This document shows, one piece after another, positions 1 to 51,137 of a stretch of DNA of 51,137 nt; the first letter of the stretch is position 1; every line of letters starts with the position of its first letter. A program made the translations under genes and the position numbers. Source of the stretch: a virus (lineage: Duplodnaviria; Caudoviricetes); IMG/VR virus record IMGVR_UViG_3300037962_000135, positions 1 through 51,137 of that record; one strand, written 5' to 3'. Under the pieces are notes generated by a model. The model did not search any database. It saw only the letters and a list, made by a program, of their open reading frames with translations, and was not told the origin of the DNA.

Positions 1-143
1 CTGCATGGGTTAGAAAGGTAGCGTATGAGGCATTACAACGTGAATTTACTAGCTCAGAATATAAAATTGCTGAAGCCAAAGACGAGTTGATGTGGAGAGA
101 ATCTGTACAAAGACGAATTGACGGAAGAAAGCAGAAAGACTAA
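1..143 (+). CDS. 3' end of small DNA-binding (RHH/CopG-like) protein, truncated by window start
   Basis: 4 mismatches in 143 nt against 37490..37632, all synonymous. Ends in TAA at 141-143. Confidence 0.8.
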   Translation, partial: AWVRKVAYEALQREFTSSEYKIAEAKDELMWRESVQRRIDGRKQKD

Positions 144-158
144 AACAACTTTTAAAAA

Positions 159-356
159 ATGAAAAGAATAACTTGGGTCGAGTGCCCAGGCTGTAAAATG
201 TACAGCGATCAGAAGGTTGTCCGTTCTGAAAGAAATTCAAAATTTATAACTATTCGTAGAAGAGAATGTTATGAATGTGGACATAGATGGGAAACGATCC
301 AATATCCTGAGATTATAGTTTCCAAGCAACAGGCAGCCTACGCTCGGTGTGAGTGA
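159..356 (+). CDS. NrdR N-terminal-like zinc-ribbon protein
   Basis: CPGC...RRRECYECGHRWETIQ motif. Paralog at 37983..38180 differs at 2 of 65 aa. Confidence 0.75.
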   Translation: MKRITWVECPGCKMYSDQKVVRSERNSKFITIRRRECYECGHRWETIQYPEIIVSKQQAAYARCE

Positions 357-670
357 CGCTTTGTTATATGTCTATACTTTAAGTGCATATAAAACTGCTC
401 CATCCACCATCTAAGTTTGTAAATTCCTGTACTCTTTTTTGTTTTGGTTTGCAGTACAGCTAATGTTGCTTCTAATTCTATTACTCTCATCATTGCTTTA
501 GATAGTACGGCTTCAGCCCTTGCATGGTTCTTCATCATGTCTATGCAAAAAGCTTTTATGGTTTTTATATCTTCACAAGCCCACACTTCTCTACATCGAA
601 GTTCTATCGCTAGTTCCACTTCGGGAGATAGCTCCGTGTGAATCATTTTCATAAACCCGTCATCTTTCAT
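338..670 (-). CDS. Hypothetical phage protein (helical/coiled coil)
   Basis: Homologous to 38162..38494 (shared KAFCIDMMKNHAR). Same 19-bp convergent overlap in both units. Confidence 0.75.
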   Translation of the reverse strand: MKDDGFMKMIHTELSPEVELAIELRCREVWACEDIKTIKAFCIDMMKNHARAEAVLSKAMMRVIELEATLAVLQTKTKKSTGIYKLRWWMEQFYMHLKYRHITKRHSHRA

Positions 671-671
671 G

Positions 672-848
672 TCATTGAAGAGAGGTAGTAGAACCTGGAA
701 ACATTCTGGCTTCTATAAAAGCAACTGCTTGATCGTCTATTGTATTGTCCGTTTGCTTGGCTATTGCCTTTAACAAATCCACTATCAATCTTTTCATTGC
801 CTTGGATTTAATAAAGACTAGAAGGATAGGTTTTAGAATTTTTACCAT
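672..848 (-). CDS. 58-aa conserved small protein (TDNTIDD motif), not in ORF track
   Basis: Hand translation MVKILKPILLVFIKSKAMKRLIVDLLKAIAKQTDNTIDDQAVAFIEARMFPGSTTSLQ. Same-length homolog at 38496..38672. Confidence 0.85.
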   Translation of the reverse strand: MVKILKPILLVFIKSKAMKRLIVDLLKAIAKQTDNTIDDQAVAFIEARMFPGSTTSLQ

Positions 849-913
849 CGTTTTTATGTGTTACTTCCCAAACATAGCTACTTTGCTAGTATTAGACAAG
901 AATCTTTACTTTT

Positions 914-1183
914 ATGGCTGAAGAGAAAGAAGAAAAAGAAGGTATTGAATGGGGTGAACTTTTTGGTCATGCGATCAGATTTCTGATTTTGACCTGGAGT
1001 TTATCAATGATGACTTTGGGATACATGGGTAAGGTAAGGATTGATGGAGCGTTTACGGCTGGACTCGTCAGTGGGGTGCTCGGAAGCTATGGAATTTCAG
1101 TAGGAAACAAGAAAAGTGGCACAAATAACAGTAATAGTCCTAAAATAGTAGATAATAGTAAAAACAAAGTAGGTATCAAATGA
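914..1183 (+). CDS. Two-TM membrane protein (holin-like topology, function unproven)
   Basis: Acidic N-terminus, two hydrophobic segments around IDGAF, basic C-terminus. Homolog 38756..39052. Confidence 0.7.
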   Translation: MAEEKEEKEGIEWGELFGHAIRFLILTWSLSMMTLGYMGKVRIDGAFTAGLVSGVLGSYGISVGNKKSGTNNSNSPKIVDNSKNKVGIK

Positions 1184-1665
1184 AAAGACTACTACCTTTT
1201 ATATTTCTTGTATCTGCACCAGCTTATGCGGACATGAATCATTCCATATCATCCAGTGTAAAGTTTGAATCACTTTCAGCAGCTAGTACAGCTGATAAGA
1301 TCGGTAGTTCATACAGTATCTCAGGTAATAATGTAACAACTGTGGACTCAAATTCAGCAGCTACAATAGGTGGGTTTGGTTCTGTTACAAATGGCGTACC
1401 AGCAGTAACTTTTCCTTCTGCTACGCAAGCGACTTCGGGAGAAGCCTTTAGTTTTACTACTAGCTATTTGGAAGGAGATGCCACCCCAGGTAGTGCAGTT
1501 ACAGTAGGAACTGTACCAAACTTCAGTGATTTAACCTCAACTTCTGCTGGAAGTGTAGGAACAGCAGCAGTAGCAATAGATAATCACACTATTACGATGA
1601 CACCTGGAACTGGAACGGGTATTGTAATGACAGGTCAGTTTGTCGTTGATCTCACTATCGAATGA
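1180..1665 (+). CDS. Exported Ser/Thr/Gly-rich protein with signal peptide
   Basis: MKRLLPFIFLVSAPAYA|D signal peptide; ATGA-coupled. Homolog 39049..39555. Confidence 0.85.
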   Translation: MKRLLPFIFLVSAPAYADMNHSISSSVKFESLSAASTADKIGSSYSISGNNVTTVDSNSAATIGGFGSVTNGVPAVTFPSATQATSGEAFSFTTSYLEGDATPGSAVTVGTVPNFSDLTSTSAGSVGTAAVAIDNHTITMTPGTGTGIVMTGQFVVDLTIE

Positions 1666-2087
1666 GGAGGCTACTTCTTCTTGGCTTTGTTATATCTGCT
1701 CCTTGTTACGCTGTGCCAGTTATACCTAATTTTACGCAGGGTAGTTCCACCAGCCGAACCGAAACTACCACAAATATTACAGAGACTATACGAACAACAG
1801 AATATAATTCTGGGTTTCTTTACTCAGTTACAGGATCGGGTATTCAGCATGACGGATCTTCTATTACTCCAGCAGCTACCTCAGTTAGTGAAACAATAAA
1901 CGGAACTACTCATACATGGCAGGGATTAAATCTAGACCAAAGACCAAACTGGACTCAAACAAATCAGGGAGATGCTTTTCAATTTACAGAAGTTTATCAA
2001 GCACCTGGAATGGAATCCGTAACAGACATTACACGCACGATCCAAAGCACAAGCGTCACAGATACCACAACTATCTTCTCGCAATAA
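1662..2087 (+). CDS. Exported Thr-rich protein with signal peptide
   Basis: MRRLLLLGFVISAPCYA|VPVIPNF. Homolog 39559..39999 shares PNFT, YxVTG, AFQFTE, IFSQ/VFSQ. Confidence 0.85.
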   Translation: MRRLLLLGFVISAPCYAVPVIPNFTQGSSTSRTETTTNITETIRTTEYNSGFLYSVTGSGIQHDGSSITPAATSVSETINGTTHTWQGLNLDQRPNWTQTNQGDAFQFTEVYQAPGMESVTDITRTIQSTSVTDTTTIFSQ

Positions 2088-2695
2088 GTCTGCTAGGTAA
2101 TCCTGTACTAGCTAATACAAGCAATACGGCTGCTCCAAGTGCATCGGCCTCTGGATCGGTTTCAAACTTTGCGACCCAAGTTTTAGGTGGACCAATGGTA
2201 GAAAATACATACGGAAATAATATCAAGTGTTCTGGGCCACAAATGACAGTAAGCCCATTTGTCACTACATCGTTCAACCAAAAAAGGCCACAGGACTACA
2301 TTTACCATACACCCGTGTACGATCCAACAGACGCAAATGATGATGGAGTGCCAGATAATCCAGGAAATGTACTTTATTATCAAGAAAACTACAGTGGTAA
2401 CAAGGATTCTTTAGGACTTAACTTTGGATTCGCACTTACATTTAATATTCCGCTAGATAAAAGATTTCAAGATTCTTGTCTTGACGCAGCTAATACACAA
2501 ATAAATTTACAGAAACAAGAATTAAATGCAAAGCTGCTCAACTATGAAATAGCCCGTTTAAAAAATTGTGGAGAATTATACTTAAAGGGAATTTCTTTCG
2601 ACCCTAAATCTAACTTTGCAAAATTATGCGAAGGGGTCGTTGTTCAACCGCCTCCAAATCAAGTTATACCTCACAGTCATAAATTAAAGCAGTAG
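1916..2695 (+). CDS. Exported/envelope protein with Cys pairs; start uncertain
   Basis: Internal signal-like segment (LLAISLLGNPVLA|N), DANDDGVPD motif, FGFALTFNIPLD strand, 4 conserved Cys. Homolog 39813..40595. Confidence 0.8.
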   Translation: MAGIKSRPKTKLDSNKSGRCFSIYRSLSSTWNGIRNRHYTHDPKHKRHRYHNYLLAISLLGNPVLANTSNTAAPSASASGSVSNFATQVLGGPMVENTYGNNIKCSGPQMTVSPFVTTSFNQKRPQDYIYHTPVYDPTDANDDGVPDNPGNVLYYQENYSGNKDSLGLNFGFALTFNIPLDKRFQDSCLDAANTQINLQKQELNAKLLNYEIARLKNCGELYLKGISFDPKSNFAKLCEGVVVQPPPNQVIPHSHKLKQ

Positions 2696-2721
2696 ACAAG
2701 CACGGGTTTTAACTTGTCTAC
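2692..2721. other. Conserved hairpin between convergent genes
   Basis: GTAGACAAG-cacgggttttaa-CTTGTCTAC. Covarying copy at 40592..40623. Confidence 0.6.
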
Positions 2722-2728
2722 CTAGACG

Positions 2729-2767
2729 CCCTATCCATTGCCTTGGCGAATAGGGTTCTTTTATTTT
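2729..2767 (+). terminator. Possible intrinsic terminator
   Basis: CCCTAT...ATAGGG stem followed by TTCTTTTATTTT. Absent in unit B. Confidence 0.4.
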
Positions 2768-3399
2768 AACTTATCTTTCTTCTTTGTCAGCTTTTTTATT
2801 AGGTTTTTTACTAAGGGTTTGACAATATTAAGCAGTAATGGAGTAGAGGCAGCAACAGTAGCAATAACAGCAGTGCTAACAAGCTGTGGAGGATTCGGTA
2901 TGTATTGCTCGATGAATTTAGTGCTTTCATACAAGGTTATACATTCACTACCATCTTCGCTTCTTTCATGTCCAATGACACGTTCCAGTTTAAATTCGTT
3001 ACGATAATCCCCTACTCTTTGATCTTTTTTGCCAGGACAGGCAACAAAAAGCGGATCATCTTTTTTCTTTTTTGGTTCGTATTTTGGAGGTTCTACCGTT
3101 GGTTGAACAAATTCTTGTTCCTGATTTTGGGGGGTTTCTGATTGTGTATATACAAATTCGTTGGGGTTATACTGCAAAGGTTCAAAACTAGGAATACTGA
3201 AGTTACCACATTCTGTATATGTGCCGTATTCATCTTTATCACTATCAATGAGACTTGTAAGATTATTTCTATGTACTCTTACACAACCAGGAATATCAAC
3301 TATAGGTTTACTTATGTTATTTAATGTTGGTACGTTAGGCTTCCATATCGGTATTTTATGAATCTCAATCCTGTTTACACTAATCTTTGGTATTTCCAT
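2761..3399 (-). CDS. Cys-containing protein with C-terminal membrane anchor
   Basis: PGCV..HR, CPG..DQRVGD, ECITLYE, hydrophobic tail followed by basic residues. Homolog 40630..41271. Confidence 0.85.
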   Translation of the reverse strand: MEIPKISVNRIEIHKIPIWKPNVPTLNNISKPIVDIPGCVRVHRNNLTSLIDSDKDEYGTYTECGNFSIPSFEPLQYNPNEFVYTQSETPQNQEQEFVQPTVEPPKYEPKKKKDDPLFVACPGKKDQRVGDYRNEFKLERVIGHERSEDGSECITLYESTKFIEQYIPNPPQLVSTAVIATVAASTPLLLNIVKPLVKNLIKKLTKKKDKLK

Positions 3400-3607
3400 C
3401 TTTTATATCTCCTATAGAAATAGACCAGCCATCTTCTCCAAACTTACCTTTTTCTACAATCTTAGGTTTTTTTACTTTTTTATCTAATTCTTCGTGATAT
3501 TTTTTTATGTCATTATCAAGTTCTAAATTGAATTTTTGCATACGCATCCAATGGATAAACTTATCTACATAGTATTTAACTAACTTTTTTATAAAACCAA
3601 ATATCAT
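3380..3607 (-). CDS. Hypothetical protein
   Basis: Nearly identical homolog 41258..41479; coupled to neighbours. Confidence 0.8.
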   Translation of the reverse strand: MIFGFIKKLVKYYVDKFIHWMRMQKFNLELDNDIKKYHEELDKKVKKPKIVEKGKFGEDGWSISIGDIKDGNTKD

Positions 3608-3759
3608 TTTGGTAAATAAACTTCTACATAAGAATTACATTTAGGACAAGATAAATTAGTTACCATTGAATATTCTTCTGAAAGAACAGGTTGAAAATCT
3701 TCATCAATACTATGATCTCCACCCCAGATTAATTCGGTTTTACAATGCCAGCAGTTCAA
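3604..3759 (-). CDS. 51-aa CxxC...CxxC zinc-ribbon protein, not in ORF track
   Basis: TTG start; NCWHCKTELIWGGD...NLSCPKCNSYVEVYLPK. Stop/start overlaps on both sides. Homolog 41479..41646. Confidence 0.85.
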   Translation of the reverse strand: MNCWHCKTELIWGGDHSIDEDFQPVLSEEYSMVTNLSCPKCNSYVEVYLPK

Positions 3760-3986
3760 ATTCCTAATCCTTTTGGTATTGGTAATGATTCTCCTGTAAC
3801 ATCAGGTAATTCTTTTTCCAGTATTTTTGGCATCATGCCTTGAACATTCCCAAGGATCTCATTCATTACTTGAGACTTAAAATTTTCAGATGTTACATAT
3901 TTGTATGCAAAGTACATTCCACCGCTCATAGAGGCTACCATTACAAATGAGACAATACTTAAAATGTTTGCGATTTTTTGAAACAT
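3756..3986 (-). CDS. Small protein with N-terminal TM segment
   Basis: MFQKIANILSIVSFVMVASMSGG is identical in homolog 41643..41864. Start taken at the conserved Met. Confidence 0.85.
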   Translation of the reverse strand: MFQKIANILSIVSFVMVASMSGGMYFAYKYVTSENFKSQVMNEILGNVQGMMPKILEKELPDVTGESLPIPKGLGI

Positions 3987-4137
3987 GGTCAAAGAAGTTC
4001 TTAATAAAATGGTAGCACCACTTACTCTGATGGTGCTGTTGCTTCTTGTGGGGTTGATGCCTCTGTATCTGATGGCTGGTTTGCTTCGGGTTCAGCTTCA
4101 AGAATCTGTTGTTCGAGAATCTTCATTGCACCGCTGA
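3985..4137 (+). CDS. 50-aa antisense single-TM peptide, not in ORF track
   Basis: MVKEVLNKMVAPLTLMVLLLLVGLMPLYLMAGLLRVQLQE... aligns without gaps to 41863..41994. Confidence 0.7.
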   Translation: MVKEVLNKMVAPLTLMVLLLLVGLMPLYLMAGLLRVQLQESVVRESSLHR

Positions 4138-4207
4138 CTTCATATAAAGCAATTTGTAAATTTTGCCTTTCAATAGCAAGTTGTTGTAGTTTTTCTTTAA
4201 GATTCAT
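4022..4207 (-). CDS. Small coiled-coil protein downstream of tail fibre
   Basis: ORF in the fibre operon with heptad-like N-terminal half. The acidic tail overlaps the antisense peptide. Confidence 0.65.
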   Translation of the reverse strand: MNLKEKLQQLAIERQNLQIALYEVSGAMKILEQQILEAEPEANQPSDTEASTPQEATAPSE

Positions 4208-4210
4208 AGT

Positions 4211-4459
4211 TTAATAGAGTTTTTTACCAGCAACAATAGCAGCATCTATGGCTGTAAAATCTTCTGATGTCCAGATAGATGTCGTTCCATCTAGCTTTTT
4301 GTAAGCTTTAATAATTTCGAGATGCTCTACATTTCTCTGAATTTTTTCTTTAAATTCAGCTTCAGTTTCATCGCCTGTTTTTGCTGTGTCAATAACAGTA
4401 ACGCTATCACCAGCACCAGAATAAATTACTGCAATTTCTTCTGCGGTTTTTTCTTCCAT
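4211..4459 (-). CDS. Tail-fibre-associated hypothetical protein
   Basis: Directly follows the fibre gene; IQRNVEHLEI...WTSEDFT motif. Confidence 0.7.
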   Translation of the reverse strand: MEEKTAEEIAVIYSGAGDSVTVIDTAKTGDETEAEFKEKIQRNVEHLEIIKAYKKLDGTTSIWTSEDFTAIDAAIVAGKKLY

Positions 4460-4485
4460 AATTAAAAAATTGGATTACTTTTAGT

Positions 4486-7400
4486 TTACCCTGCTTCGAG
4501 GGCTTTGACTTTTACGGATAACTCTTTTACAGCATTAACTAAATACCACATTAAATTATCAGAATTTACAGTCTTAATACCATACGATGATGTTTCTACA
4601 CATTCAGGTAATACTTCTTCAAGTTCTTGTGCAATTACACCAATTTGTTGACCAGATTTATCTACTGCTACGTTTTTAGCTACTTTTTCTAATTCTGGAT
4701 TATTTTCAATAATCTCTTCTAAAGTTTTATATTCAAAATTCCGTATTTGGATTTTTTCAAGTAAATTTATTCCAGAATTATTATTAACAATATTTTTCTT
4801 TATTCTTCTATCAGAAGTAGTTGACCAACTAGAGCTATTATCACTTTGGAATGAACCCGAAGATGCTCGGACTTTAAAAGTATCACTACCAGCACCAGCA
4901 ATGTTATATCCTAAAACTATTGACCTGTCAGAATTTCCAACCCTTGAATAATTACCAATAGAAATATTTTGCCCACCTGTTGTAGTATGGGAAGAATATG
5001 CAGCAGCGTTGTAACCTATAAAAACATTATCAGTACCAGTTGTAACGTAATAACCAGCAGCGTTTCCAAGAAAAGTTTGTGAATGTCCCGTAGTCAGGTT
5101 GTATCCAGCTTCACGACCAACACAGGTATTTAAATTAGCAGTTGTTTGATTGTACGCTGCTCTTATTCCAACAAAAACATTATTATCACCTGTAGTTAAG
5201 TTATAACCAGCAGCATAACCTATTGCTGTGTTCTGACCACCATCAGTTGATAATGCTAAAGCATAAGAACCTACTGCTGTACAATCATTATTTACATTAT
5301 TTCTTAATGCAAAATAACCAACGGCTGTGTTGTCATTGTCGGTGGTATTAGCCATTAATGCAGCAACTCCTACCGCAGTATTTCTAATTCCTGTTGTGTT
5401 GTCATAAAGGCCATTATGACCTACGGCAGTATTGTAATTTCCAGTTGTGTTGTCGTGTAATGTATGACAACCTATTCCAGTATTCTCAATTCCTGTTGTA
5501 TTGCTCGTGAGTGCTTTATAACCAAAAGCATTTATTTTCGTTCCTGTCGTGTTTGCGTCTGCGGTATAAGCTCCCATAGCCGTATTCTCACTCGCAGTTG
5601 TATTAGAAGTAAGGCATTTATACCCAACAGCAGTATTGTTACTAGCACTTGTATTGGAACCTAAAGCACCTGATCCAATCCCAACATTATTACTTCCTGT
5701 GTTAACTCTTAAAGCTGGTTGTGCTGAACCATCAAAAGCACCTACAGCAGTATTTCCTGTTGCTGTAGTTACGTCACCTAAAGCAAACCTACCAATCGCA
5801 ACATTTCCAACGCCTGTAGTTAAATCATCTAGTGCATGTGATCCAACCGCAATACAGTTATGAGCTCCAGTTGCAGTATCCATTGCGTTATAGCCTATTG
5901 CAACGTTTTCAACAGCAGTTGTACTGCTAGTTAACGCATTTACACCGATAGCCACATTGTAATTACCTGTAGTGTTAGCATCCAAAGCAGCAGTACCTAC
6001 AGCAGTATTCGATGATCCAGTTGTGTTTTGATCTAAAGCATGATAACCCACAGCAGTATTATTATCTGCTGTAGTATTTGCAGATAAAGCTCCCTTACCA
6101 ATTCCAGTGTTTTGAGCACCAGTTGTATTTAATACAAGAGCAGCAAGACCTACAGCAGTATTGTCACTAGCGGTAGTATTTGCAGCTAAAGCGGTTTCTC
6201 CTAAAGCGGTGTTTTGCGAACCAGTTGTGTTTGCTCCTAAAGCACTTCTACCAACCCCAGTATTGTTATTTCCAGTAGTGTTAGCATCTAATGCGTTAGC
6301 ACCTACAGCAACATTTTGAGTTCCAGTTGTGTTTGCATCTAAAGCGTAATATCCAACTGCTGTGTTGTTAGATGCTGTTGTGTTATTAGTTAATGCAGAC
6401 CTACCACAAGCAGTATTATTTGCACCTGTCGTGTTTAATACTAAAGAATTATATCCAATAGAAGTATTTGCATTTGCGGTTGTATTATTAAATAATGCTC
6501 TCCTGCCTATTCCAGTATTTTCTGTTCCAGTTGTATTTGAAGTTAAAGATTGATAACCTATTGCGGTGTTAGCGGCTGCCGTAGTATTTGCATCTAACGC
6601 ATTTGCACCTAAGGCTGTGTTTTCTGTTCCAGTTGTGTTTACTCTTAACGCATTAACACCGACAGCAACATTATTATTGGCTGTAGTGTTATCTCCCAAA
6701 GCACCACTACCTACAGCAGTATTATCTGAACCAGTTGTGTTATCCGTAAGAGCGAATTGACCAATTGCAGTATTAGCACCTGCTGTAGTATTAGCATCTA
6801 AAGCAACATATCCTACCGCAACATTCCCTGCTCCAGTTGTGTTTAACAATAAAGCTTGATAACCAACTGAAGTGTTATTATCTGCCGTAGTGTTTTCTCT
6901 TAAAGCACCAGAACCAACAGCAACATTAAAATCTCCAGTTGTATTGTATCTCATTGCCTGAAGACCTAATCCAGTATTATTAGCACCTGTCGTATTACTA
7001 TTTAAACTCCTTACACCTAATGCAGTATTATTATCACCAGTTGTATTTACGTCTAGACATAAACTACCTACAGCAGTATTTGAACCTCCAGTTGTGGTTA
7101 ATTTAAGAGCATCATGTCCAACGGCAGTATTATTTGAACCAGAAGTTAAAGTTGTTAATGCTGAATTTCCAATCGCTGTGTTATCTGCACCAGTAACAGC
7201 AGCATCTAAAGCACTTTCTCCAAGAACAGTGTTACCAGCAACAGAGTTTGCACCTTTACCGACAGTTAAAGAATTTATTGTCGCATCAGCAGTTGTTGTA
7301 ACCCCTCCAGTCAATGTTCTTAAATCAATCCAGCCGTCATTTGCTGAATTACGCATTTTTAATAAATTATTACTTGTATCAGCCCACAACATATATGCAG

Positions 7401-7521
7401 CAGTGGTACTAGGAGCAGAACCAGAACTGTTATTTGTTAATATCGCTTGCAGTACATTATTTAAATCAGTTCGGACATTAGCTCCAGTGGAGTTATCTAT
7501 TACATAATCGTGAGTAGCCAT
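4486..7521 (-). CDS. Long tail fibre with NTAVG repeats and C-terminal intramolecular chaperone (peptidase S74-like)
   Basis: 14-aa repeats NTAVGxxALxxNTT; C-terminal SDRRIKKNI...GVIAQE...LVNAVKELS. Confidence 0.9.
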   Translation of the reverse strand: MATHDYVIDNSTGANVRTDLNNVLQAILTNNSSGSAPSTTAAYMLWADTSNNLLKMRNSANDGWIDLRTLTGGVTTTADATINSLTVGKGANSVAGNTVLGESALDAAVTGADNTAIGNSALTTLTSGSNNTAVGHDALKLTTTGGSNTAVGSLCLDVNTTGDNNTALGVRSLNSNTTGANNTGLGLQAMRYNTTGDFNVAVGSGALRENTTADNNTSVGYQALLLNTTGAGNVAVGYVALDANTTAGANTAIGQFALTDNTTGSDNTAVGSGALGDNTTANNNVAVGVNALRVNTTGTENTALGANALDANTTAAANTAIGYQSLTSNTTGTENTGIGRRALFNNTTANANTSIGYNSLVLNTTGANNTACGRSALTNNTTASNNTAVGYYALDANTTGTQNVAVGANALDANTTGNNNTGVGRSALGANTTGSQNTALGETALAANTTASDNTAVGLAALVLNTTGAQNTGIGKGALSANTTADNNTAVGYHALDQNTTGSSNTAVGTAALDANTTGNYNVAIGVNALTSSTTAVENVAIGYNAMDTATGAHNCIAVGSHALDDLTTGVGNVAIGRFALGDVTTATGNTAVGAFDGSAQPALRVNTGSNNVGIGSGALGSNTSASNNTAVGYKCLTSNTTASENTAMGAYTADANTTGTKINAFGYKALTSNTTGIENTGIGCHTLHDNTTGNYNTAVGHNGLYDNTTGIRNTAVGVAALMANTTDNDNTAVGYFALRNNVNNDCTAVGSYALALSTDGGQNTAIGYAAGYNLTTGDNNVFVGIRAAYNQTTANLNTCVGREAGYNLTTGHSQTFLGNAAGYYVTTGTDNVFIGYNAAAYSSHTTTGGQNISIGNYSRVGNSDRSIVLGYNIAGAGSDTFKVRASSGSFQSDNSSSWSTTSDRRIKKNIVNNNSGINLLEKIQIRNFEYKTLEEIIENNPELEKVAKNVAVDKSGQQIGVIAQELEEVLPECVETSSYGIKTVNSDNLMWYLVNAVKELSVKVKALEAG
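4900..7240 (-). repeat. Degenerate ~42-bp coding tandem repeat in tail fibre
   Basis: On the order of 50 NTAVG/NVAVG units in the translation. Boundaries approximate. Confidence 0.85.
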
Positions 7522-7563
7522 TACCTAATCCAATTTTTTATCTAAGTATATCTTAATTCAACT

Positions 7564-10500
7564 CTAACTACCACGCCCAAATCCCGTTGCAGCATATTTG
7601 AAATTTCTATTAACAAAAGTCTCATTTCCAGATGTATCTCTATTTTTTACATCTATCGTAAATCCTGTACCAGAAATACTAGATAAAGCAAAAAAGTCTC
7701 CAGCCTGGGCATTTTCTAAAGTAATTCCGATATTAGGCAAATAAGCAGAAGTAGATCCACCAAGTTCAGAAGTTCCTGTAAAGAAAGCGTGTTGGAACGT
7801 AACTGCTTTACTAGATGTTCCAGATGCTATTACAGTATTTACAGTTTCAGTTCTGCTATCTAATTTTGCTGTATAACCAAGTTCATCTATCTCGATAGAT
7901 TGTGCAGGATCATCTGAATCCATCTCACATCTAAATCTAAACCCACGACCAATAAATGTTCCGTTCATAAGAGTATTAAATTGAGTAAATCCTGCTCCGA
8001 TATTACAGTTGCTACTTGATATTGTTGCACTGGATGAGGCAGTGACAGTAAAAGTACTACTGCTTGGTACAGATTGAACCTCAAAATATCCATCTGTTGC
8101 ACCACCACTTGTAAAATCAATATCTACAAACGTACCAATGCTAAATCCATGGCTAGATTTTGTCACTGTGATTGTCGTTCCAGATTGTGTATAAGTAGCC
8201 GAATCAGATGTAGCTGGATCGCTGTCAGTTGTTGCTACCAATAGTTTTGCATTGACATCAAATGCAGTAGCACCATCAAAATCTGTCCAAGTATCTATAT
8301 TTGCAGTTCTTTTATCAATCAAATCATTAGGATAAAAACCTTGTGTAACAAGATGTCTTGTTAATTTAAGTGGTTGTTTACCACCTAAATCCAACTTAGA
8401 AGCAAAGTCATAATGACCACCAGTAATATCAACAGCACCTAAAAAATCAAAGTCAGCAATAGCATCGAAATCTGTAACTCCATCTAATAAATCAAGCGAT
8501 CCAAGGACAAGACCATTTACATCATCAGAAAAGAAACAATCAACTTTATCTCCAGCAAAAGGTGTCGCATCAGTATCTTCTCTATCTGCTAATACAAGTA
8601 ACTTCGGTACAGGATCAGGAGTTGTTACTATAATAGAAGTCTCTCCAGAACTTAATCTGTTACCATCATCTTTAAATTTAAGGATATACTCTCCATCAAC
8701 TGCTGGTACTAATGTCTCAGATACGTTCCCTGGTAATGCAAATATAGCATCAGTAGCATTTGTAAATGTAGCTGTTCCATCAGTTTTATTGCTATGTCGA
8801 ACAACTACGTTTCCACCATGCGTAACATCAATATCTGTAGCCTTATCAAAACGTAATCTAATAAACTGATCTGATACTGGTTCGACAAGTAATCCTGTAA
8901 CATCCTGTGGAACTGCTGTTTTACCAACAGCTTCAAACGTAATGTTGGTTGATGTTGCGGACAAAACATTCTGAACATTATATGAAAACACCTGGATTGT
9001 GTAAGTTCCTTTTCTGCTATTTACTATTTCAAAATCAGGTCTAGATACTTTTTCACTAATAAAGTTATCATTACCAAATCTGTAGTTAACCTGATATTCA
9101 GTAACACCAACTATAGGTTGCCAGCTAATAATTATTTTTGATACAGCTTGATTGTTGATAGGAAATATTCTTTCAACAGCACTTAGACCAGAAGGAGGTT
9201 CAGTAAGTGCATTTAATTTAGATACTGTCCTAGCTGGTAGTGCTTCACCATCTTCAATAAATGCGTACTTTCCTTCAACATAAGATAAAGCTGTAATCGC
9301 ATAATTTATGCCATCTTGCTCTTCTACTGTTATCACTCTAAATAATTGTGACTTAACAGTTACGTTTGATATAAGCCAGATAGTGTTTACGTTAGGTGTC
9401 TGTGAAAAAGCAGAACTTACAGTTATAGTCCCATTTGATACAGATGAGATTGTCCTACTTTCAGACGTTCCATCGGGTAAAAGTACGCTGAGAGTTGCAT
9501 CTCCTACAGGGTTTCCGCTTGCATCTACAGCAAAATCTGTTGCAGAAGTATCATCGACAGTAACAACAGTTGTTGAAGTAACGCTTTTTAATCTTCCTCC
9601 TCTTCTTACCCCTGCTCTTACTGGATCTTGTATTTCTATGACAGCACCAGGGCGAACAATTACTCCAGAATCTATAGATGTTGTGAAAGTGCATACCTCA
9701 GACTCATTATTTTCCCCGAAAACAATAGCTTTTGCCAATCTTTTTGCTTGCCCTCTAGAAGTACAGCCAAATGCCTGTACTTTTTTGACAACTGTACCTA
9801 TCTTCGCTATTAAATCTGTATCTTCATGTACTTCAAAATCTATTTGCTGGCTATCCATGTTGAAGTAAGATACAGATACAACACTATGTCTTGTTTTAAG
9901 ACTACTTCCCGCATAACTGAATCCAGCCTCCCCCACATTTGATAAGTTAAATAGATAACTTGGATCGGTAGGCTTGTCCTGTGTAATTGTTATCGAACCA
10001 GCAGACCAAATTGGCATACATCTCATTACACCAGCTAATTCATTTATTAATTCAAATGCTTCCTTTGAACTTTGAATATTTACATTGCAACTAAACCTGG
10101 CTTCCTGTCCTCCCTGTCCATCATCTACAAGTGTGTTAGCAAACTTACTGGCATTTACAAAACTAAAAAGATCAAGGGAACTGTCTGTTATATGATCTCC
10201 AAATCCATATCTACTTGTAGTTAAAAGATCAAGCAAAATCATCGCAGGACATGAACACCATGTAGCAGCACCCATGACCCCATTAAAAATATAGCCGTCA
10301 GGATAAACAATACGACCAGTATTAATATCAACAGTGGGAGTTCCAGAACTAGATGCTCCTGCTCCTGGAATCCTTACTTTTATTCCTCTTATTCTGAACT
10401 TTCTATCTGGAATAGAACTGAACTGCATAGAATCCAGACGCAAAGCACTATAAGCACTGTTGTTGTAAGTACGAGCTTCTTCAACTATTTCGCCAAAACT

Positions 10501-11226
10501 TGTCCATTGAAAAGTATCTTGGACATTAGTATCTGTTGCATCATCTGTAACTCTACTAACTCTAATATCCACTGGAAATGCACCCGTTATTTGCACCCCG
10601 TAATCTCTTTGGTATGCATCTCCACTTCTACCCGTAATTGTATCTGTTGTTTCTCCGTTACTTCCTATAGCTAAATCAGTAAAACCTCCAGAATTATATT
10701 GAACAGCTATTTTTAGTTGAACAGAAGTACCTAATAAGTCTCCATCGTCAGTTGCTCTTTGTAACTGAGGAAAAGTAATTGTTACTCTTACCTTATCAAC
10801 ATTCGTATTCGTAATTTGTCGAGTGACAGGAATATCTTTAGTTACTGTGACACCAACACTTGTTGTAGATACACTGCTATCTATATTTGGTATAGCAGTT
10901 TGACTATCCGTACCAAATCTAGGATTGAAAGTTACATTTTGAAAATTTCTATCTACGTCTTGAACATCAGTGGAATCTGCTGAAGCTCTTATAACAGGAG
11001 TATCATTTAAAAATACATCTTTCAATGCAGCATTATTATATGCAGTTGTGCCTTTTGTTCTGCCTTCTTTAGATGCAGTAGCAAAACCTTCTATCTCTCC
11101 TTCCGATATTAAATCTAAAAAAGTAGCATACTGTCTACTATGAAGATTATCAGGATCTCTAGTTGGCGATGGAGGTGTTGGATTTCCACCTTTTGCTCCT
11201 CTAATAATACGTTTCGTATCACTCAT
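7564..11226 (-). CDS. Tail tip/host-specificity protein, lambda gpJ-like (unit A)
   Basis: IRGAKGG start, DLISEGEIEG, PAMILLDLLT, ARFSCN, GCTSRGQA motifs, FN3-like region. Confidence 0.92.
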   Translation of the reverse strand: MSDTKRIIRGAKGGNPTPPSPTRDPDNLHSRQYATFLDLISEGEIEGFATASKEGRTKGTTAYNNAALKDVFLNDTPVIRASADSTDVQDVDRNFQNVTFNPRFGTDSQTAIPNIDSSVSTTSVGVTVTKDIPVTRQITNTNVDKVRVTITFPQLQRATDDGDLLGTSVQLKIAVQYNSGGFTDLAIGSNGETTDTITGRSGDAYQRDYGVQITGAFPVDIRVSRVTDDATDTNVQDTFQWTSFGEIVEEARTYNNSAYSALRLDSMQFSSIPDRKFRIRGIKVRIPGAGASSSGTPTVDINTGRIVYPDGYIFNGVMGAATWCSCPAMILLDLLTTSRYGFGDHITDSSLDLFSFVNASKFANTLVDDGQGGQEARFSCNVNIQSSKEAFELINELAGVMRCMPIWSAGSITITQDKPTDPSYLFNLSNVGEAGFSYAGSSLKTRHSVVSVSYFNMDSQQIDFEVHEDTDLIAKIGTVVKKVQAFGCTSRGQAKRLAKAIVFGENNESEVCTFTTSIDSGVIVRPGAVIEIQDPVRAGVRRGGRLKSVTSTTVVTVDDTSATDFAVDASGNPVGDATLSVLLPDGTSESRTISSVSNGTITVSSAFSQTPNVNTIWLISNVTVKSQLFRVITVEEQDGINYAITALSYVEGKYAFIEDGEALPARTVSKLNALTEPPSGLSAVERIFPINNQAVSKIIISWQPIVGVTEYQVNYRFGNDNFISEKVSRPDFEIVNSRKGTYTIQVFSYNVQNVLSATSTNITFEAVGKTAVPQDVTGLLVEPVSDQFIRLRFDKATDIDVTHGGNVVVRHSNKTDGTATFTNATDAIFALPGNVSETLVPAVDGEYILKFKDDGNRLSSGETSIIVTTPDPVPKLLVLADREDTDATPFAGDKVDCFFSDDVNGLVLGSLDLLDGVTDFDAIADFDFLGAVDITGGHYDFASKLDLGGKQPLKLTRHLVTQGFYPNDLIDKRTANIDTWTDFDGATAFDVNAKLLVATTDSDPATSDSATYTQSGTTITVTKSSHGFSIGTFVDIDFTSGGATDGYFEVQSVPSSSTFTVTASSSATISSSNCNIGAGFTQFNTLMNGTFIGRGFRFRCEMDSDDPAQSIEIDELGYTAKLDSRTETVNTVIASGTSSKAVTFQHAFFTGTSELGGSTSAYLPNIGITLENAQAGDFFALSSISGTGFTIDVKNRDTSGNETFVNRNFKYAATGFGRGS

Positions 11227-11843
11227 GCCTGTACCTGTTCAGTATCTACGGAAGCACTAATTACAACCGATCCAGTGAATATTTCTCCGTAAACTATAGG
11301 AACGGGTGTGCCAGCCCTTGATGTATTCTGTAGTCCATTAAAACTAAAAGATAATCTAGGATCTTCCTCTGAACTAAAATCTGGCTTTTTAGGTAAAGGA
11401 GTTAGCATTTCAGAAACTCCAGTAAGAACTAAAGCTATACCTATATTTCCTGCAAATGCAGCAAAACTAAATGCTCCAGATGCAGTTGCAAATCCTCCCC
11501 CTAAACCCCCTGGTCCAAGACCGAAACCTACAGTTGGATTTATGATTGCAAACCCAATTAATACAGCACCCAGTAATATCTTTCCTAATCCTCTACCAGC
11601 ACCCGTTATTACAGGAATTAAGTGTATATCCTGTTGCCCTATTGGATCTCCTAGTTCAGTTTTATCTAGCTCGTAATCTCCAACTTTTAATTTATAGTAT
11701 CTATCATTCATGTGCTGCTCGATTCCAGGGAAATTATTTATCAAAAAACTCATTGCGTGAGCTAAAGTATCCGCTTTTATTTCAAATTCTTTATGACCTA
11801 CAAACTTTGCAAGCTCTCCATATAATTTTATTTTACGAAGCAT
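11223..11843 (-). CDS. Tail assembly protein, lambda gpI-like
   Basis: IKLYGELAKF start, IHLIPVITGAG, FSFNGLQNTSRAGTPVPIVYGE. Confidence 0.9.
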   Translation of the reverse strand: MLRKIKLYGELAKFVGHKEFEIKADTLAHAMSFLINNFPGIEQHMNDRYYKLKVGDYELDKTELGDPIGQQDIHLIPVITGAGRGLGKILLGAVLIGFAIINPTVGFGLGPGGLGGGFATASGAFSFAAFAGNIGIALVLTGVSEMLTPLPKKPDFSSEEDPRLSFSFNGLQNTSRAGTPVPIVYGEIFTGSVVISASVDTEQVQA

Positions 11844-12534
11844 AACGATACCTCTTTCCTGTACATTTTAATAACCACGGAGAATATGGCTCTCTACAAG
11901 ATAGTCTATCGGTTAAATGATGTAATACCTCATCTCCAAGAAAAATAGCTACATGATTTAAAGTTGAATCTAAAATACTCATTAGTAAAACATCTCCAGA
12001 TTGTAGCTTTTCATCTGGCCTTAATTCTCTAAAACCTGTTCGCCAAGCATAACTTTCAAATAAAGGATCTTTCATAAACTCTTCTGGGGTTATAGGTCTT
12101 TCATAGTCTTTTAACTTTATTCCTTTCTCCTGCTTATAGTAATCACGAACCAAAGACCAACAGTCTGTTACACCCCATACCCATTGTCTACCTAAAAGGG
12201 GTGCTTCATAACCCTGCGGTTCATAATATCCCCACTGTTTTGTTTTTGGATTAACTATGTGCCAAGGTAATCCACTTTGTTCACAACTGACTTTATCCGC
12301 CTGACTAGCTATCGCAGGAGTTGTCGGATGACTGTGAACAACAGCAACTATATCTCCCAGATTATCGGCCTTTACATAATCCTCTGGATCGAGAATGAAA
12401 CATTGATGTGCTGTCATTGAAAGATTACGACAAGGATAATATCTTTCTTTTCCTCGAACATTTAACAAAAGACCAACAGATTCTTTTGGATCTTCTATCT
12501 CAGCATGATTAAGTGCAGCGTCTTTCCAATTCAT
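11833..12534 (-). CDS. Tail assembly protein, lambda gpK-like (JAB/MPN + NlpC/P60)
   Basis: VHSHP...SQAD JAMM motif; DCWSLVRDYY and NHVAIFLG..VLHH. Confidence 0.92.
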   Translation of the reverse strand: MNWKDAALNHAEIEDPKESVGLLLNVRGKERYYPCRNLSMTAHQCFILDPEDYVKADNLGDIVAVVHSHPTTPAIASQADKVSCEQSGLPWHIVNPKTKQWGYYEPQGYEAPLLGRQWVWGVTDCWSLVRDYYKQEKGIKLKDYERPITPEEFMKDPLFESYAWRTGFRELRPDEKLQSGDVLLMSILDSTLNHVAIFLGDEVLHHLTDRLSCREPYSPWLLKCTGKRYRYAS

Positions 12535-13109
12535 CCTACAACTGTACCTACTGAAGGAAATTCTGCTCTAGTGCATTGTCTATTAGGAGCACGAATACCA
12601 GCAAGATCAAATACAGCAGCTAATTCAAACTGAACCACCTCTCTATTCTCTGCTGATTTTCTATCTATTTTGTATATTTCTTGTGGAAACTCTGCTGTAG
12701 CATCTGGTGTTCCATAAGGATTTATGTCTCCAGGAAAATTTACAGCGTCAATGAATCTTGCCAAAGTTCTGATACGAGTAACAGTTGCACCAGTAAGATC
12801 ATTTCCAGTGGTTGTGGCATTTACTGTAAGTAAGATAGATGTAATTGTTCCCAAAGCATTGCTTACTGTCAAGGTGGGGCGAGGTAACTGCCCTTTTGTA
12901 AAGGCAAAACCTTCGGCTTTTACAGGAAATCTTTGATATGTGTTTCCTGCCCAAACTACTTCTCCGTTATCTTTTAAAGATGAACCAGCATGGAATCTGT
13001 AAACTGTGCTCGATCCATGTAAACTACTGTCTAAAGTAAGAGTAAATAATTCAATTATTGCTGATGGGTTTATATTCTGAAGATTGCTAACGATAGCAGA
13101 ACTGCTCAT
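12531..13109 (-). CDS. Minor tail (hub) protein, lambda gpL-like
   Basis: IIELFTL, WAGNTYQRFP, LPRPTLTVSN, VTRIRTLARFIDAVNF, VQFELA. Confidence 0.9.
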   Translation of the reverse strand: MSSSAIVSNLQNINPSAIIELFTLTLDSSLHGSSTVYRFHAGSSLKDNGEVVWAGNTYQRFPVKAEGFAFTKGQLPRPTLTVSNALGTITSILLTVNATTTGNDLTGATVTRIRTLARFIDAVNFPGDINPYGTPDATAEFPQEIYKIDRKSAENREVVQFELAAVFDLAGIRAPNRQCTRAEFPSVGTVVG

Positions 13110-13672
13110 GGTTCAAACACCTCTCTAAATGTTGTTTGGATCGTGGCTCTATTGTTATATGGTATAGATTTTGTCCAGTTTTCGCAAACATACTGTCCAG
13201 CACCCGATAAAGTAATAGAAACATTTCCACTATTAGTTGCACTGGCAGCAGCAGTAACAGTAAAGACGTTTGAATCAGTAACAGAAGCGACAAGAAATGT
13301 ACCATCAGTTGCAGATCCAGAAGTGTAATCAATAGTAAGTTCATCTCCTACTGCTACACCATGACTTGTAATCGTGATTGTTACTGTAGTTCCTGATTGA
13401 GAGTAAGTTCCTGTTTTTGTAAAACCTTCTCCTGGTGGAGTAAAAGTAAAGCTGGCACTGTCATTTGCTCTGCTGTCTAAGAATCCTTCTATAGTGTCTG
13501 CATCTGTTTCCGATACTTCAAAAGTAAAATTATAAACTTTTGGATTCTGGTGTGCAGCAAGTCCAAATAATATTCTGTGTTCATAGCCGTCAGCGAAACG
13601 GACTGTTCTAGTTAGCGGTGCGGATCTTTTCTGCTGTCCGTATGTTGGTGTAATTGATGGAAAAGTAGCCAT
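13106..13672 (-). CDS. Minor tail (distal tail) protein, lambda gpM-like, with inserted domain
   Basis: VRFADGYEHR, SFTFTPPGE, TFREVFEP; located directly after the tape measure. Confidence 0.88.
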   Translation of the reverse strand: MATFPSITPTYGQQKRSAPLTRTVRFADGYEHRILFGLAAHQNPKVYNFTFEVSETDADTIEGFLDSRANDSASFTFTPPGEGFTKTGTYSQSGTTVTITITSHGVAVGDELTIDYTSGSATDGTFLVASVTDSNVFTVTAAASATNSGNVSITLSGAGQYVCENWTKSIPYNNRATIQTTFREVFEP

Positions 13673-16233
13673 TATGCAAGTAAACCTCCAGGTCTTTTCT
13701 GTTTAATTAATTCTGATTGTACCGCTACTGATATAGCTTTACCTAACTCTCTGCCTTCCTGTTCATCTCCTTCTACATTAGATCCAGAAGCATCTACGTT
13801 TACTACAATAGTTGTGGATCCTCCTAGTTGATTATTAGGAATTATAGTGCCTGATCTATCGGGAACAAATAATTCTGGACCTTTTTCTCCTACTACAGAG
13901 GGTACACCTACTGGTGGTCTACCTCCGTTTGCAAATCCTAAAAATTTAAATAAGCCTCCAGTAACAATGTTTCCCCCTGCATTACCAAACAGTGCTTGAT
14001 TCAGTGCTAAATCTAAAAATCTGTCTGCTATGTTGCTTACCATATCTCCTAAAGTAGAAGTTCCTTTTATTAATCCTTTTATCCCATCTTTTATATCGCT
14101 TTGGATTGTTTTGTTAAGTTGCTCAAAAGCATCTAAAGTTTCTGTTGCTGCCTTGTTTAAATCATAAGTTGCTTCTACTTGATCTCTTGTACTATCTATA
14201 GCCTCATCTATTGCGTCTTTTTGTCTTTCTAAAGTTGTAAGTCTAGTTTGATCTAGTTCTCCTAAAATTCCTTCCTGTCTTTGTTTTTCTAAGAGTTTTT
14301 CTATTTCTACATCTAAGGATTCTTTGCTGGTTTTTGCTTCTTTTTCTAATCCAGCTATAGTTTTAGCAATTTCGGGATTTAATCCTTCTTTTCTAAGTTC
14401 TAATATTCTTGCTGTTTCTTCCTCTTCTTCTTTTATTTTGTTAACTAAATCATCAAATTTCTGAGTCATTACATCTGCTTCAACAGTTGTATTCTGCATT
14501 ATCGCAAATATTTTTTCATCAATCTCTAGTTGTTCCAGTAATACTGCTTTTCTGTTTGCCTCTCCACCTCTACTGCCCATAGCCTCTATTGTCTCTCTTC
14601 TAGAAACTAAATTTTGTGCTGTTACATCTCCTCTTGCTGCTGCATCAGCAACAGTTCTGGTGGCTGCTGCTGCATTTAAGTTCTCTTGTAATCCAGTAAT
14701 TCTAAGAACAAAGTTTGCTATTCCTGCTGTAAATGCCTGTATTTTTGTTATTGCAAGGGTAAACTCACTATTCATCAATCTAGTAGTATCGCCAAACTCT
14801 TTCAAACTATCTACACCATCTTGTCCAATTCTGTTAGCCATCAGTTGCATTGAAGCATTGAAGGCTGCTGTTTTTCCTTCGGATTGTTCTATTAATCTTA
14901 TTCTTGCCTCTTCTGCTGATCCCTGTAGTCCTATTGCTGCTGTTACAGATTCAGTGTTTTGGGTAAACGGACCCATAGCTTGACCAAGTTCACTTATTGC
15001 TTTCAGAGCAGTTTGAATTTGTTGGACTATTGCTGTAGCTGCGATACCTCCTGCAAAACCACCCATCTGCCCGAACATTCCACCAATACCACCACCTAAT
15101 GCACCAGCAGCAGCACCAACTGGACCTTGACCAAATAACAGTGGAAATGCACCACTTATCAACGCACTTTGAGTATCAAATCTTCTAGCTAAATTTCTAA
15201 AACCTCCGCTACCTGATCCTGCTGGTCCTCTTAATAATTTACCTGTTCTTCTATCAAAATTTAAAGCAGAACTAGGTCCTCCTTCTTTACTAACTTTTTT
15301 AAACTGCTTTGCTTGATCTTCAAAGTAAGCAGGAGAACCTACCAAATGCTTAAAACCTTTTATCGGCATAGCATTAGTTTTAGCTATGCGTAATGCTTCT
15401 TTGTTTGCTGCCTCGTAATACGCTGGCGATCCAAATATATCTTTAGATCCTTTTATTGGTATTGATGGTCCTCCTGCTTTAGCAGATGCTTCAAAAAACT
15501 TAGGAGAGCCGAAGGTAGTCTTAGATCCGAATATAGGAGAACTCGCTCCTCCTGCTCTAGCAGCAGCATCGAAAAACCTGGGAGATCCGAAGGTAGTTTT
15601 AGATCCGAGTATAGGAGAAGATGGTCCACCAGAAAACGCTAATTGTGCAGGAGATCCAAAATCAAATCGTGTTCCCAGTAAAGGAGAACTCGCTCCTCCT
15701 GCTCTAGCACCAGCTTCAAAAAATGCTGGAGATCCAAACTGAAACCTGTTTCCTCGTAACGAAGAACGACCCATGCCAGCACCAGCAAAACCCAACTGAG
15801 TGGGAGAACCCATCATGGTTCTTAGTCCTCCTATTGGAGATGCCATTTGTCTTTGTAAATTTATCTGTTTAGCTTTTTCTTTAGTTATTTCTTGATTTAT
15901 TTTTAATTCTGATAAAGCTGACTTTCTATTCGCATCAGCTAATTTAACCAATCCAGCAGAATCGGCTTTAGATGCTCTTCTGATTGCTGCTCTTGCTTTA
16001 TCTACTTTTAAACCTGAGTCTGCTGCTCTCTGTACTTGATCTCCTATTTTTCTGGTTTGAACCATGGAGACTCTTTGAGCCTCTTTTAATTTTGATATTT
16101 TTTCTTCTTGTCTTGTAGTTTTAGTTGTTCTAGCTGGTTTATTTAAATCGTTTATTTGTGTGCGTAGTCTTTTAAGACCAGCTTCCGCTTTTTTAGTATC
16201 TAAGCTTATATTTACGCTATATTCAGATGCCAC
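13672..16233 (-). CDS. Tape measure protein
   Basis: 853 aa, helical, with Gly/Ala-rich hydrophobic segment and C-terminal FANGG..VGEKGPELFVP...KRPGGLLA. Confidence 0.9.
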   Translation of the reverse strand: MASEYSVNISLDTKKAEAGLKRLRTQINDLNKPARTTKTTRQEEKISKLKEAQRVSMVQTRKIGDQVQRAADSGLKVDKARAAIRRASKADSAGLVKLADANRKSALSELKINQEITKEKAKQINLQRQMASPIGGLRTMMGSPTQLGFAGAGMGRSSLRGNRFQFGSPAFFEAGARAGGASSPLLGTRFDFGSPAQLAFSGGPSSPILGSKTTFGSPRFFDAAARAGGASSPIFGSKTTFGSPKFFEASAKAGGPSIPIKGSKDIFGSPAYYEAANKEALRIAKTNAMPIKGFKHLVGSPAYFEDQAKQFKKVSKEGGPSSALNFDRRTGKLLRGPAGSGSGGFRNLARRFDTQSALISGAFPLLFGQGPVGAAAGALGGGIGGMFGQMGGFAGGIAATAIVQQIQTALKAISELGQAMGPFTQNTESVTAAIGLQGSAEEARIRLIEQSEGKTAAFNASMQLMANRIGQDGVDSLKEFGDTTRLMNSEFTLAITKIQAFTAGIANFVLRITGLQENLNAAAATRTVADAAARGDVTAQNLVSRRETIEAMGSRGGEANRKAVLLEQLEIDEKIFAIMQNTTVEADVMTQKFDDLVNKIKEEEEETARILELRKEGLNPEIAKTIAGLEKEAKTSKESLDVEIEKLLEKQRQEGILGELDQTRLTTLERQKDAIDEAIDSTRDQVEATYDLNKAATETLDAFEQLNKTIQSDIKDGIKGLIKGTSTLGDMVSNIADRFLDLALNQALFGNAGGNIVTGGLFKFLGFANGGRPPVGVPSVVGEKGPELFVPDRSGTIIPNNQLGGSTTIVVNVDASGSNVEGDEQEGRELGKAISVAVQSELIKQKRPGGLLA
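15320..15850 (-). repeat. Internal GG(A/P)SSP...FGSP repeats in tape measure
   Basis: Repeats visible in protein and DNA (GGAGAACTCGCTCCTCCTGCTCTAGCA occurs twice). Confidence 0.8.
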
Positions 16234-16265
16234 TGATTTTTGCAGAATACACGGATATTAGAAGT

Positions 16266-16469
16266 TTAGCGTACTTTACGAACTTGGGCTTGTCTTTTTG
16301 CCTTTTCGTAGGCTTCTTCTTCTCGTTCAGCTTTAATTGTAAAGTAAGCGTTCCAAGTATATAATTCTTGGACTGACATTTTTTCTCTTATCTCTCGATG
16401 GGTGTAACCTAGTTTTTCTGCAATAAAAAACTGTAAATATACAAAATTATCTTCTTTTAATTTAGCTTT
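16266..16469 (-). CDS. Tail assembly chaperone second ORF (gpT-like), probably reached by frameshift
   Basis: KAKLKEDNFVYLQFFIAEKLGYTHREIREKMSVQELYTWNAYF... open in the +1 frame directly at the end of the upstream ORF; not in ORF track. Confidence 0.75.
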   Translation of the reverse strand, partial: KAKLKEDNFVYLQFFIAEKLGYTHREIREKMSVQELYTWNAYFTIKAEREEEAYEKAKRQAQVRKVR

Positions 16470-16827
16470 TTACGGCATCAGGGCTTTCCTCCTCGCCCAC
16501 TCCCTGCATTTTAGTCATTATGTCGAGCAAAACTGACATTGGTATTTCTCTTCTTAGTGCTGGTAAATCTGCTGCTGTAAACATCTTTGCACCTGATTCA
16601 TCTTCGGCTTTTGTGACAATAACTTGTAGAGCAAAGTCAAGACTTCCTTCTTCTTTACCTTTATTCATAGCTATTAATGTACTGTTTATTGTGTCTCTGT
16701 CAGCTATTGTAAGAGGCGACCAAAATATTTTTAGGATTAGTTCTTCTCCCTTAAAAATGGAGTAGCTACTACGTTCTTCAACACTAAAGGCTTGCTTTAG
16801 TTTGTCGATTGCTCTTACTGTTGGCAT
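16462..16827 (-). CDS. Tail assembly chaperone (gpG-like)
   Basis: Size and position upstream of tape measure; WSPLTIADR, KAEDESGAKMF. Confidence 0.75.
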   Translation of the reverse strand: MPTVRAIDKLKQAFSVEERSSYSIFKGEELILKIFWSPLTIADRDTINSTLIAMNKGKEEGSLDFALQVIVTKAEDESGAKMFTAADLPALRREIPMSVLLDIMTKMQGVGEEESPDAVKS

Positions 16828-16876
16828 AAAAAGTTATATCTATTCTTGTAGTATAACTCAAAGTCTAATTATTGTC

Positions 16877-17380
16877 TTAATCGTATGTAAATGTTGCACC
16901 AGAAACAAATCCAGCAGATTGAAAACCCTTTTCAAGATCTTGAAATAAATAATCTCCTAATAAGTAAACATCGTACCAATCAGGTTGATTAGGTATTGGT
17001 GTTGTATTGTAGCCTTCCTGGAAAGATTGACGATACATTCTTCCATCGTAAGGACTAGGCTCTTCATCTATTACAAATCCAGCATATTTAGTCTCATTTC
17101 CTATGTATAAAATTTCGGATAATTTTGTTTTAATTACTGGTTCTCTTTTTTGTATTCTAGTAAAGGCAGTTCTGACTAAAGCTTTTGCTCCCGTTTCACT
17201 TCTAGGTTTTGTAGGAGCTACAGGTGTATTCTTTTGAATTTTCCATGATCTGTTAAAAGTTCCTGTCCATATCGGACTTCGGTTTGCTAAAGAAAAAGCA
17301 ATAGTTGATGCTGCTGCCCCTTTACCTTGAAGAAAACTTTTTTCTAAATCATCAACTAAAAATTTTATATCTCTAGCCAT
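16877..17380 (-). CDS. Tail completion protein (HK97 gp10-like)
   Basis: SPIWTGTFNRSW and LYIGNETKYA motifs. Confidence 0.7.
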   Translation of the reverse strand: MARDIKFLVDDLEKSFLQGKGAAASTIAFSLANRSPIWTGTFNRSWKIQKNTPVAPTKPRSETGAKALVRTAFTRIQKREPVIKTKLSEILYIGNETKYAGFVIDEEPSPYDGRMYRQSFQEGYNTTPIPNQPDWYDVYLLGDYLFQDLEKGFQSAGFVSGATFTYD

Positions 17381-17801
17381 TAGCCGTAAAATTGCAGTTT
17401 ACTACGCTGATAAAATGGCTTTGAGTATCGTTTGTGACAGACGTTGGACCGCTTACGGGTCCTACTCTAGGAGTAACCGAAAAAGTATCTGAATAGTCAG
17501 AAGCATTTACTGATGTCATTCCATCAATTACTGATTCAGCTATAGCAGAAGCTACTGCACTTCCTTTATTAGATGGTGTCATAATCGCACATCTAATTGT
17601 TCCTGCGTAATAATCTGTAGCTGCACCCTGAGGTTGAGTTGTTGATTGGTCAAAGTCTAAACTTACCATCACATACTTTTTGTTTTTACCTGGAGTTGTG
17701 AAGGGCATATTATCAAACACCAGTGTAACTGTGTTGTCAGCAGTAGTTACTGCGTTTTTGATTGCTGTTTCAAATGCTGCTCGTGTGTTTACTAAAGTCA
17801 T
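17373..17801 (-). CDS. Tail terminator-like protein
   Basis: FDNMPFTTP motif, size and synteny. Confidence 0.65.
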   Translation of the reverse strand: MTLVNTRAAFETAIKNAVTTADNTVTLVFDNMPFTTPGKNKKYVMVSLDFDQSTTQPQGAATDYYAGTIRCAIMTPSNKGSAVASAIAESVIDGMTSVNASDYSDTFSVTPRVGPVSGPTSVTNDTQSHFISVVNCNFTANG

Positions 17802-18184
17802 TAGAAAATAACGTCAACTCTGAATAGATACTCCTGACCACCACGCAAAGTTCTTACATCTGTAATCTTTGCAACTCTGGTCGATCCAGAAAATGTAAGA
17901 GTAACCTCATCTGATAGTAGCGGTTGGCTGTCTCCTATAAGATCGGGTGTTATAAAAATTCTAGCTACGTTTTCCTGAAATCCTGTTTCCTCTGTGGATT
18001 GTATAAATTCTACGGGAACTTTTATTGTGTAGCTAGTGTCACTGGTAGTTACTGCACCAGTAGATGTATTGTATGACGTAGATAGTTTTCTAGTGTAGAT
18101 AATTGTTGTGTCTAATGAGTCTCCTAGTTGAGACACCACCTGTTTGGCTACGTTTTTTAGTAGTGAGTCTAGTTGTCCTGCCAT
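17801..18184 (-). CDS. Head closure/stopper-like protein
   Basis: YNTSTGAV motif; follows the adaptor gene. Confidence 0.6.
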   Translation of the reverse strand: MAGQLDSLLKNVAKQVVSQLGDSLDTTIIYTRKLSTSYNTSTGAVTTSDTSYTIKVPVEFIQSTEETGFQENVARIFITPDLIGDSQPLLSDEVTLTFSGSTRVAKITDVRTLRGGQEYLFRVDVIF

Positions 18185-18714
18185 TATCCTCTAACCGCCC
18201 GTAGTTGGAAACTGCCAGCACCACCAAGCATATATGCTCCAAGATAACTTTGTAGCCATGGGTAAACATCTAAAATATTATTTATAGATCCTGTTCCCTG
18301 ACTTGCGGTGTTGTATTTAACTTGAATATCTCCTAGTTTTACCTCTTCAAAGTTTCCATCTTTTCCTGTAGTTCCTGTTATTGCATCGGTATCGTTTGCT
18401 AAAGCTCTGGCTAATTCATATTGTGCATATTTAATTGGATTAGGAATTTTAGAACAAGCCAGTTCAACACCATCTACCTGATAATTATTTCTCGGAAATT
18501 TTAATGCCTGTCCATCATCACATCTATCTCCATAAAAAACTAAAGTATCAATCCATCTAGCAGCAGATATTAATGATCTTTTCTTTTGATCGTCTGTTTT
18601 GTTTGTCCAAGTAGAAGAATCTGGAGAGGTGTCGAAATAGTCGTTAGCTTCTGTCAATGTGACATAACTATTAGCATTTTCTCCTTTTATTGTTGCGTCT
18701 ATAGTAGCTGCCAC
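18184..18714 (-). CDS. Head-tail adaptor protein
   Basis: ANSYVTLTEANDYF, QALKFPR, IPNPIKYAQYELA; first gene after capsid. Confidence 0.75.
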   Translation of the reverse strand: MAATIDATIKGENANSYVTLTEANDYFDTSPDSSTWTNKTDDQKKRSLISAARWIDTLVFYGDRCDDGQALKFPRNNYQVDGVELACSKIPNPIKYAQYELARALANDTDAITGTTGKDGNFEEVKLGDIQVKYNTASQGTGSINNILDVYPWLQSYLGAYMLGGAGSFQLRAVRG

Positions 18715-18749
18715 GATTATTAAAGTAATTTAGTTTTATTGTAGCGTAA

Positions 18750-18782
18750 AGAAAAAACCCCACCAATATTTGATGAGGTTTA
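18750..18782 (-). terminator. Intrinsic terminator after capsid gene
   Basis: Minus strand AAACCTCATCAA-ata-TTGGTGGGGTTT followed by T run. Confidence 0.75.
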
Positions 18783-18803
18783 TTGACCACCAATTAAATA
18801 GTA

Positions 18804-19895
18804 CTAAGGATTAGTACCTGTATCAAGTGGTGAGTTAACGATTAGCTCGACTATAGGGATTAAATCAGCATCATATGTGATTGCCCAGTTGTTATCGTTA
18901 GCTAATGCTGCGTTAGTTGGGTTATCTGAAGCAGATGTCCACTTAGTTCCCATAACGTGATAAGCACTATGATAATCAACAGACATAACATCTTGCTTAG
19001 ATAAGATGTTTCTATCTGATTCAATGCTTAGAGGAGATTGCTCACCTTCAAGAATTGTTCCTGACTTAATTAAGTAGCAACGGAACTCTTTTTGATGACC
19101 TGTTGTACCAGGATGAACTGTATTAACTTGAGAGTCAATAACAACATTCATTCCAGCAAACTGACCGATGCTTGTTTCATTAACACCGACACCGCCACCA
19201 CCCCAAGTTACTGCACCACCAGTTGTGAGAGCAGATGTTGAGAATGTAAGCATACCAACCTGATATAAGTAGTAAGCAACAGATGGATGAACAACTAGAG
19301 TGTCTAGCTCATCTCCTCTTGTTCCAAGAAGTGATCTTCCTCTTGCAACTGTAGAAGCTGTCAAAAAGTTATCAGTATCAGCACCAGAAGCAGCACCTTT
19401 ACTTAAATCAAGTGAGTTTGCACCTAATGGTCCAAAAGTAGATCCAAACAAACCATCTAGCAAGCTGAATAGTCTTGCAGAATTTAGTTTGTTGATAGCA
19501 TCTGCAATTTGGTTTCTGATGTGACCCATTGGATCTTCACCAGCAGCCAATACAGCTACATCATCAACAGCATACGCAAAACCTCTGTGACAGATAGTTG
19601 CGATCTGTGTATCTGTACCAATCTTCTGTGGTGTCAAGTGACCTTGGTTACTTGTACCCCATGTTGCTGTACCATCTAAGATTTCCTCAGTTGGTGTGAT
19701 TGGGTTAAATTCTGGAACTTGTATTCTTGTTCCACCTTCTGTTGCGTCAAGAAGTGAGTTTCTTACAACAGCACCAGATTTTAAAAATGCACTACGTTCC
19801 TTAATAGCTTCGGAAACGTATGTGCTGAGATTATTTCTCTTAACGATGTCCGCTAATAGGACACCGCCAGAATAATTCTGAAACGGAGCAGCCAT
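18804..19895 (-). CDS. Major capsid protein
   Basis: 363 aa between scaffold and adaptor; AFLKSGAV, GEDPMGHIRNQIA, IESDRNIL. Confidence 0.88.
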   Translation of the reverse strand: MAAPFQNYSGGVLLADIVKRNNLSTYVSEAIKERSAFLKSGAVVRNSLLDATEGGTRIQVPEFNPITPTEEILDGTATWGTSNQGHLTPQKIGTDTQIATICHRGFAYAVDDVAVLAAGEDPMGHIRNQIADAINKLNSARLFSLLDGLFGSTFGPLGANSLDLSKGAASGADTDNFLTASTVARGRSLLGTRGDELDTLVVHPSVAYYLYQVGMLTFSTSALTTGGAVTWGGGGVGVNETSIGQFAGMNVVIDSQVNTVHPGTTGHQKEFRCYLIKSGTILEGEQSPLSIESDRNILSKQDVMSVDYHSAYHVMGTKWTSASDNPTNAALANDNNWAITYDADLIPIVELIVNSPLDTGTNP

Positions 19896-19922
19896 TCAGA
19901 TTACCTTGTTACTTTTGCGATA

Positions 19923-19962
19923 CCCTAGTCACAGACGAGGGGATTAGTTTCACAGAAACTAA
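19923..19962 (-). promoter_or_regulatory. Twin hairpins with identical loops in the scaffold-capsid spacer
   Basis: TTAGTTTC-TGT-GAAACTAA and CCCTcGTC-TGT-GACtAGGG on the minus strand. Confidence 0.6.
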
Positions 19963-20685
19963 CTATTTTTGAGCCTCTTGCTTGAGCACTGCTGCAAGCT
20001 GCGGATCTTGTTCTAATAGTAGCATTTGTTGTGTGAGATTGCCCGTTTTCCAAGGGTTTACCTGACCTCCACCAGCATTTGCTACGGGGCTAGGTCTAGC
20101 ACCCATTCCTGCTGCTGAACTAGGCTTGAAATGATGTTCCCAACCACTTCCAGGGTTTTTGAGACTGCTGATATAAGTATTTAAATCCTGTTCAACTCCA
20201 CCATTAAGAATAACTACTTTACCTTCAGCGTTCTTTTGTAACTTATTTTGTAACAATGATAAAGTCTGTTCTGCGTTTATCGCTCCAAGGTTACTGATAG
20301 CTGCGAGGGCTGCTGTTTTTGTGGAAGCTACTTCGTGAGAATTTTTCATCTCTTCAAGCTGTTGAGATAGAGATATTATCTGCTGCTCTTTTTCTTGGGC
20401 TGTTTTGTTAGCTTCTTCCCAAAGAGTTTTCCATTGACCCTGTTCTTCTAAATCTTTGGTGCGTTTTTCTTCTTTCTGTTTATAGACATCATCTAATTTA
20501 CCCTTGATGCCTTTAAATTTTTCTTCTGCTTCAGCAGCTTCTTTACGAGCAGCAGCTAATTTTGCTTCATATTCTGCTTTTACAGAACTAAGGTCGGGTG
20601 CTTGTGGTTGTGAAGGAGTGTCAGCCACGGGCTGTTCAGCAGGAGTCACAGAATCAGGCTGAATTACTTGTTCTTCGATTGCCAT
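19963..20685 (-). CDS. Capsid scaffolding protein
   Basis: Acidic coiled coil upstream of capsid; C-terminal NPWK..NLTQQ. Confidence 0.8.
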   Translation of the reverse strand: MAIEEQVIQPDSVTPAEQPVADTPSQPQAPDLSSVKAEYEAKLAAARKEAAEAEEKFKGIKGKLDDVYKQKEEKRTKDLEEQGQWKTLWEEANKTAQEKEQQIISLSQQLEEMKNSHEVASTKTAALAAISNLGAINAEQTLSLLQNKLQKNAEGKVVILNGGVEQDLNTYISSLKNPGSGWEHHFKPSSAAGMGARPSPVANAGGGQVNPWKTGNLTQQMLLLEQDPQLAAVLKQEAQK

Positions 20686-20688
20686 GAA

Positions 20689-20856
20689 TTAATCAGATAA
20701 TGGACTGGTAGTTTTCTTTTTAGTAACTTTTTTCTTAGTTGCTTTTGGTTCGGGAGCAGGGCAAGCTTCAACTGGTGCAGTTGAATGTACAAGTTCTACT
20801 TCTTCCCATTTATAAGTTCCGTCAGATTGCAGAACATGGTCTAAAGATTTAGCCAT
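20689..20856 (-). CDS. 55-aa protein with Lys-rich tail, not in ORF track
   Basis: MAKSLDHVLQSDGTYKWEEV...PKATKKKVTKKKTTSPLSD fills the portal-scaffold gap. Confidence 0.7.
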   Translation of the reverse strand: MAKSLDHVLQSDGTYKWEEVELVHSTAPVEACPAPEPKATKKKVTKKKTTSPLSD

Positions 20857-20889
20857 AATTTTTATGTACTTATCTACTATTGTATCAGA

Positions 20890-22332
20890 CTATTCAGATT
20901 TGGCCTCATTTGCTGATGGCAATACTTCTCCTTGAACTAAAATATCTCTAAATTCCTCTCTATCAATGACTTGTTGATCGAATAGAGATGTTAAGGCTGT
21001 AATATCTTGTCCGATTAATCTTTCGATGTCGAAGTCTCTACTTATTTTTACTTCTGGTGGTTCGATTCCAACATACTCGGCTGAGAGATTGAAGGCTTTT
21101 TGTAGCTTTTGTTCAAGTTCCATTGATACCATTGCGAGCATGGAATTGGTATCTACACGATCTAACCTACGGGCATCTGCTGATTCTGCAACAAACTTCT
21201 GTTGTGATAATGTACTAATCCCTAAAGTAGCCATCTGCATTTGAAGTTCCTTTATTTCTGCTGATTGAGCTTCAAAAGCACTGGAAGCTGGTTCAACATA
21301 GTATATTTTGTTACCAGGTTGAGTTGCCATTGCGTAGTTTACACTGATAGCAAGGTCTTTGGTTTGATCGTCATATCCTTCCATTACAAGCATTGGTTGA
21401 GATGCAACGTGCAAACTATGAATTAAATCAGCTTGTCTCTGAAAATGAGCAATATTTAGATACGCAATGTCCAGTAGAGGTGGTTTGCTTACTAAATTAT
21501 CTGTTTTACCAGAATAAATTGTAACTAAAGGTATTTCACCAAGAGAAAATTCTCCTGATTCAACCTGTTTATAGTCTTTATCAGATGATCCAGCTTCAAA
21601 ACTGCCAACAGAACTTCCGTCTGATACATCATACATTTCTTCTATCTGCTCTTTTTTGCGGAATACTCTGTAACTACCTGGTTCGATTACTCTTACTTGG
21701 TCAAATACTTTTTCTCCGAACTGTCCATCTGGGAGCACAGCTTTCTCACCGAGTCTCACCTGTATTAGGTTTCCGTAATTTGATTCTCTATCTAGTCTCC
21801 AGCCGTAAAGATTGTTTGGGTCAATTTCGATCCAGTAAGGTCTGCGATTCTGTTGACGTTCTTCGGCTAGACTTACTGCTCCTGATGGTGCAGGGTAATC
21901 GACAAGAATGTGGCTTTGGCCGTATGTAAGAGAACACATCAGTAATCTTCTAGCGTATTCATCTAAATCGGACTTTCTGCCATCTACATCCATCTTGAAC
22001 ATTTCGGTCCAGTAAGGATCTCCTGTAAGTGTTATTGGTTTTCTTAATACAAGACCTGTAGCTGCTCTTATTAGTCTCTGGGTAAATGGGGAAAATACAG
22101 CACGATTTACTCTGGCTAAGTAAGCATCGTAATCTTCTCTTGGCTCTAGTGGTAGGAATGTTTCGCTGTTTGTTCGCAGATAATCTGTTCCTTCGGTCAC
22201 AGCTTTCATTATTTCCCATCCTTTCATCATGTCTAGGACAGCCCTCGTGCGAGTAAAAGGACTGTCTATTCCACCTACAGAAGTAGATGAGATAATATTT
22301 GTTCTAATTGGACCAGGTACAGCGTAAGTCAT
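20890..22332 (-). CDS. Portal protein (DUF4055-like)
   Basis: 480 aa; YDAYLARVNRAVF, KPPLLDIAYLNIAHFQRQAD. Confidence 0.88.
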   Translation of the reverse strand: MTYAVPGPIRTNIISSTSVGGIDSPFTRTRAVLDMMKGWEIMKAVTEGTDYLRTNSETFLPLEPREDYDAYLARVNRAVFSPFTQRLIRAATGLVLRKPITLTGDPYWTEMFKMDVDGRKSDLDEYARRLLMCSLTYGQSHILVDYPAPSGAVSLAEERQQNRRPYWIEIDPNNLYGWRLDRESNYGNLIQVRLGEKAVLPDGQFGEKVFDQVRVIEPGSYRVFRKKEQIEEMYDVSDGSSVGSFEAGSSDKDYKQVESGEFSLGEIPLVTIYSGKTDNLVSKPPLLDIAYLNIAHFQRQADLIHSLHVASQPMLVMEGYDDQTKDLAISVNYAMATQPGNKIYYVEPASSAFEAQSAEIKELQMQMATLGISTLSQQKFVAESADARRLDRVDTNSMLAMVSMELEQKLQKAFNLSAEYVGIEPPEVKISRDFDIERLIGQDITALTSLFDQQVIDREEFRDILVQGEVLPSANEAKSE

Positions 22333-22335
22333 TGT

Positions 22336-22620
22336 TTACCATTTAGTGCGGTGTGACCAGTATCTAGCCGTAAAAAATCCTGGGTTGGGATCTTGTGCGT
22401 TATGTCTGGCGTAATACGATCTTCTTCTGGCTTTGTCTTTTTCGGACTTAGGGTTTTTACCAGCACCCACAACCCCCTGTTGACCAAATCGTATTAGTTT
22501 TATTTTATCGCCTTTTTTAGCCAGTACCACATGAGATTTAGTGGGATGACTAGGTGTTTTCTTTGGTTTATTAAATCCCTCTAATCTATTTTTTGTAAGT
22601 CTAGGATCTTTTTTACTCAT
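22336..22620 (-). CDS. Basic small protein
   Basis: KLIRFGQQG...RRRSYYARH...ARYWS motif; very Lys/Arg-rich. Confidence 0.8.
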   Translation of the reverse strand: MSKKDPRLTKNRLEGFNKPKKTPSHPTKSHVVLAKKGDKIKLIRFGQQGVVGAGKNPKSEKDKARRRSYYARHNAQDPNPGFFTARYWSHRTKW

Positions 22621-22775
22621 TTTCCCACCTTTTTCATAGTCAGATTATGAGCTTCAGTAAAAGTTTTACCTTTCAGCATCAGCTTTTTCATCTCTTCCAT
22701 GTGCTTTCTAGTATGAGTACCCTTCTTTTTATGCCTGGCTAAAGCATCTTTCTGTCTTTGAGTTAGGGTTTTCAC
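22617..22775 (-). CDS. 52-aa basic His/Lys-rich protein, not in ORF track
   Basis: GTG start; KTLTQRQKDALARHKKKGTHTRKHMEEMKK...; GTGA and ATGA overlaps with neighbours. Confidence 0.8.
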   Translation of the reverse strand: MKTLTQRQKDALARHKKKGTHTRKHMEEMKKLMLKGKTFTEAHNLTMKKVGK

Positions 22776-22894
22776 TTTTTCTTCCTCTTTTTCTTGGAAC
22801 GTAACTTTTTCAGATCGGCAGCAGTGATCTTATCCCGTGGCGGGGCAACGGAAGCGAGTTTGCGTTGCTTCGCTGAATAAGATGATTTAGGCAT
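22772..22894 (-). CDS. 40-aa basic protein, not in ORF track
   Basis: MPKSSYSAKQRKLASVAPPRDKITAADLKKLRSKKKRKKK; TAATG overlap with the tail tube stop. Confidence 0.8.
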   Translation of the reverse strand: MPKSSYSAKQRKLASVAPPRDKITAADLKKLRSKKKRKKK

Positions 22895-23310
22895 TATGCA
22901 GCGTTGGTGATAGCACCAGATGTGATAAAGCTAACTGAAACAGTTGAAAGATCGCCAACAGTTGAAGATAAACTTGTTCCTGTGACTAAACCAGAAAAAC
23001 TTACTTTTTTAGTACCAGAAGTATCTAAAAATAATTCAAATTGTGCATCGCCAGCATCTTCTGTAGTTAAAACGTCAGCTAATAAGTTTGCAGTTTCGTT
23101 ACCACTAGCTGCTGTATATAAAAAATCAACAGTTCCAGAACCAGAAATTAGACTACCAACAAAACTTCTTGATGTAGCACCATGAGCAGTAACATCTAAT
23201 GTTTCTTTTGTTGTATCTAAAGTCCAAGCTGTAGTTGAAACTACTGCTTCAGTAGTACCAGAAGCGTTCTTAAAGTTAACAGAACCTTCCTCTCCACGAA
23301 AAAATGCCAT
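22894..23310 (-). CDS. Major tail tube protein (displaced upstream of portal)
   Basis: MAFFRGEEGSV, WTLD...DVTAHG...GLISGSGTVD-like pattern typical of siphovirus tube proteins. Confidence 0.75.
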   Translation of the reverse strand: MAFFRGEEGSVNFKNASGTTEAVVSTTAWTLDTTKETLDVTAHGATSRSFVGSLISGSGTVDFLYTAASGNETANLLADVLTTEDAGDAQFELFLDTSGTKKVSFSGLVTGTSLSSTVGDLSTVSVSFITSGAITNAA

Positions 23311-23342
23311 GATCCAAAGAAAAAAGAGTATTTATAGATAGT

Positions 23343-23483
23343 TTAACTTGTAGTTGACTTTTTTACAGTACCTTCTGTTAGTTTTCTTTGATATTGTTCA
23401 CATCTGGGATCCCACAGAGCAGGATTTCTCTTGCCTTTTACTTTTTCGATGATGTCAAGCATCTCGTCTGTGATTTCTGTCAT
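23343..23483 (-). CDS. 46-aa hypothetical protein, not in ORF track
   Basis: MTEITDEMLDIIEKVKGKRNPALWDPRCEQYQ...; ATGA overlap with upstream gene. Confidence 0.7.
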   Translation of the reverse strand: MTEITDEMLDIIEKVKGKRNPALWDPRCEQYQRKLTEGTVKKSTTS

Positions 23484-23740
23484 TTTTTCTTGGATTTCTT
23501 TCTAAGTATATCAGCATCAGCTTTTCTTGCCCCTCCCCTTCCGCTAATGAAACTATTGACTCTGCCCATTGCCCATGCAGCCATAGATACATTTCTTGAT
23601 CCAGATGATAAATATGCTCCCTGACCTCTTCGATAAACTTGAGCAAGCTGACCGTAGGTAAACCTTGTTTTCTTGGCTTTTTCTTTAAGATTTTTTTCTA
23701 CGGCCTGACTTAGAGGTTTTCTTCTTCTTGTCTGTGTCAT
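23480..23740 (-). CDS. Basic small protein (resembles DUF5824-type viral proteins)
   Basis: QVYRRGQGAYLSSGSR...WAMGRVNSF motif. Confidence 0.75.
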   Translation of the reverse strand: MTQTRRRKPLSQAVEKNLKEKAKKTRFTYGQLAQVYRRGQGAYLSSGSRNVSMAAWAMGRVNSFISGRGGARKADADILRKKSKKK

Positions 23741-23915
23741 CTTGTTGGGAACGTAATTTGGAAATGGCTTTTATATCAATATATTGACCTTTTTTATATT
23801 TTTCGGCTGTATCTTTTATTTCTTTTGCCTTTGCACTACGATTTCGAGCACCCGTAAGGTATTTACTAGGTACTCCTGTCTTTTTGTCTCGTTTTACTCG
23901 CCTAAACTTTCTCAC
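23685..23915 (-). CDS. Basic small protein
   Basis: GTG start coupled to the upstream micro-ORF; KKTGVPSKYL motif. Confidence 0.7.
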   Translation of the reverse strand: MRKFRRVKRDKKTGVPSKYLTGARNRSAKAKEIKDTAEKYKKGQYIDIKAISKLRSQQDDTDKKKKTSKSGRRKKS

Positions 23916-23971
23916 TTCTTCTTGGTCTTTTTCTTTTTCTTCTTTTTCTTCTTCATGGAGGAATGGTACAT
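23912..23971 (-). CDS. 19-aa poly-lysine micropeptide
   Basis: MYHSSMKKKKKKKKKTKKK, mixed AAA/AAG codons in frame, GTGA overlap with the next gene. Confidence 0.6.
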   Translation of the reverse strand: MYHSSMKKKKKKKKKTKKK

Positions 23972-23989
23972 AGTGGAAAAAGGAAACTC

Positions 23990-25246
23990 TTAGTATATTC
24001 TAAACGAAGTTTGGCCTAATGTCTCTGGTTTGGCAAGGTTAAATTGCTGGAGACAGAGGTAGCCGAAAGCGTCAAATGCGTGGTCAACCCCAAGGTTTTT
24101 ATTTGGCATACCTGTGTTTGGAGCGTAAGTCAGGGTGCGTAAAGACTTTATCAGTTCTTTGCAACGTGGGTGGATAAGAGTTCTGCGTTCTCCCATTGCG
24201 TCATATAGTGCAGTGTTGATTGCGGTTACTTTGTCACGAACTTTCCAGGGGGATCTGGGAGATGACACAGTAAATCCACTTCTGCGTAGAATAGTATGGT
24301 CCGTTGATCCTACTCCTGATGTTTTTCTGGCAGATCCCGTTGGGTCGGGACAAGCGATGATTCTTCTATCTACTCCGTAACGATTTGTAACTTCTTCGGC
24401 AAAATCCCAAGTTGTTGCACCACCTGTCAAAATTATCTCGTCAAAGACGTAAAGGATGTCTCGGTAGCGGACTGCACATATACCGCAAAGTGGATCTACG
24501 TTAAAATCAACTCCTAATAAAAGTGGGGCGATGGATATGTCCTCCGCTTCGGTAGAAATGTTGGAATCTGAAAAGGAGACTGCAACGAGACCAGTGAGAT
24601 TCTCGAAACTTGCCTCGAACTCCTGCTTGAATGTTCTTCTATCTAGTTGGGCCTTGGCTGCTTCGACTTCTTCTTCTGGAACATTGCCCCCTTCTACTGT
24701 TGTAAAGCTCCAGCGTTTCCAATCTCCTGATGTATCTTCTGGAACGTAGCACCATAAATCGTAAAACCATGAGGCTGTGCCATCTGGTGTAGATATAAAT
24801 AGTGCCCATCCCTGTTTATCTGCGAGGGCTGGTCGAATAACTTGGAACCAGACTTCGGAATCCATAAAGGCTGCTTCGTCAAGTACTACTCCAGCTAGGC
24901 TTCGACCACGCAGGGTTGTTGCATTTTCTGTGCCCTTGAGTTCGATTAGCGATCCATTAATTAGTTCAATTTTGAGGTCGGTTTCGTTTTTGGATTGGAT
25001 CCATTGGGGTGGTATGAGTTTCTTTATTTCTTTCCATGCGATGTCTTTTGCCATGCGATAGGTTGGGGCACAGTAAAAATATGTTTCGCCTGGGCGGTCT
25101 ATTGCTGCTTTGAGTAGTTCGATACAGGATAGGTAAGATTTTCCGAATCTTCTACCAGCGACCAGTACCCTAAATCTGTTTTTTGCGTTGAACACCTCTC
25201 CCTGTGCCCATCTAAGGGAGAGATTTTCGGCTGTTTTTGTACTCAT
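23990..25246 (-). CDS. terL: Terminase large subunit
   Basis: Walker A GRRFGKS, Walker B VVLDEAAF, ISTPDG, nuclease GVDFN...DHAFDAFGY. Confidence 0.95.
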   Translation of the reverse strand: MSTKTAENLSLRWAQGEVFNAKNRFRVLVAGRRFGKSYLSCIELLKAAIDRPGETYFYCAPTYRMAKDIAWKEIKKLIPPQWIQSKNETDLKIELINGSLIELKGTENATTLRGRSLAGVVLDEAAFMDSEVWFQVIRPALADKQGWALFISTPDGTASWFYDLWCYVPEDTSGDWKRWSFTTVEGGNVPEEEVEAAKAQLDRRTFKQEFEASFENLTGLVAVSFSDSNISTEAEDISIAPLLLGVDFNVDPLCGICAVRYRDILYVFDEIILTGGATTWDFAEEVTNRYGVDRRIIACPDPTGSARKTSGVGSTDHTILRRSGFTVSSPRSPWKVRDKVTAINTALYDAMGERRTLIHPRCKELIKSLRTLTYAPNTGMPNKNLGVDHAFDAFGYLCLQQFNLAKPETLGQTSFRIY

Positions 25247-25346
25247 GTAGTAAAGAATAGCTTAAATATTGACGAATTTCTGTGATTTTGTCGACTAAAC
25301 AGTGTTTTTAGGGTTATTATTCAAGTATTAACAACAATTTTAGTCC

Positions 25347-25799
25347 GTGGCTGATTCTGTTCTTCGTAATACAAATGGTCAATTTACATCCGAGCGAGCT
25401 TTGAAGGATGGGAGAGTATGTGGAAAAAGACAACCTGATGCAGTAATAGAAGCAAGAAGGCAAAGACTGTATTCAAAGCAGTTGACAGGTAAAACTACCA
25501 GACAATTAGTGCATGAGCACTCATCTAGAGAGGGTATTGGGATAGATACAGCTTGGAGCGATTGGAAACAGGTGAAGAAATGGAACGATGAAGATTGGGA
25601 ACAGGATAGAGAGAAGATGGTTTCACGACTCCAGGGAATGAGAATGAGGCTGTTTGACCAGGCTGTAAGAAAAGGACAGTTGCAGACGGCTGCTCAGATA
25701 CTAGATTCTCTTGGTAAAGTATTAGGCGAGAGTGTAGAAAACATCAATTTAAACACTCCACAACTATCAATTCAAGTAGAGCCAAAGAAAAACAGTTGA
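25347..25799 (+). CDS. Putative terminase small subunit / HTH protein, divergent from terL
   Basis: 150 aa, HTH-like N-terminal region then helices, adjacent to terL. Assignment inferred. Confidence 0.5.
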   Translation: MADSVLRNTNGQFTSERALKDGRVCGKRQPDAVIEARRQRLYSKQLTGKTTRQLVHEHSSREGIGIDTAWSDWKQVKKWNDEDWEQDREKMVSRLQGMRMRLFDQAVRKGQLQTAAQILDSLGKVLGESVENINLNTPQLSIQVEPKKNS

Positions 25800-25824
25800 C
25801 ATTAGTGTAATATTGTAGTATTAT
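25796..25824 (+). promoter_or_regulatory. Sigma70-type promoter
   Basis: TTGACA-17 bp-TATTAT. Confidence 0.6.
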
Positions 25825-25933
25825 TATAGTGTAGTATTTTAGACCTTAATCTATGATTTATCAGTAAGTTCCGTGCTTTACTATGTGGCTTGGGAAAATT
25901 TTTGACCTGCCCCCTATGTATCATTTGATACAC

Positions 25934-25966
25934 AAAAAAATTCCCCAGACTGTGAAGAATAGGGAA
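25934..25966 (-). terminator. Intrinsic terminator ending the minus-strand early operon
   Basis: TTCCCTA...TGGGGAA followed by T7 on the minus strand. Confidence 0.6.
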
Positions 25967-25990
25967 GGGGGGATAGTGTGCGGGCGTGGA

Positions 25991-26176
25991 TTAGTTCAGT
26001 TTATAGCAGATATCAGAATTAGAATAAATTTTCATACATTTTTCGTAGGCTGTATTGTCTACGATACTTGCGAAAATAAAAGTACTGATAAAAATAACCA
26101 GAGCAAATCGAACATAATTAAGATTAGATCGTGTTTCTAATCGGTAGCGATTGCGTGGATTGTTTGAGTTTGACAT
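25991..26176 (-). CDS. Small single-TM protein
   Basis: MSNSNNPR...FALVIFISTFIFASIV...C-x8-C. Confidence 0.6.
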   Translation of the reverse strand: MSNSNNPRNRYRLETRSNLNYVRFALVIFISTFIFASIVDNTAYEKCMKIYSNSDICYKLN

Positions 26177-26217
26177 TTTACAGTGAAGCAATGGGAAAGA
26201 GAAGAAAAACAGAATAA

Positions 26218-26337
26218 TTAAAAGTTTGGAAAATGGATTTTAAAAAGTTTACTAGCTTCAGTATGTTTTCCTAAATTGGTTAACATTCTTACTGTTTCTA
26301 GTATTCTTGTTTTTTCAATTTGTTTCTTAGTTTTCAT
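26218..26337 (-). CDS. 39-aa hypothetical protein, not in ORF track
   Basis: MKTKKQIEKTRILETVRMLTNLGKHTEASKLFKIHFPNF; ATGA overlap. Confidence 0.55.
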   Translation of the reverse strand: MKTKKQIEKTRILETVRMLTNLGKHTEASKLFKIHFPNF

Positions 26338-26861
26338 TTTCTGTTTCTCTCAAGTTTTAATAATTTCTGATAACAGATATTTAATAATTTTTCCTGACTT
26401 GTTGATTTGTCAGCAACAATTAAAAAATAAGTTACTTTTGATTTTCCGCATCTTTTAATTTTACAAAGATGATCATAAAGATTATCTGTTATACATTCGG
26501 GATTCATAAAACTTTCAAATGTTATAACATCATTTGGGTCTATTGTTGCCGAATCTATTCCGCCCCATTTACTGGGAGGTAACACCTCCAGATGATACCA
26601 ATACGTTTTCTCTGTAACTACTTTTGGTTTGTCTACTTTGTATTCTCTTTCATTTGTTTTGTCTCTCATTTCTGAAGCTTTAACAAATGAAGTGACTATT
26701 GCATTTGGGTATTCTTTTAAAACTTCATCAATAGAATTATAAGAATACATAAGGGAACCATCTTGTTTTATGAAGTCAACAAAGTTGGCTGATTTAACAT
26801 CATAAATTACATCATTTTTCATAATGCGATCTAGTGTTGTTTCTTTGGTTTGGGTGGTCAT
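26334..26861 (-). CDS. Hypothetical early protein (DUF1419-like motif)
   Basis: TEKTYWYHLEVLPP motif. Start set to the ATG downstream of the promoter. Confidence 0.65.
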   Translation of the reverse strand: MTTQTKETTLDRIMKNDVIYDVKSANFVDFIKQDGSLMYSYNSIDEVLKEYPNAIVTSFVKASEMRDKTNEREYKVDKPKVVTEKTYWYHLEVLPPSKWGGIDSATIDPNDVITFESFMNPECITDNLYDHLCKIKRCGKSKVTYFLIVADKSTSQEKLLNICYQKLLKLERNRK

Positions 26862-26889
26862 AAGAAAAAAGAATAGAGTATTCCCTTTA

Positions 26890-26918
26890 ATTATAGTTGA
26901 TTTTAATATGTAAATCAA
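26890..26918 (-). promoter_or_regulatory. Sigma70-type promoter
   Basis: TTGATT-17 bp-TATAAT. Confidence 0.65.
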
Positions 26919-27118
26919 GACTAGAATATTACTCTAATAGCAACTAAAAAACCCTAAAAATAGGTACTTTTTAACCTCTAATCTCAACTTAAGAATTAAT
27001 AAGATTCTCAAATCCCTTGCTATCACTTAATAATCTCATAAGTAAGAATCCTATAATTTTAAAATTTTAACGTGTATTTGTACCTTAACCAGTTTAAAAT
27101 CATTCAAAAATAGCACAA

Positions 27119-27150
27119 TAAAAAAGCTAGAATCTATACAGAATCTAGCC
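27119..27150 (-). terminator. Intrinsic terminator
   Basis: GCTAGA...TCTAGC followed by T run on the minus strand. Confidence 0.6.
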
Positions 27151-27178
27151 GTTAATTAATTAGTTCCTGATCTAATTT

Positions 27179-27661
27179 TTATACATAATCACAAAACTTA
27201 AAAAATCTTTTTCTATTCTCATTTATCACTTCATAATATTTATCTGCTTTTTCTTTTTCTGTAAAATAATCATAAGTAAAAGTATTTTTAATTTTTTTAA
27301 TTTGACTTTCGTCTAACCTTAAAATTTCTCTTAATTTTTCAGTTTTTAAAATTTTATTTTCTTCTATTCTTTTTTTAGCTTTTTCTATTCTTATTAAATC
27401 TCTTTCAATATCATCATCAAAATCATTTAAATCTTTAAAATTATTTCTTGAGATATAGTGAACTGTTGAACAGTCTTGATAAGTTCTTCTTACTGTATAG
27501 TCCCCGTTAGATTCTAATAAATGTTCTAAATCTGAAATTTCACAAATATAATTATCATCCTCATAATATTCATCATTATTTTTAATTTTCAATTCTTCAT
27601 ATTCTTTTTCTAAATTAGCTAATCTTTTTTTAGCAATTAATTTGTAATTGGTTTTAGTCAT
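27179..27661 (-). CDS. Hypothetical charged early protein
   Basis: 160-aa ORF in very AT-rich DNA, with its own promoter and terminator. Confidence 0.7.
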   Translation of the reverse strand: MTKTNYKLIAKKRLANLEKEYEELKIKNNDEYYEDDNYICEISDLEHLLESNGDYTVRRTYQDCSTVHYISRNNFKDLNDFDDDIERDLIRIEKAKKRIEENKILKTEKLREILRLDESQIKKIKNTFTYDYFTEKEKADKYYEVINENRKRFFKFCDYV

Positions 27662-27690
27662 TTGTAAATTTTGGGTGAATGTACAATAGT

Positions 27691-27719
27691 ATTCTAGTCC
27701 ATATTGAATGAAATTTCAA
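27691..27719 (-). promoter_or_regulatory. Sigma70-type promoter
   Basis: TTGAAA-17 bp-TAGAAT. Confidence 0.55.
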
Positions 27720-27724
27720 ACAAT

Positions 27725-27753
27725 AAAAAACCCTGACTTTTTACATCAGGGTT
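27725..27753 (-). terminator. Intrinsic terminator
   Basis: AACCCTGA...TCAGGGTT followed by T run. Confidence 0.7.
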
Positions 27754-27771
27754 AATAAATAATGAATGTTT

Positions 27772-28848
27772 TTATCTAGTTAAAGCTAAACATTCTCTTT
27801 TAGCTAAATCAATTCTCGAACCACATTTTCCATTTAATAAACTTTCCATTCTTACTCTTGCACCTTTTATATCGTCTTTAACTCTCTGTTCACAATGTGT
27901 TTGTTGAAAGGTTAAAGCGTTAAAGCAATTATATAAATTAGGTTCTATTTCAAAATTTTGAGTCTCTTTAAGAAAATTACTTCTAATATCTGCCCATTCT
28001 TTTGAAAGATCTTTATTAAAATCTTTTGGTCTTTTTTCTTTTGTTTCTTTATCTACTACCGATCCAATTAATTTATCTTGTAGCATTTGTTTTGAAAGGT
28101 TTTTTAAAACTTCCATAGCCTGAGATCTATTATTGAATGAAACATTTTTCATAGCTTTAAATTCTTCAATAGAATTTGAAAGATCCTCACGTTGCCAAGA
28201 TATAAACTCTGGTAGGTTTTTAACATAATCGTTAATACCTTTTGAATGTTTAAAAACAAGTTTATTTTTTGAGCGATTAATTCTACCCATTTGATTGAAA
28301 CAGAATAATCTAAAATCAATAGAAACAACTTTGAATGAGTACGAACCATCATAAGAATTTATAAAACATAATCTCCTACGAATTTGGTCATCTTTAGATA
28401 CTTCAATATCAGAGTCTTTGACTCCACCAGACACGAAAATTCTAGCTCCATTATTCATAAGGCATATATTCTCAAGTGAAAGAATATCTTTATTTCTTTC
28501 AAAGACTTCATATATTGGTTCATTATCTTGAGTAGCGTATGTTTTGGACATTACGCTTAATGGATTTCCAGTTTTAGAATCAACTATACATTTATGATTT
28601 GGTAATTGAATATCGTTACCAAAACTATTTTTAATGTATATATCGGTATCTACTGGTTGATTTAATGCTCCAGTTTTTTCAAATGCTTCACGAATTGAGA
28701 TACCAGTATTTTGTGCAATAGTGTTACCACATAAATCCTCGTTACCTAGTCTTTTAAAACCATTTGGATTTTGGTAGGGTTTTTCTACCATTAATTGAGA
28801 TTCTGCACTAAATACAGTGTCTACTAAATTGGGTTGAAAATAGTTCAT
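27772..28848 (-). CDS. DUF932-like protein
   Basis: INSYDGS...RLFCFNQ...KHS and NLYNCFNALT motifs. Confidence 0.75.
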   Translation of the reverse strand: MNYFQPNLVDTVFSAESQLMVEKPYQNPNGFKRLGNEDLCGNTIAQNTGISIREAFEKTGALNQPVDTDIYIKNSFGNDIQLPNHKCIVDSKTGNPLSVMSKTYATQDNEPIYEVFERNKDILSLENICLMNNGARIFVSGGVKDSDIEVSKDDQIRRRLCFINSYDGSYSFKVVSIDFRLFCFNQMGRINRSKNKLVFKHSKGINDYVKNLPEFISWQREDLSNSIEEFKAMKNVSFNNRSQAMEVLKNLSKQMLQDKLIGSVVDKETKEKRPKDFNKDLSKEWADIRSNFLKETQNFEIEPNLYNCFNALTFQQTHCEQRVKDDIKGARVRMESLLNGKCGSRIDLAKRECLALTR

Positions 28849-29142
28849 TTGGGTGTTGAAAAATAACTACATATGTATATTAAAGTATTATTCTATTAAA
28901 AACAATATCAATTCATACTATTTATAGAAATTAAAATTTTATCAATTAACCTATCTGCACGATACTGTAAATTCTCTGAAAAATGATTATTATAATTATT
29001 TGAAATTTTTTGAAGAATAATTAAAATAAAAAATAAATCTTGAATAGATAGGCTGACATGACTATGTTTAAAAAACTTATGAATGGTTGAGGCCATGATG
29101 AATTAAAGAAAAATGAATGGACAATCCATAGATAACCTAGTC

Positions 29143-29197
29143 AATTATGAATGTCAAATTCTGAGAATTATCAATGAGAATTATGAATGAGAATTTT
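29143..29197. repeat. 13-bp tandem repeats at the strand-switch point
   Basis: TGAGAATT three times at 13-bp spacing (AATTATSAATGAG unit). Confidence 0.65.
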
Positions 29198-29201
29198 GAT
29201 A

Positions 29202-29230
29202 TTGCATATTAAAGGCGATTCATGTAATAT
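29202..29230 (+). promoter_or_regulatory. Sigma70-type promoter
   Basis: TTGCAT-17 bp-TAATAT upstream of 29257. Confidence 0.55.
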
Positions 29231-29256
29231 TGTAATGTCCATTAACCACAATTATT

Positions 29257-29475
29257 ATGGCTGTCGATCCACTAGACAACAGTAGTGAAAGGTTTTTAAC
29301 TTTTACTATTGCTGAAATAAAAATCTTAGTCGGTATGATGACTAAGTTGAAAGAACTTTTCCCTATTGAAGGACATTATTACATTCATAAAGCCTGTAAC
29401 ATATTAATCACAATATGTAAGCAACAACTATCTACTGAAGATGTAGACGAGCTAAAAGAGAGATACGGGATATGA
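29257..29475 (+). CDS. Hypothetical protein
   Basis: First ORF of a coupled plus-strand operon. Confidence 0.65.
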   Translation: MAVDPLDNSSERFLTFTIAEIKILVGMMTKLKELFPIEGHYYIHKACNILITICKQQLSTEDVDELKERYGI

Positions 29476-29642
29476 ATAAACACCTTATATATAAAGCCTT
29501 AGAAAATATGGATAGGTTCGGGGGAAGTTTTGTTTCTTCCCTCGCTTTTTGCTATTCACAGGCCGATCCAGATAATCAGACTATTCTTTTTAATGCTTTT
29601 GAGCATCTATTCAATAAGTATGCAACTTTTGAAGATGACTAA
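29472..29642 (+). CDS. 56-aa hypothetical protein, not in ORF track
   Basis: MNKHLIYKALENMDRFGGSFVSSLAFCYSQADPDNQ...; ATGA overlap. Confidence 0.75.
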   Translation: MNKHLIYKALENMDRFGGSFVSSLAFCYSQADPDNQTILFNAFEHLFNKYATFEDD

Positions 29643-29982
29643 AGAAGAAGCTGAGAACTTTATCTATAAATGTCTGGTAGATAACGAATCCAAAAAAGAT
29701 CCAAAAGAAAAATTAACTCGTTTGGATATATGCGATATACTGCACACTGATTTTGAGATTCCTAAGTCTACGGCATATAGATATTACAAAGACTCCTTTA
29801 ATCTATACAAATGGGAACAGGCTAAACCCGATCCAACAAAAAAGATTAAAGATACAAAAGATACCATACTGGATAGCGTATTAGATGAAGCTGAAAGTTT
29901 GTTAGCTGACGGAGATTCTGTTGGTTATTTCAAAGGTATCGAACTATATTCAAAATTACTTACGAGGTTTAAAAAAGTATGA
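29635..29982 (+). CDS. HTH-like protein
   Basis: ICDILHTDFEIPKSTAYRYYK. Start reassigned to the ATG at 29635. Confidence 0.65.
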   Translation: MTKEEAENFIYKCLVDNESKKDPKEKLTRLDICDILHTDFEIPKSTAYRYYKDSFNLYKWEQAKPDPTKKIKDTKDTILDSVLDEAESLLADGDSVGYFKGIELYSKLLTRFKKV

Positions 29983-30146
29983 AAAAAATTACCGAAAAAA
30001 GAAAATTAGAGTTAAAAGCTGAAAGAGATTTAACTCAAATACTTTACAGAGCTAGAGATAAAGCCGAAGGCTTTTCTGTACCAAAACATACATATCCTGA
30101 CTTAACAGTTAAGGAAATTCAAAATGTTATTAACCATTACTTATGA
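29979..30146 (+). CDS. 55-aa hypothetical protein, not in ORF track
   Basis: MKKITEKRKLELKAERDL...; ATGA overlap. Confidence 0.6.
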   Translation: MKKITEKRKLELKAERDLTQILYRARDKAEGFSVPKHTYPDLTVKEIQNVINHYL

Positions 30147-30148
30147 TT

Positions 30149-30286
30149 ATGGACTCTTTTTTACATAACCATCAATCTGCACTGGACAGCCAGCGTGAAG
30201 ATGATGCGATCCAATATCTAGAGGGTACTGGGGTTTACCCCGATCCCGATGACAAACACTATCCTATGGAGACAGACTATGATTAA
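30149..30286 (+). CDS. 45-aa acidic protein, not in ORF track
   Basis: MDSFLHNHQSALDSQREDDAIQYLEG...; fills the gap in the operon. Confidence 0.6.
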   Translation: MDSFLHNHQSALDSQREDDAIQYLEGTGVYPDPDDKHYPMETDYD

Positions 30287-30497
30287 AAAAGTTCTAGTAA
30301 CTTTATTAGTTACAGTGGACACTGAAGATGAAGAAATTTGTCCCTCTGGCGATCCACTATCTGAAAATGTTGTACTTAATCACATAGATGATGGATTTAT
30401 AGATCCTGTAGAGGAAATATATACCTCGCATATATCTGATTATGTTGACCATACAAAACGTGTACAAATGAGAATAGACGATTTATACAACGGCTAA
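30279..30497 (+). CDS. Hypothetical acidic protein
   Basis: MIKKVLVTLLVTVD...; start reassigned. Confidence 0.6.
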   Translation: MIKKVLVTLLVTVDTEDEEICPSGDPLSENVVLNHIDDGFIDPVEEIYTSHISDYVDHTKRVQMRIDDLYNG

Positions 30498-31325
30498 CTC
30501 TTTTAGGTTTTTGTGGTAACGATCCACTCTATCTAAAAATATACTTTCTGATCCTCGCAATTCTAAATTGTTGAGGATTTTTATTTGGGGCTTTCCACTT
30601 CTACGGGCTACCACAACCGCACCATATTTAGGCTTTATTCCTGTGAGATGTTGTAGACCTAGACTATACGCTCCAAGTTGATGGCAGAATTGTTCGATCA
30701 TGTCATCTGACCTTACTTCTTTAGCTGTTTTCCAGTCCACTATGAATGGCCCTTCTCCATCAATGTCTAATAAAGCGTCTGCTGTACCAGCAAATCCGTA
30801 GCCTGGTTTATAGACCGAAAATTCTACGGCATGAATGGCCGTTACACGTTCCAGTATGAATGATCGTAAACCTCTTGCGTAGCCTGACGCACTCCAGCTA
30901 ACACGCGGTGCGGATTCAACTGCTTTCTGTAAGCCCCATTGCGTGACTTTTTTCGGGCAGCGTTCCAATCCATCATCACCTGTTCTCCATATACCACGTT
31001 TGTTTGCGTTTTGCCTTGCAAATTTTGCTGCAAGTTTGAGTACAAACTCTGCATGAGAGTGAGCAAGTTTTCCTCGTTCACAGGCAATATCACGTTCCAG
31101 ATAGGAGTCTGATCTTTTGAGCCAATTTTCAAGGGCATCTTTTGTATGTTGGGGTGCGGTTTCTTTTAAAATATGTGTAACTGAGTGATATACGTTGTTC
31201 TTTTCATCGCGGTAGACTCTGTACGGTCCACTATTATCTTGAATGAGGTTCCATGTTCTGAGTGTTGCTAGGGCATTTTGTTTGTCTAGCGTTCCCATGA
31301 ATGGATAATAAATACACGTTCCCAT
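30483..31325 (-). CDS. PD-(D/E)XK exonuclease
   Basis: SVTHIL, ERGKLAH, FAGTADAL...IVDWKT, QLGAY. Confidence 0.85.
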   Translation of the reverse strand: MGTCIYYPFMGTLDKQNALATLRTWNLIQDNSGPYRVYRDEKNNVYHSVTHILKETAPQHTKDALENWLKRSDSYLERDIACERGKLAHSHAEFVLKLAAKFARQNANKRGIWRTGDDGLERCPKKVTQWGLQKAVESAPRVSWSASGYARGLRSFILERVTAIHAVEFSVYKPGYGFAGTADALLDIDGEGPFIVDWKTAKEVRSDDMIEQFCHQLGAYSLGLQHLTGIKPKYGAVVVARRSGKPQIKILNNLELRGSESIFLDRVDRYHKNLKELAVV

Positions 31326-31350
31326 AATTAATATACAGCAAAATAAAAAA

Positions 31351-31433
31351 GAGTCAATGGCTATCGGGGCTTACACATACTGAAAGCAACCCGTCAAAGA
31401 AACAAAAAGTATGTTGCCCGAATAGCCTGACTC
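31351..31433. other. Long imperfect inverted repeat
   Basis: GAGTCA/TGACTC, GGCTAT/ATAGCC, CGGG/CCCG and CATACT/AGTATG nested pairings. Confidence 0.65.
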
Positions 31434-31444
31434 TATGAATGGGA

Positions 31445-32038
31445 TTATTCTTCTTCTTTAAAGGGATTACCACCTTTAAGAAGTCTTTCGAGATCAAACT
31501 CTTTTTCTGCTTCCCATGCTTCATCTACAGCTTTAGCCATAGCTTTCTTTAGTGGGGCAGCTTGCACAGTGTACTTTGTGTCTGTGCCTTGTCCTTCACG
31601 AGATAAGTAGAAGTCACATTCAGTCATATCTTCGTAATCTTCTAGTTGACTGATTACGTCAAATTGCTGAGTGATTGTTTTTTGAGTCCAAGAGAATACT
31701 TGTACACGTTCCAAGTCATAGTTATATATGGGAACTGCGTGAGCTATCCTGCAAGGCTCATTCATCTTGCCATCCCTGGAAAGTGATCTGACGTAGTCAT
31801 CACCAAGTTTTTCTGTAACATCCTCTGCGGTAGGATCTTCAGCAAAACGGAATGGTTTACGTTTTTCTGGGTTGTTAACTTCGTTACCCCATAGTTCGTA
31901 GAACATGAAAGGCTCTTCAGCTAATAATTTGAAACGAACTTTTTGTCCGCTTTTGATACTTGATGGATTCAAGTAATCGTCTTTTGTGCTACTTGAAGAT
32001 GCAGCATCTTCTCTAGCAACAGTTGAAATGAAAGGCAT
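31445..32038 (-). CDS. Putative ssDNA-binding protein
   Basis: YLNPSSIK..VRF, REGQGTDTKYTV, C-terminal GGNPF; next to exonuclease and primase. Confidence 0.6.
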   Translation of the reverse strand: MPFISTVAREDAASSSSTKDDYLNPSSIKSGQKVRFKLLAEEPFMFYELWGNEVNNPEKRKPFRFAEDPTAEDVTEKLGDDYVRSLSRDGKMNEPCRIAHAVPIYNYDLERVQVFSWTQKTITQQFDVISQLEDYEDMTECDFYLSREGQGTDTKYTVQAAPLKKAMAKAVDEAWEAEKEFDLERLLKGGNPFKEEE

Positions 32039-32075
32039 AATGCGTGTTGGCTATGAAAGCCTGAGTTGCATTACT

Positions 32076-32115
32076 ATTGTAGTACATAGACAAATGATTG
32101 TCAATGATATATAAT
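32076..32115. promoter_or_regulatory. Overlapping divergent sigma70-type promoters
   Basis: Minus strand TTGACA-17-TACAAT (32104..32076); plus strand TAGACA-17-TATAAT (32087..32115). Confidence 0.75.
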
Positions 32116-32183
32116 AAGAAAACCCTAAAGGGTGGAGTTCCTTCAGGGTTTCAACATATAGTCTACAGTAGGTATTGTAACAC

Positions 32184-34616
32184 ATGAGTAACATAAATTT
32201 CATCCCCGAAATTCCATTGACATGGTTGACTTGTCCGATATATGCCGAGGGTGTATTACTACCAAAAAGAAACGAATCGAGTCCAGATAGATATTCTGAC
32301 GGAAAAGTTCCCTTTGGTAGAGCGTGGAAAGAAGAACTTACAGTGAATGATTCTGCTCTGATGATTGAGCGAGAACCAGATAAGTTCAAAGCTATTGGTG
32401 TATTCACAGGTCAGAAATCAGATGGTCTTGTGATATTTGACGTAGACAGAAACTTAGGTGTCATCGAAAAGAAGTGGGGTAAAGATCTCAAAAAAGCACC
32501 AAAAGTTACATCACTTAGAAAAAATGCTGCTAAGTTTCTTTTCAAAGTTCCACAGGATCTTGTAACTGAAGTTGCTTCTATCTCACAGACTGCTGCTGGA
32601 CAGGAAGGTTGGGAAGTTTTATGGGGAGGACAGGGTGTAATAGCTGGTGAATACCACAAAAAAGGTGTAGGTAAAGGTGAATATAAATTAGAAGGCGATC
32701 TGTTTGACGTTCCAGTTGCTCCAGAATGGCTACTGTCTCGCATGAAAGATCAGTACAAAAAGAATAATCAGGATGTTGATATTAAATATGTAGATAACAG
32801 ATGGAGTAAACGTACCAAGGAAGAAAGAGTTGCGATTGTTAGTGGTTGCCTAAGTGTTATCGGACATAAAGGACCTAACCAAGAACATTATTGGTGGGAA
32901 ATAGGTGCGATGATAAATAATGAACTTCCAGGAATTGAAGGGTTAGAACTCTGGACAGAGTGGTCTAAGAAAGATCCTGACTATGAGCATTGCTGGGAAG
33001 AGGGTGAAGATCCTTGTGCTGCTAGATGGTATGCAACTTGGAGAAACGATGGTGCTAGATATAATATGTCGCACCTCATTGAGTTGGCAGATAAGGTCGA
33101 TCCAGAAAGAAAAAGATTTAAACAGGTTGGGCTAGATAAATTAATCGAAGATGTAGAGGCTATCCCACTTAGATATAAAGAAGAAGTGCTGGATGGTGAA
33201 GATCTCATTCAGAGATATATGGACATTGACAATGATCCTAAAAATGAGAACCCTGCACTACATAACCAAGCGGTCCATAAATTAGCTATTGAAGCAAAGC
33301 GTGGTAATGCTGCTGAGATTGAGAGATTAGTCGATACTCACGAAATGTTCAATAGAACTAAGGGTCAAAAACCTTTAGCTATTGATGAGCTAGACGATAC
33401 ACCTTTTGAATATCTGATTCCAGGATTGCTACCTAAACCTTGGACTTTATTAGTTCATGCAGATGGTGGTACAGGAAAAACTGCTATGTGTCAGACAGTA
33501 GCTAAACATATTGGACATGGAAAAGCGTTTAATGTTTATGGTGCTCTAGTTAACGTGCCAGTTGGTAAGGTGCTTTGGTTGAATGGAGATCAGAATGAAA
33601 GGATATTGCGTAGGCAGATGAAACTTATTGGATGTGATAAGAATGTTCGAGTAGTTACTGAATGGGATATGCAGTGGTATAGCAGATTCAAAAAGATGCA
33701 AAATAAATATGCTTACGATCTGGTAGTTATTGATAGCTTGGATGGCTGTAATGACAGCAACCCATACGAGGAGAACAGGAGAGAGTATGCGTTACCTATC
33801 AAGAAACTTGTTAGACGAAATGGACAGGACTTTCCTGCTTGTTCGATAATTATTATTCATCACAACACCAAAGAAGGAAAGTTTAGGGGAACTACTGCGA
33901 TTAAAAATGCGGTGGATGAAACTTGGAATATGAAAAAGTTATCAATGAATGATGCTGCTGAGATGGGTCTTACAGCAAATAGCAGATTAGTCAGCGTTGA
34001 GAAGTCTAGAGAGGATCGTGAAGGACTTAGAATGATATTTACCCTGCTACCTGATTACACATACTCTATAAGCCCTGCACCAGATCGTACAGAAGAGGTT
34101 GTGATAGACACTCCAAACAAACATACCTTGGATATATTGCGTTTGATGAGAACAGAAACTAAACCTTGGTGCGTTAAAGATTTAGTTGAGCACGATACTG
34201 TAGGTGGATCACATAGAAAACGTGCCATAGTATATAGCTTAAATAAATTAGAAGATCAGAAATTGATTGAAGAAGTTGACGTACCAAAAACTAAAAGTAG
34301 AGGAGGTAGACCATCTAAATTTTATAAAGCTGTTGGAAAAGAATTGCCAAAGTCTTTTAGTTCCCTCGTGCGTGATATACCCCGAAATGATGTGTATAAA
34401 CCTAATAATGTAGATACTGGAACGGATTTGAACAACAATGATATTTGTAAAAACCCTAATTTTGTAAAAACCTCGGAAGATAGTGAAGGTTTATACAAAG
34501 AGGAGGTTAATACAAAACCGATTGTTGTTGAAAACTCTTCCACTGGAACGGAACAAGGTTTATACACCGATGGCTCTGGGTATATAGAAGAAAACCAAAA
34601 GTTCTGGGAGCAATAG
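32184..34616 (+). CDS. Primase-polymerase / PriCT-2 / RepA-like helicase fusion
   Basis: GKVP, IFDVD, YEHYWWEIG-like WWEIGAM...WTEWS PriCT region, Walker A ADGGTGKT, VVIDSL, IIHH. Confidence 0.88.
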   Translation: MSNINFIPEIPLTWLTCPIYAEGVLLPKRNESSPDRYSDGKVPFGRAWKEELTVNDSALMIEREPDKFKAIGVFTGQKSDGLVIFDVDRNLGVIEKKWGKDLKKAPKVTSLRKNAAKFLFKVPQDLVTEVASISQTAAGQEGWEVLWGGQGVIAGEYHKKGVGKGEYKLEGDLFDVPVAPEWLLSRMKDQYKKNNQDVDIKYVDNRWSKRTKEERVAIVSGCLSVIGHKGPNQEHYWWEIGAMINNELPGIEGLELWTEWSKKDPDYEHCWEEGEDPCAARWYATWRNDGARYNMSHLIELADKVDPERKRFKQVGLDKLIEDVEAIPLRYKEEVLDGEDLIQRYMDIDNDPKNENPALHNQAVHKLAIEAKRGNAAEIERLVDTHEMFNRTKGQKPLAIDELDDTPFEYLIPGLLPKPWTLLVHADGGTGKTAMCQTVAKHIGHGKAFNVYGALVNVPVGKVLWLNGDQNERILRRQMKLIGCDKNVRVVTEWDMQWYSRFKKMQNKYAYDLVVIDSLDGCNDSNPYEENRREYALPIKKLVRRNGQDFPACSIIIIHHNTKEGKFRGTTAIKNAVDETWNMKKLSMNDAAEMGLTANSRLVSVEKSREDREGLRMIFTLLPDYTYSISPAPDRTEEVVIDTPNKHTLDILRLMRTETKPWCVKDLVEHDTVGGSHRKRAIVYSLNKLEDQKLIEEVDVPKTKSRGGRPSKFYKAVGKELPKSFSSLVRDIPRNDVYKPNNVDTGTDLNNNDICKNPNFVKTSEDSEGLYKEEVNTKPIVVENSSTGTEQGLYTDGSGYIEENQKFWEQ
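34392..34568. repeat. Palindromic iteron-like array (candidate origin)
   Basis: Three TGTAWAAACC copies followed by three inverted copies; ACTGGAACGGA occurs twice. Confidence 0.7.
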
Positions 34617-34619
34617 TAA

Positions 34620-34880
34620 TTGAAACAACCCATAATAAATGTCACTATCTACGAGGAGAAAAACCCCACGGAAGATAGTCCGTTAGCTACTGTGCGTTAC
34701 ACAGAGTATTCAGACCAAAAAAGAAAAAAAGTTCTAAAAGTAAATCAGGTTGAGTATTACGATCCAGCGTATTTTCATAGTCAGGTTTTACAGGCTGTTA
34801 GTTTTGGACTTGATGTTTCAATATGCACACGGCTCAGTATAAGTACTTTACAAAAAAAGTTAAGTTACTGGACAAACTAA
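34620..34880 (+). CDS. Hypothetical protein
   Basis: ORF between primase and polymerase, TTG start. Confidence 0.65.
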   Translation: MKQPIINVTIYEEKNPTEDSPLATVRYTEYSDQKRKKVLKVNQVEYYDPAYFHSQVLQAVSFGLDVSICTRLSISTLQKKLSYWTN

Positions 34881-34922
34881 TCTATTGTGCTACAATAATG
34901 GAGCATATTTATAGGTTCTTCC

Positions 34923-36767
34923 ATGACCTCAACAATTACAAAACAAGAATATTCTGTCTATTACGGAATATCAGAATTAAAAAGATTGCAGACTGCTCAC
35001 AGTCTTGCGTTTGATACAGAAACATTACAGCTACAACCAGAAGAAGGTAAACTTCGACTGATTCAGTTGGGGTCTTTTTCTTCTCGAACCATAGTAGTTA
35101 TTGATTGCTTTGAGTTAGAGCGTAGCGATTGGAACTATCTTGAAGAATTTTTCAGTAGTACCAATAGATATTGGCTGGCACACAACGCAGTGTTTGATCT
35201 TGGTTGGCTACAGGAACATGGCATATATCCCGAAGGATTTGTGCGTTGCAGTATGTTAGCCAGCAGATTACTCACAAATGGTATTCCACAGACTAAGCAT
35301 GGTCTTGATGCACTAGCTAAAAGACAACTTGATATGAATATATCTAAAGAACAACAGAAGTCTGATTGGGGTGCTGAGTACCTATCCAAAGAACAGTTAA
35401 TCTATGCTGCGAAAGATATTGAAGTACTACTTGAATTAGATCAGGTATTGGACAGAAAAATAAGAAATGCACAGTTAGATAGAGCTTATACATTGGAATG
35501 TAGGGCACTTCCAGCTATGGCACAGATGTGGAGAGTTGGGTTACCTTGGAATAGAGAAGAATTAGAGCAGTGTCGTATCGACTATGAAGATGACATTAAA
35601 GAACTTGGTAATGAATTTATTAGAGAACTTGATAATGACTTACCACCTGGAAAAAAGTTGCCTAGAAATGAGGATGGCTCGTTCAATCTTCGTGCGAAAG
35701 ACCAAGGATCAAAGAGACTAGGAACTAAAAAGTATGCTGGATTCAATATTAAAAGTTCTAAGCAACTACTAGAAAAACTTGAATTAGTTCTTGGTTATAC
35801 ACCAGTGAACAATGATGGTAAACCTAGTGTTGCTAAAGATGCTTTGAAAAATTGTGCTGCTGATTCTCCTACGATCCAAACACTTATGACTTGGAAACGT
35901 AGAGAAAAACGTAGACAGATGATTGAAAGCATACAAGATAAGATGTCAGACGATGGATTTGTTAGAGCATCATATATGCAGCTTGGGGCAGATACAGGAA
36001 GAATGTCCAGTATCAAGCCAAACAACCAGCAGATACCAAGAGATTCAGAGTTCAGACAATGTGTGCAAGCTCCCCAGGGTTGGAAGATTGTTGATGCTGA
36101 CTTTTCACAGATGGAGTTACGTCTTGCTGCTGCATTGGCTAAAGACAAGAACATGACTGCTGCATTTCAGCGTGGCGAAGATTTACATGACTATACGGCT
36201 GAACAGATGGGATGTGATAGACAGATTGCCAAGTCTGCTAACTTCGGTTTGTTATATGGTGCTGGTGCTGAAGGTTTACGAAAGTATGCTGGAAGCAGTG
36301 GTGTCATCATGTCCAACGATGAAGCTGTAAAGATTCGTGATAACTGGCTCACTACATATAGTGGCATTAGGGATTGGCAGAGAGAGATGAACTATCTTTC
36401 ACGATCCACTGAAGGAGATGAATGGCCTGAGACTAGAGTTCCAGTATCTAATATGCGTAGATTCTTGAAAGGCGATCTTAATAGAACTACTGTTAGATGT
36501 AATACACCGATCCAGGGTGCTGGTGCCGCAATATTAAAGTGTGCATTAGGTAATTTATGGGTCAAAGTCAAAGAAACAGGCGAAGATAAAGTAAGGATTG
36601 CAGCAGCCGTTCACGATGAATTGATTCTTCTTGTTAAAGAAGATTTAGCAGATGAATGGGCTGAGATTCTTAAAACTACAATGGAAAATGCTGAAGCAAA
36701 GTGGTTGGGCGATGTTCCTGCACTAGCTGAAGTGTCTATTGGCGATAGATGGAGCGAGGTCCACTAA
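34923..36767 (+). CDS. polA: Family A DNA polymerase with 3'-5' exonuclease domain
   Basis: FDTET, HNAVFD, YAAKD; motif A DFSQMELR, motif B RQIAKSANFGLLYG (Phe at the 762-equivalent position), motif C VHDEL. Confidence 0.95.
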   Translation: MTSTITKQEYSVYYGISELKRLQTAHSLAFDTETLQLQPEEGKLRLIQLGSFSSRTIVVIDCFELERSDWNYLEEFFSSTNRYWLAHNAVFDLGWLQEHGIYPEGFVRCSMLASRLLTNGIPQTKHGLDALAKRQLDMNISKEQQKSDWGAEYLSKEQLIYAAKDIEVLLELDQVLDRKIRNAQLDRAYTLECRALPAMAQMWRVGLPWNREELEQCRIDYEDDIKELGNEFIRELDNDLPPGKKLPRNEDGSFNLRAKDQGSKRLGTKKYAGFNIKSSKQLLEKLELVLGYTPVNNDGKPSVAKDALKNCAADSPTIQTLMTWKRREKRRQMIESIQDKMSDDGFVRASYMQLGADTGRMSSIKPNNQQIPRDSEFRQCVQAPQGWKIVDADFSQMELRLAAALAKDKNMTAAFQRGEDLHDYTAEQMGCDRQIAKSANFGLLYGAGAEGLRKYAGSSGVIMSNDEAVKIRDNWLTTYSGIRDWQREMNYLSRSTEGDEWPETRVPVSNMRRFLKGDLNRTTVRCNTPIQGAGAAILKCALGNLWVKVKETGEDKVRIAAAVHDELILLVKEDLADEWAEILKTTMENAEAKWLGDVPALAEVSIGDRWSEVH

Positions 36768-36771
36768 ATAA

Positions 36772-37056
36772 ATGAACAGACTCCCTTTACATAAGTTGGG
36801 GGATTTTATAGAAAAAAGAGGTATGTCAGTCTTAGGGCATTGTTACAAATGCAATAAGATCGTTTACCGCACCCAACAAGAAGCCAAGAAAGAAGCATCA
36901 GACATGAGAAAACGAGGTAAAAATCATGCTTATGCTTATGCTTGCCCAAAAGGAAATGGATGGCATCTAACATCCATGAAACCACGGAGTAAACCAACTC
37001 CAAAAATAAGAAAATCCCCACAAAAAAGTAAACGAACTAAAAGGAAAGAACCATGA
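36772..37056 (+). CDS. Small Cys/His zinc-finger-like protein
   Basis: CYKC.KIVY...YACPKGNGWHLTS. Confidence 0.65.
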   Translation: MNRLPLHKLGDFIEKRGMSVLGHCYKCNKIVYRTQQEAKKEASDMRKRGKNHAYAYACPKGNGWHLTSMKPRSKPTPKIRKSPQKSKRTKRKEP

Positions 37057-37238
37057 TTGGTATTTGCAAAAATGAACACGGTTGGTATATCTCCAAGCAT
37101 AATAAACAGCTTGGAGTAAAATACTACAAGACCTTAATGGAGGTAATGCCTGTTGCCTATGCAGAAGAATATTCGAGCAGATCTAATGAAGGATCTGTAC
37201 AAAGAGATTCCAAAAGCAACTACCAGAGATCTGGGTAG
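37053..37238 (+). CDS. Hypothetical protein
   Basis: ATGA-coupled to the upstream gene; overlaps the next ORF. Confidence 0.5.
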   Translation: MIGICKNEHGWYISKHNKQLGVKYYKTLMEVMPVAYAEEYSSRSNEGSVQRDSKSNYQRSG

Positions 37239-37362
37239 TATCATTGATTTTCTGAAAAAAGCTAGAGAAGTCCGTGAGGGAAAGACTAAAAAACGCAGGG
37301 AAGCTAGAAAAAAGTATGTGGAAAAGCAACTTGAGAAAGCCGATTTGCCGATTTGGTGGTAG
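37153..37362 (+). CDS. Hypothetical basic protein
   Basis: Helical, charged 69-aa ORF in the operon. Confidence 0.6.
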   Translation: MPMQKNIRADLMKDLYKEIPKATTRDLGSIIDFLKKAREVREGKTKKRREARKKYVEKQLEKADLPIWW

Positions 37363-37386
37363 AGTAGTACAAGAACAACATTGTAA

Positions 37387-37632
37387 ATGGCTCTCAAACA
37401 CGGAAACAAAAGCTATTATCAGGTACTAATCGACCCAAATAGAGCAGAACTTATAGAAAAGGTAGCTGACAAAGAGGGTATGCGTGGTACTGCATGGGTT
37501 AGAAAAGTAGCGTATGAGGCTTTACAACGTGAATTTACTAGCTCAGAATATAAAATTGCTGAAGCCAAAGATGAGTTGATGTGGAGAGAATCTGTACAAA
37601 GACGAATTGACGGAAGAAAGCAGAAAGATTAA
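37387..37632 (+). CDS. Small DNA-binding protein (RHH/CopG-like)
   Basis: Strand YYQVLID then two helices (EKVADKEGMRGTAWVRKVAYEAL). Confidence 0.65.
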   Translation: MALKHGNKSYYQVLIDPNRAELIEKVADKEGMRGTAWVRKVAYEALQREFTSSEYKIAEAKDELMWRESVQRRIDGRKQKD

Positions 37633-37642
37633 AACAACTATT

Positions 37643-37831
37643 ATGTCTATTTATTTTCGATCATCACTAGGGATTGCTTTCCCGAAAAGTCCTTACATCG
37701 GACAAATTTATTACGATCCAGACTTAAAGAGAACCTTCAGATATGAAGAAAAAGATTTTGGAGATTGTATCCTCAAATCCACTATTGATTGGTTTCACTG
37801 GGTCGATATTACAGAAAAAGACATTATCTAA
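37643..37831 (+). CDS. Hypothetical protein, present only at the unit B junction
   Basis: MSIYFRSSLGIAFPKSPYIGQIYY...; absent between 143 and 159. Confidence 0.6.
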   Translation: MSIYFRSSLGIAFPKSPYIGQIYYDPDLKRTFRYEEKDFGDCILKSTIDWFHWVDITEKDII

Positions 37832-37836
37832 ATACT

Positions 37837-37986
37837 GTGCCAAAAGGTAAGTATTACGAATATCAAATCAAACGTGCTGCACTAGATGACGACTATCTTA
37901 TGGGTAATATTGATGAACTTCAATACACTAAAGAGTCACTTGATCTAGACCTTAAATATGAAAAATACATTCAACGCAAAAAATGA
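37837..37986 (+). CDS. Hypothetical protein, present only at the unit B junction
   Basis: Probable GTG start, PKGKYYEYQIKRAALDD...; ATGA overlap with 37983. Confidence 0.55.
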   Translation: MPKGKYYEYQIKRAALDDDYLMGNIDELQYTKESLDLDLKYEKYIQRKK

Positions 37987-38180
37987 AAAGAATAACATGG
38001 GTCGAGTGCCCAGGCTGTAAGATGTACAGCGATCAGAAGGTTGTCCGTTCTGAAAGAAATTCAAAATTTATAATCATTCGTAGAAGAGAATGTTATGAAT
38101 GTGGACATAGATGGGAAACGATCCAATATCCTGAGATGATAGTTTCTAAGCAACAGGCAGCCTACGCTCGTTGCGAGTGA
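37983..38180 (+). CDS. NrdR N-terminal-like zinc-ribbon protein (unit B)
   Basis: Homolog of 159..356. Confidence 0.75.
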   Translation: MKRITWVECPGCKMYSDQKVVRSERNSKFIIIRRRECYECGHRWETIQYPEMIVSKQQAAYARCE

Positions 38181-38494
38181 TTCTTTTGGTGCTGTCTTAT
38201 CTGTCTTATAAGTTTTACTTTTTCTACAAATAAACGAAATTTGTAAAATAATTTATTTTTAATTGGTGGTGTCTGCAATACAGCTAATTTTGCTTCAAGC
38301 TCCAGCATACGCATCATTGCGTTAGATAGCACAATTTCGGTTCTTGCATGATTCTTCATCATATCTATGCAAAAAGCCTTTAACTTATCTATATCATCAC
38401 AACCCATAACTTCTCTACATCTCATTTCAACTGCTAACTGTGTCTCCATCGGCAGAGGAGTTGAGATAAATCTTATGAAGCTGTCATTTTTCAT
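38162..38494 (-). CDS. Hypothetical protein (unit B)
   Basis: Homolog of 338..670; start at MKNDSF. Confidence 0.75.
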   Translation of the reverse strand: MKNDSFIRFISTPLPMETQLAVEMRCREVMGCDDIDKLKAFCIDMMKNHARTEIVLSNAMMRMLELEAKLAVLQTPPIKNKLFYKFRLFVEKVKLIRQIRQHQKNHSQRA

Positions 38495-38495
38495 A

Positions 38496-38672
38496 TCATT
38501 GAAGATTAGTTGTAGATCCTGGGAACATTCTGGCCTCAATAAATTCAACTGCCTGATCGTCTATTGAGTTGTCTGTCTGTTTAGCTATTGCTTTTAGCAG
38601 ATCCACAATCAATCTTTTCATCGCTTTTGACTTGATGAATATGAGAAGAATAGGTTTTAGAATCTTTACCAT
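38496..38672 (-). CDS. 58-aa conserved small protein (unit B)
   Basis: Homolog of 672..848. Confidence 0.85.
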   Translation of the reverse strand: MVKILKPILLIFIKSKAMKRLIVDLLKAIAKQTDNSIDDQAVEFIEARMFPGSTTNLQ

Positions 38673-38755
38673 TTGTATGTAGCGTCTACTTCTACTTTAC
38701 CGCTATTTGCCAAACTTGGCCTCAATCCTTATATTTATAGTATATCACTAAGATT

Positions 38756-39052
38756 ATGGCAACTCAAGACCCGAAAACCGACCCAGAAATAGAAGAAAAG
38801 GAGGAGAAAGAAAGTCCTTCTATATTATCCAACCTTGTCCAGATGATTATACTTTTTTGGAGTTTGGCAGTAATTTCTTACGCATATTTTGGAAATTCAA
38901 TCAAACAAATTGATACGACCTTTGCTGCTGGATTACTTTCGGCAGTAATGTCTAATATGGGATTACAGGTGAAAAACAACGCAAATGGCAAAAAGAGGCC
39001 ATTTAATGTAGTATCTAATAAAGACACTAATGTTGGTATCAGTAAAAAATGA
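38756..39052 (+). CDS. Two-TM membrane protein (unit B)
   Basis: Homolog of 914..1183 (IDTTFAAGLLS). Confidence 0.7.
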   Translation: MATQDPKTDPEIEEKEEKESPSILSNLVQMIILFWSLAVISYAYFGNSIKQIDTTFAAGLLSAVMSNMGLQVKNNANGKKRPFNVVSNKDTNVGISKK

Positions 39053-39555
39053 AGAAATTACTCCCTTTACTACTGTTATTATCAGCACCAGCTTATGCTG
39101 ATATAACTTCAAAATTTACATCAAGCGTAAGCGTAAAAGTTGACGCTGCTATGACACAAGCCACAAGGATTGGTGCATCTTATAGTGCGTCTGGAAGCAA
39201 TATTGGGACAAGTGATGAAAACGATCAGATTGGAGGACTAACTGTAAGTAATGGTGCGGTTACTTTAAATGCTGGAGATTACTCTATAAATGGATGTGGA
39301 GAAGATCCTGCTAACTGTGCAAGTACATGGTCACTAACAGAATCATTCACAGCAGCAGATACAATTCCAAGCAGCAACAGCACCATTACTGCTGGAACAG
39401 TTCCTAATTTTGGTAGCGTAATCTCAACTGTAGCTGGAAGTGGAGATGGTTTTGCTGGATCTATTACATCAGGTCACGGAATTACAGGATTACATGAAGG
39501 AGATTCGGGTTCTACTGTTACAGGACAGTTTGTAACGGAGTTAACTATAAGATGA
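39049..39555 (+). CDS. Exported protein with signal peptide (unit B)
   Basis: Homolog of 1180..1665. Confidence 0.85.
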   Translation: MKKLLPLLLLLSAPAYADITSKFTSSVSVKVDAAMTQATRIGASYSASGSNIGTSDENDQIGGLTVSNGAVTLNAGDYSINGCGEDPANCASTWSLTESFTAADTIPSSNSTITAGTVPNFGSVISTVAGSGDGFAGSITSGHGITGLHEGDSGSTVTGQFVTELTIR

Positions 39556-39558
39556 TTT

Positions 39559-39999
39559 ATGAAAAAGCTCTTATTGTTGCTTCTGTTGTATGCCATACCT
39601 GTTAAATCACAGCCTATTGTGCCCAACTTCACAACGGGGACACTTAGCAGCACCACGAATACAACAACCTCAATCAGTGAGACTATTACTTCTACAGATT
39701 ATTTTGGTAATTCTTATGAGTACACTGTTACTGGATTGGGAGTCACAACCGATGGATCAGTCGCTCCAAATACAACGGATGTTACAGGGACTATAAACGG
39801 AGAGAGTCAGACATGGACAGGACTAGATTTATCGACAAACAACAAACCAGTATTTACTCTAGCCGATCAAACTTCTGGGAACGCATTTCAATTTACAGAA
39901 ACTTATCGTGGCCCAGGTGGGGTATCAAACGTGACCACGATCCAAAGAAATATAGAGTCAACCAGCGTAGTCACAAGTACCTCAGTGTTCTCTCAATAG
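39559..39999 (+). CDS. Exported Thr-rich protein (unit B)
   Basis: Homolog of 1662..2087. Confidence 0.85.
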   Translation: MKKLLLLLLLYAIPVKSQPIVPNFTTGTLSSTTNTTTSISETITSTDYFGNSYEYTVTGLGVTTDGSVAPNTTDVTGTINGESQTWTGLDLSTNNKPVFTLADQTSGNAFQFTETYRGPGGVSNVTTIQRNIESTSVVTSTSVFSQ

Positions 40000-40595
40000 T
40001 TCTGCTATCTCCTGCACAGGTTTTAGCTAATGCTGTTTCTCAATCAAATAATGGTTCCGTTACGAATATGGCTGTACAAACGCTTACAGGTAATATGACA
40101 ACCAATCAGTATGGAGGAAATATTGTATGCCAAGGGCCAACTCTATCTATTAGCCCATTTACCACTTTTGGAGCGAATTATTTGAAACCTTATCGGGATT
40201 ATTATGAAACACCCTTCTACGATCCAACAGATGCTAATGACGATGGTGTGCCAGATAACCCAGGTAATGTGCTTTTTAATCAAAAGAATTATTCTGGAAC
40301 GAATAAAGATAGTTATGCTTTGAACTTTGGAATATCAGCTACGTTTAGTATTCCGTTAGATAGAGGTTTTCAGAATCAATGTAAGTCTGCTGCTGATACA
40401 CAAATTTCTATACAAAAGCAAGTGTTGGAGAACAAAAGACTTGATTGGCAGATAGCAAGAATCCGTGAATGTGGAAAGTTGAAACAGGAGGGCATAATGC
40501 TAACTACTGATAGTCCATTTTTTAATATCTGTAAGGATGTTTATTTAGTGCCGAAGGCTAATCAAGTTATCCCACATACTCACAAATTAAAGTAG
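39813..40595 (+). CDS. Exported/envelope protein (unit B); start uncertain
   Basis: Homolog of 1916..2695. Confidence 0.8.
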   Translation: MDRTRFIDKQQTSIYSSRSNFWERISIYRNLSWPRWGIKRDHDPKKYRVNQRSHKYLSVLSIVLLSPAQVLANAVSQSNNGSVTNMAVQTLTGNMTTNQYGGNIVCQGPTLSISPFTTFGANYLKPYRDYYETPFYDPTDANDDGVPDNPGNVLFNQKNYSGTNKDSYALNFGISATFSIPLDRGFQNQCKSAADTQISIQKQVLENKRLDWQIARIRECGKLKQEGIMLTTDSPFFNICKDVYLVPKANQVIPHTHKLK

Positions 40596-40629
40596 ATAAG
40601 CCACGGGTATTAAACTCATCTACGGATTA

Positions 40630-41271
40630 TTATTCTACCTTATCTTTTTTCTTTGTCAGTCTTTTTACGATATTTTTTATAGCTGGTTTGATTATATTGA
40701 GAATAATAGGAGAACTCGCAGCCACAAGACCGATAACAGCAGTAGAAACAATAGTGCTCGGTTCTGGGATGTATTGATCCACAAAAGGAACGTCTTCATA
40801 TAGAGTGATGCACTCAATCCCATCATCACCTCTTTCATGTCCGATGACACGCTCTAATCGTTTTTCGTTACGAAAGTCTCCTACTCTTTGATCTTTGTTA
40901 CCTGGGCAGGGTTCTATTTTTATAGTTTCCTTTTCTTTTGGAATATCGGGAATCTCAGGTGTCTGAGGTTCTGGAATATTAGCGTTATTTACAGGTTTTT
41001 CTTGTTTTTGCTCTACAATCTCAATCTTTTTTCTGTCATAATTTATTGGAACGAAAGAAGGTATTTTGCCTTCGGGACAGCTATAAAACGCTCCATTTAT
41101 ATCATCTTCAATTATTTGTGTATTTTTTATACTCGCATCTCTGTGAGTTTTGACGCATCCAGGTAAATCTATATTTGGTAAAGGTACATTCAGATTTGGT
41201 AATGGAGTAGAAATATAGGTATTGACATTGATCTGTGGGATCTCTGGTATTTTTATCTCACGAATCTCCAT
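40630..41271 (-). CDS. C-terminally anchored Cys-containing protein (unit B)
   Basis: Homolog of 2761..3399. Confidence 0.85.
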   Translation of the reverse strand: MEIREIKIPEIPQINVNTYISTPLPNLNVPLPNIDLPGCVKTHRDASIKNTQIIEDDINGAFYSCPEGKIPSFVPINYDRKKIEIVEQKQEKPVNNANIPEPQTPEIPDIPKEKETIKIEPCPGNKDQRVGDFRNEKRLERVIGHERGDDGIECITLYEDVPFVDQYIPEPSTIVSTAVIGLVAASSPIILNIIKPAIKNIVKRLTKKKDKVE

Positions 41272-41479
41272 CTTCTATATCTCCTATAGAAATAGACCAA
41301 CCATCTTCCCCAAAAGTACCTTTTTCTATAATTTTTGGTCTTTTTACCTTTTTATCTAATTCTTCGTGATATTTTTTTATGTCATTATCTAGTTCTAAAT
41401 TAAATCTTTGCATCCGTAACCAAGTAATTACTTTATCAACATAGTATTTTATTAGCTTTTTTAAGAAACCAAAGATCAT
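41258..41479 (-). CDS. Hypothetical protein (unit B)
   Basis: Homolog of 3380..3607; start at MIFGF. Confidence 0.8.
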   Translation of the reverse strand: MIFGFLKKLIKYYVDKVITWLRMQRFNLELDNDIKKYHEELDKKVKRPKIIEKGTFGEDGWSISIGDIEDGDS

Positions 41480-41646
41480 TAGTCGTAAGCATCTCTTCTT
41501 TTGTAGACTTCTACATACGAGTCGCATTTGGGACAACTAAGATTCGTAACCATTGAGTACTCTTGGTATAGTACAGGTTGGAAATCTTCCTCAATATCTG
41601 CATCTGCACCCCAAATTAATTCAGTTTTACAGTGCCAGCAGTTCAT
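41479..41646 (-). CDS. 55-aa zinc-ribbon protein (unit B)
   Basis: MNCWHCKTELIWGADAD...CPKCDSYVEVYKRRDAYD. Confidence 0.85.
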   Translation of the reverse strand: MNCWHCKTELIWGADADIEEDFQPVLYQEYSMVTNLSCPKCDSYVEVYKRRDAYD

Positions 41647-41864
41647 TTTTTAGGCATAGGAATAGAAGGACCAGATATATCAGGCATTGTATTGTCTAAC
41701 ACTTTGGGCATCAATGTTTGCACATTTGCCATAATTTGATTCATCATCTTTGCTTTAAACTGCTCTGATGTGAAGTATTTATAAGCAAAATACGTTCCAC
41801 CACTCATGGAAGCTACCATTACAAATGAAACTATGCTAAGAATATTAGCAATTTTTTGAAACAT
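41643..41864 (-). CDS. N-terminal TM protein (unit B)
   Basis: Homolog of 3756..3986. Confidence 0.85.
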   Translation of the reverse strand: MFQKIANILSIVSFVMVASMSGGTYFAYKYFTSEQFKAKMMNQIMANVQTLMPKVLDNTMPDISGPSIPMPKK

Positions 41865-41994
41865 GATTAAATTTGCAATTTTAAAAGCACTATCTTTTTC
41901 AAGTGTGCTTGTATTACTGCTTATTGTAGCCCTATCCCCTCTCTACGTCACTATGGGGTTAATGACAAGACAAATGCAAGAAAAGGTTAATTAA
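41863..41994 (+). CDS. 43-aa single-TM peptide (unit B), not in ORF track
   Basis: MIKFAILKALSFSSVLVLLLIVALSPLYVTMGLMTRQMQEKVN exactly fills the gap between two minus-strand genes. Confidence 0.75.
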   Translation: MIKFAILKALSFSSVLVLLLIVALSPLYVTMGLMTRQMQEKVN

Positions 41995-42179
41995 TCAGCA
42001 GCTTCGGGTTCGTTGCCATCTATAGCTTTCCATTCAAGGTACTTTTGGTAATCCCTGTTTCCTTCATCAAATGGAATAAATTTTGTATTAGAATCTTCGT
42101 CAACAATTTTTACACTTTCTTCTTTGTTTGAAAAAGGGTTTTTTACTAATTTGTAAATTGGATTAGTTGGAAATGCCAT
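41991..42179 (-). CDS. Small tail-fibre-associated protein
   Basis: FIPFDEGNRDYQKYLEW motif; follows a fibre-like gene. Confidence 0.7.
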   Translation of the reverse strand: MAFPTNPIYKLVKNPFSNKEESVKIVDEDSNTKFIPFDEGNRDYQKYLEWKAIDGNEPEAAD

Positions 42180-42182
42180 AAT

Positions 42183-43244
42183 TTAAACCTCTGCGTTTGC
42201 TTTAATACCTGTACCAGCAGAACCAGTTGAACTAGCTGTGTAATAATAACAACTTAGTCTAGTAATTTGAGAAATGCTTGTTAAGTTTCCAGAGGTTGTA
42301 GTTTCTGAAACTGTCGGTGTTGCTCTCATTTCTACTGGAAAAAACATATTATTTATAGCATTACTTCCATATGCACAAAGATATAAGGTAGCTGTATTTT
42401 GAAAATAATATCTCTGACATAAAGCAAGCTCCTCTGCATAGCTGCGGAATTGGAACGAGGTGGCATGATCTGAAACCTCAATCTGAACTCCTGTAAGTTC
42501 AAATGTCGCATCATCTGTTGTGTACCATGTGGCGGTGTAATCGGGTACTCTTACAGAACTATTATAGGCTGACCAAGTATTAAGACTAATAGAACCTGTA
42601 TATCCTGTTCCAAGATAAGGAAAAATGTTTATCTGAAAACCATGTCCAGTATCATTGTCAAAAGTAAGATTAGAATTACCGGGTATTGTTTTAGTTACTT
42701 TTGTCCAAGTATTAGCACTTAAAGAACCAGTTTCAAAAGGATATAAATAATTTGAACCATCAACAGTTCTTACATAACCATAAAAATTTTGTGCAACACT
42801 TGATTTTACCCAAAATTGTACAGTTATAAAACTAGATGTTGATGTATAGTTCCAACCACTATTAGCAATATCCTGTGCTTCAAAAAGACTTTGAATCCAA
42901 ATATATTTTGCAGAGCCACCTCCACTTGTTTGGTTGCCGTTAGTAACTTTTAAACAATTTCTAAATCCAGAATCATAAGCTCCACCACTTGTTACGCTTC
43001 CTTGAGCCTGAGTTGGTGCTTCATCAACTCCAGTATGATACATTCCAAATCTATCAACAGTTGCAATGCCACTTGTAGTAGATGACGTTGCTCTTTGGGC
43101 TATTCTAAAATCTCCGTTAATTACCAAATTTTTGTTTGTTCTGTTTGTAAGATTGGCAGTACACGTTCCATCAGTATTATTTATACTGATAGCAGCCGAG
43201 CTTGCACTTACGCCTTTGATTGAATTAACTTTTAATTCAGACAT
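42183..43244 (-). CDS. Tail fibre/spike-like protein with carbohydrate-binding-like domain
   Basis: NLVINGDFRIAQR...TGVQIE...EELALCQRYY. Confidence 0.75.
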   Translation of the reverse strand: MSELKVNSIKGVSASSAAISINNTDGTCTANLTNRTNKNLVINGDFRIAQRATSSTTSGIATVDRFGMYHTGVDEAPTQAQGSVTSGGAYDSGFRNCLKVTNGNQTSGGGSAKYIWIQSLFEAQDIANSGWNYTSTSSFITVQFWVKSSVAQNFYGYVRTVDGSNYLYPFETGSLSANTWTKVTKTIPGNSNLTFDNDTGHGFQINIFPYLGTGYTGSISLNTWSAYNSSVRVPDYTATWYTTDDATFELTGVQIEVSDHATSFQFRSYAEELALCQRYYFQNTATLYLCAYGSNAINNMFFPVEMRATPTVSETTTSGNLTSISQITRLSCYYYTASSTGSAGTGIKANAEV

Positions 43245-43245
43245 T

Positions 43246-43614
43246 TTAACTAGGTTCAGTTGGGAAAGTGACAGATGACATATCTAAATGACCATCTGCC
43301 CCTATTTTAGGCGATGCACTTGCTGGTAAATCTCTAAGTGCTTGCCTATAAGTTTTCCAATCATCTGACATTGTAGGGGAATCTGAAAAACTCATCCAAT
43401 CTGTTTTTGCTAATCTTGCATTTCTTTCTACTCTTAAAAGTCTCATAGGTTCTGCATTTGTTAATCTTAATAGCTCTGCTTCTATTTCAGCATCAGTTGG
43501 GATGGTTTCGCCTTCATCCCATACAAAACCAGAATAATCATCATCTTCTGCACGATAACTCCATTGTTTATTAGGTTTTAAACTTGCAAGTGCATCTACT
43601 TTTTTATAAAACAT
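43246..43614 (-). CDS. Tail fibre assembly chaperone-like protein
   Basis: LRVERNARLAKTDW...WKTYRQALRDLP. Confidence 0.8.
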   Translation of the reverse strand: MFYKKVDALASLKPNKQWSYRAEDDDYSGFVWDEGETIPTDAEIEAELLRLTNAEPMRLLRVERNARLAKTDWMSFSDSPTMSDDWKTYRQALRDLPASASPKIGADGHLDMSSVTFPTEPS

Positions 43615-44270
43615 TATGTATCTCCCAAGCGAATAAATGTAACACCATTTCTGAGTGCATTAGAATCTCCTGAGTATTGAACATTAGCAGTATTGTAGGC
43701 TCTTAATGCAAATCTATATGTGCTTGCATTTTGTACATCAACTATTGCCTGTAAGTGCATATGATGATAACCATTATTCGTATTAGTAATCTGACCATAT
43801 GAAACAGTAGAATAGTTGCTACCACTATCTGAACTCATTCGCATTTGAACACCACAATAGCTTGCAGAAGTATTCATTGTATGTTGGCTCATAATAAAAT
43901 ATATACCAGTTTGTGGAAAAGTAAATATGCCACTTGACTCTGTCATGCCAGTTCCTATCTGTGCAAAAAAGAAATCACTTCTTTCCCAGTTGCTATCTAT
44001 TACTTGACCATTGGTTTTATTATTATCATTTGTTATATTCCATTGATCTGCCATTGTAATTCCAGCAGATATTCCAGTTAAAGCTGAACCATTTAAAGCT
44101 GGTAAATTACCAGAAAGTTTTGTTGCATCAAGCGTACTTTGACTTGTGACAAGCTCCCCATCTGCAATATCGGGCAAGCTAATTACTCTGTTGTTACTAG
44201 AAGAAGAGGGTGCTTGGATACTTATAGACCCACCCCCGGAAGCTGCGTTTAGTTTAATCTTTGCTGTCAT
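43614..44270 (-). CDS. Short tail fibre/spike-like protein (C1q-like C-terminus)
   Basis: KIKLNAASGGGSISIQAP start; SGIFTFPQTGIY. Confidence 0.7.
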   Translation of the reverse strand: MTAKIKLNAASGGGSISIQAPSSSSNNRVISLPDIADGELVTSQSTLDATKLSGNLPALNGSALTGISAGITMADQWNITNDNNKTNGQVIDSNWERSDFFFAQIGTGMTESSGIFTFPQTGIYFIMSQHTMNTSASYCGVQMRMSSDSGSNYSTVSYGQITNTNNGYHHMHLQAIVDVQNASTYRFALRAYNTANVQYSGDSNALRNGVTFIRLGDT

Positions 44271-44554
44271 GGTTTAGGATACTTGTCTTTGATAGCTTTG
44301 ATAGTAGTTTTCCAGCCAGCTACACCACTATGATAAATGGTATCAAGCTGATCTTCAATACTTGGATATTCTGCTGCTCTATTTCTTGAATATTCAAGGG
44401 CTGCATATTCACTATTTAATGTGGTTCGTGCAGCGTCAATATCAGACTGGACAAGTGTTATTTGTGTGCCATCTGCTCTAAATGCTCCTGTAGAATCATC
44501 AATTTTTGTACAGTCTGGATACGCTTTATAAATAGCTTCATGGTCTAAAATCAT
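44267..44554 (-). CDS. Tail fibre chaperone-like protein
   Basis: YSRNRAAEYPSIEDQLD...IKDKYPKP. Confidence 0.7.
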   Translation of the reverse strand: MILDHEAIYKAYPDCTKIDDSTGAFRADGTQITLVQSDIDAARTTLNSEYAALEYSRNRAAEYPSIEDQLDTIYHSGVAGWKTTIKAIKDKYPKP

Positions 44555-45225
44555 GGTTCTATCTCCGTTAATGTAAGACTTGAATAACCTCTTACATAAT
44601 AAACAGTTGCACTATTTGTATGATCTCTATTTAGGTAGATAGTTTTATTTGTACTAGAATCATGGCTGAATCTATAACTGTAAGTTATTGGACTTGTGCC
44701 TCCTGCTGTATCTAGATATTCATGTGTAATCGTAGAAACTCGGCCAGAACTAGTTACATAAGTAGCAGCAGAAACTTGTTGCCTTACACTTGAATCCCCT
44801 CTTGCTGCATCAAGAACTGAGCCAGCTTTAAATAATTGTGCAAAAACTTGTTTATCATCACTTATACCTACCATCAAACTAGCTCTGATTAATATTAAAT
44901 TACTAGCATTAGATGGTGTGATAGCTTTAGAAATAAGATCGCCTGTTAAACCCGAAGAGTTATCATTCGTACCTGCACCTACAGTTTCACTAGCAGTATT
45001 TTTTTTAGACTCTTGAACAACTTGTAAAACTTTTCCACCAGAAGCAATACCAGTAATACCGCTATTTGTAATCGCCATTCTTTCAACACCACCAGTTGAA
45101 AACTTGATAGTGTCAGCAGCAGGGAATGTTATGCCAGTATTACTATCCGTTCCAGTTAAGGCAGGAGCAGATACGCTTCCATCAACCCCAGAAATACCAG
45201 TAGTGCCGTTAATGTTTAATGCCAT
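44551..45225 (-). CDS. Short tail fibre/spike-like protein
   Basis: TGISGVDGS, GKVLQVVQ, ITPSNASNLILI, C-terminal SSLTLTEI. Confidence 0.7.
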   Translation of the reverse strand: MALNINGTTGISGVDGSVSAPALTGTDSNTGITFPAADTIKFSTGGVERMAITNSGITGIASGGKVLQVVQESKKNTASETVGAGTNDNSSGLTGDLISKAITPSNASNLILIRASLMVGISDDKQVFAQLFKAGSVLDAARGDSSVRQQVSAATYVTSSGRVSTITHEYLDTAGGTSPITYSYRFSHDSSTNKTIYLNRDHTNSATVYYVRGYSSLTLTEIEP

Positions 45226-45227
45226 AA

Positions 45228-45845
45228 TTAAAGAATAACAAGGATTGCACCAGATGGCACTGTAACAGTAACACCTGAATTTATTGTAGGGCTTACTGTG
45301 TGTGCATTTTTATTGGCAGTTAAAGTGTAATTCGTTGTAACAGCTTGGTCACTCTCGAAAAACACCTGATCTGTGCCACCTCCAGTAGCTCCAGCACCTC
45401 CACCAAGTTCTCCCCAACCTGTATTTTTATACCCTTCAAACCTGTTTTGATCTGAGTTATATCTAAATTGTCCTACTGCTGCTGTTGGTGCTCCAGACTG
45501 TCCAGGTTGCTGTGCATCAGTACCAACAGGAACTTTTAAAAATCCAGTAGATGACATCGTAACATCACCTGTCATCGTAGGGCTTGCTGCTACAACATGA
45601 CCTAAATTATCTAAACTAATATTTCCTATGGTTACGTATGCGTTATTTGCTGCGTTTCTTATCTTGAATAATGAACTTCCTGTATCAATGTGTGGCTGAA
45701 AAGCTGAGTTTATTGATGGATCGCCAGAACCGCTATTTAAAGAGTTGATAGCAGCAGTAATTTGATTTAATTTTGTTCGGACAGCAGCACCCGTTCCATT
45801 ATCAATGACATACCCTGCCCCACCTGTGTTATCAACTCTAGCCAT
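45228..45845 (-). CDS. Tail fibre anchor/adaptor protein (unit B)
   Basis: N-terminus YVIDNGTGAAVRT aligns with unit A fibre YVIDNSTGANVRT; FRYNSDQNRFEGY; VTVTVPSGAILVIL end. Confidence 0.75.
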   Translation of the reverse strand: MARVDNTGGAGYVIDNGTGAAVRTKLNQITAAINSLNSGSGDPSINSAFQPHIDTGSSLFKIRNAANNAYVTIGNISLDNLGHVVAASPTMTGDVTMSSTGFLKVPVGTDAQQPGQSGAPTAAVGQFRYNSDQNRFEGYKNTGWGELGGGAGATGGGTDQVFFESDQAVTTNYTLTANKNAHTVSPTINSGVTVTVPSGAILVIL

Positions 45846-45873
45846 TTAGAAAAGTAACATTGCTCCTATTATA

Positions 45874-48800
45874 CTATCCTTTTCCAAAACCAACAGCAGC
45901 AAATACAAATTGCTTACTTATAGAAGCATTTGATGAATTTTTAAAATGTATCTGAAAATTACTTGCAGTTATATTTGATATTTCAAAGAAATCACCAGAA
46001 GCTAAGTTCTGAGCAGTGACATTAACTGTTGGTAAATGTTGATTAAGGGTTCCAAGTGCAGACGTTCCAACAAAAAATGGAGAGCTAAATGGAACTGTGG
46101 TTACTCCTGCTGATGAAGTGATAGTTTGACCAGTTCCCTGATCTATTCTTTTTTCTAATTTTGCTGAATAACCTAACTGAAATACTCTAATATCCTGTGC
46201 TGGATCATTACTGGTAAGAACTGTTCTAAATTGAAAACCTCTTGCCTTGAATGTACCGCTTGTAAAGTTTTGAAAATCACTGTATGTAGGCGAACCAGAA
46301 GGATCATCTTGTGTGGTGCGTACAAACAGTTGAGCATCTACATCATTAGCATCTGTTCCATCAAAGTCTGTCCAAGTATCTACATTTGCAATTCTTGAAT
46401 CAATTAAATCTGCTGGATAAAAACCTTCTGTTTTGAAATGCCTAACTAAATCAAGACTAAATACTGCACCTAAATCTAAAGTAGATGCAAAATCATAAGT
46501 ACCTAATGGAGATATTCCTCCAACATCATCTAGTGATCCAACAGCATCAAGATCAGCAATATTATCAAATTGTCCTGCACCAGTTAAGTTAAGAGAATTT
46601 GTTGTTGCATCAAAAGCTGTATTAACCTTTGCACCCTGAAACTTGGGATTATCTAAATCTTCTCTTCTGGTTTGAACAAGTAACTCATCAGTTACTTCTG
46701 GGATATTTACAACAACACTGGCCTCTCCTGCACTAAATCTACCACCATCATCTTGAAATTTAAGAATATACTCTCCAGTGATAGCAGGAACTATTGCTTC
46801 AGTTGAGTTTCCTGGAGCAGCTTCTATTAAATCAACAGCTTTCTCAAACGTACCAGTGCCATCAGTTCCAGAACTATCGTGTCTAATGTAAACTAAACCA
46901 CCATGAGTAACATCAATATCTGTTGATCTGTTCCATTTCAAGCGAATCAATTTACTATTTATCGGTTCAGCAGTAAGCCCCGTCATGTCTGCTGGAATAG
47001 CAGTTTTTCCTGCAAAATCTTTTGTTAATGTAGCTGGCTCTGCTGATGCTTCTAATGCTGCATTTAAACTAAACACCCTAAACTCATAATTCCCTTCACT
47101 TGCATCAAATATTGTGAAATCTGTTCCCATAACAGTGGTGCTAACGAAGTTTCCGTTATCCTTTCTGTACTGAATCCTGTATTGGCTAACACCTCGAACA
47201 GCTTCATAATCAAGAATAATTTTTACTTTTGCTTTTTGATTTTCAACATAGAACTGTTGAGTAGCACTCAGACCAGTAGGAGCATCTTTTAGTTCATTTA
47301 ATATCGTTACATTTCTAACAGGAAGGGGAGTTCCATCTTCAATAAATGCAAACTTTCCTGAATTATAAGCCGTTCCAACGATGGCATAATTATCCTTATC
47401 TTCAGTTACGCTGACAACTCTCCATTGAGTAGTTTCTAGTGTGGTGTTACTTAAAATCCATACACTATTTGCATTTGGAGCCGATGAAAAAGCGGAAGAT
47501 ACTGTAATAACAGCACCAGAAATGTCACTTACAGGCTTAGTTTCTACCGATCCATCGGATAAGATAACGCTAAGCGTTGGATTGTTTGTAGCGTCTAAGT
47601 CTGTATCTTCTGTATTATCTACTGTGACAGTTGTTGTTGTTGCTGACTTTATTCTTCCTCCTCTTCTTAGTCCTGCCCTTACTGGATCACTTACTTCGAT
47701 AACTTGCCCAGGTCTTACAACAACTCCTTCTGATAAACCAGTAGTAAAATTAATTGTTTCAGTAGAATTTTGTTCTTCAAATAATAAAAATCTGCCTAAT
47801 CTTCTTGCCTGACCTCTTGAACTACAACCAAAGCCAGTAATTTTTTTATGTAATACACCATATTTATTTTTTGCTGCTACATCTTCTACAGTTTCAAAGT
47901 CTAATTCTTGATTTTCCATATCAAAATATGACACAGAAACTACAGTTGCCCTTGTTTTAAGACTTGTACCAGAATATCCAAATCCTGCTGATGTTACATT
48001 TGATAAATTGAACAGATAGCTAGGATCTGTAGGTCTATCTTGTGAAATTGTAAGAGAACCAGCAGTCCAGTAGCTTATTGATCTCATTACAGAAGTAAGG
48101 GAATTTACAACTTCATACGCATCCGATCTTGCTTGCAAAATAGTATTGCAGCTAAATCTAGGTTCTTGTCCTCCTGCTCCGTCATCTACCAACTCTGAAC
48201 AATAAACAGAAGCACTATAAAAAGCATATTTATCAAGTTGAGCTTCTGTAATATGATCTCCTAGTCCATATCTAGTATTTGTTAACAAGTCAAATAGAAT
48301 CCAAGCTGGATCAGAACACCAAACTTTAGTTGTAGTAAGCGTTCCATTAAATGTTCCTGTGTAAGTTATTCTTCCTGTTGCAGCTTCTACAGTTCCGTTT
48401 TGAGGTATTTTTATTTTTACTCCACGAACTTTATACATTCTTCTTGGAACAGATGAAAACTGTTCCGAGTCAAACCTTAATGCTGCATGAGCAATATCAG
48501 GATAAGGTCTTTGCTCATCAATAATTTCAGTAAAAGATTGAAAGAAAAATTCATTTCTTAGTCTTGCTGGATCTTCAGCATCCGCAGTTACTCTAGTTAC
48601 TTGAACTGTTATAGGAAAGTTCAGTCCAGAGGGGAGATCAATTCTATAATCTCTGTTATACGCTGAAGAACTTCTTCCTGTAACTGTGTCAGATATTGGA
48701 GTGCTTGTCGTTCCATTATTTTGAATAATTTTTATAGTTAAATCTACTGATGTACCATTAATATCTCCATTGCTTTCAAACTTTTGTAATCCATTAAAAC

Positions 48801-49227
48801 GAATAGTAACTCTAATAGCATTGATATCGGAGTTTGTTATCTGTCTTGATATTGGAGTTCCATTTTCTACCTTTGATCCGACATTAGTTTCAGATTCAAT
48901 ATTGGCAATACCAGAGATAAATGTTTGATTTGACGTACCAAATCTAGGTTCAAACTCTACATCCCTAAAGTTGAAATCGGTAGCTTGAGTGTTTGTTGGA
49001 TCGGCACTAGCTCTTAAAACTGGAGTTTTTCCTAGAAATACATCTTTTAATGCTGCTGTATTGTAGTTAGCTGTGCCTTTTGTAAATGCTGCTGCTGATG
49101 GAAAGCCTTCTATTTCACCTTCACTAAGAACATCAACAATAGTCGCAAATTGTTTACTCGATAAGGCATTAGAAGGTAGCGAGGAATCAACTACTACATC
49201 ATCTTCAGAGCGATTAACAATTCCCAT
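45874..49227 (-). CDS. Tail tip protein, gpJ-like (unit B)
   Basis: Homolog of 7564..11226. Confidence 0.92.
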   Translation of the reverse strand: MGIVNRSEDDVVVDSSLPSNALSSKQFATIVDVLSEGEIEGFPSAAAFTKGTANYNTAALKDVFLGKTPVLRASADPTNTQATDFNFRDVEFEPRFGTSNQTFISGIANIESETNVGSKVENGTPISRQITNSDINAIRVTIRFNGLQKFESNGDINGTSVDLTIKIIQNNGTTSTPISDTVTGRSSSAYNRDYRIDLPSGLNFPITVQVTRVTADAEDPARLRNEFFFQSFTEIIDEQRPYPDIAHAALRFDSEQFSSVPRRMYKVRGVKIKIPQNGTVEAATGRITYTGTFNGTLTTTKVWCSDPAWILFDLLTNTRYGLGDHITEAQLDKYAFYSASVYCSELVDDGAGGQEPRFSCNTILQARSDAYEVVNSLTSVMRSISYWTAGSLTISQDRPTDPSYLFNLSNVTSAGFGYSGTSLKTRATVVSVSYFDMENQELDFETVEDVAAKNKYGVLHKKITGFGCSSRGQARRLGRFLLFEEQNSTETINFTTGLSEGVVVRPGQVIEVSDPVRAGLRRGGRIKSATTTTVTVDNTEDTDLDATNNPTLSVILSDGSVETKPVSDISGAVITVSSAFSSAPNANSVWILSNTTLETTQWRVVSVTEDKDNYAIVGTAYNSGKFAFIEDGTPLPVRNVTILNELKDAPTGLSATQQFYVENQKAKVKIILDYEAVRGVSQYRIQYRKDNGNFVSTTVMGTDFTIFDASEGNYEFRVFSLNAALEASAEPATLTKDFAGKTAIPADMTGLTAEPINSKLIRLKWNRSTDIDVTHGGLVYIRHDSSGTDGTGTFEKAVDLIEAAPGNSTEAIVPAITGEYILKFQDDGGRFSAGEASVVVNIPEVTDELLVQTRREDLDNPKFQGAKVNTAFDATTNSLNLTGAGQFDNIADLDAVGSLDDVGGISPLGTYDFASTLDLGAVFSLDLVRHFKTEGFYPADLIDSRIANVDTWTDFDGTDANDVDAQLFVRTTQDDPSGSPTYSDFQNFTSGTFKARGFQFRTVLTSNDPAQDIRVFQLGYSAKLEKRIDQGTGQTITSSAGVTTVPFSSPFFVGTSALGTLNQHLPTVNVTAQNLASGDFFEISNITASNFQIHFKNSSNASISKQFVFAAVGFGKG

Positions 49228-49845
49228 TTACGCTGTACCTTTTATCTGTACTGTATCAATTCCTGCTGATACTACTAGAGAACCAGCAAAAATTTCTCCA
49301 TAAATCACAGGTATTGCTGTTCCTGCTCTTGATGTATTCTGCACTCCACTAAATGAAAAGTTCTGCGATTGTGGATCTTCTGAAACCCCTGGAGGTTGTG
49401 GAACAGGAGTAAGCATCTGTGCTGCTCCTGATAATGCTAAATAAATACCAAAGTTTCCTGCTGCTGCTGCTAAAGCACTAGGAACTGCTCCTGTACCTAT
49501 AAATCCAATACCGCCACTTCCAAGAGCAAAACCTGCACCTCCAGAGGCTATGGCAACTCCGATTAGTGCAACTCCAGCTAATACTCTTCCTAATCTTCTA
49601 GCACCAGCAGCTACAGGTACTATTTTTATTTCCTGTTCGCCCATTGGGTCAAATAATTGTGTCTCATCAATATCATTTTTTCCCACTTTTACACAATAAT
49701 TTTGTTCCTTCATGTGTCGTTCCAAATTGGGGAAATTTGCCAGTAAAAATTTAAAAGTATCAATAGGTGTTTTAACCTCTGCTTCAAATGTACGCTCTCC
49801 AAGGAATTTAGCTAACCTTCCGTAAACTTTAATTTTACTGAGCAT
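49228..49845 (-). CDS. gpI-like tail assembly protein (unit B)
   Basis: Homolog of 11223..11843. Confidence 0.9.
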   Translation of the reverse strand: MLSKIKVYGRLAKFLGERTFEAEVKTPIDTFKFLLANFPNLERHMKEQNYCVKVGKNDIDETQLFDPMGEQEIKIVPVAAGARRLGRVLAGVALIGVAIASGGAGFALGSGGIGFIGTGAVPSALAAAAGNFGIYLALSGAAQMLTPVPQPPGVSEDPQSQNFSFSGVQNTSRAGTAIPVIYGEIFAGSLVVSAGIDTVQIKGTA

Positions 49846-50539
49846 AGCGATACCTCTTCTTTGTCCATTCTATATACTTTTGGTCATAAGTTTCCCTGCA
49901 ACTAAGTCTTTTCACACAATGATGAAGAATAGTTTGATCTCCAATATAGACAGCAGCATGATCTAAAGTTCCCTGTCCTGAGTCCATAATAAAAACATCC
50001 CCAATTTCTGTTTCAACATTATCATCTATTTCTGTGAAGCCCAATTTAGGTAGAGCATATTCAAATAAGGGTGATTCACTAAATTCTTGAGGGCTTTTAG
50101 GCCGTTTCCAATGTTTTATTTCTATATTTTTCTTTTCTTTATACCAATCAGTAATTAAACTCCAACAATCTTGTATATCCCATACCCATTGTCTGCCTAT
50201 TAACCCTTTTTGATAACCAGATGGTTCAAAATAATGCCATTCTTTTGTTTCTGGGGTGACAATATAAAAAGGTAAATCTAAATACTCACAACTTGCGAGA
50301 TCAGCTTGACTAGGAAATGGTGGTATTTGTGGATGGCTATGAAAAACAGCGATAACTTCGCCAGCATCTTCAGCTTTTATCCAATCATCGGGATCAATAA
50401 TAAATTGTTCACCTAAATCTTCTGCAAGATTTTTACAGGGAAAATACTTTTCTTTACCTTTATAGACAGTTAATAAACCACACGCTTCATGTGGTGCATC
50501 TTTTTCTGCGTGTTTAAGTGCAATATCCTGCCAAGTCAT
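49835..50539 (-). CDS. gpK-like JAB + NlpC/P60 protein (unit B)
   Basis: FHSHP...SQAD, DCWSLITDWY, DHAAVY. Confidence 0.92.
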   Translation of the reverse strand: MTWQDIALKHAEKDAPHEACGLLTVYKGKEKYFPCKNLAEDLGEQFIIDPDDWIKAEDAGEVIAVFHSHPQIPPFPSQADLASCEYLDLPFYIVTPETKEWHYFEPSGYQKGLIGRQWVWDIQDCWSLITDWYKEKKNIEIKHWKRPKSPQEFSESPLFEYALPKLGFTEIDDNVETEIGDVFIMDSGQGTLDHAAVYIGDQTILHHCVKRLSCRETYDQKYIEWTKKRYRYAQ

Positions 50540-51137
50540 CCAACAAACGTACCAATGCCAGGGAAAATATCTCTAGTGGCAATCCTCTTTGGTAATTTTA
50601 CGTTTACCAAGTCTAATGCTGATACTGCTTCCCATTGAACAATATCTCTATTTTCGCTCACTTTTCTGTCTAAAAAATAAATCTCTTGAGGAAATTCTGC
50701 CGTTGGATCGGGAGTACCAAATGGATTAGATTGCGTGGTGGAGGATGAAGTTGTTGTTTGCTGGATAGTATTTGGGTTATTCATTGTGATTGTATTACCC
50801 ATATTATTTCCATGAGTTTGGCAATAATATCGAAGATCATTTGGAGCAGAAGGATAAGCTGGAGAATAAGTTACAGTTGCATCTGTGCCTAAAGTTCCTG
50901 CATTTACAGTAGTTTGCTGCCCACCAGCATCAGATTTTATTCTCAAAGGATGGTTTACATTAGAGCTATGAGATTGATTAAAAATATAAGTTGAACCACG
51001 TTTCATTGTTATAACTGGCTTTTGAACCCCATTTATTGCAAAAACATTTGCACCACCAGAATCTTGAACTACTGTGACAGTATATGTGACAGTTTCCCCG
51101 TCAGCAGGATCGGCTACAGTCTGAGTTGATGTACTTG
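50536..51137 (-). CDS. gpL-like hub protein (unit B), 5' truncated, with inserted domain
   Basis: Frame is open to the window end. NPFGTPDPTAEFPQEIY matches unit A NPYGTPDATAEFPQEIY. Confidence 0.85.
   Translation of the reverse strand, partial: STSTQTVADPADGETVTYTVTVVQDSGGANVFAINGVQKPVITMKRGSTYIFNQSHSSNVNHPLRIKSDAGGQQTTVNAGTLGTDATVTYSPAYPSAPNDLRYYCQTHGNNMGNTITMNNPNTIQQTTTSSSTTQSNPFGTPDPTAEFPQEIYFLDRKVSENRDIVQWEAVSALDLVNVKLPKRIATRDIFPGIGTFVG

What the first reader, a model, noticed from the sequence alone, without database searches (positions are those of the whole stretch)
1..51137. Two related but different phage genomes joined head to tail
Seen: position 1 recurs at 37490. The first 143 nt differ at only 4 synonymous sites, then the 13.6 kb of unit B keeps the gene order but diverges strongly and swaps the fibre module. 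This is neither an exact terminal repeat nor a simple concatemer. Inference, four options: (a) an assembly chimera that walked through the near-identical RHH/NrdR-like segment from one strain to another; (b) a real heterodimeric recombinant from co-infection; (c) a tandem array in a host; (d) one larger genome carrying two full tail-tip and fibre sets. Option (a) is the most mundane and must be excluded first.
Basis: partly seen in the sequence, partly recalled or inferred. Interest (0 to 1): 0.8.

Follow-up and report, generated by a model that had tools for sequence, protein, structure and literature searches.

The report
Assembly chimera of two phage lineages
This 51-kb marine phage record is most likely one complete 37.5-kb genome onto which the assembler added 13.6 kb from a different, co-occurring relative after going once round the circle, so the apparent double set of tail genes is probably not real.

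Summary
Position 1 recurs at 37490: 154 nt at 96.8% identity, with four third-codon-position differences and identical protein. The next 13.6 kb repeats the gene order of 1-13.1 kb at about 50% amino-acid identity, with a different fibre set.

The window is a whole IMG/VR record, classed linear and 100% complete. It has one terminase, portal, capsid, tape measure and polA, but two L-K-I-J tail tips. Both contig ends cut genes.

All 10 long relatives examined (27-43 kb, including a Prochlorococcus single-cell contig) carry one J gene. The five that are at least 90% complete measure 35.7-43.4 kb.

Independent contigs link polA to the B module and polA to the A module. They also show B-type tail tips continuing into their own M, tape measure and tail genes. 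Two relatives end in imperfect wrap-around overlaps.

Public runs show several backbone variants above a single-depth B path.

Verdict: a wrap-around assembly chimera in a microdiverse population, about 85% likely. No raw or long reads were available, so this is not proven.

The parts
1..37489 (.). Unit A: one full turn of a roughly 37.5-kb phage genome. It holds a single copy of the terminase, portal, capsid, tape measure, primase-helicase and polA genes.
   Evidence: Position 37490 aligns to position 1. Gene content comes from PHROGs. The unit length lies inside the 35.7-43.4 kb range of relatives that are at least 90% complete and is close to cultured P-HS2 and MED4-117 at 38.3-38.8 kb.
37490..51137 (.). 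Unit B: a second pass of 13.6 kb that is collinear with 1-13.1 kb but comes from a different lineage. It breaks off inside the L-like gene.
   Evidence: about 50% aa identity. The last ORF, 50536-51135, is open at the contig end. B-type contigs from elsewhere continue into their own M, TMP and tail genes.
37387..37632 (+). Its last 47 codons are what recurs at window 1-143, so the A copy is cut by the contig start.
   Evidence: No Pfam or PHROG family was found.
1..356 (+). Near-identical segment, A copy: the tail of the small ORF (1-143) plus the NrdR-like zinc-ribbon gene (159-356).
   Evidence: 96.8% identity over 1-154 and about 96% over 155-356 to copy B. Exact runs reach 62 nt. PF22811 scores 30.5 bits.
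37644..37977 (+). A 334-nt insertion present only in copy B. It carries most of a 74-aa ORF (37607-37831). It is variable among relatives.
   Evidence: Alignment. L413 holds only part of it. Contigs lacking it were seen in runs X1 and X5 (table 5).
37983..38180 (+). NrdR-like zinc-ribbon gene, B copy.
   Evidence: 96.9% aa identity to the product of 159-356. It hits the same PHROGs as the A copy.
914..4459 (.). Accessory module of unit A: DUF6450, phrog_564, DUF6322/phrog_650, phrog_848, phrog_570, phrog_568 and small ORFs.
   Evidence: A few single hydrophobic segments were found, but nothing more.
38756..42179 (.). Accessory module of unit B. It holds the same families in the same order at 32-84% aa identity.
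4486..7521 (-). Fibre of unit A: a single 1011-aa gene with internal repeats.
   Evidence: PHROGs 6002, 23837 and 4636. Self-BLAST shows internal repeats at 5840-7134. Best relatives in IMG/VR are only 44-87% identical.
42183..45845 (-). Fibre set of unit B: six genes, including fibre and fibre-assembly families.
   Evidence: PHROGs 4492, 4912, 9114, 6942 and 29834. Only the first ~60 residues resemble the A fibre, at 45%.
7564..11226 (-). J-like central tail fibre, unit A (1220 aa).
   Evidence: phrog_31, E 1e-178.
45874..49227 (-). J-like central tail fibre, unit B (1117 aa).
   Evidence: phrog_31, E 9.5e-201. 49.5% identical to the A copy.
11223..13672 (-). I-, K-, L- and M-like tail-tip genes of unit A.
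   Evidence: PHROGs 32, 30, 18 and 14. PF05939 for M.
49228..51135 (-). I-, K- and truncated L-like genes of unit B. The L-like gene carries an extra domain.
   Evidence: PHROGs 32, 30, 18 and 677. K and I are 100% aa identical to those of the independent contig G011.
13672..25246 (-). Single-copy tape measure, tail, connector, capsid, scaffold, portal and large terminase genes.
   Evidence: One terminase match in the record.
30483..36767 (.). Single-copy replication genes: PD-(D/E)XK exonuclease, SSB-like, primase-helicase and family-A DNA polymerase.

Best explanation
The record is an assembly artefact. The sample held a swarm of related Prochlorococcus-type siphoviruses of about 36-43 kb. 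Their genomes behave as circles in an assembly graph.

The assembler followed lineage A once round (1 to 37489). It then re-entered the conserved segment that holds the small-ORF tail and the NrdR-like gene. That segment is 96-97% identical between lineages, with exact runs up to 62 nt. From there the assembler left along the path of a second lineage, B, and followed B's private 13.6 kb until the next tangle, inside B's L-like gene.

What is shown: the wrap, the divergence, the single-copy backbone, the independent existence of both kinds of junction, stand-alone B-type genomes, and several co-occurring backbone variants.

What is inferred: the assembler's path, and where exactly the A-to-B switch lies. 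The switch could be in the conserved segment or further back in the backbone. If both lineages share backbone sequence, the contig could also be a legal walk A-branch, shared backbone, B-branch. In every version, no single DNA molecule has this structure.
For: 1. The window is a whole record whose ends cut genes. The repeat starts exactly where a circle of 37,489 bp would close.

2. The duplicated part is not a tail-gene cassette. It is everything that follows polA in circular order: regulator, accessory genes, fibres, J, I, K, L.

3. All 10 long relatives examined (27-43 kb; 9 IMG/VR records and one Prochlorococcus single-cell contig) hold one J frame. The 5 that are at least 90% complete measure 35,689-43,430 bp. 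Cultured P-HS2/MED4-184 and MED4-117 (38.3-38.8 kb) hold one J place each.

4. Both junctions occur separately in other assemblies. L157 matches 34051-39532 at 97% in one piece (polA to B). L168/L257 joins polA (93-95%) to A 1-768 at 95-96% without the insertion. L413 joins the polA side to A-type sequence at 94%.

5. B-type tail tips belong to genomes of their own. G011 has K and I 100% aa identical to unit B. It continues into its own M (52% aa to the window's), tape measure (46%) and tail genes (30-35%), and meets window-like head genes only at about 18.2 kb. L002, L008, L035, L036 and L255 behave likewise. L034 runs from B's L gene to polA without any A module.

6. The same kind of slip occurs in relatives. 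G001's ends overlap over 571 nt at 91.6%, and G003's over 400 nt at 94.5%; that is 2 of 7 long IMG/VR relatives checked. The single-cell contig runs straight through G001's end-to-start junction with one copy.

7. In run X1 the B-specific pieces are exact and sit at one depth (20.5-26.4). The summed contig depth of the backbone is higher: median 59.7 in the 9 bins 31138-37140, against 25.7 in the 13 bins 42477-51137. Hundreds of variant letters were reported. Several variants therefore share the backbone.

8. Genomes repeated within IMG/VR contigs are on record as probable assembly artefacts (PMC8116208, passages read).
Against: No raw or long reads were available, so linkage on single molecules was not tested. 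All four runs laid were contigs.

In run X1 three depths are nearly equal: the contig with the A-type joint (21.6), the B pieces (20.5-26.4) and one backbone unitig at 33096-33961 (22.5). In the bin 33139-33805 that unitig is the only cover at 90% likeness or more. Equal depth is what one molecule would give. It is also what lets an assembler confuse two lineages, and contig depths are crude.

The contig start at position 1 is not explained by a simple k-mer overlap rule, because the first A/B difference is at position 17.

No contig of exactly the A strain or of an exactly closed A circle was found. The best A-type junction contigs are 94-96% identical, and a 50-nt A-junction word had 0 matches in metagenome contigs.

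I could not place the switch point.
Confidence: 0.85

Rival explanations
1. A real hetero-concatemer or recombinant. In cells co-infected by lineages A and B, replication concatemers recombined in the conserved segment. The DNA that was sequenced contained A and B genomes joined head to tail.
For: Both lineages are present together in at least one run. In X1 the A-type joint has depth 21.6 and the B pieces 20.5-26.4, and one backbone unitig has the same depth, 22.5. The family is strongly mosaic, so recombination at these module borders does happen in nature.
Against: Such molecules would be rare intermediates compared with the parental genomes. They would exceed the 36-43 kb genome size of the family. 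Short-read assembly cannot show them. The backbone carries several variants at higher summed depth than B. None of the 10 long relatives shows a second J.
Confidence: 0.07
2. One larger genome (over 51 kb) that really carries two tail-tip and fibre sets, for example for two hosts.
For: The record as deposited has two intact J, I and K genes and two fibre sets, all with open frames. CheckV rates it 100% complete.
Against: The duplicate also includes the regulator and the whole accessory module, in circular order. The second L gene and the first small ORF are cut by the contig ends. There is only one tape measure and one M, although B-type tips elsewhere come with their own. All 10 long relatives, and both cultured relatives (counting P-HS2 and MED4-184, whose records are identical in length and match coordinates, as one), have one J. 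The unit length of 37.5 kb already equals a full genome of this family.
Confidence: 0.03
3. Two related prophages integrated in tandem in a host chromosome.
For: None was found beyond the head-to-tail order itself.
Against: There is no host DNA at either end, no integrase or repressor family among 77 ORFs scanned, and no tRNA. The genome carries its own polA and primase-helicase. The relative in a Prochlorococcus single-cell assembly is a separate 41-kb all-phage contig; the 15 ORFs scanned in its first 10 kb gave only phage-family hits, including replication and recombination genes, and no host gene.
Confidence: 0.01

Closest known systems
Contigs with a repeated viral genome in IMG/VR, described with CheckV (PMC8116208; passages read)
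   Same: The contig is longer than the genome because the assembler went round a circular or concatemeric template more than once. The CheckV authors regard such contigs as probable assembly artefacts.
   Different: In those cases the copies are the same genome, and a k-mer frequency above 1 reveals them. Here the second pass is partial (0.36 of a unit) and follows another lineage at about 50% aa identity. Only 5 exact words of 25 nt or more are shared, and no end repeat exists. The record therefore passes as 'linear, 100% complete'.
Direct-terminal-repeat contigs of circular or permuted phage genomes
   Same: The sequence returns to its starting point after one genome length (37,489 bp).
   Different: A DTR is an identical stretch at the two ends of the contig. 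Here the return is internal, 96.8% identical for 154 nt, and is followed by 13.5 kb of diverged sequence.
Prochlorococcus siphoviruses P-HS2/MED4-184 and MED4-117, and marine Synechococcus siphoviruses KBS-S-2A, S-H1 and S-2L
   Same: These are the nearest cultured phages. J is 46-47% aa identical over 86-87% of its length. The capsid is 28-35% identical. Genomes are 38-45 kb with one J. A Prochlorococcus single-cell assembly holds a 41-kb contig of the window's family with a capsid 92% aa identical.
   Different: They are distant relatives, and the replication modules were not compared. The window's family is known here only from uncultured contigs.
Modular mosaicism of lambda-like siphoviruses (exchange of tail and host-range modules)
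   Same: The M-L-K-I-J tail tip is present. Within the family, tail modules are reshuffled against a conserved head and replication backbone.
   Different: Mosaicism explains why lineages A and B differ. It does not place both modules on one molecule.

Membership tests
Inter-lineage chimeric (wrap-around) contig | Sequence returns to its own start after one genome length | tested here: met
   37490 aligns to position 1. The 37,489-bp unit lies within the family's range of 35.7-43.4 kb.
Inter-lineage chimeric (wrap-around) contig | Each part exists elsewhere joined to other partners, without the duplicate | tested here: met
   polA to B in L157. polA to A in L168/L257 and L413. The B tip joined to its own M, TMP and tail genes in G011, L255, L002 and others. 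All 10 long relatives hold one J.
Inter-lineage chimeric (wrap-around) contig | A shared near-identical stretch at the switch, long enough to merge graph paths | tested here: met
   About 350 nt at 96-97% identity with exact runs of 62, 56, 52 and 50 nt. The assembler and its k are unknown.
Inter-lineage chimeric (wrap-around) contig | No single molecule or read pair supports the full A-backbone-B order | not testable with these tools
   Only Logan contigs were available for the four runs laid. Raw and long reads were not available.
Concatemer contig (same genome repeated; CheckV k-mer test) | Copies share their k-mers (k-mer frequency clearly above 1) | tested here: not met
   Only 5 exact matches of 25 nt or more between 1-13700 and 37301-51137.
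Exact direct terminal repeat (complete circular or permuted genome call) | Identical sequence of 20 bp or more at both contig ends | tested here: not met
   IMG/VR classes the record as linear. Self-BLAST shows no similarity between the two ends.
Long-terminal-repeat phage genome (T5- or SPO1-like) | Long terminal repeats that are identical copies | tested here: not met
   The copies are 65-78% nt identical outside a 350-nt island. That such repeats must be identical is recalled knowledge, not a call result.
Tandem prophages | Integrase, attachment sites and host flanks | tested here: not met
   No integrase family among 77 ORFs, no tRNA, and phage genes run to both ends. att sites were not searched for specifically.
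Lambda-like siphovirus tail tip (M, L, K, I, J) | Ordered genes matching the M, L, K, I and J families | tested here: met
   PHROGs 14, 18, 30, 32 and 31 in unit A. PHROGs 18 (partial), 30, 32 and 31 in unit B, where M lies beyond the contig end.

The most novel reading that the evidence does not exclude
The join is real. A heterodimeric replication concatemer formed by recombination in the conserved small-ORF/NrdR-like segment between two co-infecting Prochlorococcus-type siphoviruses that differ in their whole tail module. It would have been abundant enough in the sample to be assembled, giving a direct snapshot of tail-module exchange in the act. The near-equal contig depths of the A-type joint, the B path and one backbone unitig in run X1 do not exclude this.
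Probability: 0.06. Interest if true: 0.6.

Novelty: not a real feature. Interest (0 to 1): 0.12.

Why it matters
The main value is for database hygiene. The record is filed as a linear, 100% complete, 51-kb virus, but it most likely fuses two lineages.

Because the second pass is diverged, the usual checks do not flag it. There is no end repeat, and the copies share almost no k-mers (compare the CheckV passages).

Left as it is, the record inflates genome size, falsely suggests a phage with two host-recognition sets, and can bridge two virus clusters in clustering or host-range work. Two relatives (G001, G003) show a milder form of the same slip, so the problem may be common in microdiverse marine phage groups.

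There is a biological by-product. The contig places two alternative tail modules of one abundant Prochlorococcus-type siphovirus family side by side. It also marks a conserved border, the small-ORF/NrdR-like segment, next to which modules differ.

Tried and rejected
1. Bubble hypothesis. I asked whether unit B rejoins unit A's sequence at the contig end. It does not: the last 600 nt of the window are not A-like, and B-type contigs continue into different M and TMP genes.

2. Same-strain contigs closing the A circle.
- A 50-nt word across the A junction had 0 matches in metagenome contigs.
- A 34-nt A-specific word gave one contig, L413, only 94% alike and not held for a whole-record search.
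- The 42-nt start word gave two IMG/VR contigs at 78-96% identity.
- The A fibre has no close relative in IMG/VR; the best are 44-87% identical.

3. Locating the A-to-B switch by nearest relatives of the backbone was inconclusive. The polA closest to the window's (99-100% aa) is mostly linked to B-type modules (L157-L167), but an A-linked polA (L168) is 97% aa identical.

4. Read evidence. All runs were Logan contigs, so starts, pairs and true depth are not available. The A-type joint (37642 to 37978) is listed for X1 and X5 but not for X2 and X8, which hold exact B pieces. Since contigs show presence and not absence, I draw nothing from that. That joint may also simply be the window's own A copy laid on B coordinates.

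5. Identity with the vSAG 37-F6 pelagiphage group. I considered this only from a search listing and did not test it against that genome. Capsid and J searches point to cyanobacterial siphoviruses instead, so I dropped the idea.

6. Host DNA in the Prochlorococcus single-cell contig. Its first 9.4 kb has low GC, but the 15 ORFs scanned in its first 10 kb gave only phage-family hits (O-like initiator, RusA, Erf) and no host gene.

7. Earlier findings of this scan: nothing on record.


Full report
WHAT THE RECORD IS

The window is a whole single-contig virus record of 51,137 bp. It is 37% GC, has no N, and is classed by IMG/VR as linear and by CheckV as 100% complete.

PHROG and Pfam scans of 77 and 33 ORFs give an ordinary lambda-like siphovirus:
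- On the minus strand: large terminase (23990-25246), portal, scaffold, major capsid (18804-19895), connector and tail genes, an 853-aa tape measure (13672-16233), then M, L, K, I, J (13672 down to 7564) and a 1011-aa fibre (4486-7521).
- On the plus strand: exonuclease, SSB-like, primase-helicase and family-A polymerase (to 36767), small ORFs, a zinc-ribbon NrdR-like gene, and an accessory module.

No integrase family and no tRNA were found.

CHECKING THE OBSERVATION

Self-BLAST and alignment confirm that position 1 recurs at 37490.
- The first 154 nt are 96.8% identical. The four differences inside the ORF all lie at third codon positions, and the protein is unchanged.
- Copy B then has a 334-nt insertion (37644-37977).
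- After the insertion, near-identity resumes through the NrdR-like gene. 155-356 matches 37978-38180, and the protein is 96.9% identical.
- From there the copies stay collinear but far apart:

| Gene or region | aa identity A vs B |
|---|---|
| J | 49.5% |
| I | 50.0% |
| K | 48.3% |
| L C-terminus | 57% |
| Accessory genes | 32-84% |

- The fibres are different: one large gene in A against six smaller genes in B.
- Only five exact matches of 25 nt or more link the copies, the longest being 62 nt.
- Both contig ends lie inside genes. Position 1 is 103 nt into the small ORF whose full copy is 37387-37632, and the last ORF (50536-51135, L-like) runs off the end.
- The two ends do not resemble each other, and the end of B does not converge on A's sequence near 13.1 kb.

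WHAT THE RELATIVES SHOW

The family is very abundant and very diverse in marine data. Nearly all contigs are short.

I examined ten long relatives (27-43 kb): nine IMG/VR records and one 41-kb contig from a Prochlorococcus single-cell assembly. All ten have a single J frame. The five that CheckV rates at least 90% complete measure 35,689-43,430 bp.

The nearest cultured phages are Prochlorococcus siphoviruses P-HS2/MED4-184 and MED4-117, at 38.3-38.8 kb. Their J is 46-47% identical and occurs at one place per record. Synechococcus siphoviruses are nearest by capsid, at 35%.

A unit of 37,489 bp is therefore already a full genome of this family. Nothing in the family carries two tail tips.

BOTH JUNCTIONS EXIST SEPARATELY

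Among the 80 polA loci:
- L157 (5.5 kb) matches the window 34051-39532 at 97% in one piece. That is polA straight into the B insertion and B accessory genes.
- L168/L257 joins a polA 93-95% identical to the window's directly to A 1-768 at 95-96%, without the insertion.
- A 30-kb metagenome contig (L413) joins the polA side to A-type sequence at 94%, with only part of the insertion.

On the other side, B-type tail tips continue past the window's end into their own genes.
- G011 has K and I 100% aa identical to unit B. It goes on into an M 52% identical to the window's, a tape measure 46% identical and tail genes 30-35% identical. It meets window-like sequence again only at the head genes (capsid 97.6% aa, 90% nt).
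- L002, L008, L035, L036, L041 and L255 show the same pattern.
- L034 (19.9 kb) runs from B's L gene through the fibres and accessory genes to polA and beyond, with no A module.

Together these contigs tile a normal stand-alone B-type genome. A-type contigs keep high identity up to 13.9 kb, through M.

THE SAME SLIP IN RELATIVES

Two of the seven long IMG/VR relatives that I checked for self-similarity end in imperfect overlaps. G001's overlap is 571 nt at 91.6%, and G003's is 400 nt at 94.5%. The single-cell contig runs straight through G001's end-to-start junction with one copy of that stretch.

True terminal repeats are identical copies; this is recalled knowledge, not a call result. Overlaps at 92-95% therefore mean the assembler came round the circle and continued on a neighbouring variant. 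The window shows the same event carried on for 13.6 kb into a much more distant lineage.

PUBLIC RUNS

Twenty runs from nine studies hold part of 33001-43000. Four were laid on 31138-51137, and all were Logan contigs.
- B-specific pieces are exact in X1, X2 and X8, so unit B is a real and widespread sequence.
- In X1 these pieces sit at one depth (20.5-26.4).
- The summed depth in the backbone is higher. The median is 59.7 in the nine bins 31138-37140, against 25.7 in the thirteen bins 42477-51137. About a thousand variant letters were reported. Several variants therefore share the backbone.
- A contig lacking the 334-nt insertion is present in X1 (depth 21.6) and X5.

Evidence against my reading:
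- That depth, the B depth and the depth of one backbone unitig (33096-33961, 22.5) are nearly equal. One molecule would give exactly this.
- Contig depths are crude, and equal abundance is also what makes an assembler confuse two lineages.
- The joint contig may simply be the window's own A copy.
- No raw or long reads could be laid, so linkage remains untested.

MECHANISM

The most likely course is as follows. The assembly graph of this swarm has circles that touch wherever sequence is conserved. After one full turn on lineage A, the walk re-entered the 350-nt segment that is 96-97% identical, with exact runs of 50-62 nt. It left on lineage B's branch and stopped at the next tangle in the L/M region.

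The switch could instead lie further back in the backbone, since polA of B-linked contigs is as close to the window's polA as that of A-linked ones. I could not place it.

The CheckV paper reports IMG/VR contigs with the same genome repeated and regards them as probable assembly artefacts, found by k-mer frequency (PMC8116208, passages read). The present case would escape that test and the end-repeat test because the second pass is diverged.

RIVAL EXPLANATIONS

- A real hetero-concatemer from co-infection is not excluded (about 7%).
- One larger genome with two tail-tip sets is unlikely (about 3%). The duplicate includes regulators and accessory genes in circular order. It is cut at the contig end. 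It lacks the M, tape measure and tail genes that accompany B-type tips elsewhere.
- Tandem prophages have no support (about 1%).

VERDICT

Interest is low. The practical value is a warning about this record and about diverged wrap-around contigs in microdiverse phage groups. As a by-product, the record gives a side-by-side view of two alternative tail modules of an abundant Prochlorococcus-type siphovirus family.

Noticed in passing
window 13106-18184 versus L414 (G011) 1630-7144: In this family the whole tail module, not only the fibres, is exchanged as a block against a conserved head. This covers the tail genes, tape measure, M, L, K, I, J and fibres. G011 shares a capsid 97.6% aa identical with the window, but its tail genes are only 30-52% identical. 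Other contigs with about 90% nt identical heads carry a J only 44% identical (G001, G006).
   Followed up: partly
L247-L249 (G001) ends; L250-L251 (G003) ends: Two IMG/VR relatives rated 100% complete and 'linear' end in imperfect overlaps: 571 nt at 91.6% and 400 nt at 94.5%. Their true unit lengths would be about 42,859 and 39,239 bp.
   Followed up: partly
window 1662-2087 / 1916-2695 and 39559-39999 / 39813-40595: Two conserved genes (DUF6322/phrog_650 and phrog_848) overlap by about 170-190 nt in different frames, in both units. Profile matches cover nearly the whole of each protein. This could be a true long overlap, a later real start, or a frameshift product.
   Followed up: no
window 50536-51135 and 13106-13672: The L-like gene of unit B carries an extra domain of about 115 aa (phrog_677, 30742 and 708, baseplate or fibre connector type) that unit A's L lacks. 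In unit A a similar small beta-barrel-type stretch sits at the C-terminus of M (PF12195, below the cut-off).
   Followed up: no
window 5840-7134: The fibre gene of unit A holds many internal repeats. Self-BLAST shows hits at offsets of about 102 nt and multiples, and 13 stretches match phrog_6002. It has no close relative among about 590 related stretches in IMG/VR (44-87% aa).
   Followed up: no
window 15469-15619: A 78-nt tandem repeat (1.9 copies, 86% matches) lies inside the tape-measure gene. The tape measure is hypervariable among relatives.
   Followed up: no
L420 1-9400 (Prochlorococcus single-cell contig, G013 contig 13): A relative with a capsid 92% aa identical has no detectable match to the window's replication region (polA, primase-helicase). 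In its place is a low-GC (23-31%) block with an O-like initiator, RusA and Erf. Replication modules therefore appear to be swapped in this family as well. The contig sits in an assembly labelled Prochlorococcus, which points to the host.
   Followed up: partly
window 37644-37977: A small indel cassette with a 74-aa ORF lies between the small ORF and the NrdR-like gene. Among relatives it is present, partial, replaced or absent (L157, L413, L034, and contigs of runs X1, X5 and X8).
   Followed up: partly

Follow-up and report, generated by a model that had tools for sequence, protein, structure and literature searches.

The closest described counterpart of the locus analysed here is a gene cassette of cyanomyoviruses. 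Sullivan et al. (2010, PMC3037559) reported it as clustered genes for hypothetical proteins, comprising T4-GCs 218, 219, 234, 235, and 237 and a ‘plasmid stability’ protein; the sections of that paper considered here assign the cassette no function and contain no mention of export signals, of copies in siphoviruses or podoviruses, or of a relation to lysozyme. The cassette is located at PHM1_192-198 in phage P-HM1 and in the gp165 region of phage Syn9. Classical lysis cassettes of phages of Gram-negative hosts encode a holin, an endolysin, and i- and o-spanins, as in the S-R-Rz/Rz1 genes of lambda and genes 17.5/3.5/18.5/18.7 of T7. The endolysin Lys44 of Oenococcus phage fOg44 has a known catalytic domain and carries a signal peptide for Sec-dependent export.

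The 51,137-nt window, which is the whole stretch of DNA analysed here, contains the genome of a siphovirus resembling P-HS2 and MED4-184, which the assembly runs through about 1.36 times. The ten ORFs of a putative exported and membrane module given in a preliminary description of the window (o1–o10) were all confirmed at positions 672-4137, and again in a second copy (Table 1). The two units of the window represent one genome from two diverged variants, with 73-97% nucleotide identity. At the amino-acid level, the units are 93% identical in o1, 83% in both o7 and o8, and 70% in o9, and 32, 41, 47, 53, and 46% identical in o2, o3, o4, o5, and o6, respectively. The zinc-ribbon gene upstream of the block is 97% identical between the units.

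Table 1 Features of the block and its neighbours in the window.
Feature	Position	Strand	Length	Description
o1	672-848	-	58 aa	Amphipathic N-terminus, TDNxxDD motif (TDNTIDD)
o2	914-1183	+	89 aa	Two TM segments (hydrophobic/Gly-rich); DUF6450, T4-GC 218
o3	1180-1665	+	161 aa	Predicted exported Ser/Thr/Gly-rich β protein; T4-GC 237
o4	1662-2087	+	141 aa	Predicted exported β protein; DUF6322, T4-GC 236
o5	1916-2695	+	259 aa (precursor)	Syn9 gp165, T4-GC 235
o6	2761-3399	-	212 aa	Convergent with o5; T4-GC 234
o7	3380-3607	-	75 aa	Basic, lineage-specific; 8 sources only
o8	3604-3759	-	51 aa	C4 zinc ribbon, CxxC...CxxC
o9	3756-3992	-	78 aa	N-terminal TM; T4-GC 414
o10	3985-4137	+	43-50 aa in family	Single-TM peptide
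o11	4022-4207	-	61 aa	Small, acidic; 15 sources
o12	4211-4459	-	82 aa	Small, acidic; 21 sources
Second copy of o1–o10	38496-41994			Diverged; wrapped-round part of contig

Export or membrane insertion is predicted for seven of the ten products, in line with the preliminary description, and the underlying signal-peptide and transmembrane features are kept across diverged homologues. Depositors' GenBank notes on the homologues from phage P-SSP7, which give TMHMM and SignalP predictions, agree with this reading; the note on the o2 homologue records ‘2 transmembrane regions predicted by TMHMM’. The o1 protein matches phrog_2738 (E 4e-22) and phrog_402 (E 3e-6), and has HMM matches in L001, L009, and L238. 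The o2 protein is a member of DUF6450 (PF20048; 30.2 bits, Pfam cut-off 25) with an acidic N-terminus and a basic C-terminus, and its stop codon overlaps the start codon of o3 in the sequence ATGA.

The o3, o4, and o5 proteins each have a basic n-region, a hydrophobic core, and an AxA-type cleavage site, which are conserved in alignments of their homologues. All three signal peptides previously described are thus predicted here too, except that the one of o5 is internal: it follows a basic extension of about 52 residues, with predicted cleavage after A66. The extension is encoded within the 3′ end of o4 in the -1 frame, and the 172-nt overlap of the two genes in the window has its equivalent in all 161 distinct o4/o5 gene pairs. 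The o3 and o4 proteins represent two paralogous, β-rich, putatively exported families (DUF6322; hhalign probability 97.5%, E 8.8e-12). The o3 protein matches phrog_564 (E 2.7e-42) and is labelled ‘OMP1 protein’ in some GenBank records (Supplementary Table 2, PMC7238727). The o4 protein matches DUF6322 (PF19847) at 117.6 bits (cut-off 30.6), and its mature N-terminus, VPVVPNF, is nearly invariant in the alignment. The AF2 model of o4 (pLDDT 84.6) is all-β, with two strands of about 23 residues. When the sequence is read against the model, both faces of these strands are polar, and o4 is therefore not an obvious lipid-facing barrel. Fold searches with o4 gave no match to a solved fold (best Foldseek E 0.015, TM 0.23-0.29; best VIA Z 3.2). 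Both searches were topped by pore-state lysenin, binary-toxin translocases, the tail tubes of phages phi29 and P68, and Ena spore-appendage subunits, with which o4 has the geometry of a two-strand hairpin in common at non-significant scores, and we do not claim membership. The o5 protein matches phrog_848 (E 5e-85); its mature form of about 193 residues contains four invariant cysteines, a long helix, and a C-terminal HxH motif, and its AF2 model (pLDDT only 55.6) was too poor for a fold search.

The o6 protein (phrog_570, E 1.8e-41; 210 representatives at E<=0.001) is composed of two small two-cysteine domains joined by a proline-rich linker, a C-terminal hydrophobic segment (residues 173-193 by hydropathy) that probably serves as an anchor, and a basic tail. 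The four invariant cysteines of o5 and the four conserved cysteines of o6 would match extracytoplasmic disulfides. The o8 protein has weak, below-cut-off matches to zinc-ribbon families of Pfam, and its 58 ORFs from 57 sources belong to the siphovirus lineage only. The o9 protein (phrog_568, E 9.5e-16) is known in cyanophage annotations as the ‘plasmid stability’ protein. The o10 gene points away from o9, the two starts sharing 8 nt, and is antisense to the leftward gene string in which it lies. It is represented by 87 ORFs from 86 sources, with 76 distinct sequences sharing the pattern M-I/V-K...PLY, and is also present in phage MED4-184; judged from these sequences, o10 is a genuine conserved gene. 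The o11 and o12 genes sit between the tail fibre gene and o9 as lineage-specific neighbours outside the core, and had no family matches in Pfam, PHROGs, or NCBIfam.

Searches of Pfam, PHROGs, NCBIfam, and PDB profiles, together with the o4 fold searches, matched no module member to a solved fold or to a named family with a function, and detected no muralytic or catalytic domain. No holin, endolysin, or spanin family of PHROGs or Pfam was matched by any member.

Homologues of the block are present in sipho-, myo-, and podoviruses in a conserved order, in support of the preliminary description, which mentions similar proteins in other cyanophages. The idea of a ten-gene apparatus did not hold, as the core common to the three morphotypes is four to six families rather than ten genes. 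Six families, o2–o6 and o9, are conserved beyond the siphovirus lineage in T4-like cyanomyoviruses; among 80 myovirus loci, o2 was found in 61, o3/o4 in 79, o5 in 77, o6 in 74, and o9 in 47, and o1, o7, o8, and o10 in none. Gene for gene, the block corresponds to the cyanomyovirus cassette as o2=GC218, o3=GC237, o4=GC236, o5=GC235, o6=GC234, and o9=GC414, and the order and convergence of o3-o4-o5 and o6-o9 are the same. The two differ in that o2 heads the rightward operon in the siphovirus and follows o9 in the myoviruses, and in the addition of o1, o7, o8, and o10 in the siphovirus lineage. The commonest order among the myovirus loci shown is o3+ o4+ o5+ o6- o9- o2- (30 loci), and that of siphovirus-like loci is o1- o2+ o3+ o4+ o5+ o6- ... 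o9- o10+.

The podoviruses P-SSP7 and NATL1A-7 carry o1, which is otherwise present in the siphovirus lineage, o2 (HMM E 1.7e-32 and 2.3e-32, respectively), o4, o5, and a weak o6-like HMM match; o9 was not found in either by HMM search. In both podoviruses, the block, with four of the six families, is flanked by the tail fibre and small terminase genes, the location of holin gene 17.5 on the T7 map, and in the window it follows the tail fibre gene. The myovirus cassette is situated among the auxiliary genes hli, psbA, and 2OG-Fe(II) oxygenase, far from structural genes. A tblastn search with o5 matched 428 phage records, of which 417 are named as Synechococcus, Cyanophage, or Prochlorococcus phages, ten are ‘Marine virus’ single-cell records, and one is uncultured. 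When 185,579 species genomes were scanned for the families, four loci were recovered, on a 3.4-kb MAG contig, an 8.4-kb single-cell-genome contig, and contigs of 13 and 41 kb, with unchanged gene order where enough DNA was present. The module families are restricted to phages.

None of eight testable classical endolysin families, including Phage_lysozyme, Amidase_2, SLT, M23, GH25, M15_4, and Amidase_3, exceeded its cut-off in six-frame searches of six module-bearing records (the window, P-HM1, MED4-184, NATL1A-7, P-SSP7, and Syn9), in agreement with the previous failure to recognise an endolysin in the unit. The suggested anti-correlation with endolysins was found among 14 T4-like cyanophages, which were taken from hit lists rather than at random and whose kinship is uncontrolled: a stand-alone Phage_lysozyme ORF is present in all six module-free genomes (S-PM2, S-CAM7, ACG-2014f, S-CREM1, S-SRM01, and S-CRM01) and in none of the eight module-bearing ones (P-HM1, Syn9, S-B05, S-T4, S-RIM44, P-RSM4, S-CAM3, and Syn30; Fisher p = 3.3e-4, relatedness ignored). 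The lysozyme-bearing phages may belong to a few old lineages. Profiles of o4 and o6 matched none of the six module-free records, and that of o5 gave one weak partial match, in S-CAM7 (E 1.1e-5). Phages S-SRM01 and S-CRM01 originate from freshwater reservoirs. Module-bearing P-RSM4 also has a Phage_lysozyme domain, which is inside a 935-aa frame and is probably of the baseplate-hub type. Both the module and the tested endolysin families are absent from phages Syn5, P60, and P-SS2. Cyanophages therefore commonly have lysis enzymes that go unrecognised, and the absence of an endolysin is by itself weak evidence.

The block resembles classical lysis cassettes in that its small membrane proteins (o2, o9, and o10) have charged ends, its products are envelope-directed, and its predicted periplasmic cysteines are conserved. 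The start of o5 inside o4 is reminiscent of Rz1 within Rz of lambda, and the podovirus cassette shares the map position of T7 gene 17.5. Expression is also similarly late: PHM2_192-197 of phage P-HM2 are classed as Late (D/E), apart from the o5 orthologue, which is Mid (C) and in this counts against a role in lysis (supplement, PMC5082946). Unlike classical cassettes, the block has no recognisable muralytic domain. It lacks a lipoprotein box and hence an o-spanin, and o4 and o5 are both predicted to be Sec-exported soluble proteins instead of a transmembrane protein and a lipoprotein. As in systems of the fOg44 Lys44 type, effectors would be Sec-exported before lysis and membrane proteins would control their activation; o3, o4, o5, and o6 showed no comparable catalytic domain.

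We tentatively propose, with a little less than even confidence, that the block is the siphovirus form of an envelope-disrupting lysis or egress cassette peculiar to marine picocyanobacterial phages, one that replaces classical endolysin-based lysis. Translationally coupled rightward expression of o2-o3-o4-o5 would provide one small inner-membrane protein with two TM segments, together with three proteins exported by Sec. Bitopic o9 and o6, and, in the siphovirus lineage, o7 and o8, would come from the distal part of the leftward gene string of the tail fibre, and the small peptide o10, with its TM segment, from the opposite strand. The β-rich paralogues o3 and o4 and disulfide-bonded o5, with its β domain, helix of about 40 residues, and C-terminal HxH, may build up in the periplasm or outer membrane, possibly as a complex. 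The o6 protein, held by its C-terminal TM anchor, would present two disulfide-stabilised domains on a proline-rich spacer, and o2, o9, and o10 could have holin-like timing or permeabilising roles. Jointly, the members would breach the wall and/or outer membrane at the end of infection. Predicted localisation and complementarity with lysozyme thus speak for the lysis or egress role first suggested in the preliminary description; no enzyme was identified, and neither an envelope-spanning structure nor a muralytic domain was demonstrated for the apparatus envisaged there.

The divergence of o2–o6 between the units (32-53% amino-acid identity), beside 93% in o1 and 97% in the zinc-ribbon gene, counts against lysis; it is a pattern that genes for host-surface or defence interactions typically show as well. 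It fits an evolutionary arms race against variable host surfaces, in which the block would remodel the envelope for superinfection exclusion, receptor masking, or progeny protection, altering or blocking the host surface and thereby keeping other phages, or progeny already released, from adsorbing to the cell or its debris. Superinfection exclusion and surface display, the other roles suggested in the preliminary description, would both be alternatives to lysis. The predicted export and membrane features apply equally to such remodelling, and the host-specific spread of o5 agrees with it. We nevertheless consider it unlikely. Exclusion genes are usually early, and the mid/late P-HM2 orthologues argue somewhat against an early exclusion role; PADLOC defence models matched none of the ten proteins; and both the complementarity with stand-alone lysozyme and the T7-holin-locus position in podoviruses would be left unexplained. 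The mixture of exported (o3–o5, outer-membrane or periplasmic) and inner-membrane (o2, o6, o9) parts, the proline-rich periplasmic spacer of o6, the OMP1 name of o3, and the auxiliary-gene surroundings in myoviruses could instead indicate a small uptake or export apparatus, a trans-envelope transport or assembly system aiding phage production in the spirit of phage-borne PstS. This is improbable, since auxiliary genes are usually host-derived, whereas the block is without any cellular homologue and shows no similarity to transporter, porin, or TonB/Tol families (Pfam, PHROGs, NCBIfam, PDB profiles); the polar strands of o4 and the complementarity with lysozyme also stand against it.

Low-copy tail accessory or chaperone proteins missed by proteomics would account for the tail-fibre neighbourhood in the window and podoviruses, mid/late expression in P-HM2, and the podovirus tail-tube proteins among the top, non-significant o4 fold matches. 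Such virion-associated or assembly proteins are a very remote prospect, because predicted cleavable signal peptides and conserved cysteine pairs do not suit cytoplasmic assembly, and the myovirus cassette is far from structural genes. The ‘Existence of Proteomic Data?’ cell is moreover empty for T4-GCs 218, 234-237, and 414 in the supplementary table consulted, which covers three virion proteomes (PMC3037559), consistent with the earlier view that these are not ordinary virion proteins. Equally far-fetched is a selfish mobile cassette or a toxin/antitoxin-like addiction module of small membrane peptides, one that takes no direct part in infection. The sections of Sullivan et al. (2010, PMC3037559) considered here describe a variable position in 6 of 15 cyanomyovirus genomes carrying the cassette and propose mobility via the plasmid stability protein, and the cassette-wise divergence between the units and the small hydrophobic o10, antisense to its neighbours, would agree with this. 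Against it, no member has a recombinase, nuclease, or partition domain (Pfam, PHROGs, NCBIfam), and o9, a 78-aa TM protein, is not of the ParE/StbB type. The order of six families is kept at 30-50% identity over three morphotypes, and this points to selection for a shared role.

The absence of classical endolysins from six module-bearing phages and the complementary distribution of lysozyme are new here. Since the cassette is found in place of the ordinary cell-wall-cutting enzyme, these phages may use it to burst their hosts.

The gene content of the window (the whole record, 51,137 bases) is that of a lambda-like siphovirus, and its closest named relatives are Prochlorococcus phages MED4-184 and P-HS2. 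Direct repeats with 73-97% nucleotide identity are spaced 37.5-38.1 kb apart, the second copy starting at ~37490, so the contig passes ~1.36 times round the genome. The two units proposed in the preliminary description are both present, but are explained by this one genome read past its own start. Since the overlapping ends differ, we infer that the window is a co-assembly of two strain variants, not a true concatemer. Protein identity between the units is mosaic: 97% for the Zn-ribbon gene at 159-356, 93% for o1, and 32-53% for o2-o6. This pattern suggests that co-occurring strains exchange whole cassettes, or that the assembly is chimeric. A low-GC island at 26000-30000 (26-29% versus about 37-39% elsewhere) contains ORFs without family match, except for a DUF932 protein at 27772-28848. 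The tail fibre contains degenerate repeats whose spacings are multiples of 51 nt, and one repeat family has 13 copies.

The block at 672-4137 had been described as ten genes kept in both units, and all ten ORFs are indeed found there, with the same ten genes at 38496-41994 in unit 2. The stop codons of o2 and o3 overlap the start codons of o3 and o4, respectively, as ATGA. The o3 protein scores 15.9 bits against DUF6322 (PF19847), under the 30.6 cut-off. Alignment of the o3 and o4 profiles with hhalign gives a probability of 97.5% (E 8.8e-12), and the iterated o3 profile takes in the o4 family; o3 and o4 are paralogues. The operon picture of the module is drawn entirely from gene spacing and orientation. 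A promoter and terminator scan returned five promoter-like sites against 13.1 expected and four terminator-like sites against 2.4 expected, which leaves operon boundaries unsupported. The start codons of o9 (-) and o10 (+) lie within an 8-nt overlap at 3985-3992 (2 nt in unit 2). Such a head-to-head pair of small membrane proteins is unusual amid the otherwise leftward gene string. The o10 ORF is a real gene, with 76 distinct sequences that follow one pattern. The idea that the small neighbouring ORF o11 is the real gene in place of o10 was rejected as an either/or choice, with o10 present in 86 sources and o11 in 15.

Genes of the ten-ORF module and other annotated features of the window
Feature	Position	Strand	Description
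o1	672-848	-	58 aa; TDNTIDD motif; phrog_2738
o2	914-1183	+	89 aa; two membrane segments; Pfam DUF6450 (PF20048), 30.2 bits, curated cut-off 25
o3	1180-1665	+	Ser/Thr-rich; N-terminal signal peptide
o4	1662-2087	+	Ser/Thr-rich; N-terminal signal peptide; Pfam DUF6322 (PF19847), 117.6 bits, curated cut-off 30.6
o5	1916-2695	+	phrog_848
o6	2761-3399	-	phrog_570; four Cys; hydrophobic segment at residues 173-193; Lys-rich tail
o7	3380-3607	-	Identified as an ORF at this position
o8	3604-3759	-	Two CxxC pairs
o9	3756-3992	-	N-terminal TM segment; phrog_568 'plasmid stability'
o10	3985-4137	+	Small TM protein
Tail fibre	4486-7521		1011 aa; repeat-rich; C-terminal Peptidase_S74 intramolecular chaperone domain
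Head and packaging genes			Terminase, portal, scaffold, major head protein
Tail-tip genes			Proteins M, L, K and I, and central tail fibre J
Probable tape-measure protein			Assigned by size and position; no family match
Replication genes			Family-A DNA polymerase, primase-helicase, exonuclease

The module was compared across 206 related loci, in which all ORFs were searched with iterated profiles. The set comprises 80 close relatives of the window o5, 42 loci around an o5 of 51% identity, 4 from a prokaryote species-genome collection, and 80 around the o5 of the T4-like phage P-HM1 (the myovirus loci). Because many of the myovirus loci are contig ends, family counts among these 80 are lower bounds: at least 61 for o2, 79 for o3/o4, 77 for o5, 74 for o6, and 47 for o9, with no match to o1, o7, o8, or o10. 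The o7 ORF is restricted to 8 sources among the 206 loci. The commonest gene order, o3+ o4+ o5+ o6- o9- o2-, occurs in 30 of the 206 loci and is the arrangement of the myovirus loci displayed; the second, oU- o1- o2+ o3+ o4+ o5+ o6- o9- o10+, occurs in 19 siphovirus-like loci. The remaining loci are mostly truncated forms of these two orders. The T7-like podoviruses P-SSP7 and NATL1A-7 have profile matches to o2 (E about 2e-32), one o4, o5, and o1, as well as a weakly matching o6-like TM protein. Their module genes share a single strand and are flanked by the tail-fibre genes and the small terminase; the depositors' GenBank notes on the P-SSP7 homologues give TMHMM and SignalP predictions. The members thus occur together in other phages, as had been expected, in set orders over the 206 loci and in two podoviruses.

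The distribution of the module is confined to phages. A tblastn search with o5 matched 428 phage records, of which 417 are named as Synechococcus, Cyanophage, or Prochlorococcus phages, 10 as 'Marine virus' single-cell records, and 1 as uncultured. A scan of 185,579 prokaryote species, one genome each, found just four loci, located on a single-cell-genome contig of 8.4 kb, a MAG contig of 3.4 kb, and contigs of 13 and 41 kb. These four have the phage module order wherever the length of DNA allowed, so the module has no cellular homologue. The 8.4-kb contig, from a single-cell genome labelled uncultured Alphaproteobacteria, encodes o1-o6 at 90-97% protein identity. The host of this phage lineage is therefore not to be taken from the MED4 phages alone, and the labelled cell may merely have had a phage attached.

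The proteins of the window are 40% (o3), 48% (o4), 37% (o5), 30% (o6), and 32% (o9) identical to their P-HM1 counterparts in tblastn, and the o2 profile matches PHM1_192 at E 3.3e-51. The P-HM1 record carries the T4-GC labels. The arrangement of o3-o4-o5 convergent on o6-o9, which is that of the cassette, was confirmed over the 206 loci. Homology to PHM1_192-198 and clustering both hold, and by these sequence relationships the module is assigned to the cassette T4-GC 218/234/235/236/237/414 of Sullivan et al. (2010). That article reports the cassette from every one of 16 cyanomyoviruses except S-PM2, and proposes that its genes have a common function and that it is mobile (PMC3037559). In its supplementary spreadsheet, which draws on the virion proteomes of S-SM1, Syn9, and S-PM2, the proteomics column is blank for T4-GCs 218, 234-237, and 414 (PMC3037559). 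File 6 of Thompson et al. (2016) lists PHM2_192, 193, 194, and 197 as Late, PHM2_196 as Late (light) or Mid (dark), and PHM2_195, the o5 orthologue, as Mid (PMC5082946). PHM2_195-197 map to o5, o4, and o3 through the orthologues tabulated in the PMC7238727 supplement, and PHM2_192-194 would map to the module by analogy with P-HM1. The same supplement names o3 orthologues 'OMP1 protein' in several records, and lists g165 with diel transcription in the field (PMC7238727). The plasmid stability gene was still viewed as a mobility factor in a paper from 2022 (PMC9602691). No assigned function for the cassette was found in the literature searched, the coverage of which excludes most subscription journals.

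Across Pfam, PHROGs, NCBIfam, and PADLOC, no module protein matches a family whose function is known. Rows for Cas10 obtained with o12, another small neighbouring ORF, in the NCBIfam and PADLOC search (15-17 bits) were disregarded as weak. Profile searches of the PDB with alignments of o3, o4, o5, and o6 gave no credible match. A single row fell below E 0.01 (7quz, E 1.6e-4); it spans Ser/Thr-rich sequence and was read as compositional. The AF2 model of o4 (pLDDT 84.6) is all-β, with N- and C-terminal strands of 23-24 residues that, read from the sequence, are polar on both faces. Its best matches among solved structures (Foldseek against the PDB, E 0.015; VIA Z 3.2) are not significant; the top rows are long-hairpin tubes, pores, and fibre subunits. 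The only matches of o4 in BFVD are uncharacterised cyanophage proteins. The o5 model is poor (pLDDT 55.6) and contains a β region followed by a 42-residue helix. An alignment of siphovirus and myovirus o5 sequences has four invariant cysteines, two invariant histidines (HxH near the C-terminus), and one invariant arginine, together with several glycines, prolines, and tyrosines. The o6 family is composed of two small two-cysteine domains, a proline-rich linker, a Thr/Ala/Val-rich hydrophobic segment, and a basic tail of 15-60 residues. The positive-inside rule would place the o6 tail in the cytoplasm and the cysteine domains outside, an orientation that is uncertain because the protein has no N-terminal signal. 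Relatives returned by the homologue search with o6 all exceed 90% identity, and the ESM Atlas matches of o5 and o6 are limited to unnamed viral clusters.

The signal peptide of o5 is internal. It ends at residue 66 and is preceded by ~52 basic residues encoded within the 3' end of o4. From its basic n-region it runs through a hydrophobic core and Gly/Pro to V-x-A, after which comes N-T-S. The o4-o5 overlap occurs in all 161 distinct gene pairs from the fetched loci (172 nt in 118, 178 nt in 41), with o5 always in the -1 frame relative to o4 and starting with ATG in 159. The third frame across the overlap contains 4.3 stops on average and is open in none of the 161 pairs; the long open frame of o5 is therefore kept by selection. 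The overlap is absent from three of 174 o5 ORFs, which are truncated or split loci. The fixed -1 overlap and P0035, a database protein that fuses the o4 N-terminus in-frame to o5, raised the idea of a -1 frameshift joining o4 to o5. This was set aside, as the ATG is kept in place in 159 of 161 pairs and no slippery heptamer was seen by eye. Just 22 open codons precede the match in the o5 frame of MED4-184, where o4 and o5 may be fused by frameshift. No ATG lies ahead of the weak o5 signal peptide in MED4-184/P-HS2 (locus 5326-5369).

Six-frame searches with working controls covered seven endolysin families (Phage_lysozyme, Amidase_2, SLT, M23, GH25, M15_4, and Amidase_3), none of which scored over cut-off in the window, P-HM1, MED4-184, NATL1A-7, P-SSP7, or Syn9. 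The absence of a recognisable endolysin from the unit, noted previously by inspection, thus holds for these families. Searches for GH19 and GH108 matched no genome, control genomes included, and are uninformative. NlpC/P60, used as a positive control, was found in the window in the gpK-like tail protein alone (11875-12192), and had no match at E<=0.01 in MED4-184. The lambda-gpK-like tail-tip protein (11833-12534) combines JAB and NlpC/P60, the sole wall-hydrolase-type domain in the genome. No muralytic domain was matched in the module proteins in Pfam, PHROGs, or NCBIfam.

The o2 protein resembles holins in its small size (89 aa), its two TM segments, and its conserved Lys-rich C-terminus. 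The o9 and o10 proteins are likewise small TM proteins, and such features are not specific to holins. None of the three matches a described holin family, just PHROGs of unknown function and DUF6450, and no endolysin of the tested families was found in the genome. An i-spanin would have an N-terminal TM segment and a periplasmic coiled-coil domain; o9 has an N-terminal TM segment but just ~50 further residues, and the long helix lies in o5, where a cleavable signal peptide takes the place of an anchor. No o-spanin lipobox was found: each of the o3, o4, and o5 signal peptides terminates in an AxA-type site, and the one cysteine in that of the window o4 is not conserved.

Four module-free cyanophages were examined. 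In S-PM2, a stand-alone ORF matches Phage_lysozyme (E 1.1e-22) and is annotated as 'putative lysin'; Syn5, P60, and P-SS2 have neither the module nor any of the tested endolysin families. The S-PM2 lysin gene is adjoined on the opposite strand (locus 1929-2261) by a 110-aa ORF that has a single hydrophobic segment and could encode the holin of this phage. Relatives of the S-PM2 lysin were found in 67 'Synechococcus' phage records. From the matches listed, S-CAM7, ACG-2014f, S-CREM1, S-SRM01, and S-CRM01 were taken as lysin-bearing T4-like phages, one record each; DSL-LC02, DSL-LC03, siphovirus S-CBS3, and 209 further records were left out. The o4 and o6 profiles matched none of these five, and neither did o5, save for a weak partial S-CAM7 match (E 1.1e-5, 82 positions). 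This match (NC_031927.1, 31560-31787) lies within a 179-aa frame and covers the C-terminal portion of the o5 profile; it could represent a distant relative or a remnant. The module-bearing T4-like phages comprise six chosen from the spread of o5 tblastn matches listed, plus P-HM1 and Syn9. Seven of these eight lack a Phage_lysozyme domain, and P-RSM4 has one only within a 935-aa frame. ACG-2014f and S-CRM01 have second copies in frames of 659 and 871 aa. Because of the size of these three frames, we take their Phage_lysozyme domains to be putative baseplate-hub domains. A stand-alone lysin is accordingly present in 6/6 module-free and 0/8 module-bearing T4-like cyanophages (Fisher p = 3.3e-4, with kinship ignored and non-random sampling). 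The 14 records fall in different genera where classified. The anti-correlation with endolysins suggested beforehand is therefore seen in this non-random sample.

The best single explanation of the cassette, which we favour tentatively and rate at slightly below an even chance, is an envelope-disrupting role at the end of infection. It is favoured because of the predicted envelope localisation, the lack of a virion-proteome mark, mid to late transcription, phage-only distribution, the site after the tail fibre, the absence of a classical endolysin, and the complementary distribution with lysozyme. The podovirus module site is the position of the holin gene in T7. The lysis role is held back because no enzyme was found and because Syn5, P60, and P-SS2 lack both systems. 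The divergence of o2-o6 between the co-assembled variants (32-53% identity versus 93-97% in the flanks) would equally suit a role in interaction with the host surface. With more doubt, we speculate that the cassette may provide most marine cyanophages (T4-like, T7-like, and P-HS2-like) with their long-missing means of lysis or egress. Such a system would be endolysin-independent and functionally interchangeable with T4-e-type lysozyme. Sec-exported β-hairpin proteins, an HxH protein with disulfide bonds, and small membrane proteins without a known fold would together breach the picocyanobacterial wall and outer membrane.

The cassette is already in print as a cluster of hypothetical genes. The present analysis adds that it also occurs in siphoviruses and podoviruses and how it is arranged there, and it contributes the features of export and topology, the fixed overlap of o4 and o5, the absence of any known fold, and the complementary distribution with stand-alone lysozyme. 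In module-bearing genomes of all three tail types, classical lysis enzymes were not found among the tested families, and the compact, phage-only, predicted exported, and mid/late-expressed cassette is a candidate stand-in for stand-alone lysozyme across genera. It would also establish several protein families whose fold is unknown; one of these, matched in 428 phage records, ranks with the most widely distributed genes of cyanophages. Should lysis prove the wrong reading, the cassette would still represent a near-universal envelope-directed function of these phages, to date without explanation. Viral lysis of Prochlorococcus and Synechococcus shifts a sizeable share of ocean carbon, and with these additions what had been a vague cluster of conserved hypothetical genes becomes a concrete candidate for cyanophage lysis that can be tested.

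Follow-up and report, generated by a model that had tools for sequence, protein, structure and literature searches.

A conserved gene for a small putative membrane protein lies start-to-start with the MFQKIAN gene in P-HS2/MED4-184-like Prochlorococcus siphoviruses

The window analysed here is an entire IMG/VR virus record of 51,137 bases and belongs to the P-HS2/MED4-184-like type of Prochlorococcus siphovirus. Its closest cultured relatives are the Prochlorococcus siphoviruses MED4-184, P-HS2, and MED4-117, whose genomes measure 38.3-38.8 kb; P-HS2 is described, in the accessible part of a published account, as lytic, 38 kb in size, and completing its cycle in 17-23 h (PMC7852597). The record amounts to about 1.33 genome lengths of this 38-kb phage type, and positions 1-12,722 (unit A) correspond to diverged counterparts at positions 37,490-50,727 (unit B), with 65-97% identity in the aligned pieces. 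Two diverged 13-kb copies in one record suggest an assembly that passed from one strain to a related one, or a mixed concatemer. Positions 1-154 and 37490-37643 were 96.8% identical, and the record was scored 100% complete despite holding two diverged copies of one 13-kb segment. Rfam and tRNA scans of the window gave no match.

The replication genes of the window are on the plus strand. On the minus strand, from about 25,250 down to 4,490, PHROG and Pfam scans identified the large terminase, portal, scaffold, and major head protein, together with a tail terminator, minor tail proteins, a gpJ-like tip protein, and a fibre protein. This late array of about 22 kb, running from the terminase to the fibres and then into the MFQKIAN cluster, contains a single plus-strand gene, which encodes the small putative membrane protein described here (hereafter the peptide; Table 1). 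The neighbouring MFQKIAN protein corresponds to phrog_568, labelled 'plasmid stability', and to T4-GC_414 of cyanomyoviruses; its alignment had a mean column identity of 81%.

Table 1. Features of the peptide loci in the two units of the window.
Feature	Position	Strand	Basis or remark
Small membrane-protein gene (putative), unit A, 50 aa	3985..4137 (stop included)	+	ORF list, family alignment, pN/pS
Small membrane-protein gene (putative), unit B, 43 aa	41863..41994 (stop included)	+	ORF list, AlphaFold2
CATG common to the divergent start codons, unit A	3984..3987	.	
CATG common to the divergent start codons, unit B	41862..41865	.	
MFQKIAN gene, unit A, 76 aa, N-terminal hydrophobic segment	3756..3986	-	phrog_568, E 8.7e-16
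MFQKIAN gene, unit B, 73 aa	41643..41864	-	phrog_568, E 3.6e-16
Four-gene cluster headed by MFQKIAN, unit A	2761..3986	-	
Convergent 61-aa ORF, unit A	4022..4207	-	ORF list, pN/pS
Convergent 62-aa ORF, unit B	41991..42179	-	phrog_5784, E 4.3e-07
Antisense ORF overlap, 116 nt, partitioned constraint, unit A	4022..4137	.	
Terminator-like hairpin followed by ACCATTTTAT	4014..4037	-	Spans the stop of 4022..4207, inside the peptide ORF
Block ATTTTTTGAAACATG, unit A, with in-frame TGA at 3979-3981	3973..3987	+	Opposite strand is MFQKIAN codons 1-5
Block ATTTTTTGAAACATG, unit B	41851..41865	+	Exact match
Terminase	23990..25246	-	ORF map and PHROG

A sequence-only reading of the window had proposed that, in both units, MFQKIAN and a plus-strand peptide start in the same CATG, and that the two peptides align without gaps. 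Both statements were confirmed (3984-3987 and 41862-41865), with the 17 identities in 40 positions that had been claimed and 18 in 43 overall. The unit A peptide was, as described there, antisense to the 4022..4207 gene, with 116 nt in common (4022-4137), and in unit B the TAA of the peptide and the TAA of the 41991..42179 ORF did overlap in a TTAA (41991-41994). An in-frame TGA is located two codons upstream of the peptide ATG (3979-3981; 41857-41859), so this ATG is the first possible start and the N-terminus is fixed. DNA similarity between the units ends at 3993/41871, 6 nt beyond the CATG, and returns only at 8236/46321; therefore, the conserved DNA includes neither the peptide genes nor the fibre modules. 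One related locus (L001) encoded a MFQKIAN protein 96% identical to that of unit A, yet a peptide identical to that of unit B, and recombination therefore seems to occur at or beside the CATG.

In siphoviruses, a 212-aa tail-anchored phrog_570 protein comes after MFQKIAN in the clusters corresponding to 2761-3986 and 40630-41864; the two genes adjoin in MED4-184, while the window has a zinc-ribbon ORF (51-55 aa) and a 75-aa ORF between them. Moreover, the ORFs matching DUF6322 (phrog_650) and phrog_848 overlapped on the same strand, as listed, by 172 nt in unit A (1662-2087 and 1916-2695) and by 187 nt in unit B (39559-39999 and 39813-40595). The annotated phrog_848 start differs between two RefSeq records of relatives (overlap of 11 nt versus 139 nt), and the true start of this gene is therefore uncertain.

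Conservation was assessed in two sets of 80 related IMG/VR loci, with the MFQKIAN proteins of unit A and of MED4-184 as queries; these sets were the best 80 of at least 558 and the best 80 of at least 589 confirmed relatives, and represent the closest relatives rather than a census. After removal of 10 duplicates from the 160 loci fetched, 150 distinct loci were obtained, 144 of which were evaluable. A complete ORF of 40-54 aa was present in 142 of the 150 distinct loci. Among the other eight, one ORF was open to the contig end (L126), one had an internal deletion of the helix and an early stop (L075), and six loci were cut by the contig end before the motif. The ORF was open in 143 of the 144 evaluable loci, and frequent interruption in relatives was not observed, with one broken copy in the same 144. 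This copy (L075:2380-2502, minus strand), from which the membrane helix is deleted, was the sole natural knockout candidate, so the peptide gene may be dispensable in some settings.

Codon-level comparison agreed with the coding status that had been proposed for the ORF. In 48 short-type sequences (first 38 codons), the median dN/dS of the peptide frame was 0.25 and no stops were found, versus dN/dS values of 0.40-2.30 and 0.9-6.5 stops per sequence in the other five frames; these dN/dS values come from pooling pairwise comparisons of related sequences and are not tree-based estimates. Summed diversity by codon position in 74 unique sequences was highest at third positions (22.1), followed by first (16.2) and second positions (9.7). 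As judged from these sequence comparisons, the peptide gene is shown to be under purifying selection in its own frame. The ORF is almost certainly a real protein-coding gene, and it belongs among the core genes of P-HS2/MED4-184-like Prochlorococcus siphoviruses. That it is no gene, its frame being open by chance or through constraint on the opposite strand, would be in keeping with its short length, with the lack of a Shine-Dalgarno sequence, and with the lack of annotation in GenBank or RefSeq records. However, such a frame can hardly be expected to stay open in 143 of 144 evaluable loci and to have the lowest dN/dS of all frames. In addition, unit B and most lineages have no other ORF covering the peptide ORF and, in the lineages that have one, the covering frame shows no constraint over the helix.

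The peptide and MFQKIAN starts were at most 9 nt apart in all 142 complete loci. A CATG common to both starts was found in 129 of these loci; the starts abutted in four others (three with CATATG and one with a GTG start, L109), and were separated by a spacer of 1, 6, or 9 nt in three loci each. The CATG start palindrome, put forward from the two units as a shared feature, is thus usual but not obligatory; since 13 of the 142 loci abut or have spacers of 1-9 nt, start overlap itself is not required. The feature that is always kept is the absence of intergenic DNA between the two starts. It had also been stated that the leader of each gene lies inside the coding region of the other, and any leader must indeed do so with starts this close in every complete locus. 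In the accessible part of one survey, most prokaryotic overlapping genes are unidirectional (PMC3887535), and our literature search found no reports of overlapping divergent start codons in phage. The head-to-head packing observed here is unusual and strongly conserved.

The ATTTTTTGAAACATG block was invariant in 72 unique sequences. Within the MFQKIAN gene, the third positions of codons 2-4 were also invariant in the 72 unique sequences; the major-base shares were 0.40-0.96 at third positions of codons 5-12 and 0.58-0.94 at the other invariant two-fold codons. Two of 42 unique upstream strings carried one G change in the block. Its invariance fits a role at the nucleotide level; the block might, for example, be an A/U-rich site at which ribosomes land to translate the peptide or MFQKIAN, and it may be considered a candidate region, short and A/U-rich, for translation initiation on the peptide mRNA. 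When read from the window sequence, neither the peptide start nor the MFQKIAN start had a Shine-Dalgarno sequence; AT-rich hexamers resembling a -10 box were seen by eye 14-25 nt upstream of both ATGs. A repeated regulatory motif was also considered for ATTTTTTGAAACATG and rejected: exact copies were found only at 3973 and 41851, and 11 sites had three or fewer mismatches versus 7.0 expected.

Sixty-six unique members of the protein family were aligned. P26 and L27 were invariant, while M1, L24, and Y28 were nearly so. The best 19-residue Kyte-Doolittle mean was at least 1.94 in all 66 members, and AlphaFold2 predicted the unit B peptide as a single helix (residues 2-42, mean pLDDT 89.5). From the N- to the C-terminus, the peptides are characterised by a lysine-bearing N-terminus, the invariant Pro-Leu at mid-helix, then the nearly invariant Tyr, and a short, basic or polar C-terminus. 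The product is very probably a membrane helix, and the protein, of 40-54 residues, would consist essentially of one membrane-spanning helix. The transmembrane peptide seen in the two units is accordingly upheld, by dN/dS, Kyte-Doolittle values, and AlphaFold2, as the product of a real gene for a transmembrane helix. In unit A, codons 1-34 formed a constrained core and codons 35-50 an unconstrained tail. An origin of the peptide by inverted duplication of the MFQKIAN N-terminus was rejected (hhalign probability 0.1%). A complex prediction for the peptide and MFQKIAN, each entered as an alignment and run without controls, gave a score of 0.01, which is evidence neither way.

The convergent neighbour of the peptide gene belonged to at least eight unrelated families across the loci, and the same peptide subtype was found beside at least three different neighbour families. 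The suggestion that the peptide outlasted replacement of the adjacent fibre module therefore stands, and the gene is shown to be independent of this module. The gene downstream of the fibre module encodes a short protein, of 53-77 aa in many loci, which is swapped among many unrelated versions; several of these fibre-side proteins (4022-4207 and counterparts) appeared by eye to be coiled-coil-like with a polar or acidic tail.

The position beside this module may have a bearing on function. A superinfection-exclusion or receptor-masking protein, tied to the host-range module and made early from the strand opposite the late genes, would account for the opposite orientation of the gene next to the fibre module, for its faster divergence relative to MFQKIAN (42% versus 70% identity between units A and B), and for the loss of unit-to-unit DNA similarity 6 nt beyond the CATG. 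This role is nevertheless unlikely: the peptide has no family match at the sequence level and, being found in the same subtype beside at least three neighbour families, it is not matched to one fibre type.

The 3' overlap of the convergent neighbour with the peptide ORF was mostly 0-29 nt, the commonest being 4 nt (TTAA); long overlaps of 116-128 nt were observed in two partner families and lineages only. In the unit A family, pN/pS of the peptide over the helix (codons 14-34) was 0.21 in eight sequences of 50 aa and 0.09 in seven sequences of 52 aa, versus 14.8 and an undefined value (pS 0) for the partner, respectively. Over the tail (codon 35 to the end), the values were 4.95 and 1.88 for the peptide and 0.14 and 0.46 for the partner. 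The second family, represented by 10 of 16 unique sequences (the six with a different partner stop were left out), had pN/pS values of 0.45 for the peptide and 2.79 for the partner over the helix, and of 2.59 and 0.20, respectively, over the tail. The 4022..4207 ORF was constrained over the peptide tail (4087-4134), and its acidic tail, antisense over the peptide membrane helix, was unconstrained. The overprinting proposed for unit A is thus real as an overlap of 116 nt, but constraint on the two frames falls on different codons, and purifying selection of both frames at the same codons, which defines an overprinted pair, was not found. By these measures, the free tail of each ORF covers the constrained core of the other, and the arrangement is not double coding of the same codons.

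No known family was recognised for the peptide. Pfam and PHROG scans of both window peptides returned no families. Among the 66 members, the best NCBIfam match had an E value of 0.015 (MakA, one member), an unrelated family, and the best Pfam match one of 0.026, all such matches being to unrelated families; no holin or type I toxin family was matched in PHROG, Pfam, or NCBIfam. The best scores in the protein atlas were 0.85, for weak neighbours in clusters without a name, and PDB sequence searches with three neighbours gave nothing meaningful. A tblastn search of the peptide against the phage collection found no match although MED4-184 carries it, for which the low-complexity filter or the short query is probably responsible. 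Indeed, a profile search matched MED4-184 and MED4-117 once each (E 3.9e-24), and the MED4-184 ORF (L081:3161..3292) had the same CATG and TTAA; in MT490303, the ORF is at 3204-3332 on the minus strand. The same kind of search in 1.84 billion representatives gave 58 matches at E ≤0.001 and 33 at E ≤1e-10. The peptide family is small and lineage-bound.

No CDS was annotated at the peptide ORF in NC_020847, NC_020857, MT490303, JF974286, or JF974321, and no description of the gene was found in the accessible parts of the P-HS2 literature that we located. In metagenome gene calls, 67 clusters at 90% identity were found, all without a name or called 'hypothetical protein' and without a Pfam domain. 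The peptide that had been called hidden is therefore hidden in isolate records, which have no CDS for it, but not from metagenome gene callers, which list it as a hypothetical protein. It is a new small-protein family of a generally known kind, namely short phage membrane proteins missed by annotation. Small-protein catalogues built from metagenomes cover this broad category, in which short ORFs go unannotated in isolates, as far as the accessible part of one such study goes (PMC11364881).

The same searches and the overlaps bear on a type I toxin-like role, according to which the peptide would be a self-limiting membrane peptide whose mRNA would pair with that of MFQKIAN (and, in unit A, with that of the convergent gene), resulting in mutual repression. 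The peptides resemble this class physically, having 40-54 aa (less than about 60 aa), being hydrophobic, and being predicted as one helix, which holds for holins as well. The mutual antisense control inferred in the sequence-only reading is geometrically possible, but gained no support from the promoter scans or from the Rfam and protein-family searches. With starts no more than 9 nt apart, any leader is antisense to the other gene, and two lineages have 3' antisense overlaps of 116-128 nt. We nevertheless consider this role decidedly improbable, as no toxin family was matched in NCBIfam or Pfam and no RNA in Rfam, the partner RNAs would be ordinary mRNAs, the start overlap is 4 nt or none and variable, most lineages have a 3' overlap of 0-29 nt, and purifying selection acts on the gene, which belongs to the single-copy core of a lytic phage.

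The location of the peptide gene within the late array means that RNA polymerase from a late promoter must cross it head-on to reach MFQKIAN, unless the MFQKIAN promoter is inside the peptide ORF. Third positions inside the peptide ORF showed no conserved block that would mark such a promoter. The promoter scan gave no sites in unit A and three in unit B, all on the minus strand, versus 3.8 expected; a plus-strand promoter was predicted in neither unit, and the counts were at or below chance. Between the fibre side and MFQKIAN, only 21 of 144 unique segments had a terminator-like site on the MFQKIAN-sense strand. In 14 of the 21, this site was the hairpin at 4037..4014, present in the unit A lineage only, which could stop late transcription before most of the peptide gene is crossed. 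Finally, one metatranscriptome run, with a small share (0.06), contained a 121-nt contig over 4000-4089 that continued as a 52-aa variant; such contigs are unstranded and do not prove an RNA origin.

Orientation is also central to a possible role as a holin or antiholin, in which the peptide would time lysis, perhaps with the membrane proteins of the MFQKIAN cluster. A small membrane helix immediately after the tail-fibre module would suit this role. Moreover, no endolysin, holin, or spanin family was recognised when 65 window ORFs were compared with PHROGs and 19 ORFs with Pfam, so the lysis genes may be among the unrecognised ORFs. However, the gene is oriented against the late operon and is not co-directional with it, no recognised endolysin adjoins it, no holin family was matched, and T4-like cyanomyoviruses also have MFQKIAN paired with phrog_570, but no peptide was found there (the phrog_570 homology of the 204-aa gene being presumed). 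We therefore regard this role as rather improbable. Apart from the criterion of a small, hydrophobic, single-helix protein, the type I toxin and holin labels fail in their testable features.

The best explanation as a whole, for which we see the chances as even, is a core membrane-helix gene with an embedded promoter that is expressed outside the late programme and encodes a membrane effector. The peptide gene would be transcribed on its own, from a promoter within the first MFQKIAN codons, and the existence of such an embedded promoter is, taken by itself, evenly balanced. Its mRNA would have a very short A/U-rich leader with the invariant ATTTTTTGAAAC block and no Shine-Dalgarno sequence, and the peptide would be inserted into the host membrane. 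Late minus-strand transcription would then cross the peptide gene head-on en route to the MFQKIAN cluster, so that the peptide would probably be synthesised only before late transcription or in competition with it. Limitation of its expression by head-on or antisense transcription is a tentative proposal, and a somewhat doubtful one. The product may be an accessory effector at the membrane, synthesised apart from the late programme and serving superinfection exclusion or the timing of lysis; any one named role is, individually, unlikely at best.

The start-to-start arrangement could also be read as a two-way switch, in which polymerase or ribosomes load one gene at a time; an early peptide and a late MFQKIAN membrane module would therefore be mutually exclusive, and the peptide would delay exclusion or lysis until late transcription silences it. 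We consider such a switch improbable; if it were true, the zero-intergenic packing found in all 142 complete loci would be the selected feature.

P-HS2-type siphoviruses are among the few cultured Prochlorococcus siphoviruses, and most of their genes have no known function. A conserved membrane protein missed by isolate annotation is a testable candidate for phage action on the host envelope. As the peptide codons from the second onward are outside MFQKIAN, a nonsense mutation can knock out the peptide while leaving its neighbour untouched. The locus also provides a clean natural case in which two genes have stayed start-to-start, with zero intergenic DNA. Moreover, long antisense ORF overlaps that arise through tail extension, without double constraint, call for caution before overlaps are described as overprinted genes.

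Several known systems resemble the locus in part. In the T4-like cyanomyoviruses P-RSM1 and metaG-MbCM1, a gene of about 204 aa (T4-GC_219) comes after the MFQKIAN homologue, in the same order as in the siphoviruses, but the gene upstream of MFQKIAN is co-directional and no peptide was found; the peptide profile had no match in P-RSM1 and one chance-level match with internal stops in MbCM1. Some type I toxins, such as those of tisB/istR-1, shoB/ohsC, and zorO/orzO, have a divergently transcribed antisense RNA. They share with the peptide gene a hydrophobic product of less than 60 aa with one helix, and a divergent neighbour whose 5' region would be complementary to that of the peptide. Here, however, the neighbour is a conserved protein gene and not a small RNA, the start overlap is at most 4 nt, no toxin family is matched, and the gene is a core gene of a lytic phage. 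The T7 gene 17.5 holin comes after the tail-fibre gene, and holin-lysin cassettes follow the fibre genes of many siphoviruses. As in these phages, a small membrane protein closes the tail-fibre module; however, the T7 gene and the cassettes are co-directional with the late genes and beside an endolysin, whereas the peptide gene runs on the other strand, in a window without a recognised endolysin. Finally, llp of T5 is a small membrane-associated exclusion gene that adjoins the receptor-binding protein gene. Although no lipobox was evident by eye in the peptide, and its subtypes are shuffled among neighbour families, the two systems, compared by description only, have in common a gene for a small envelope protein beside the host-range module.
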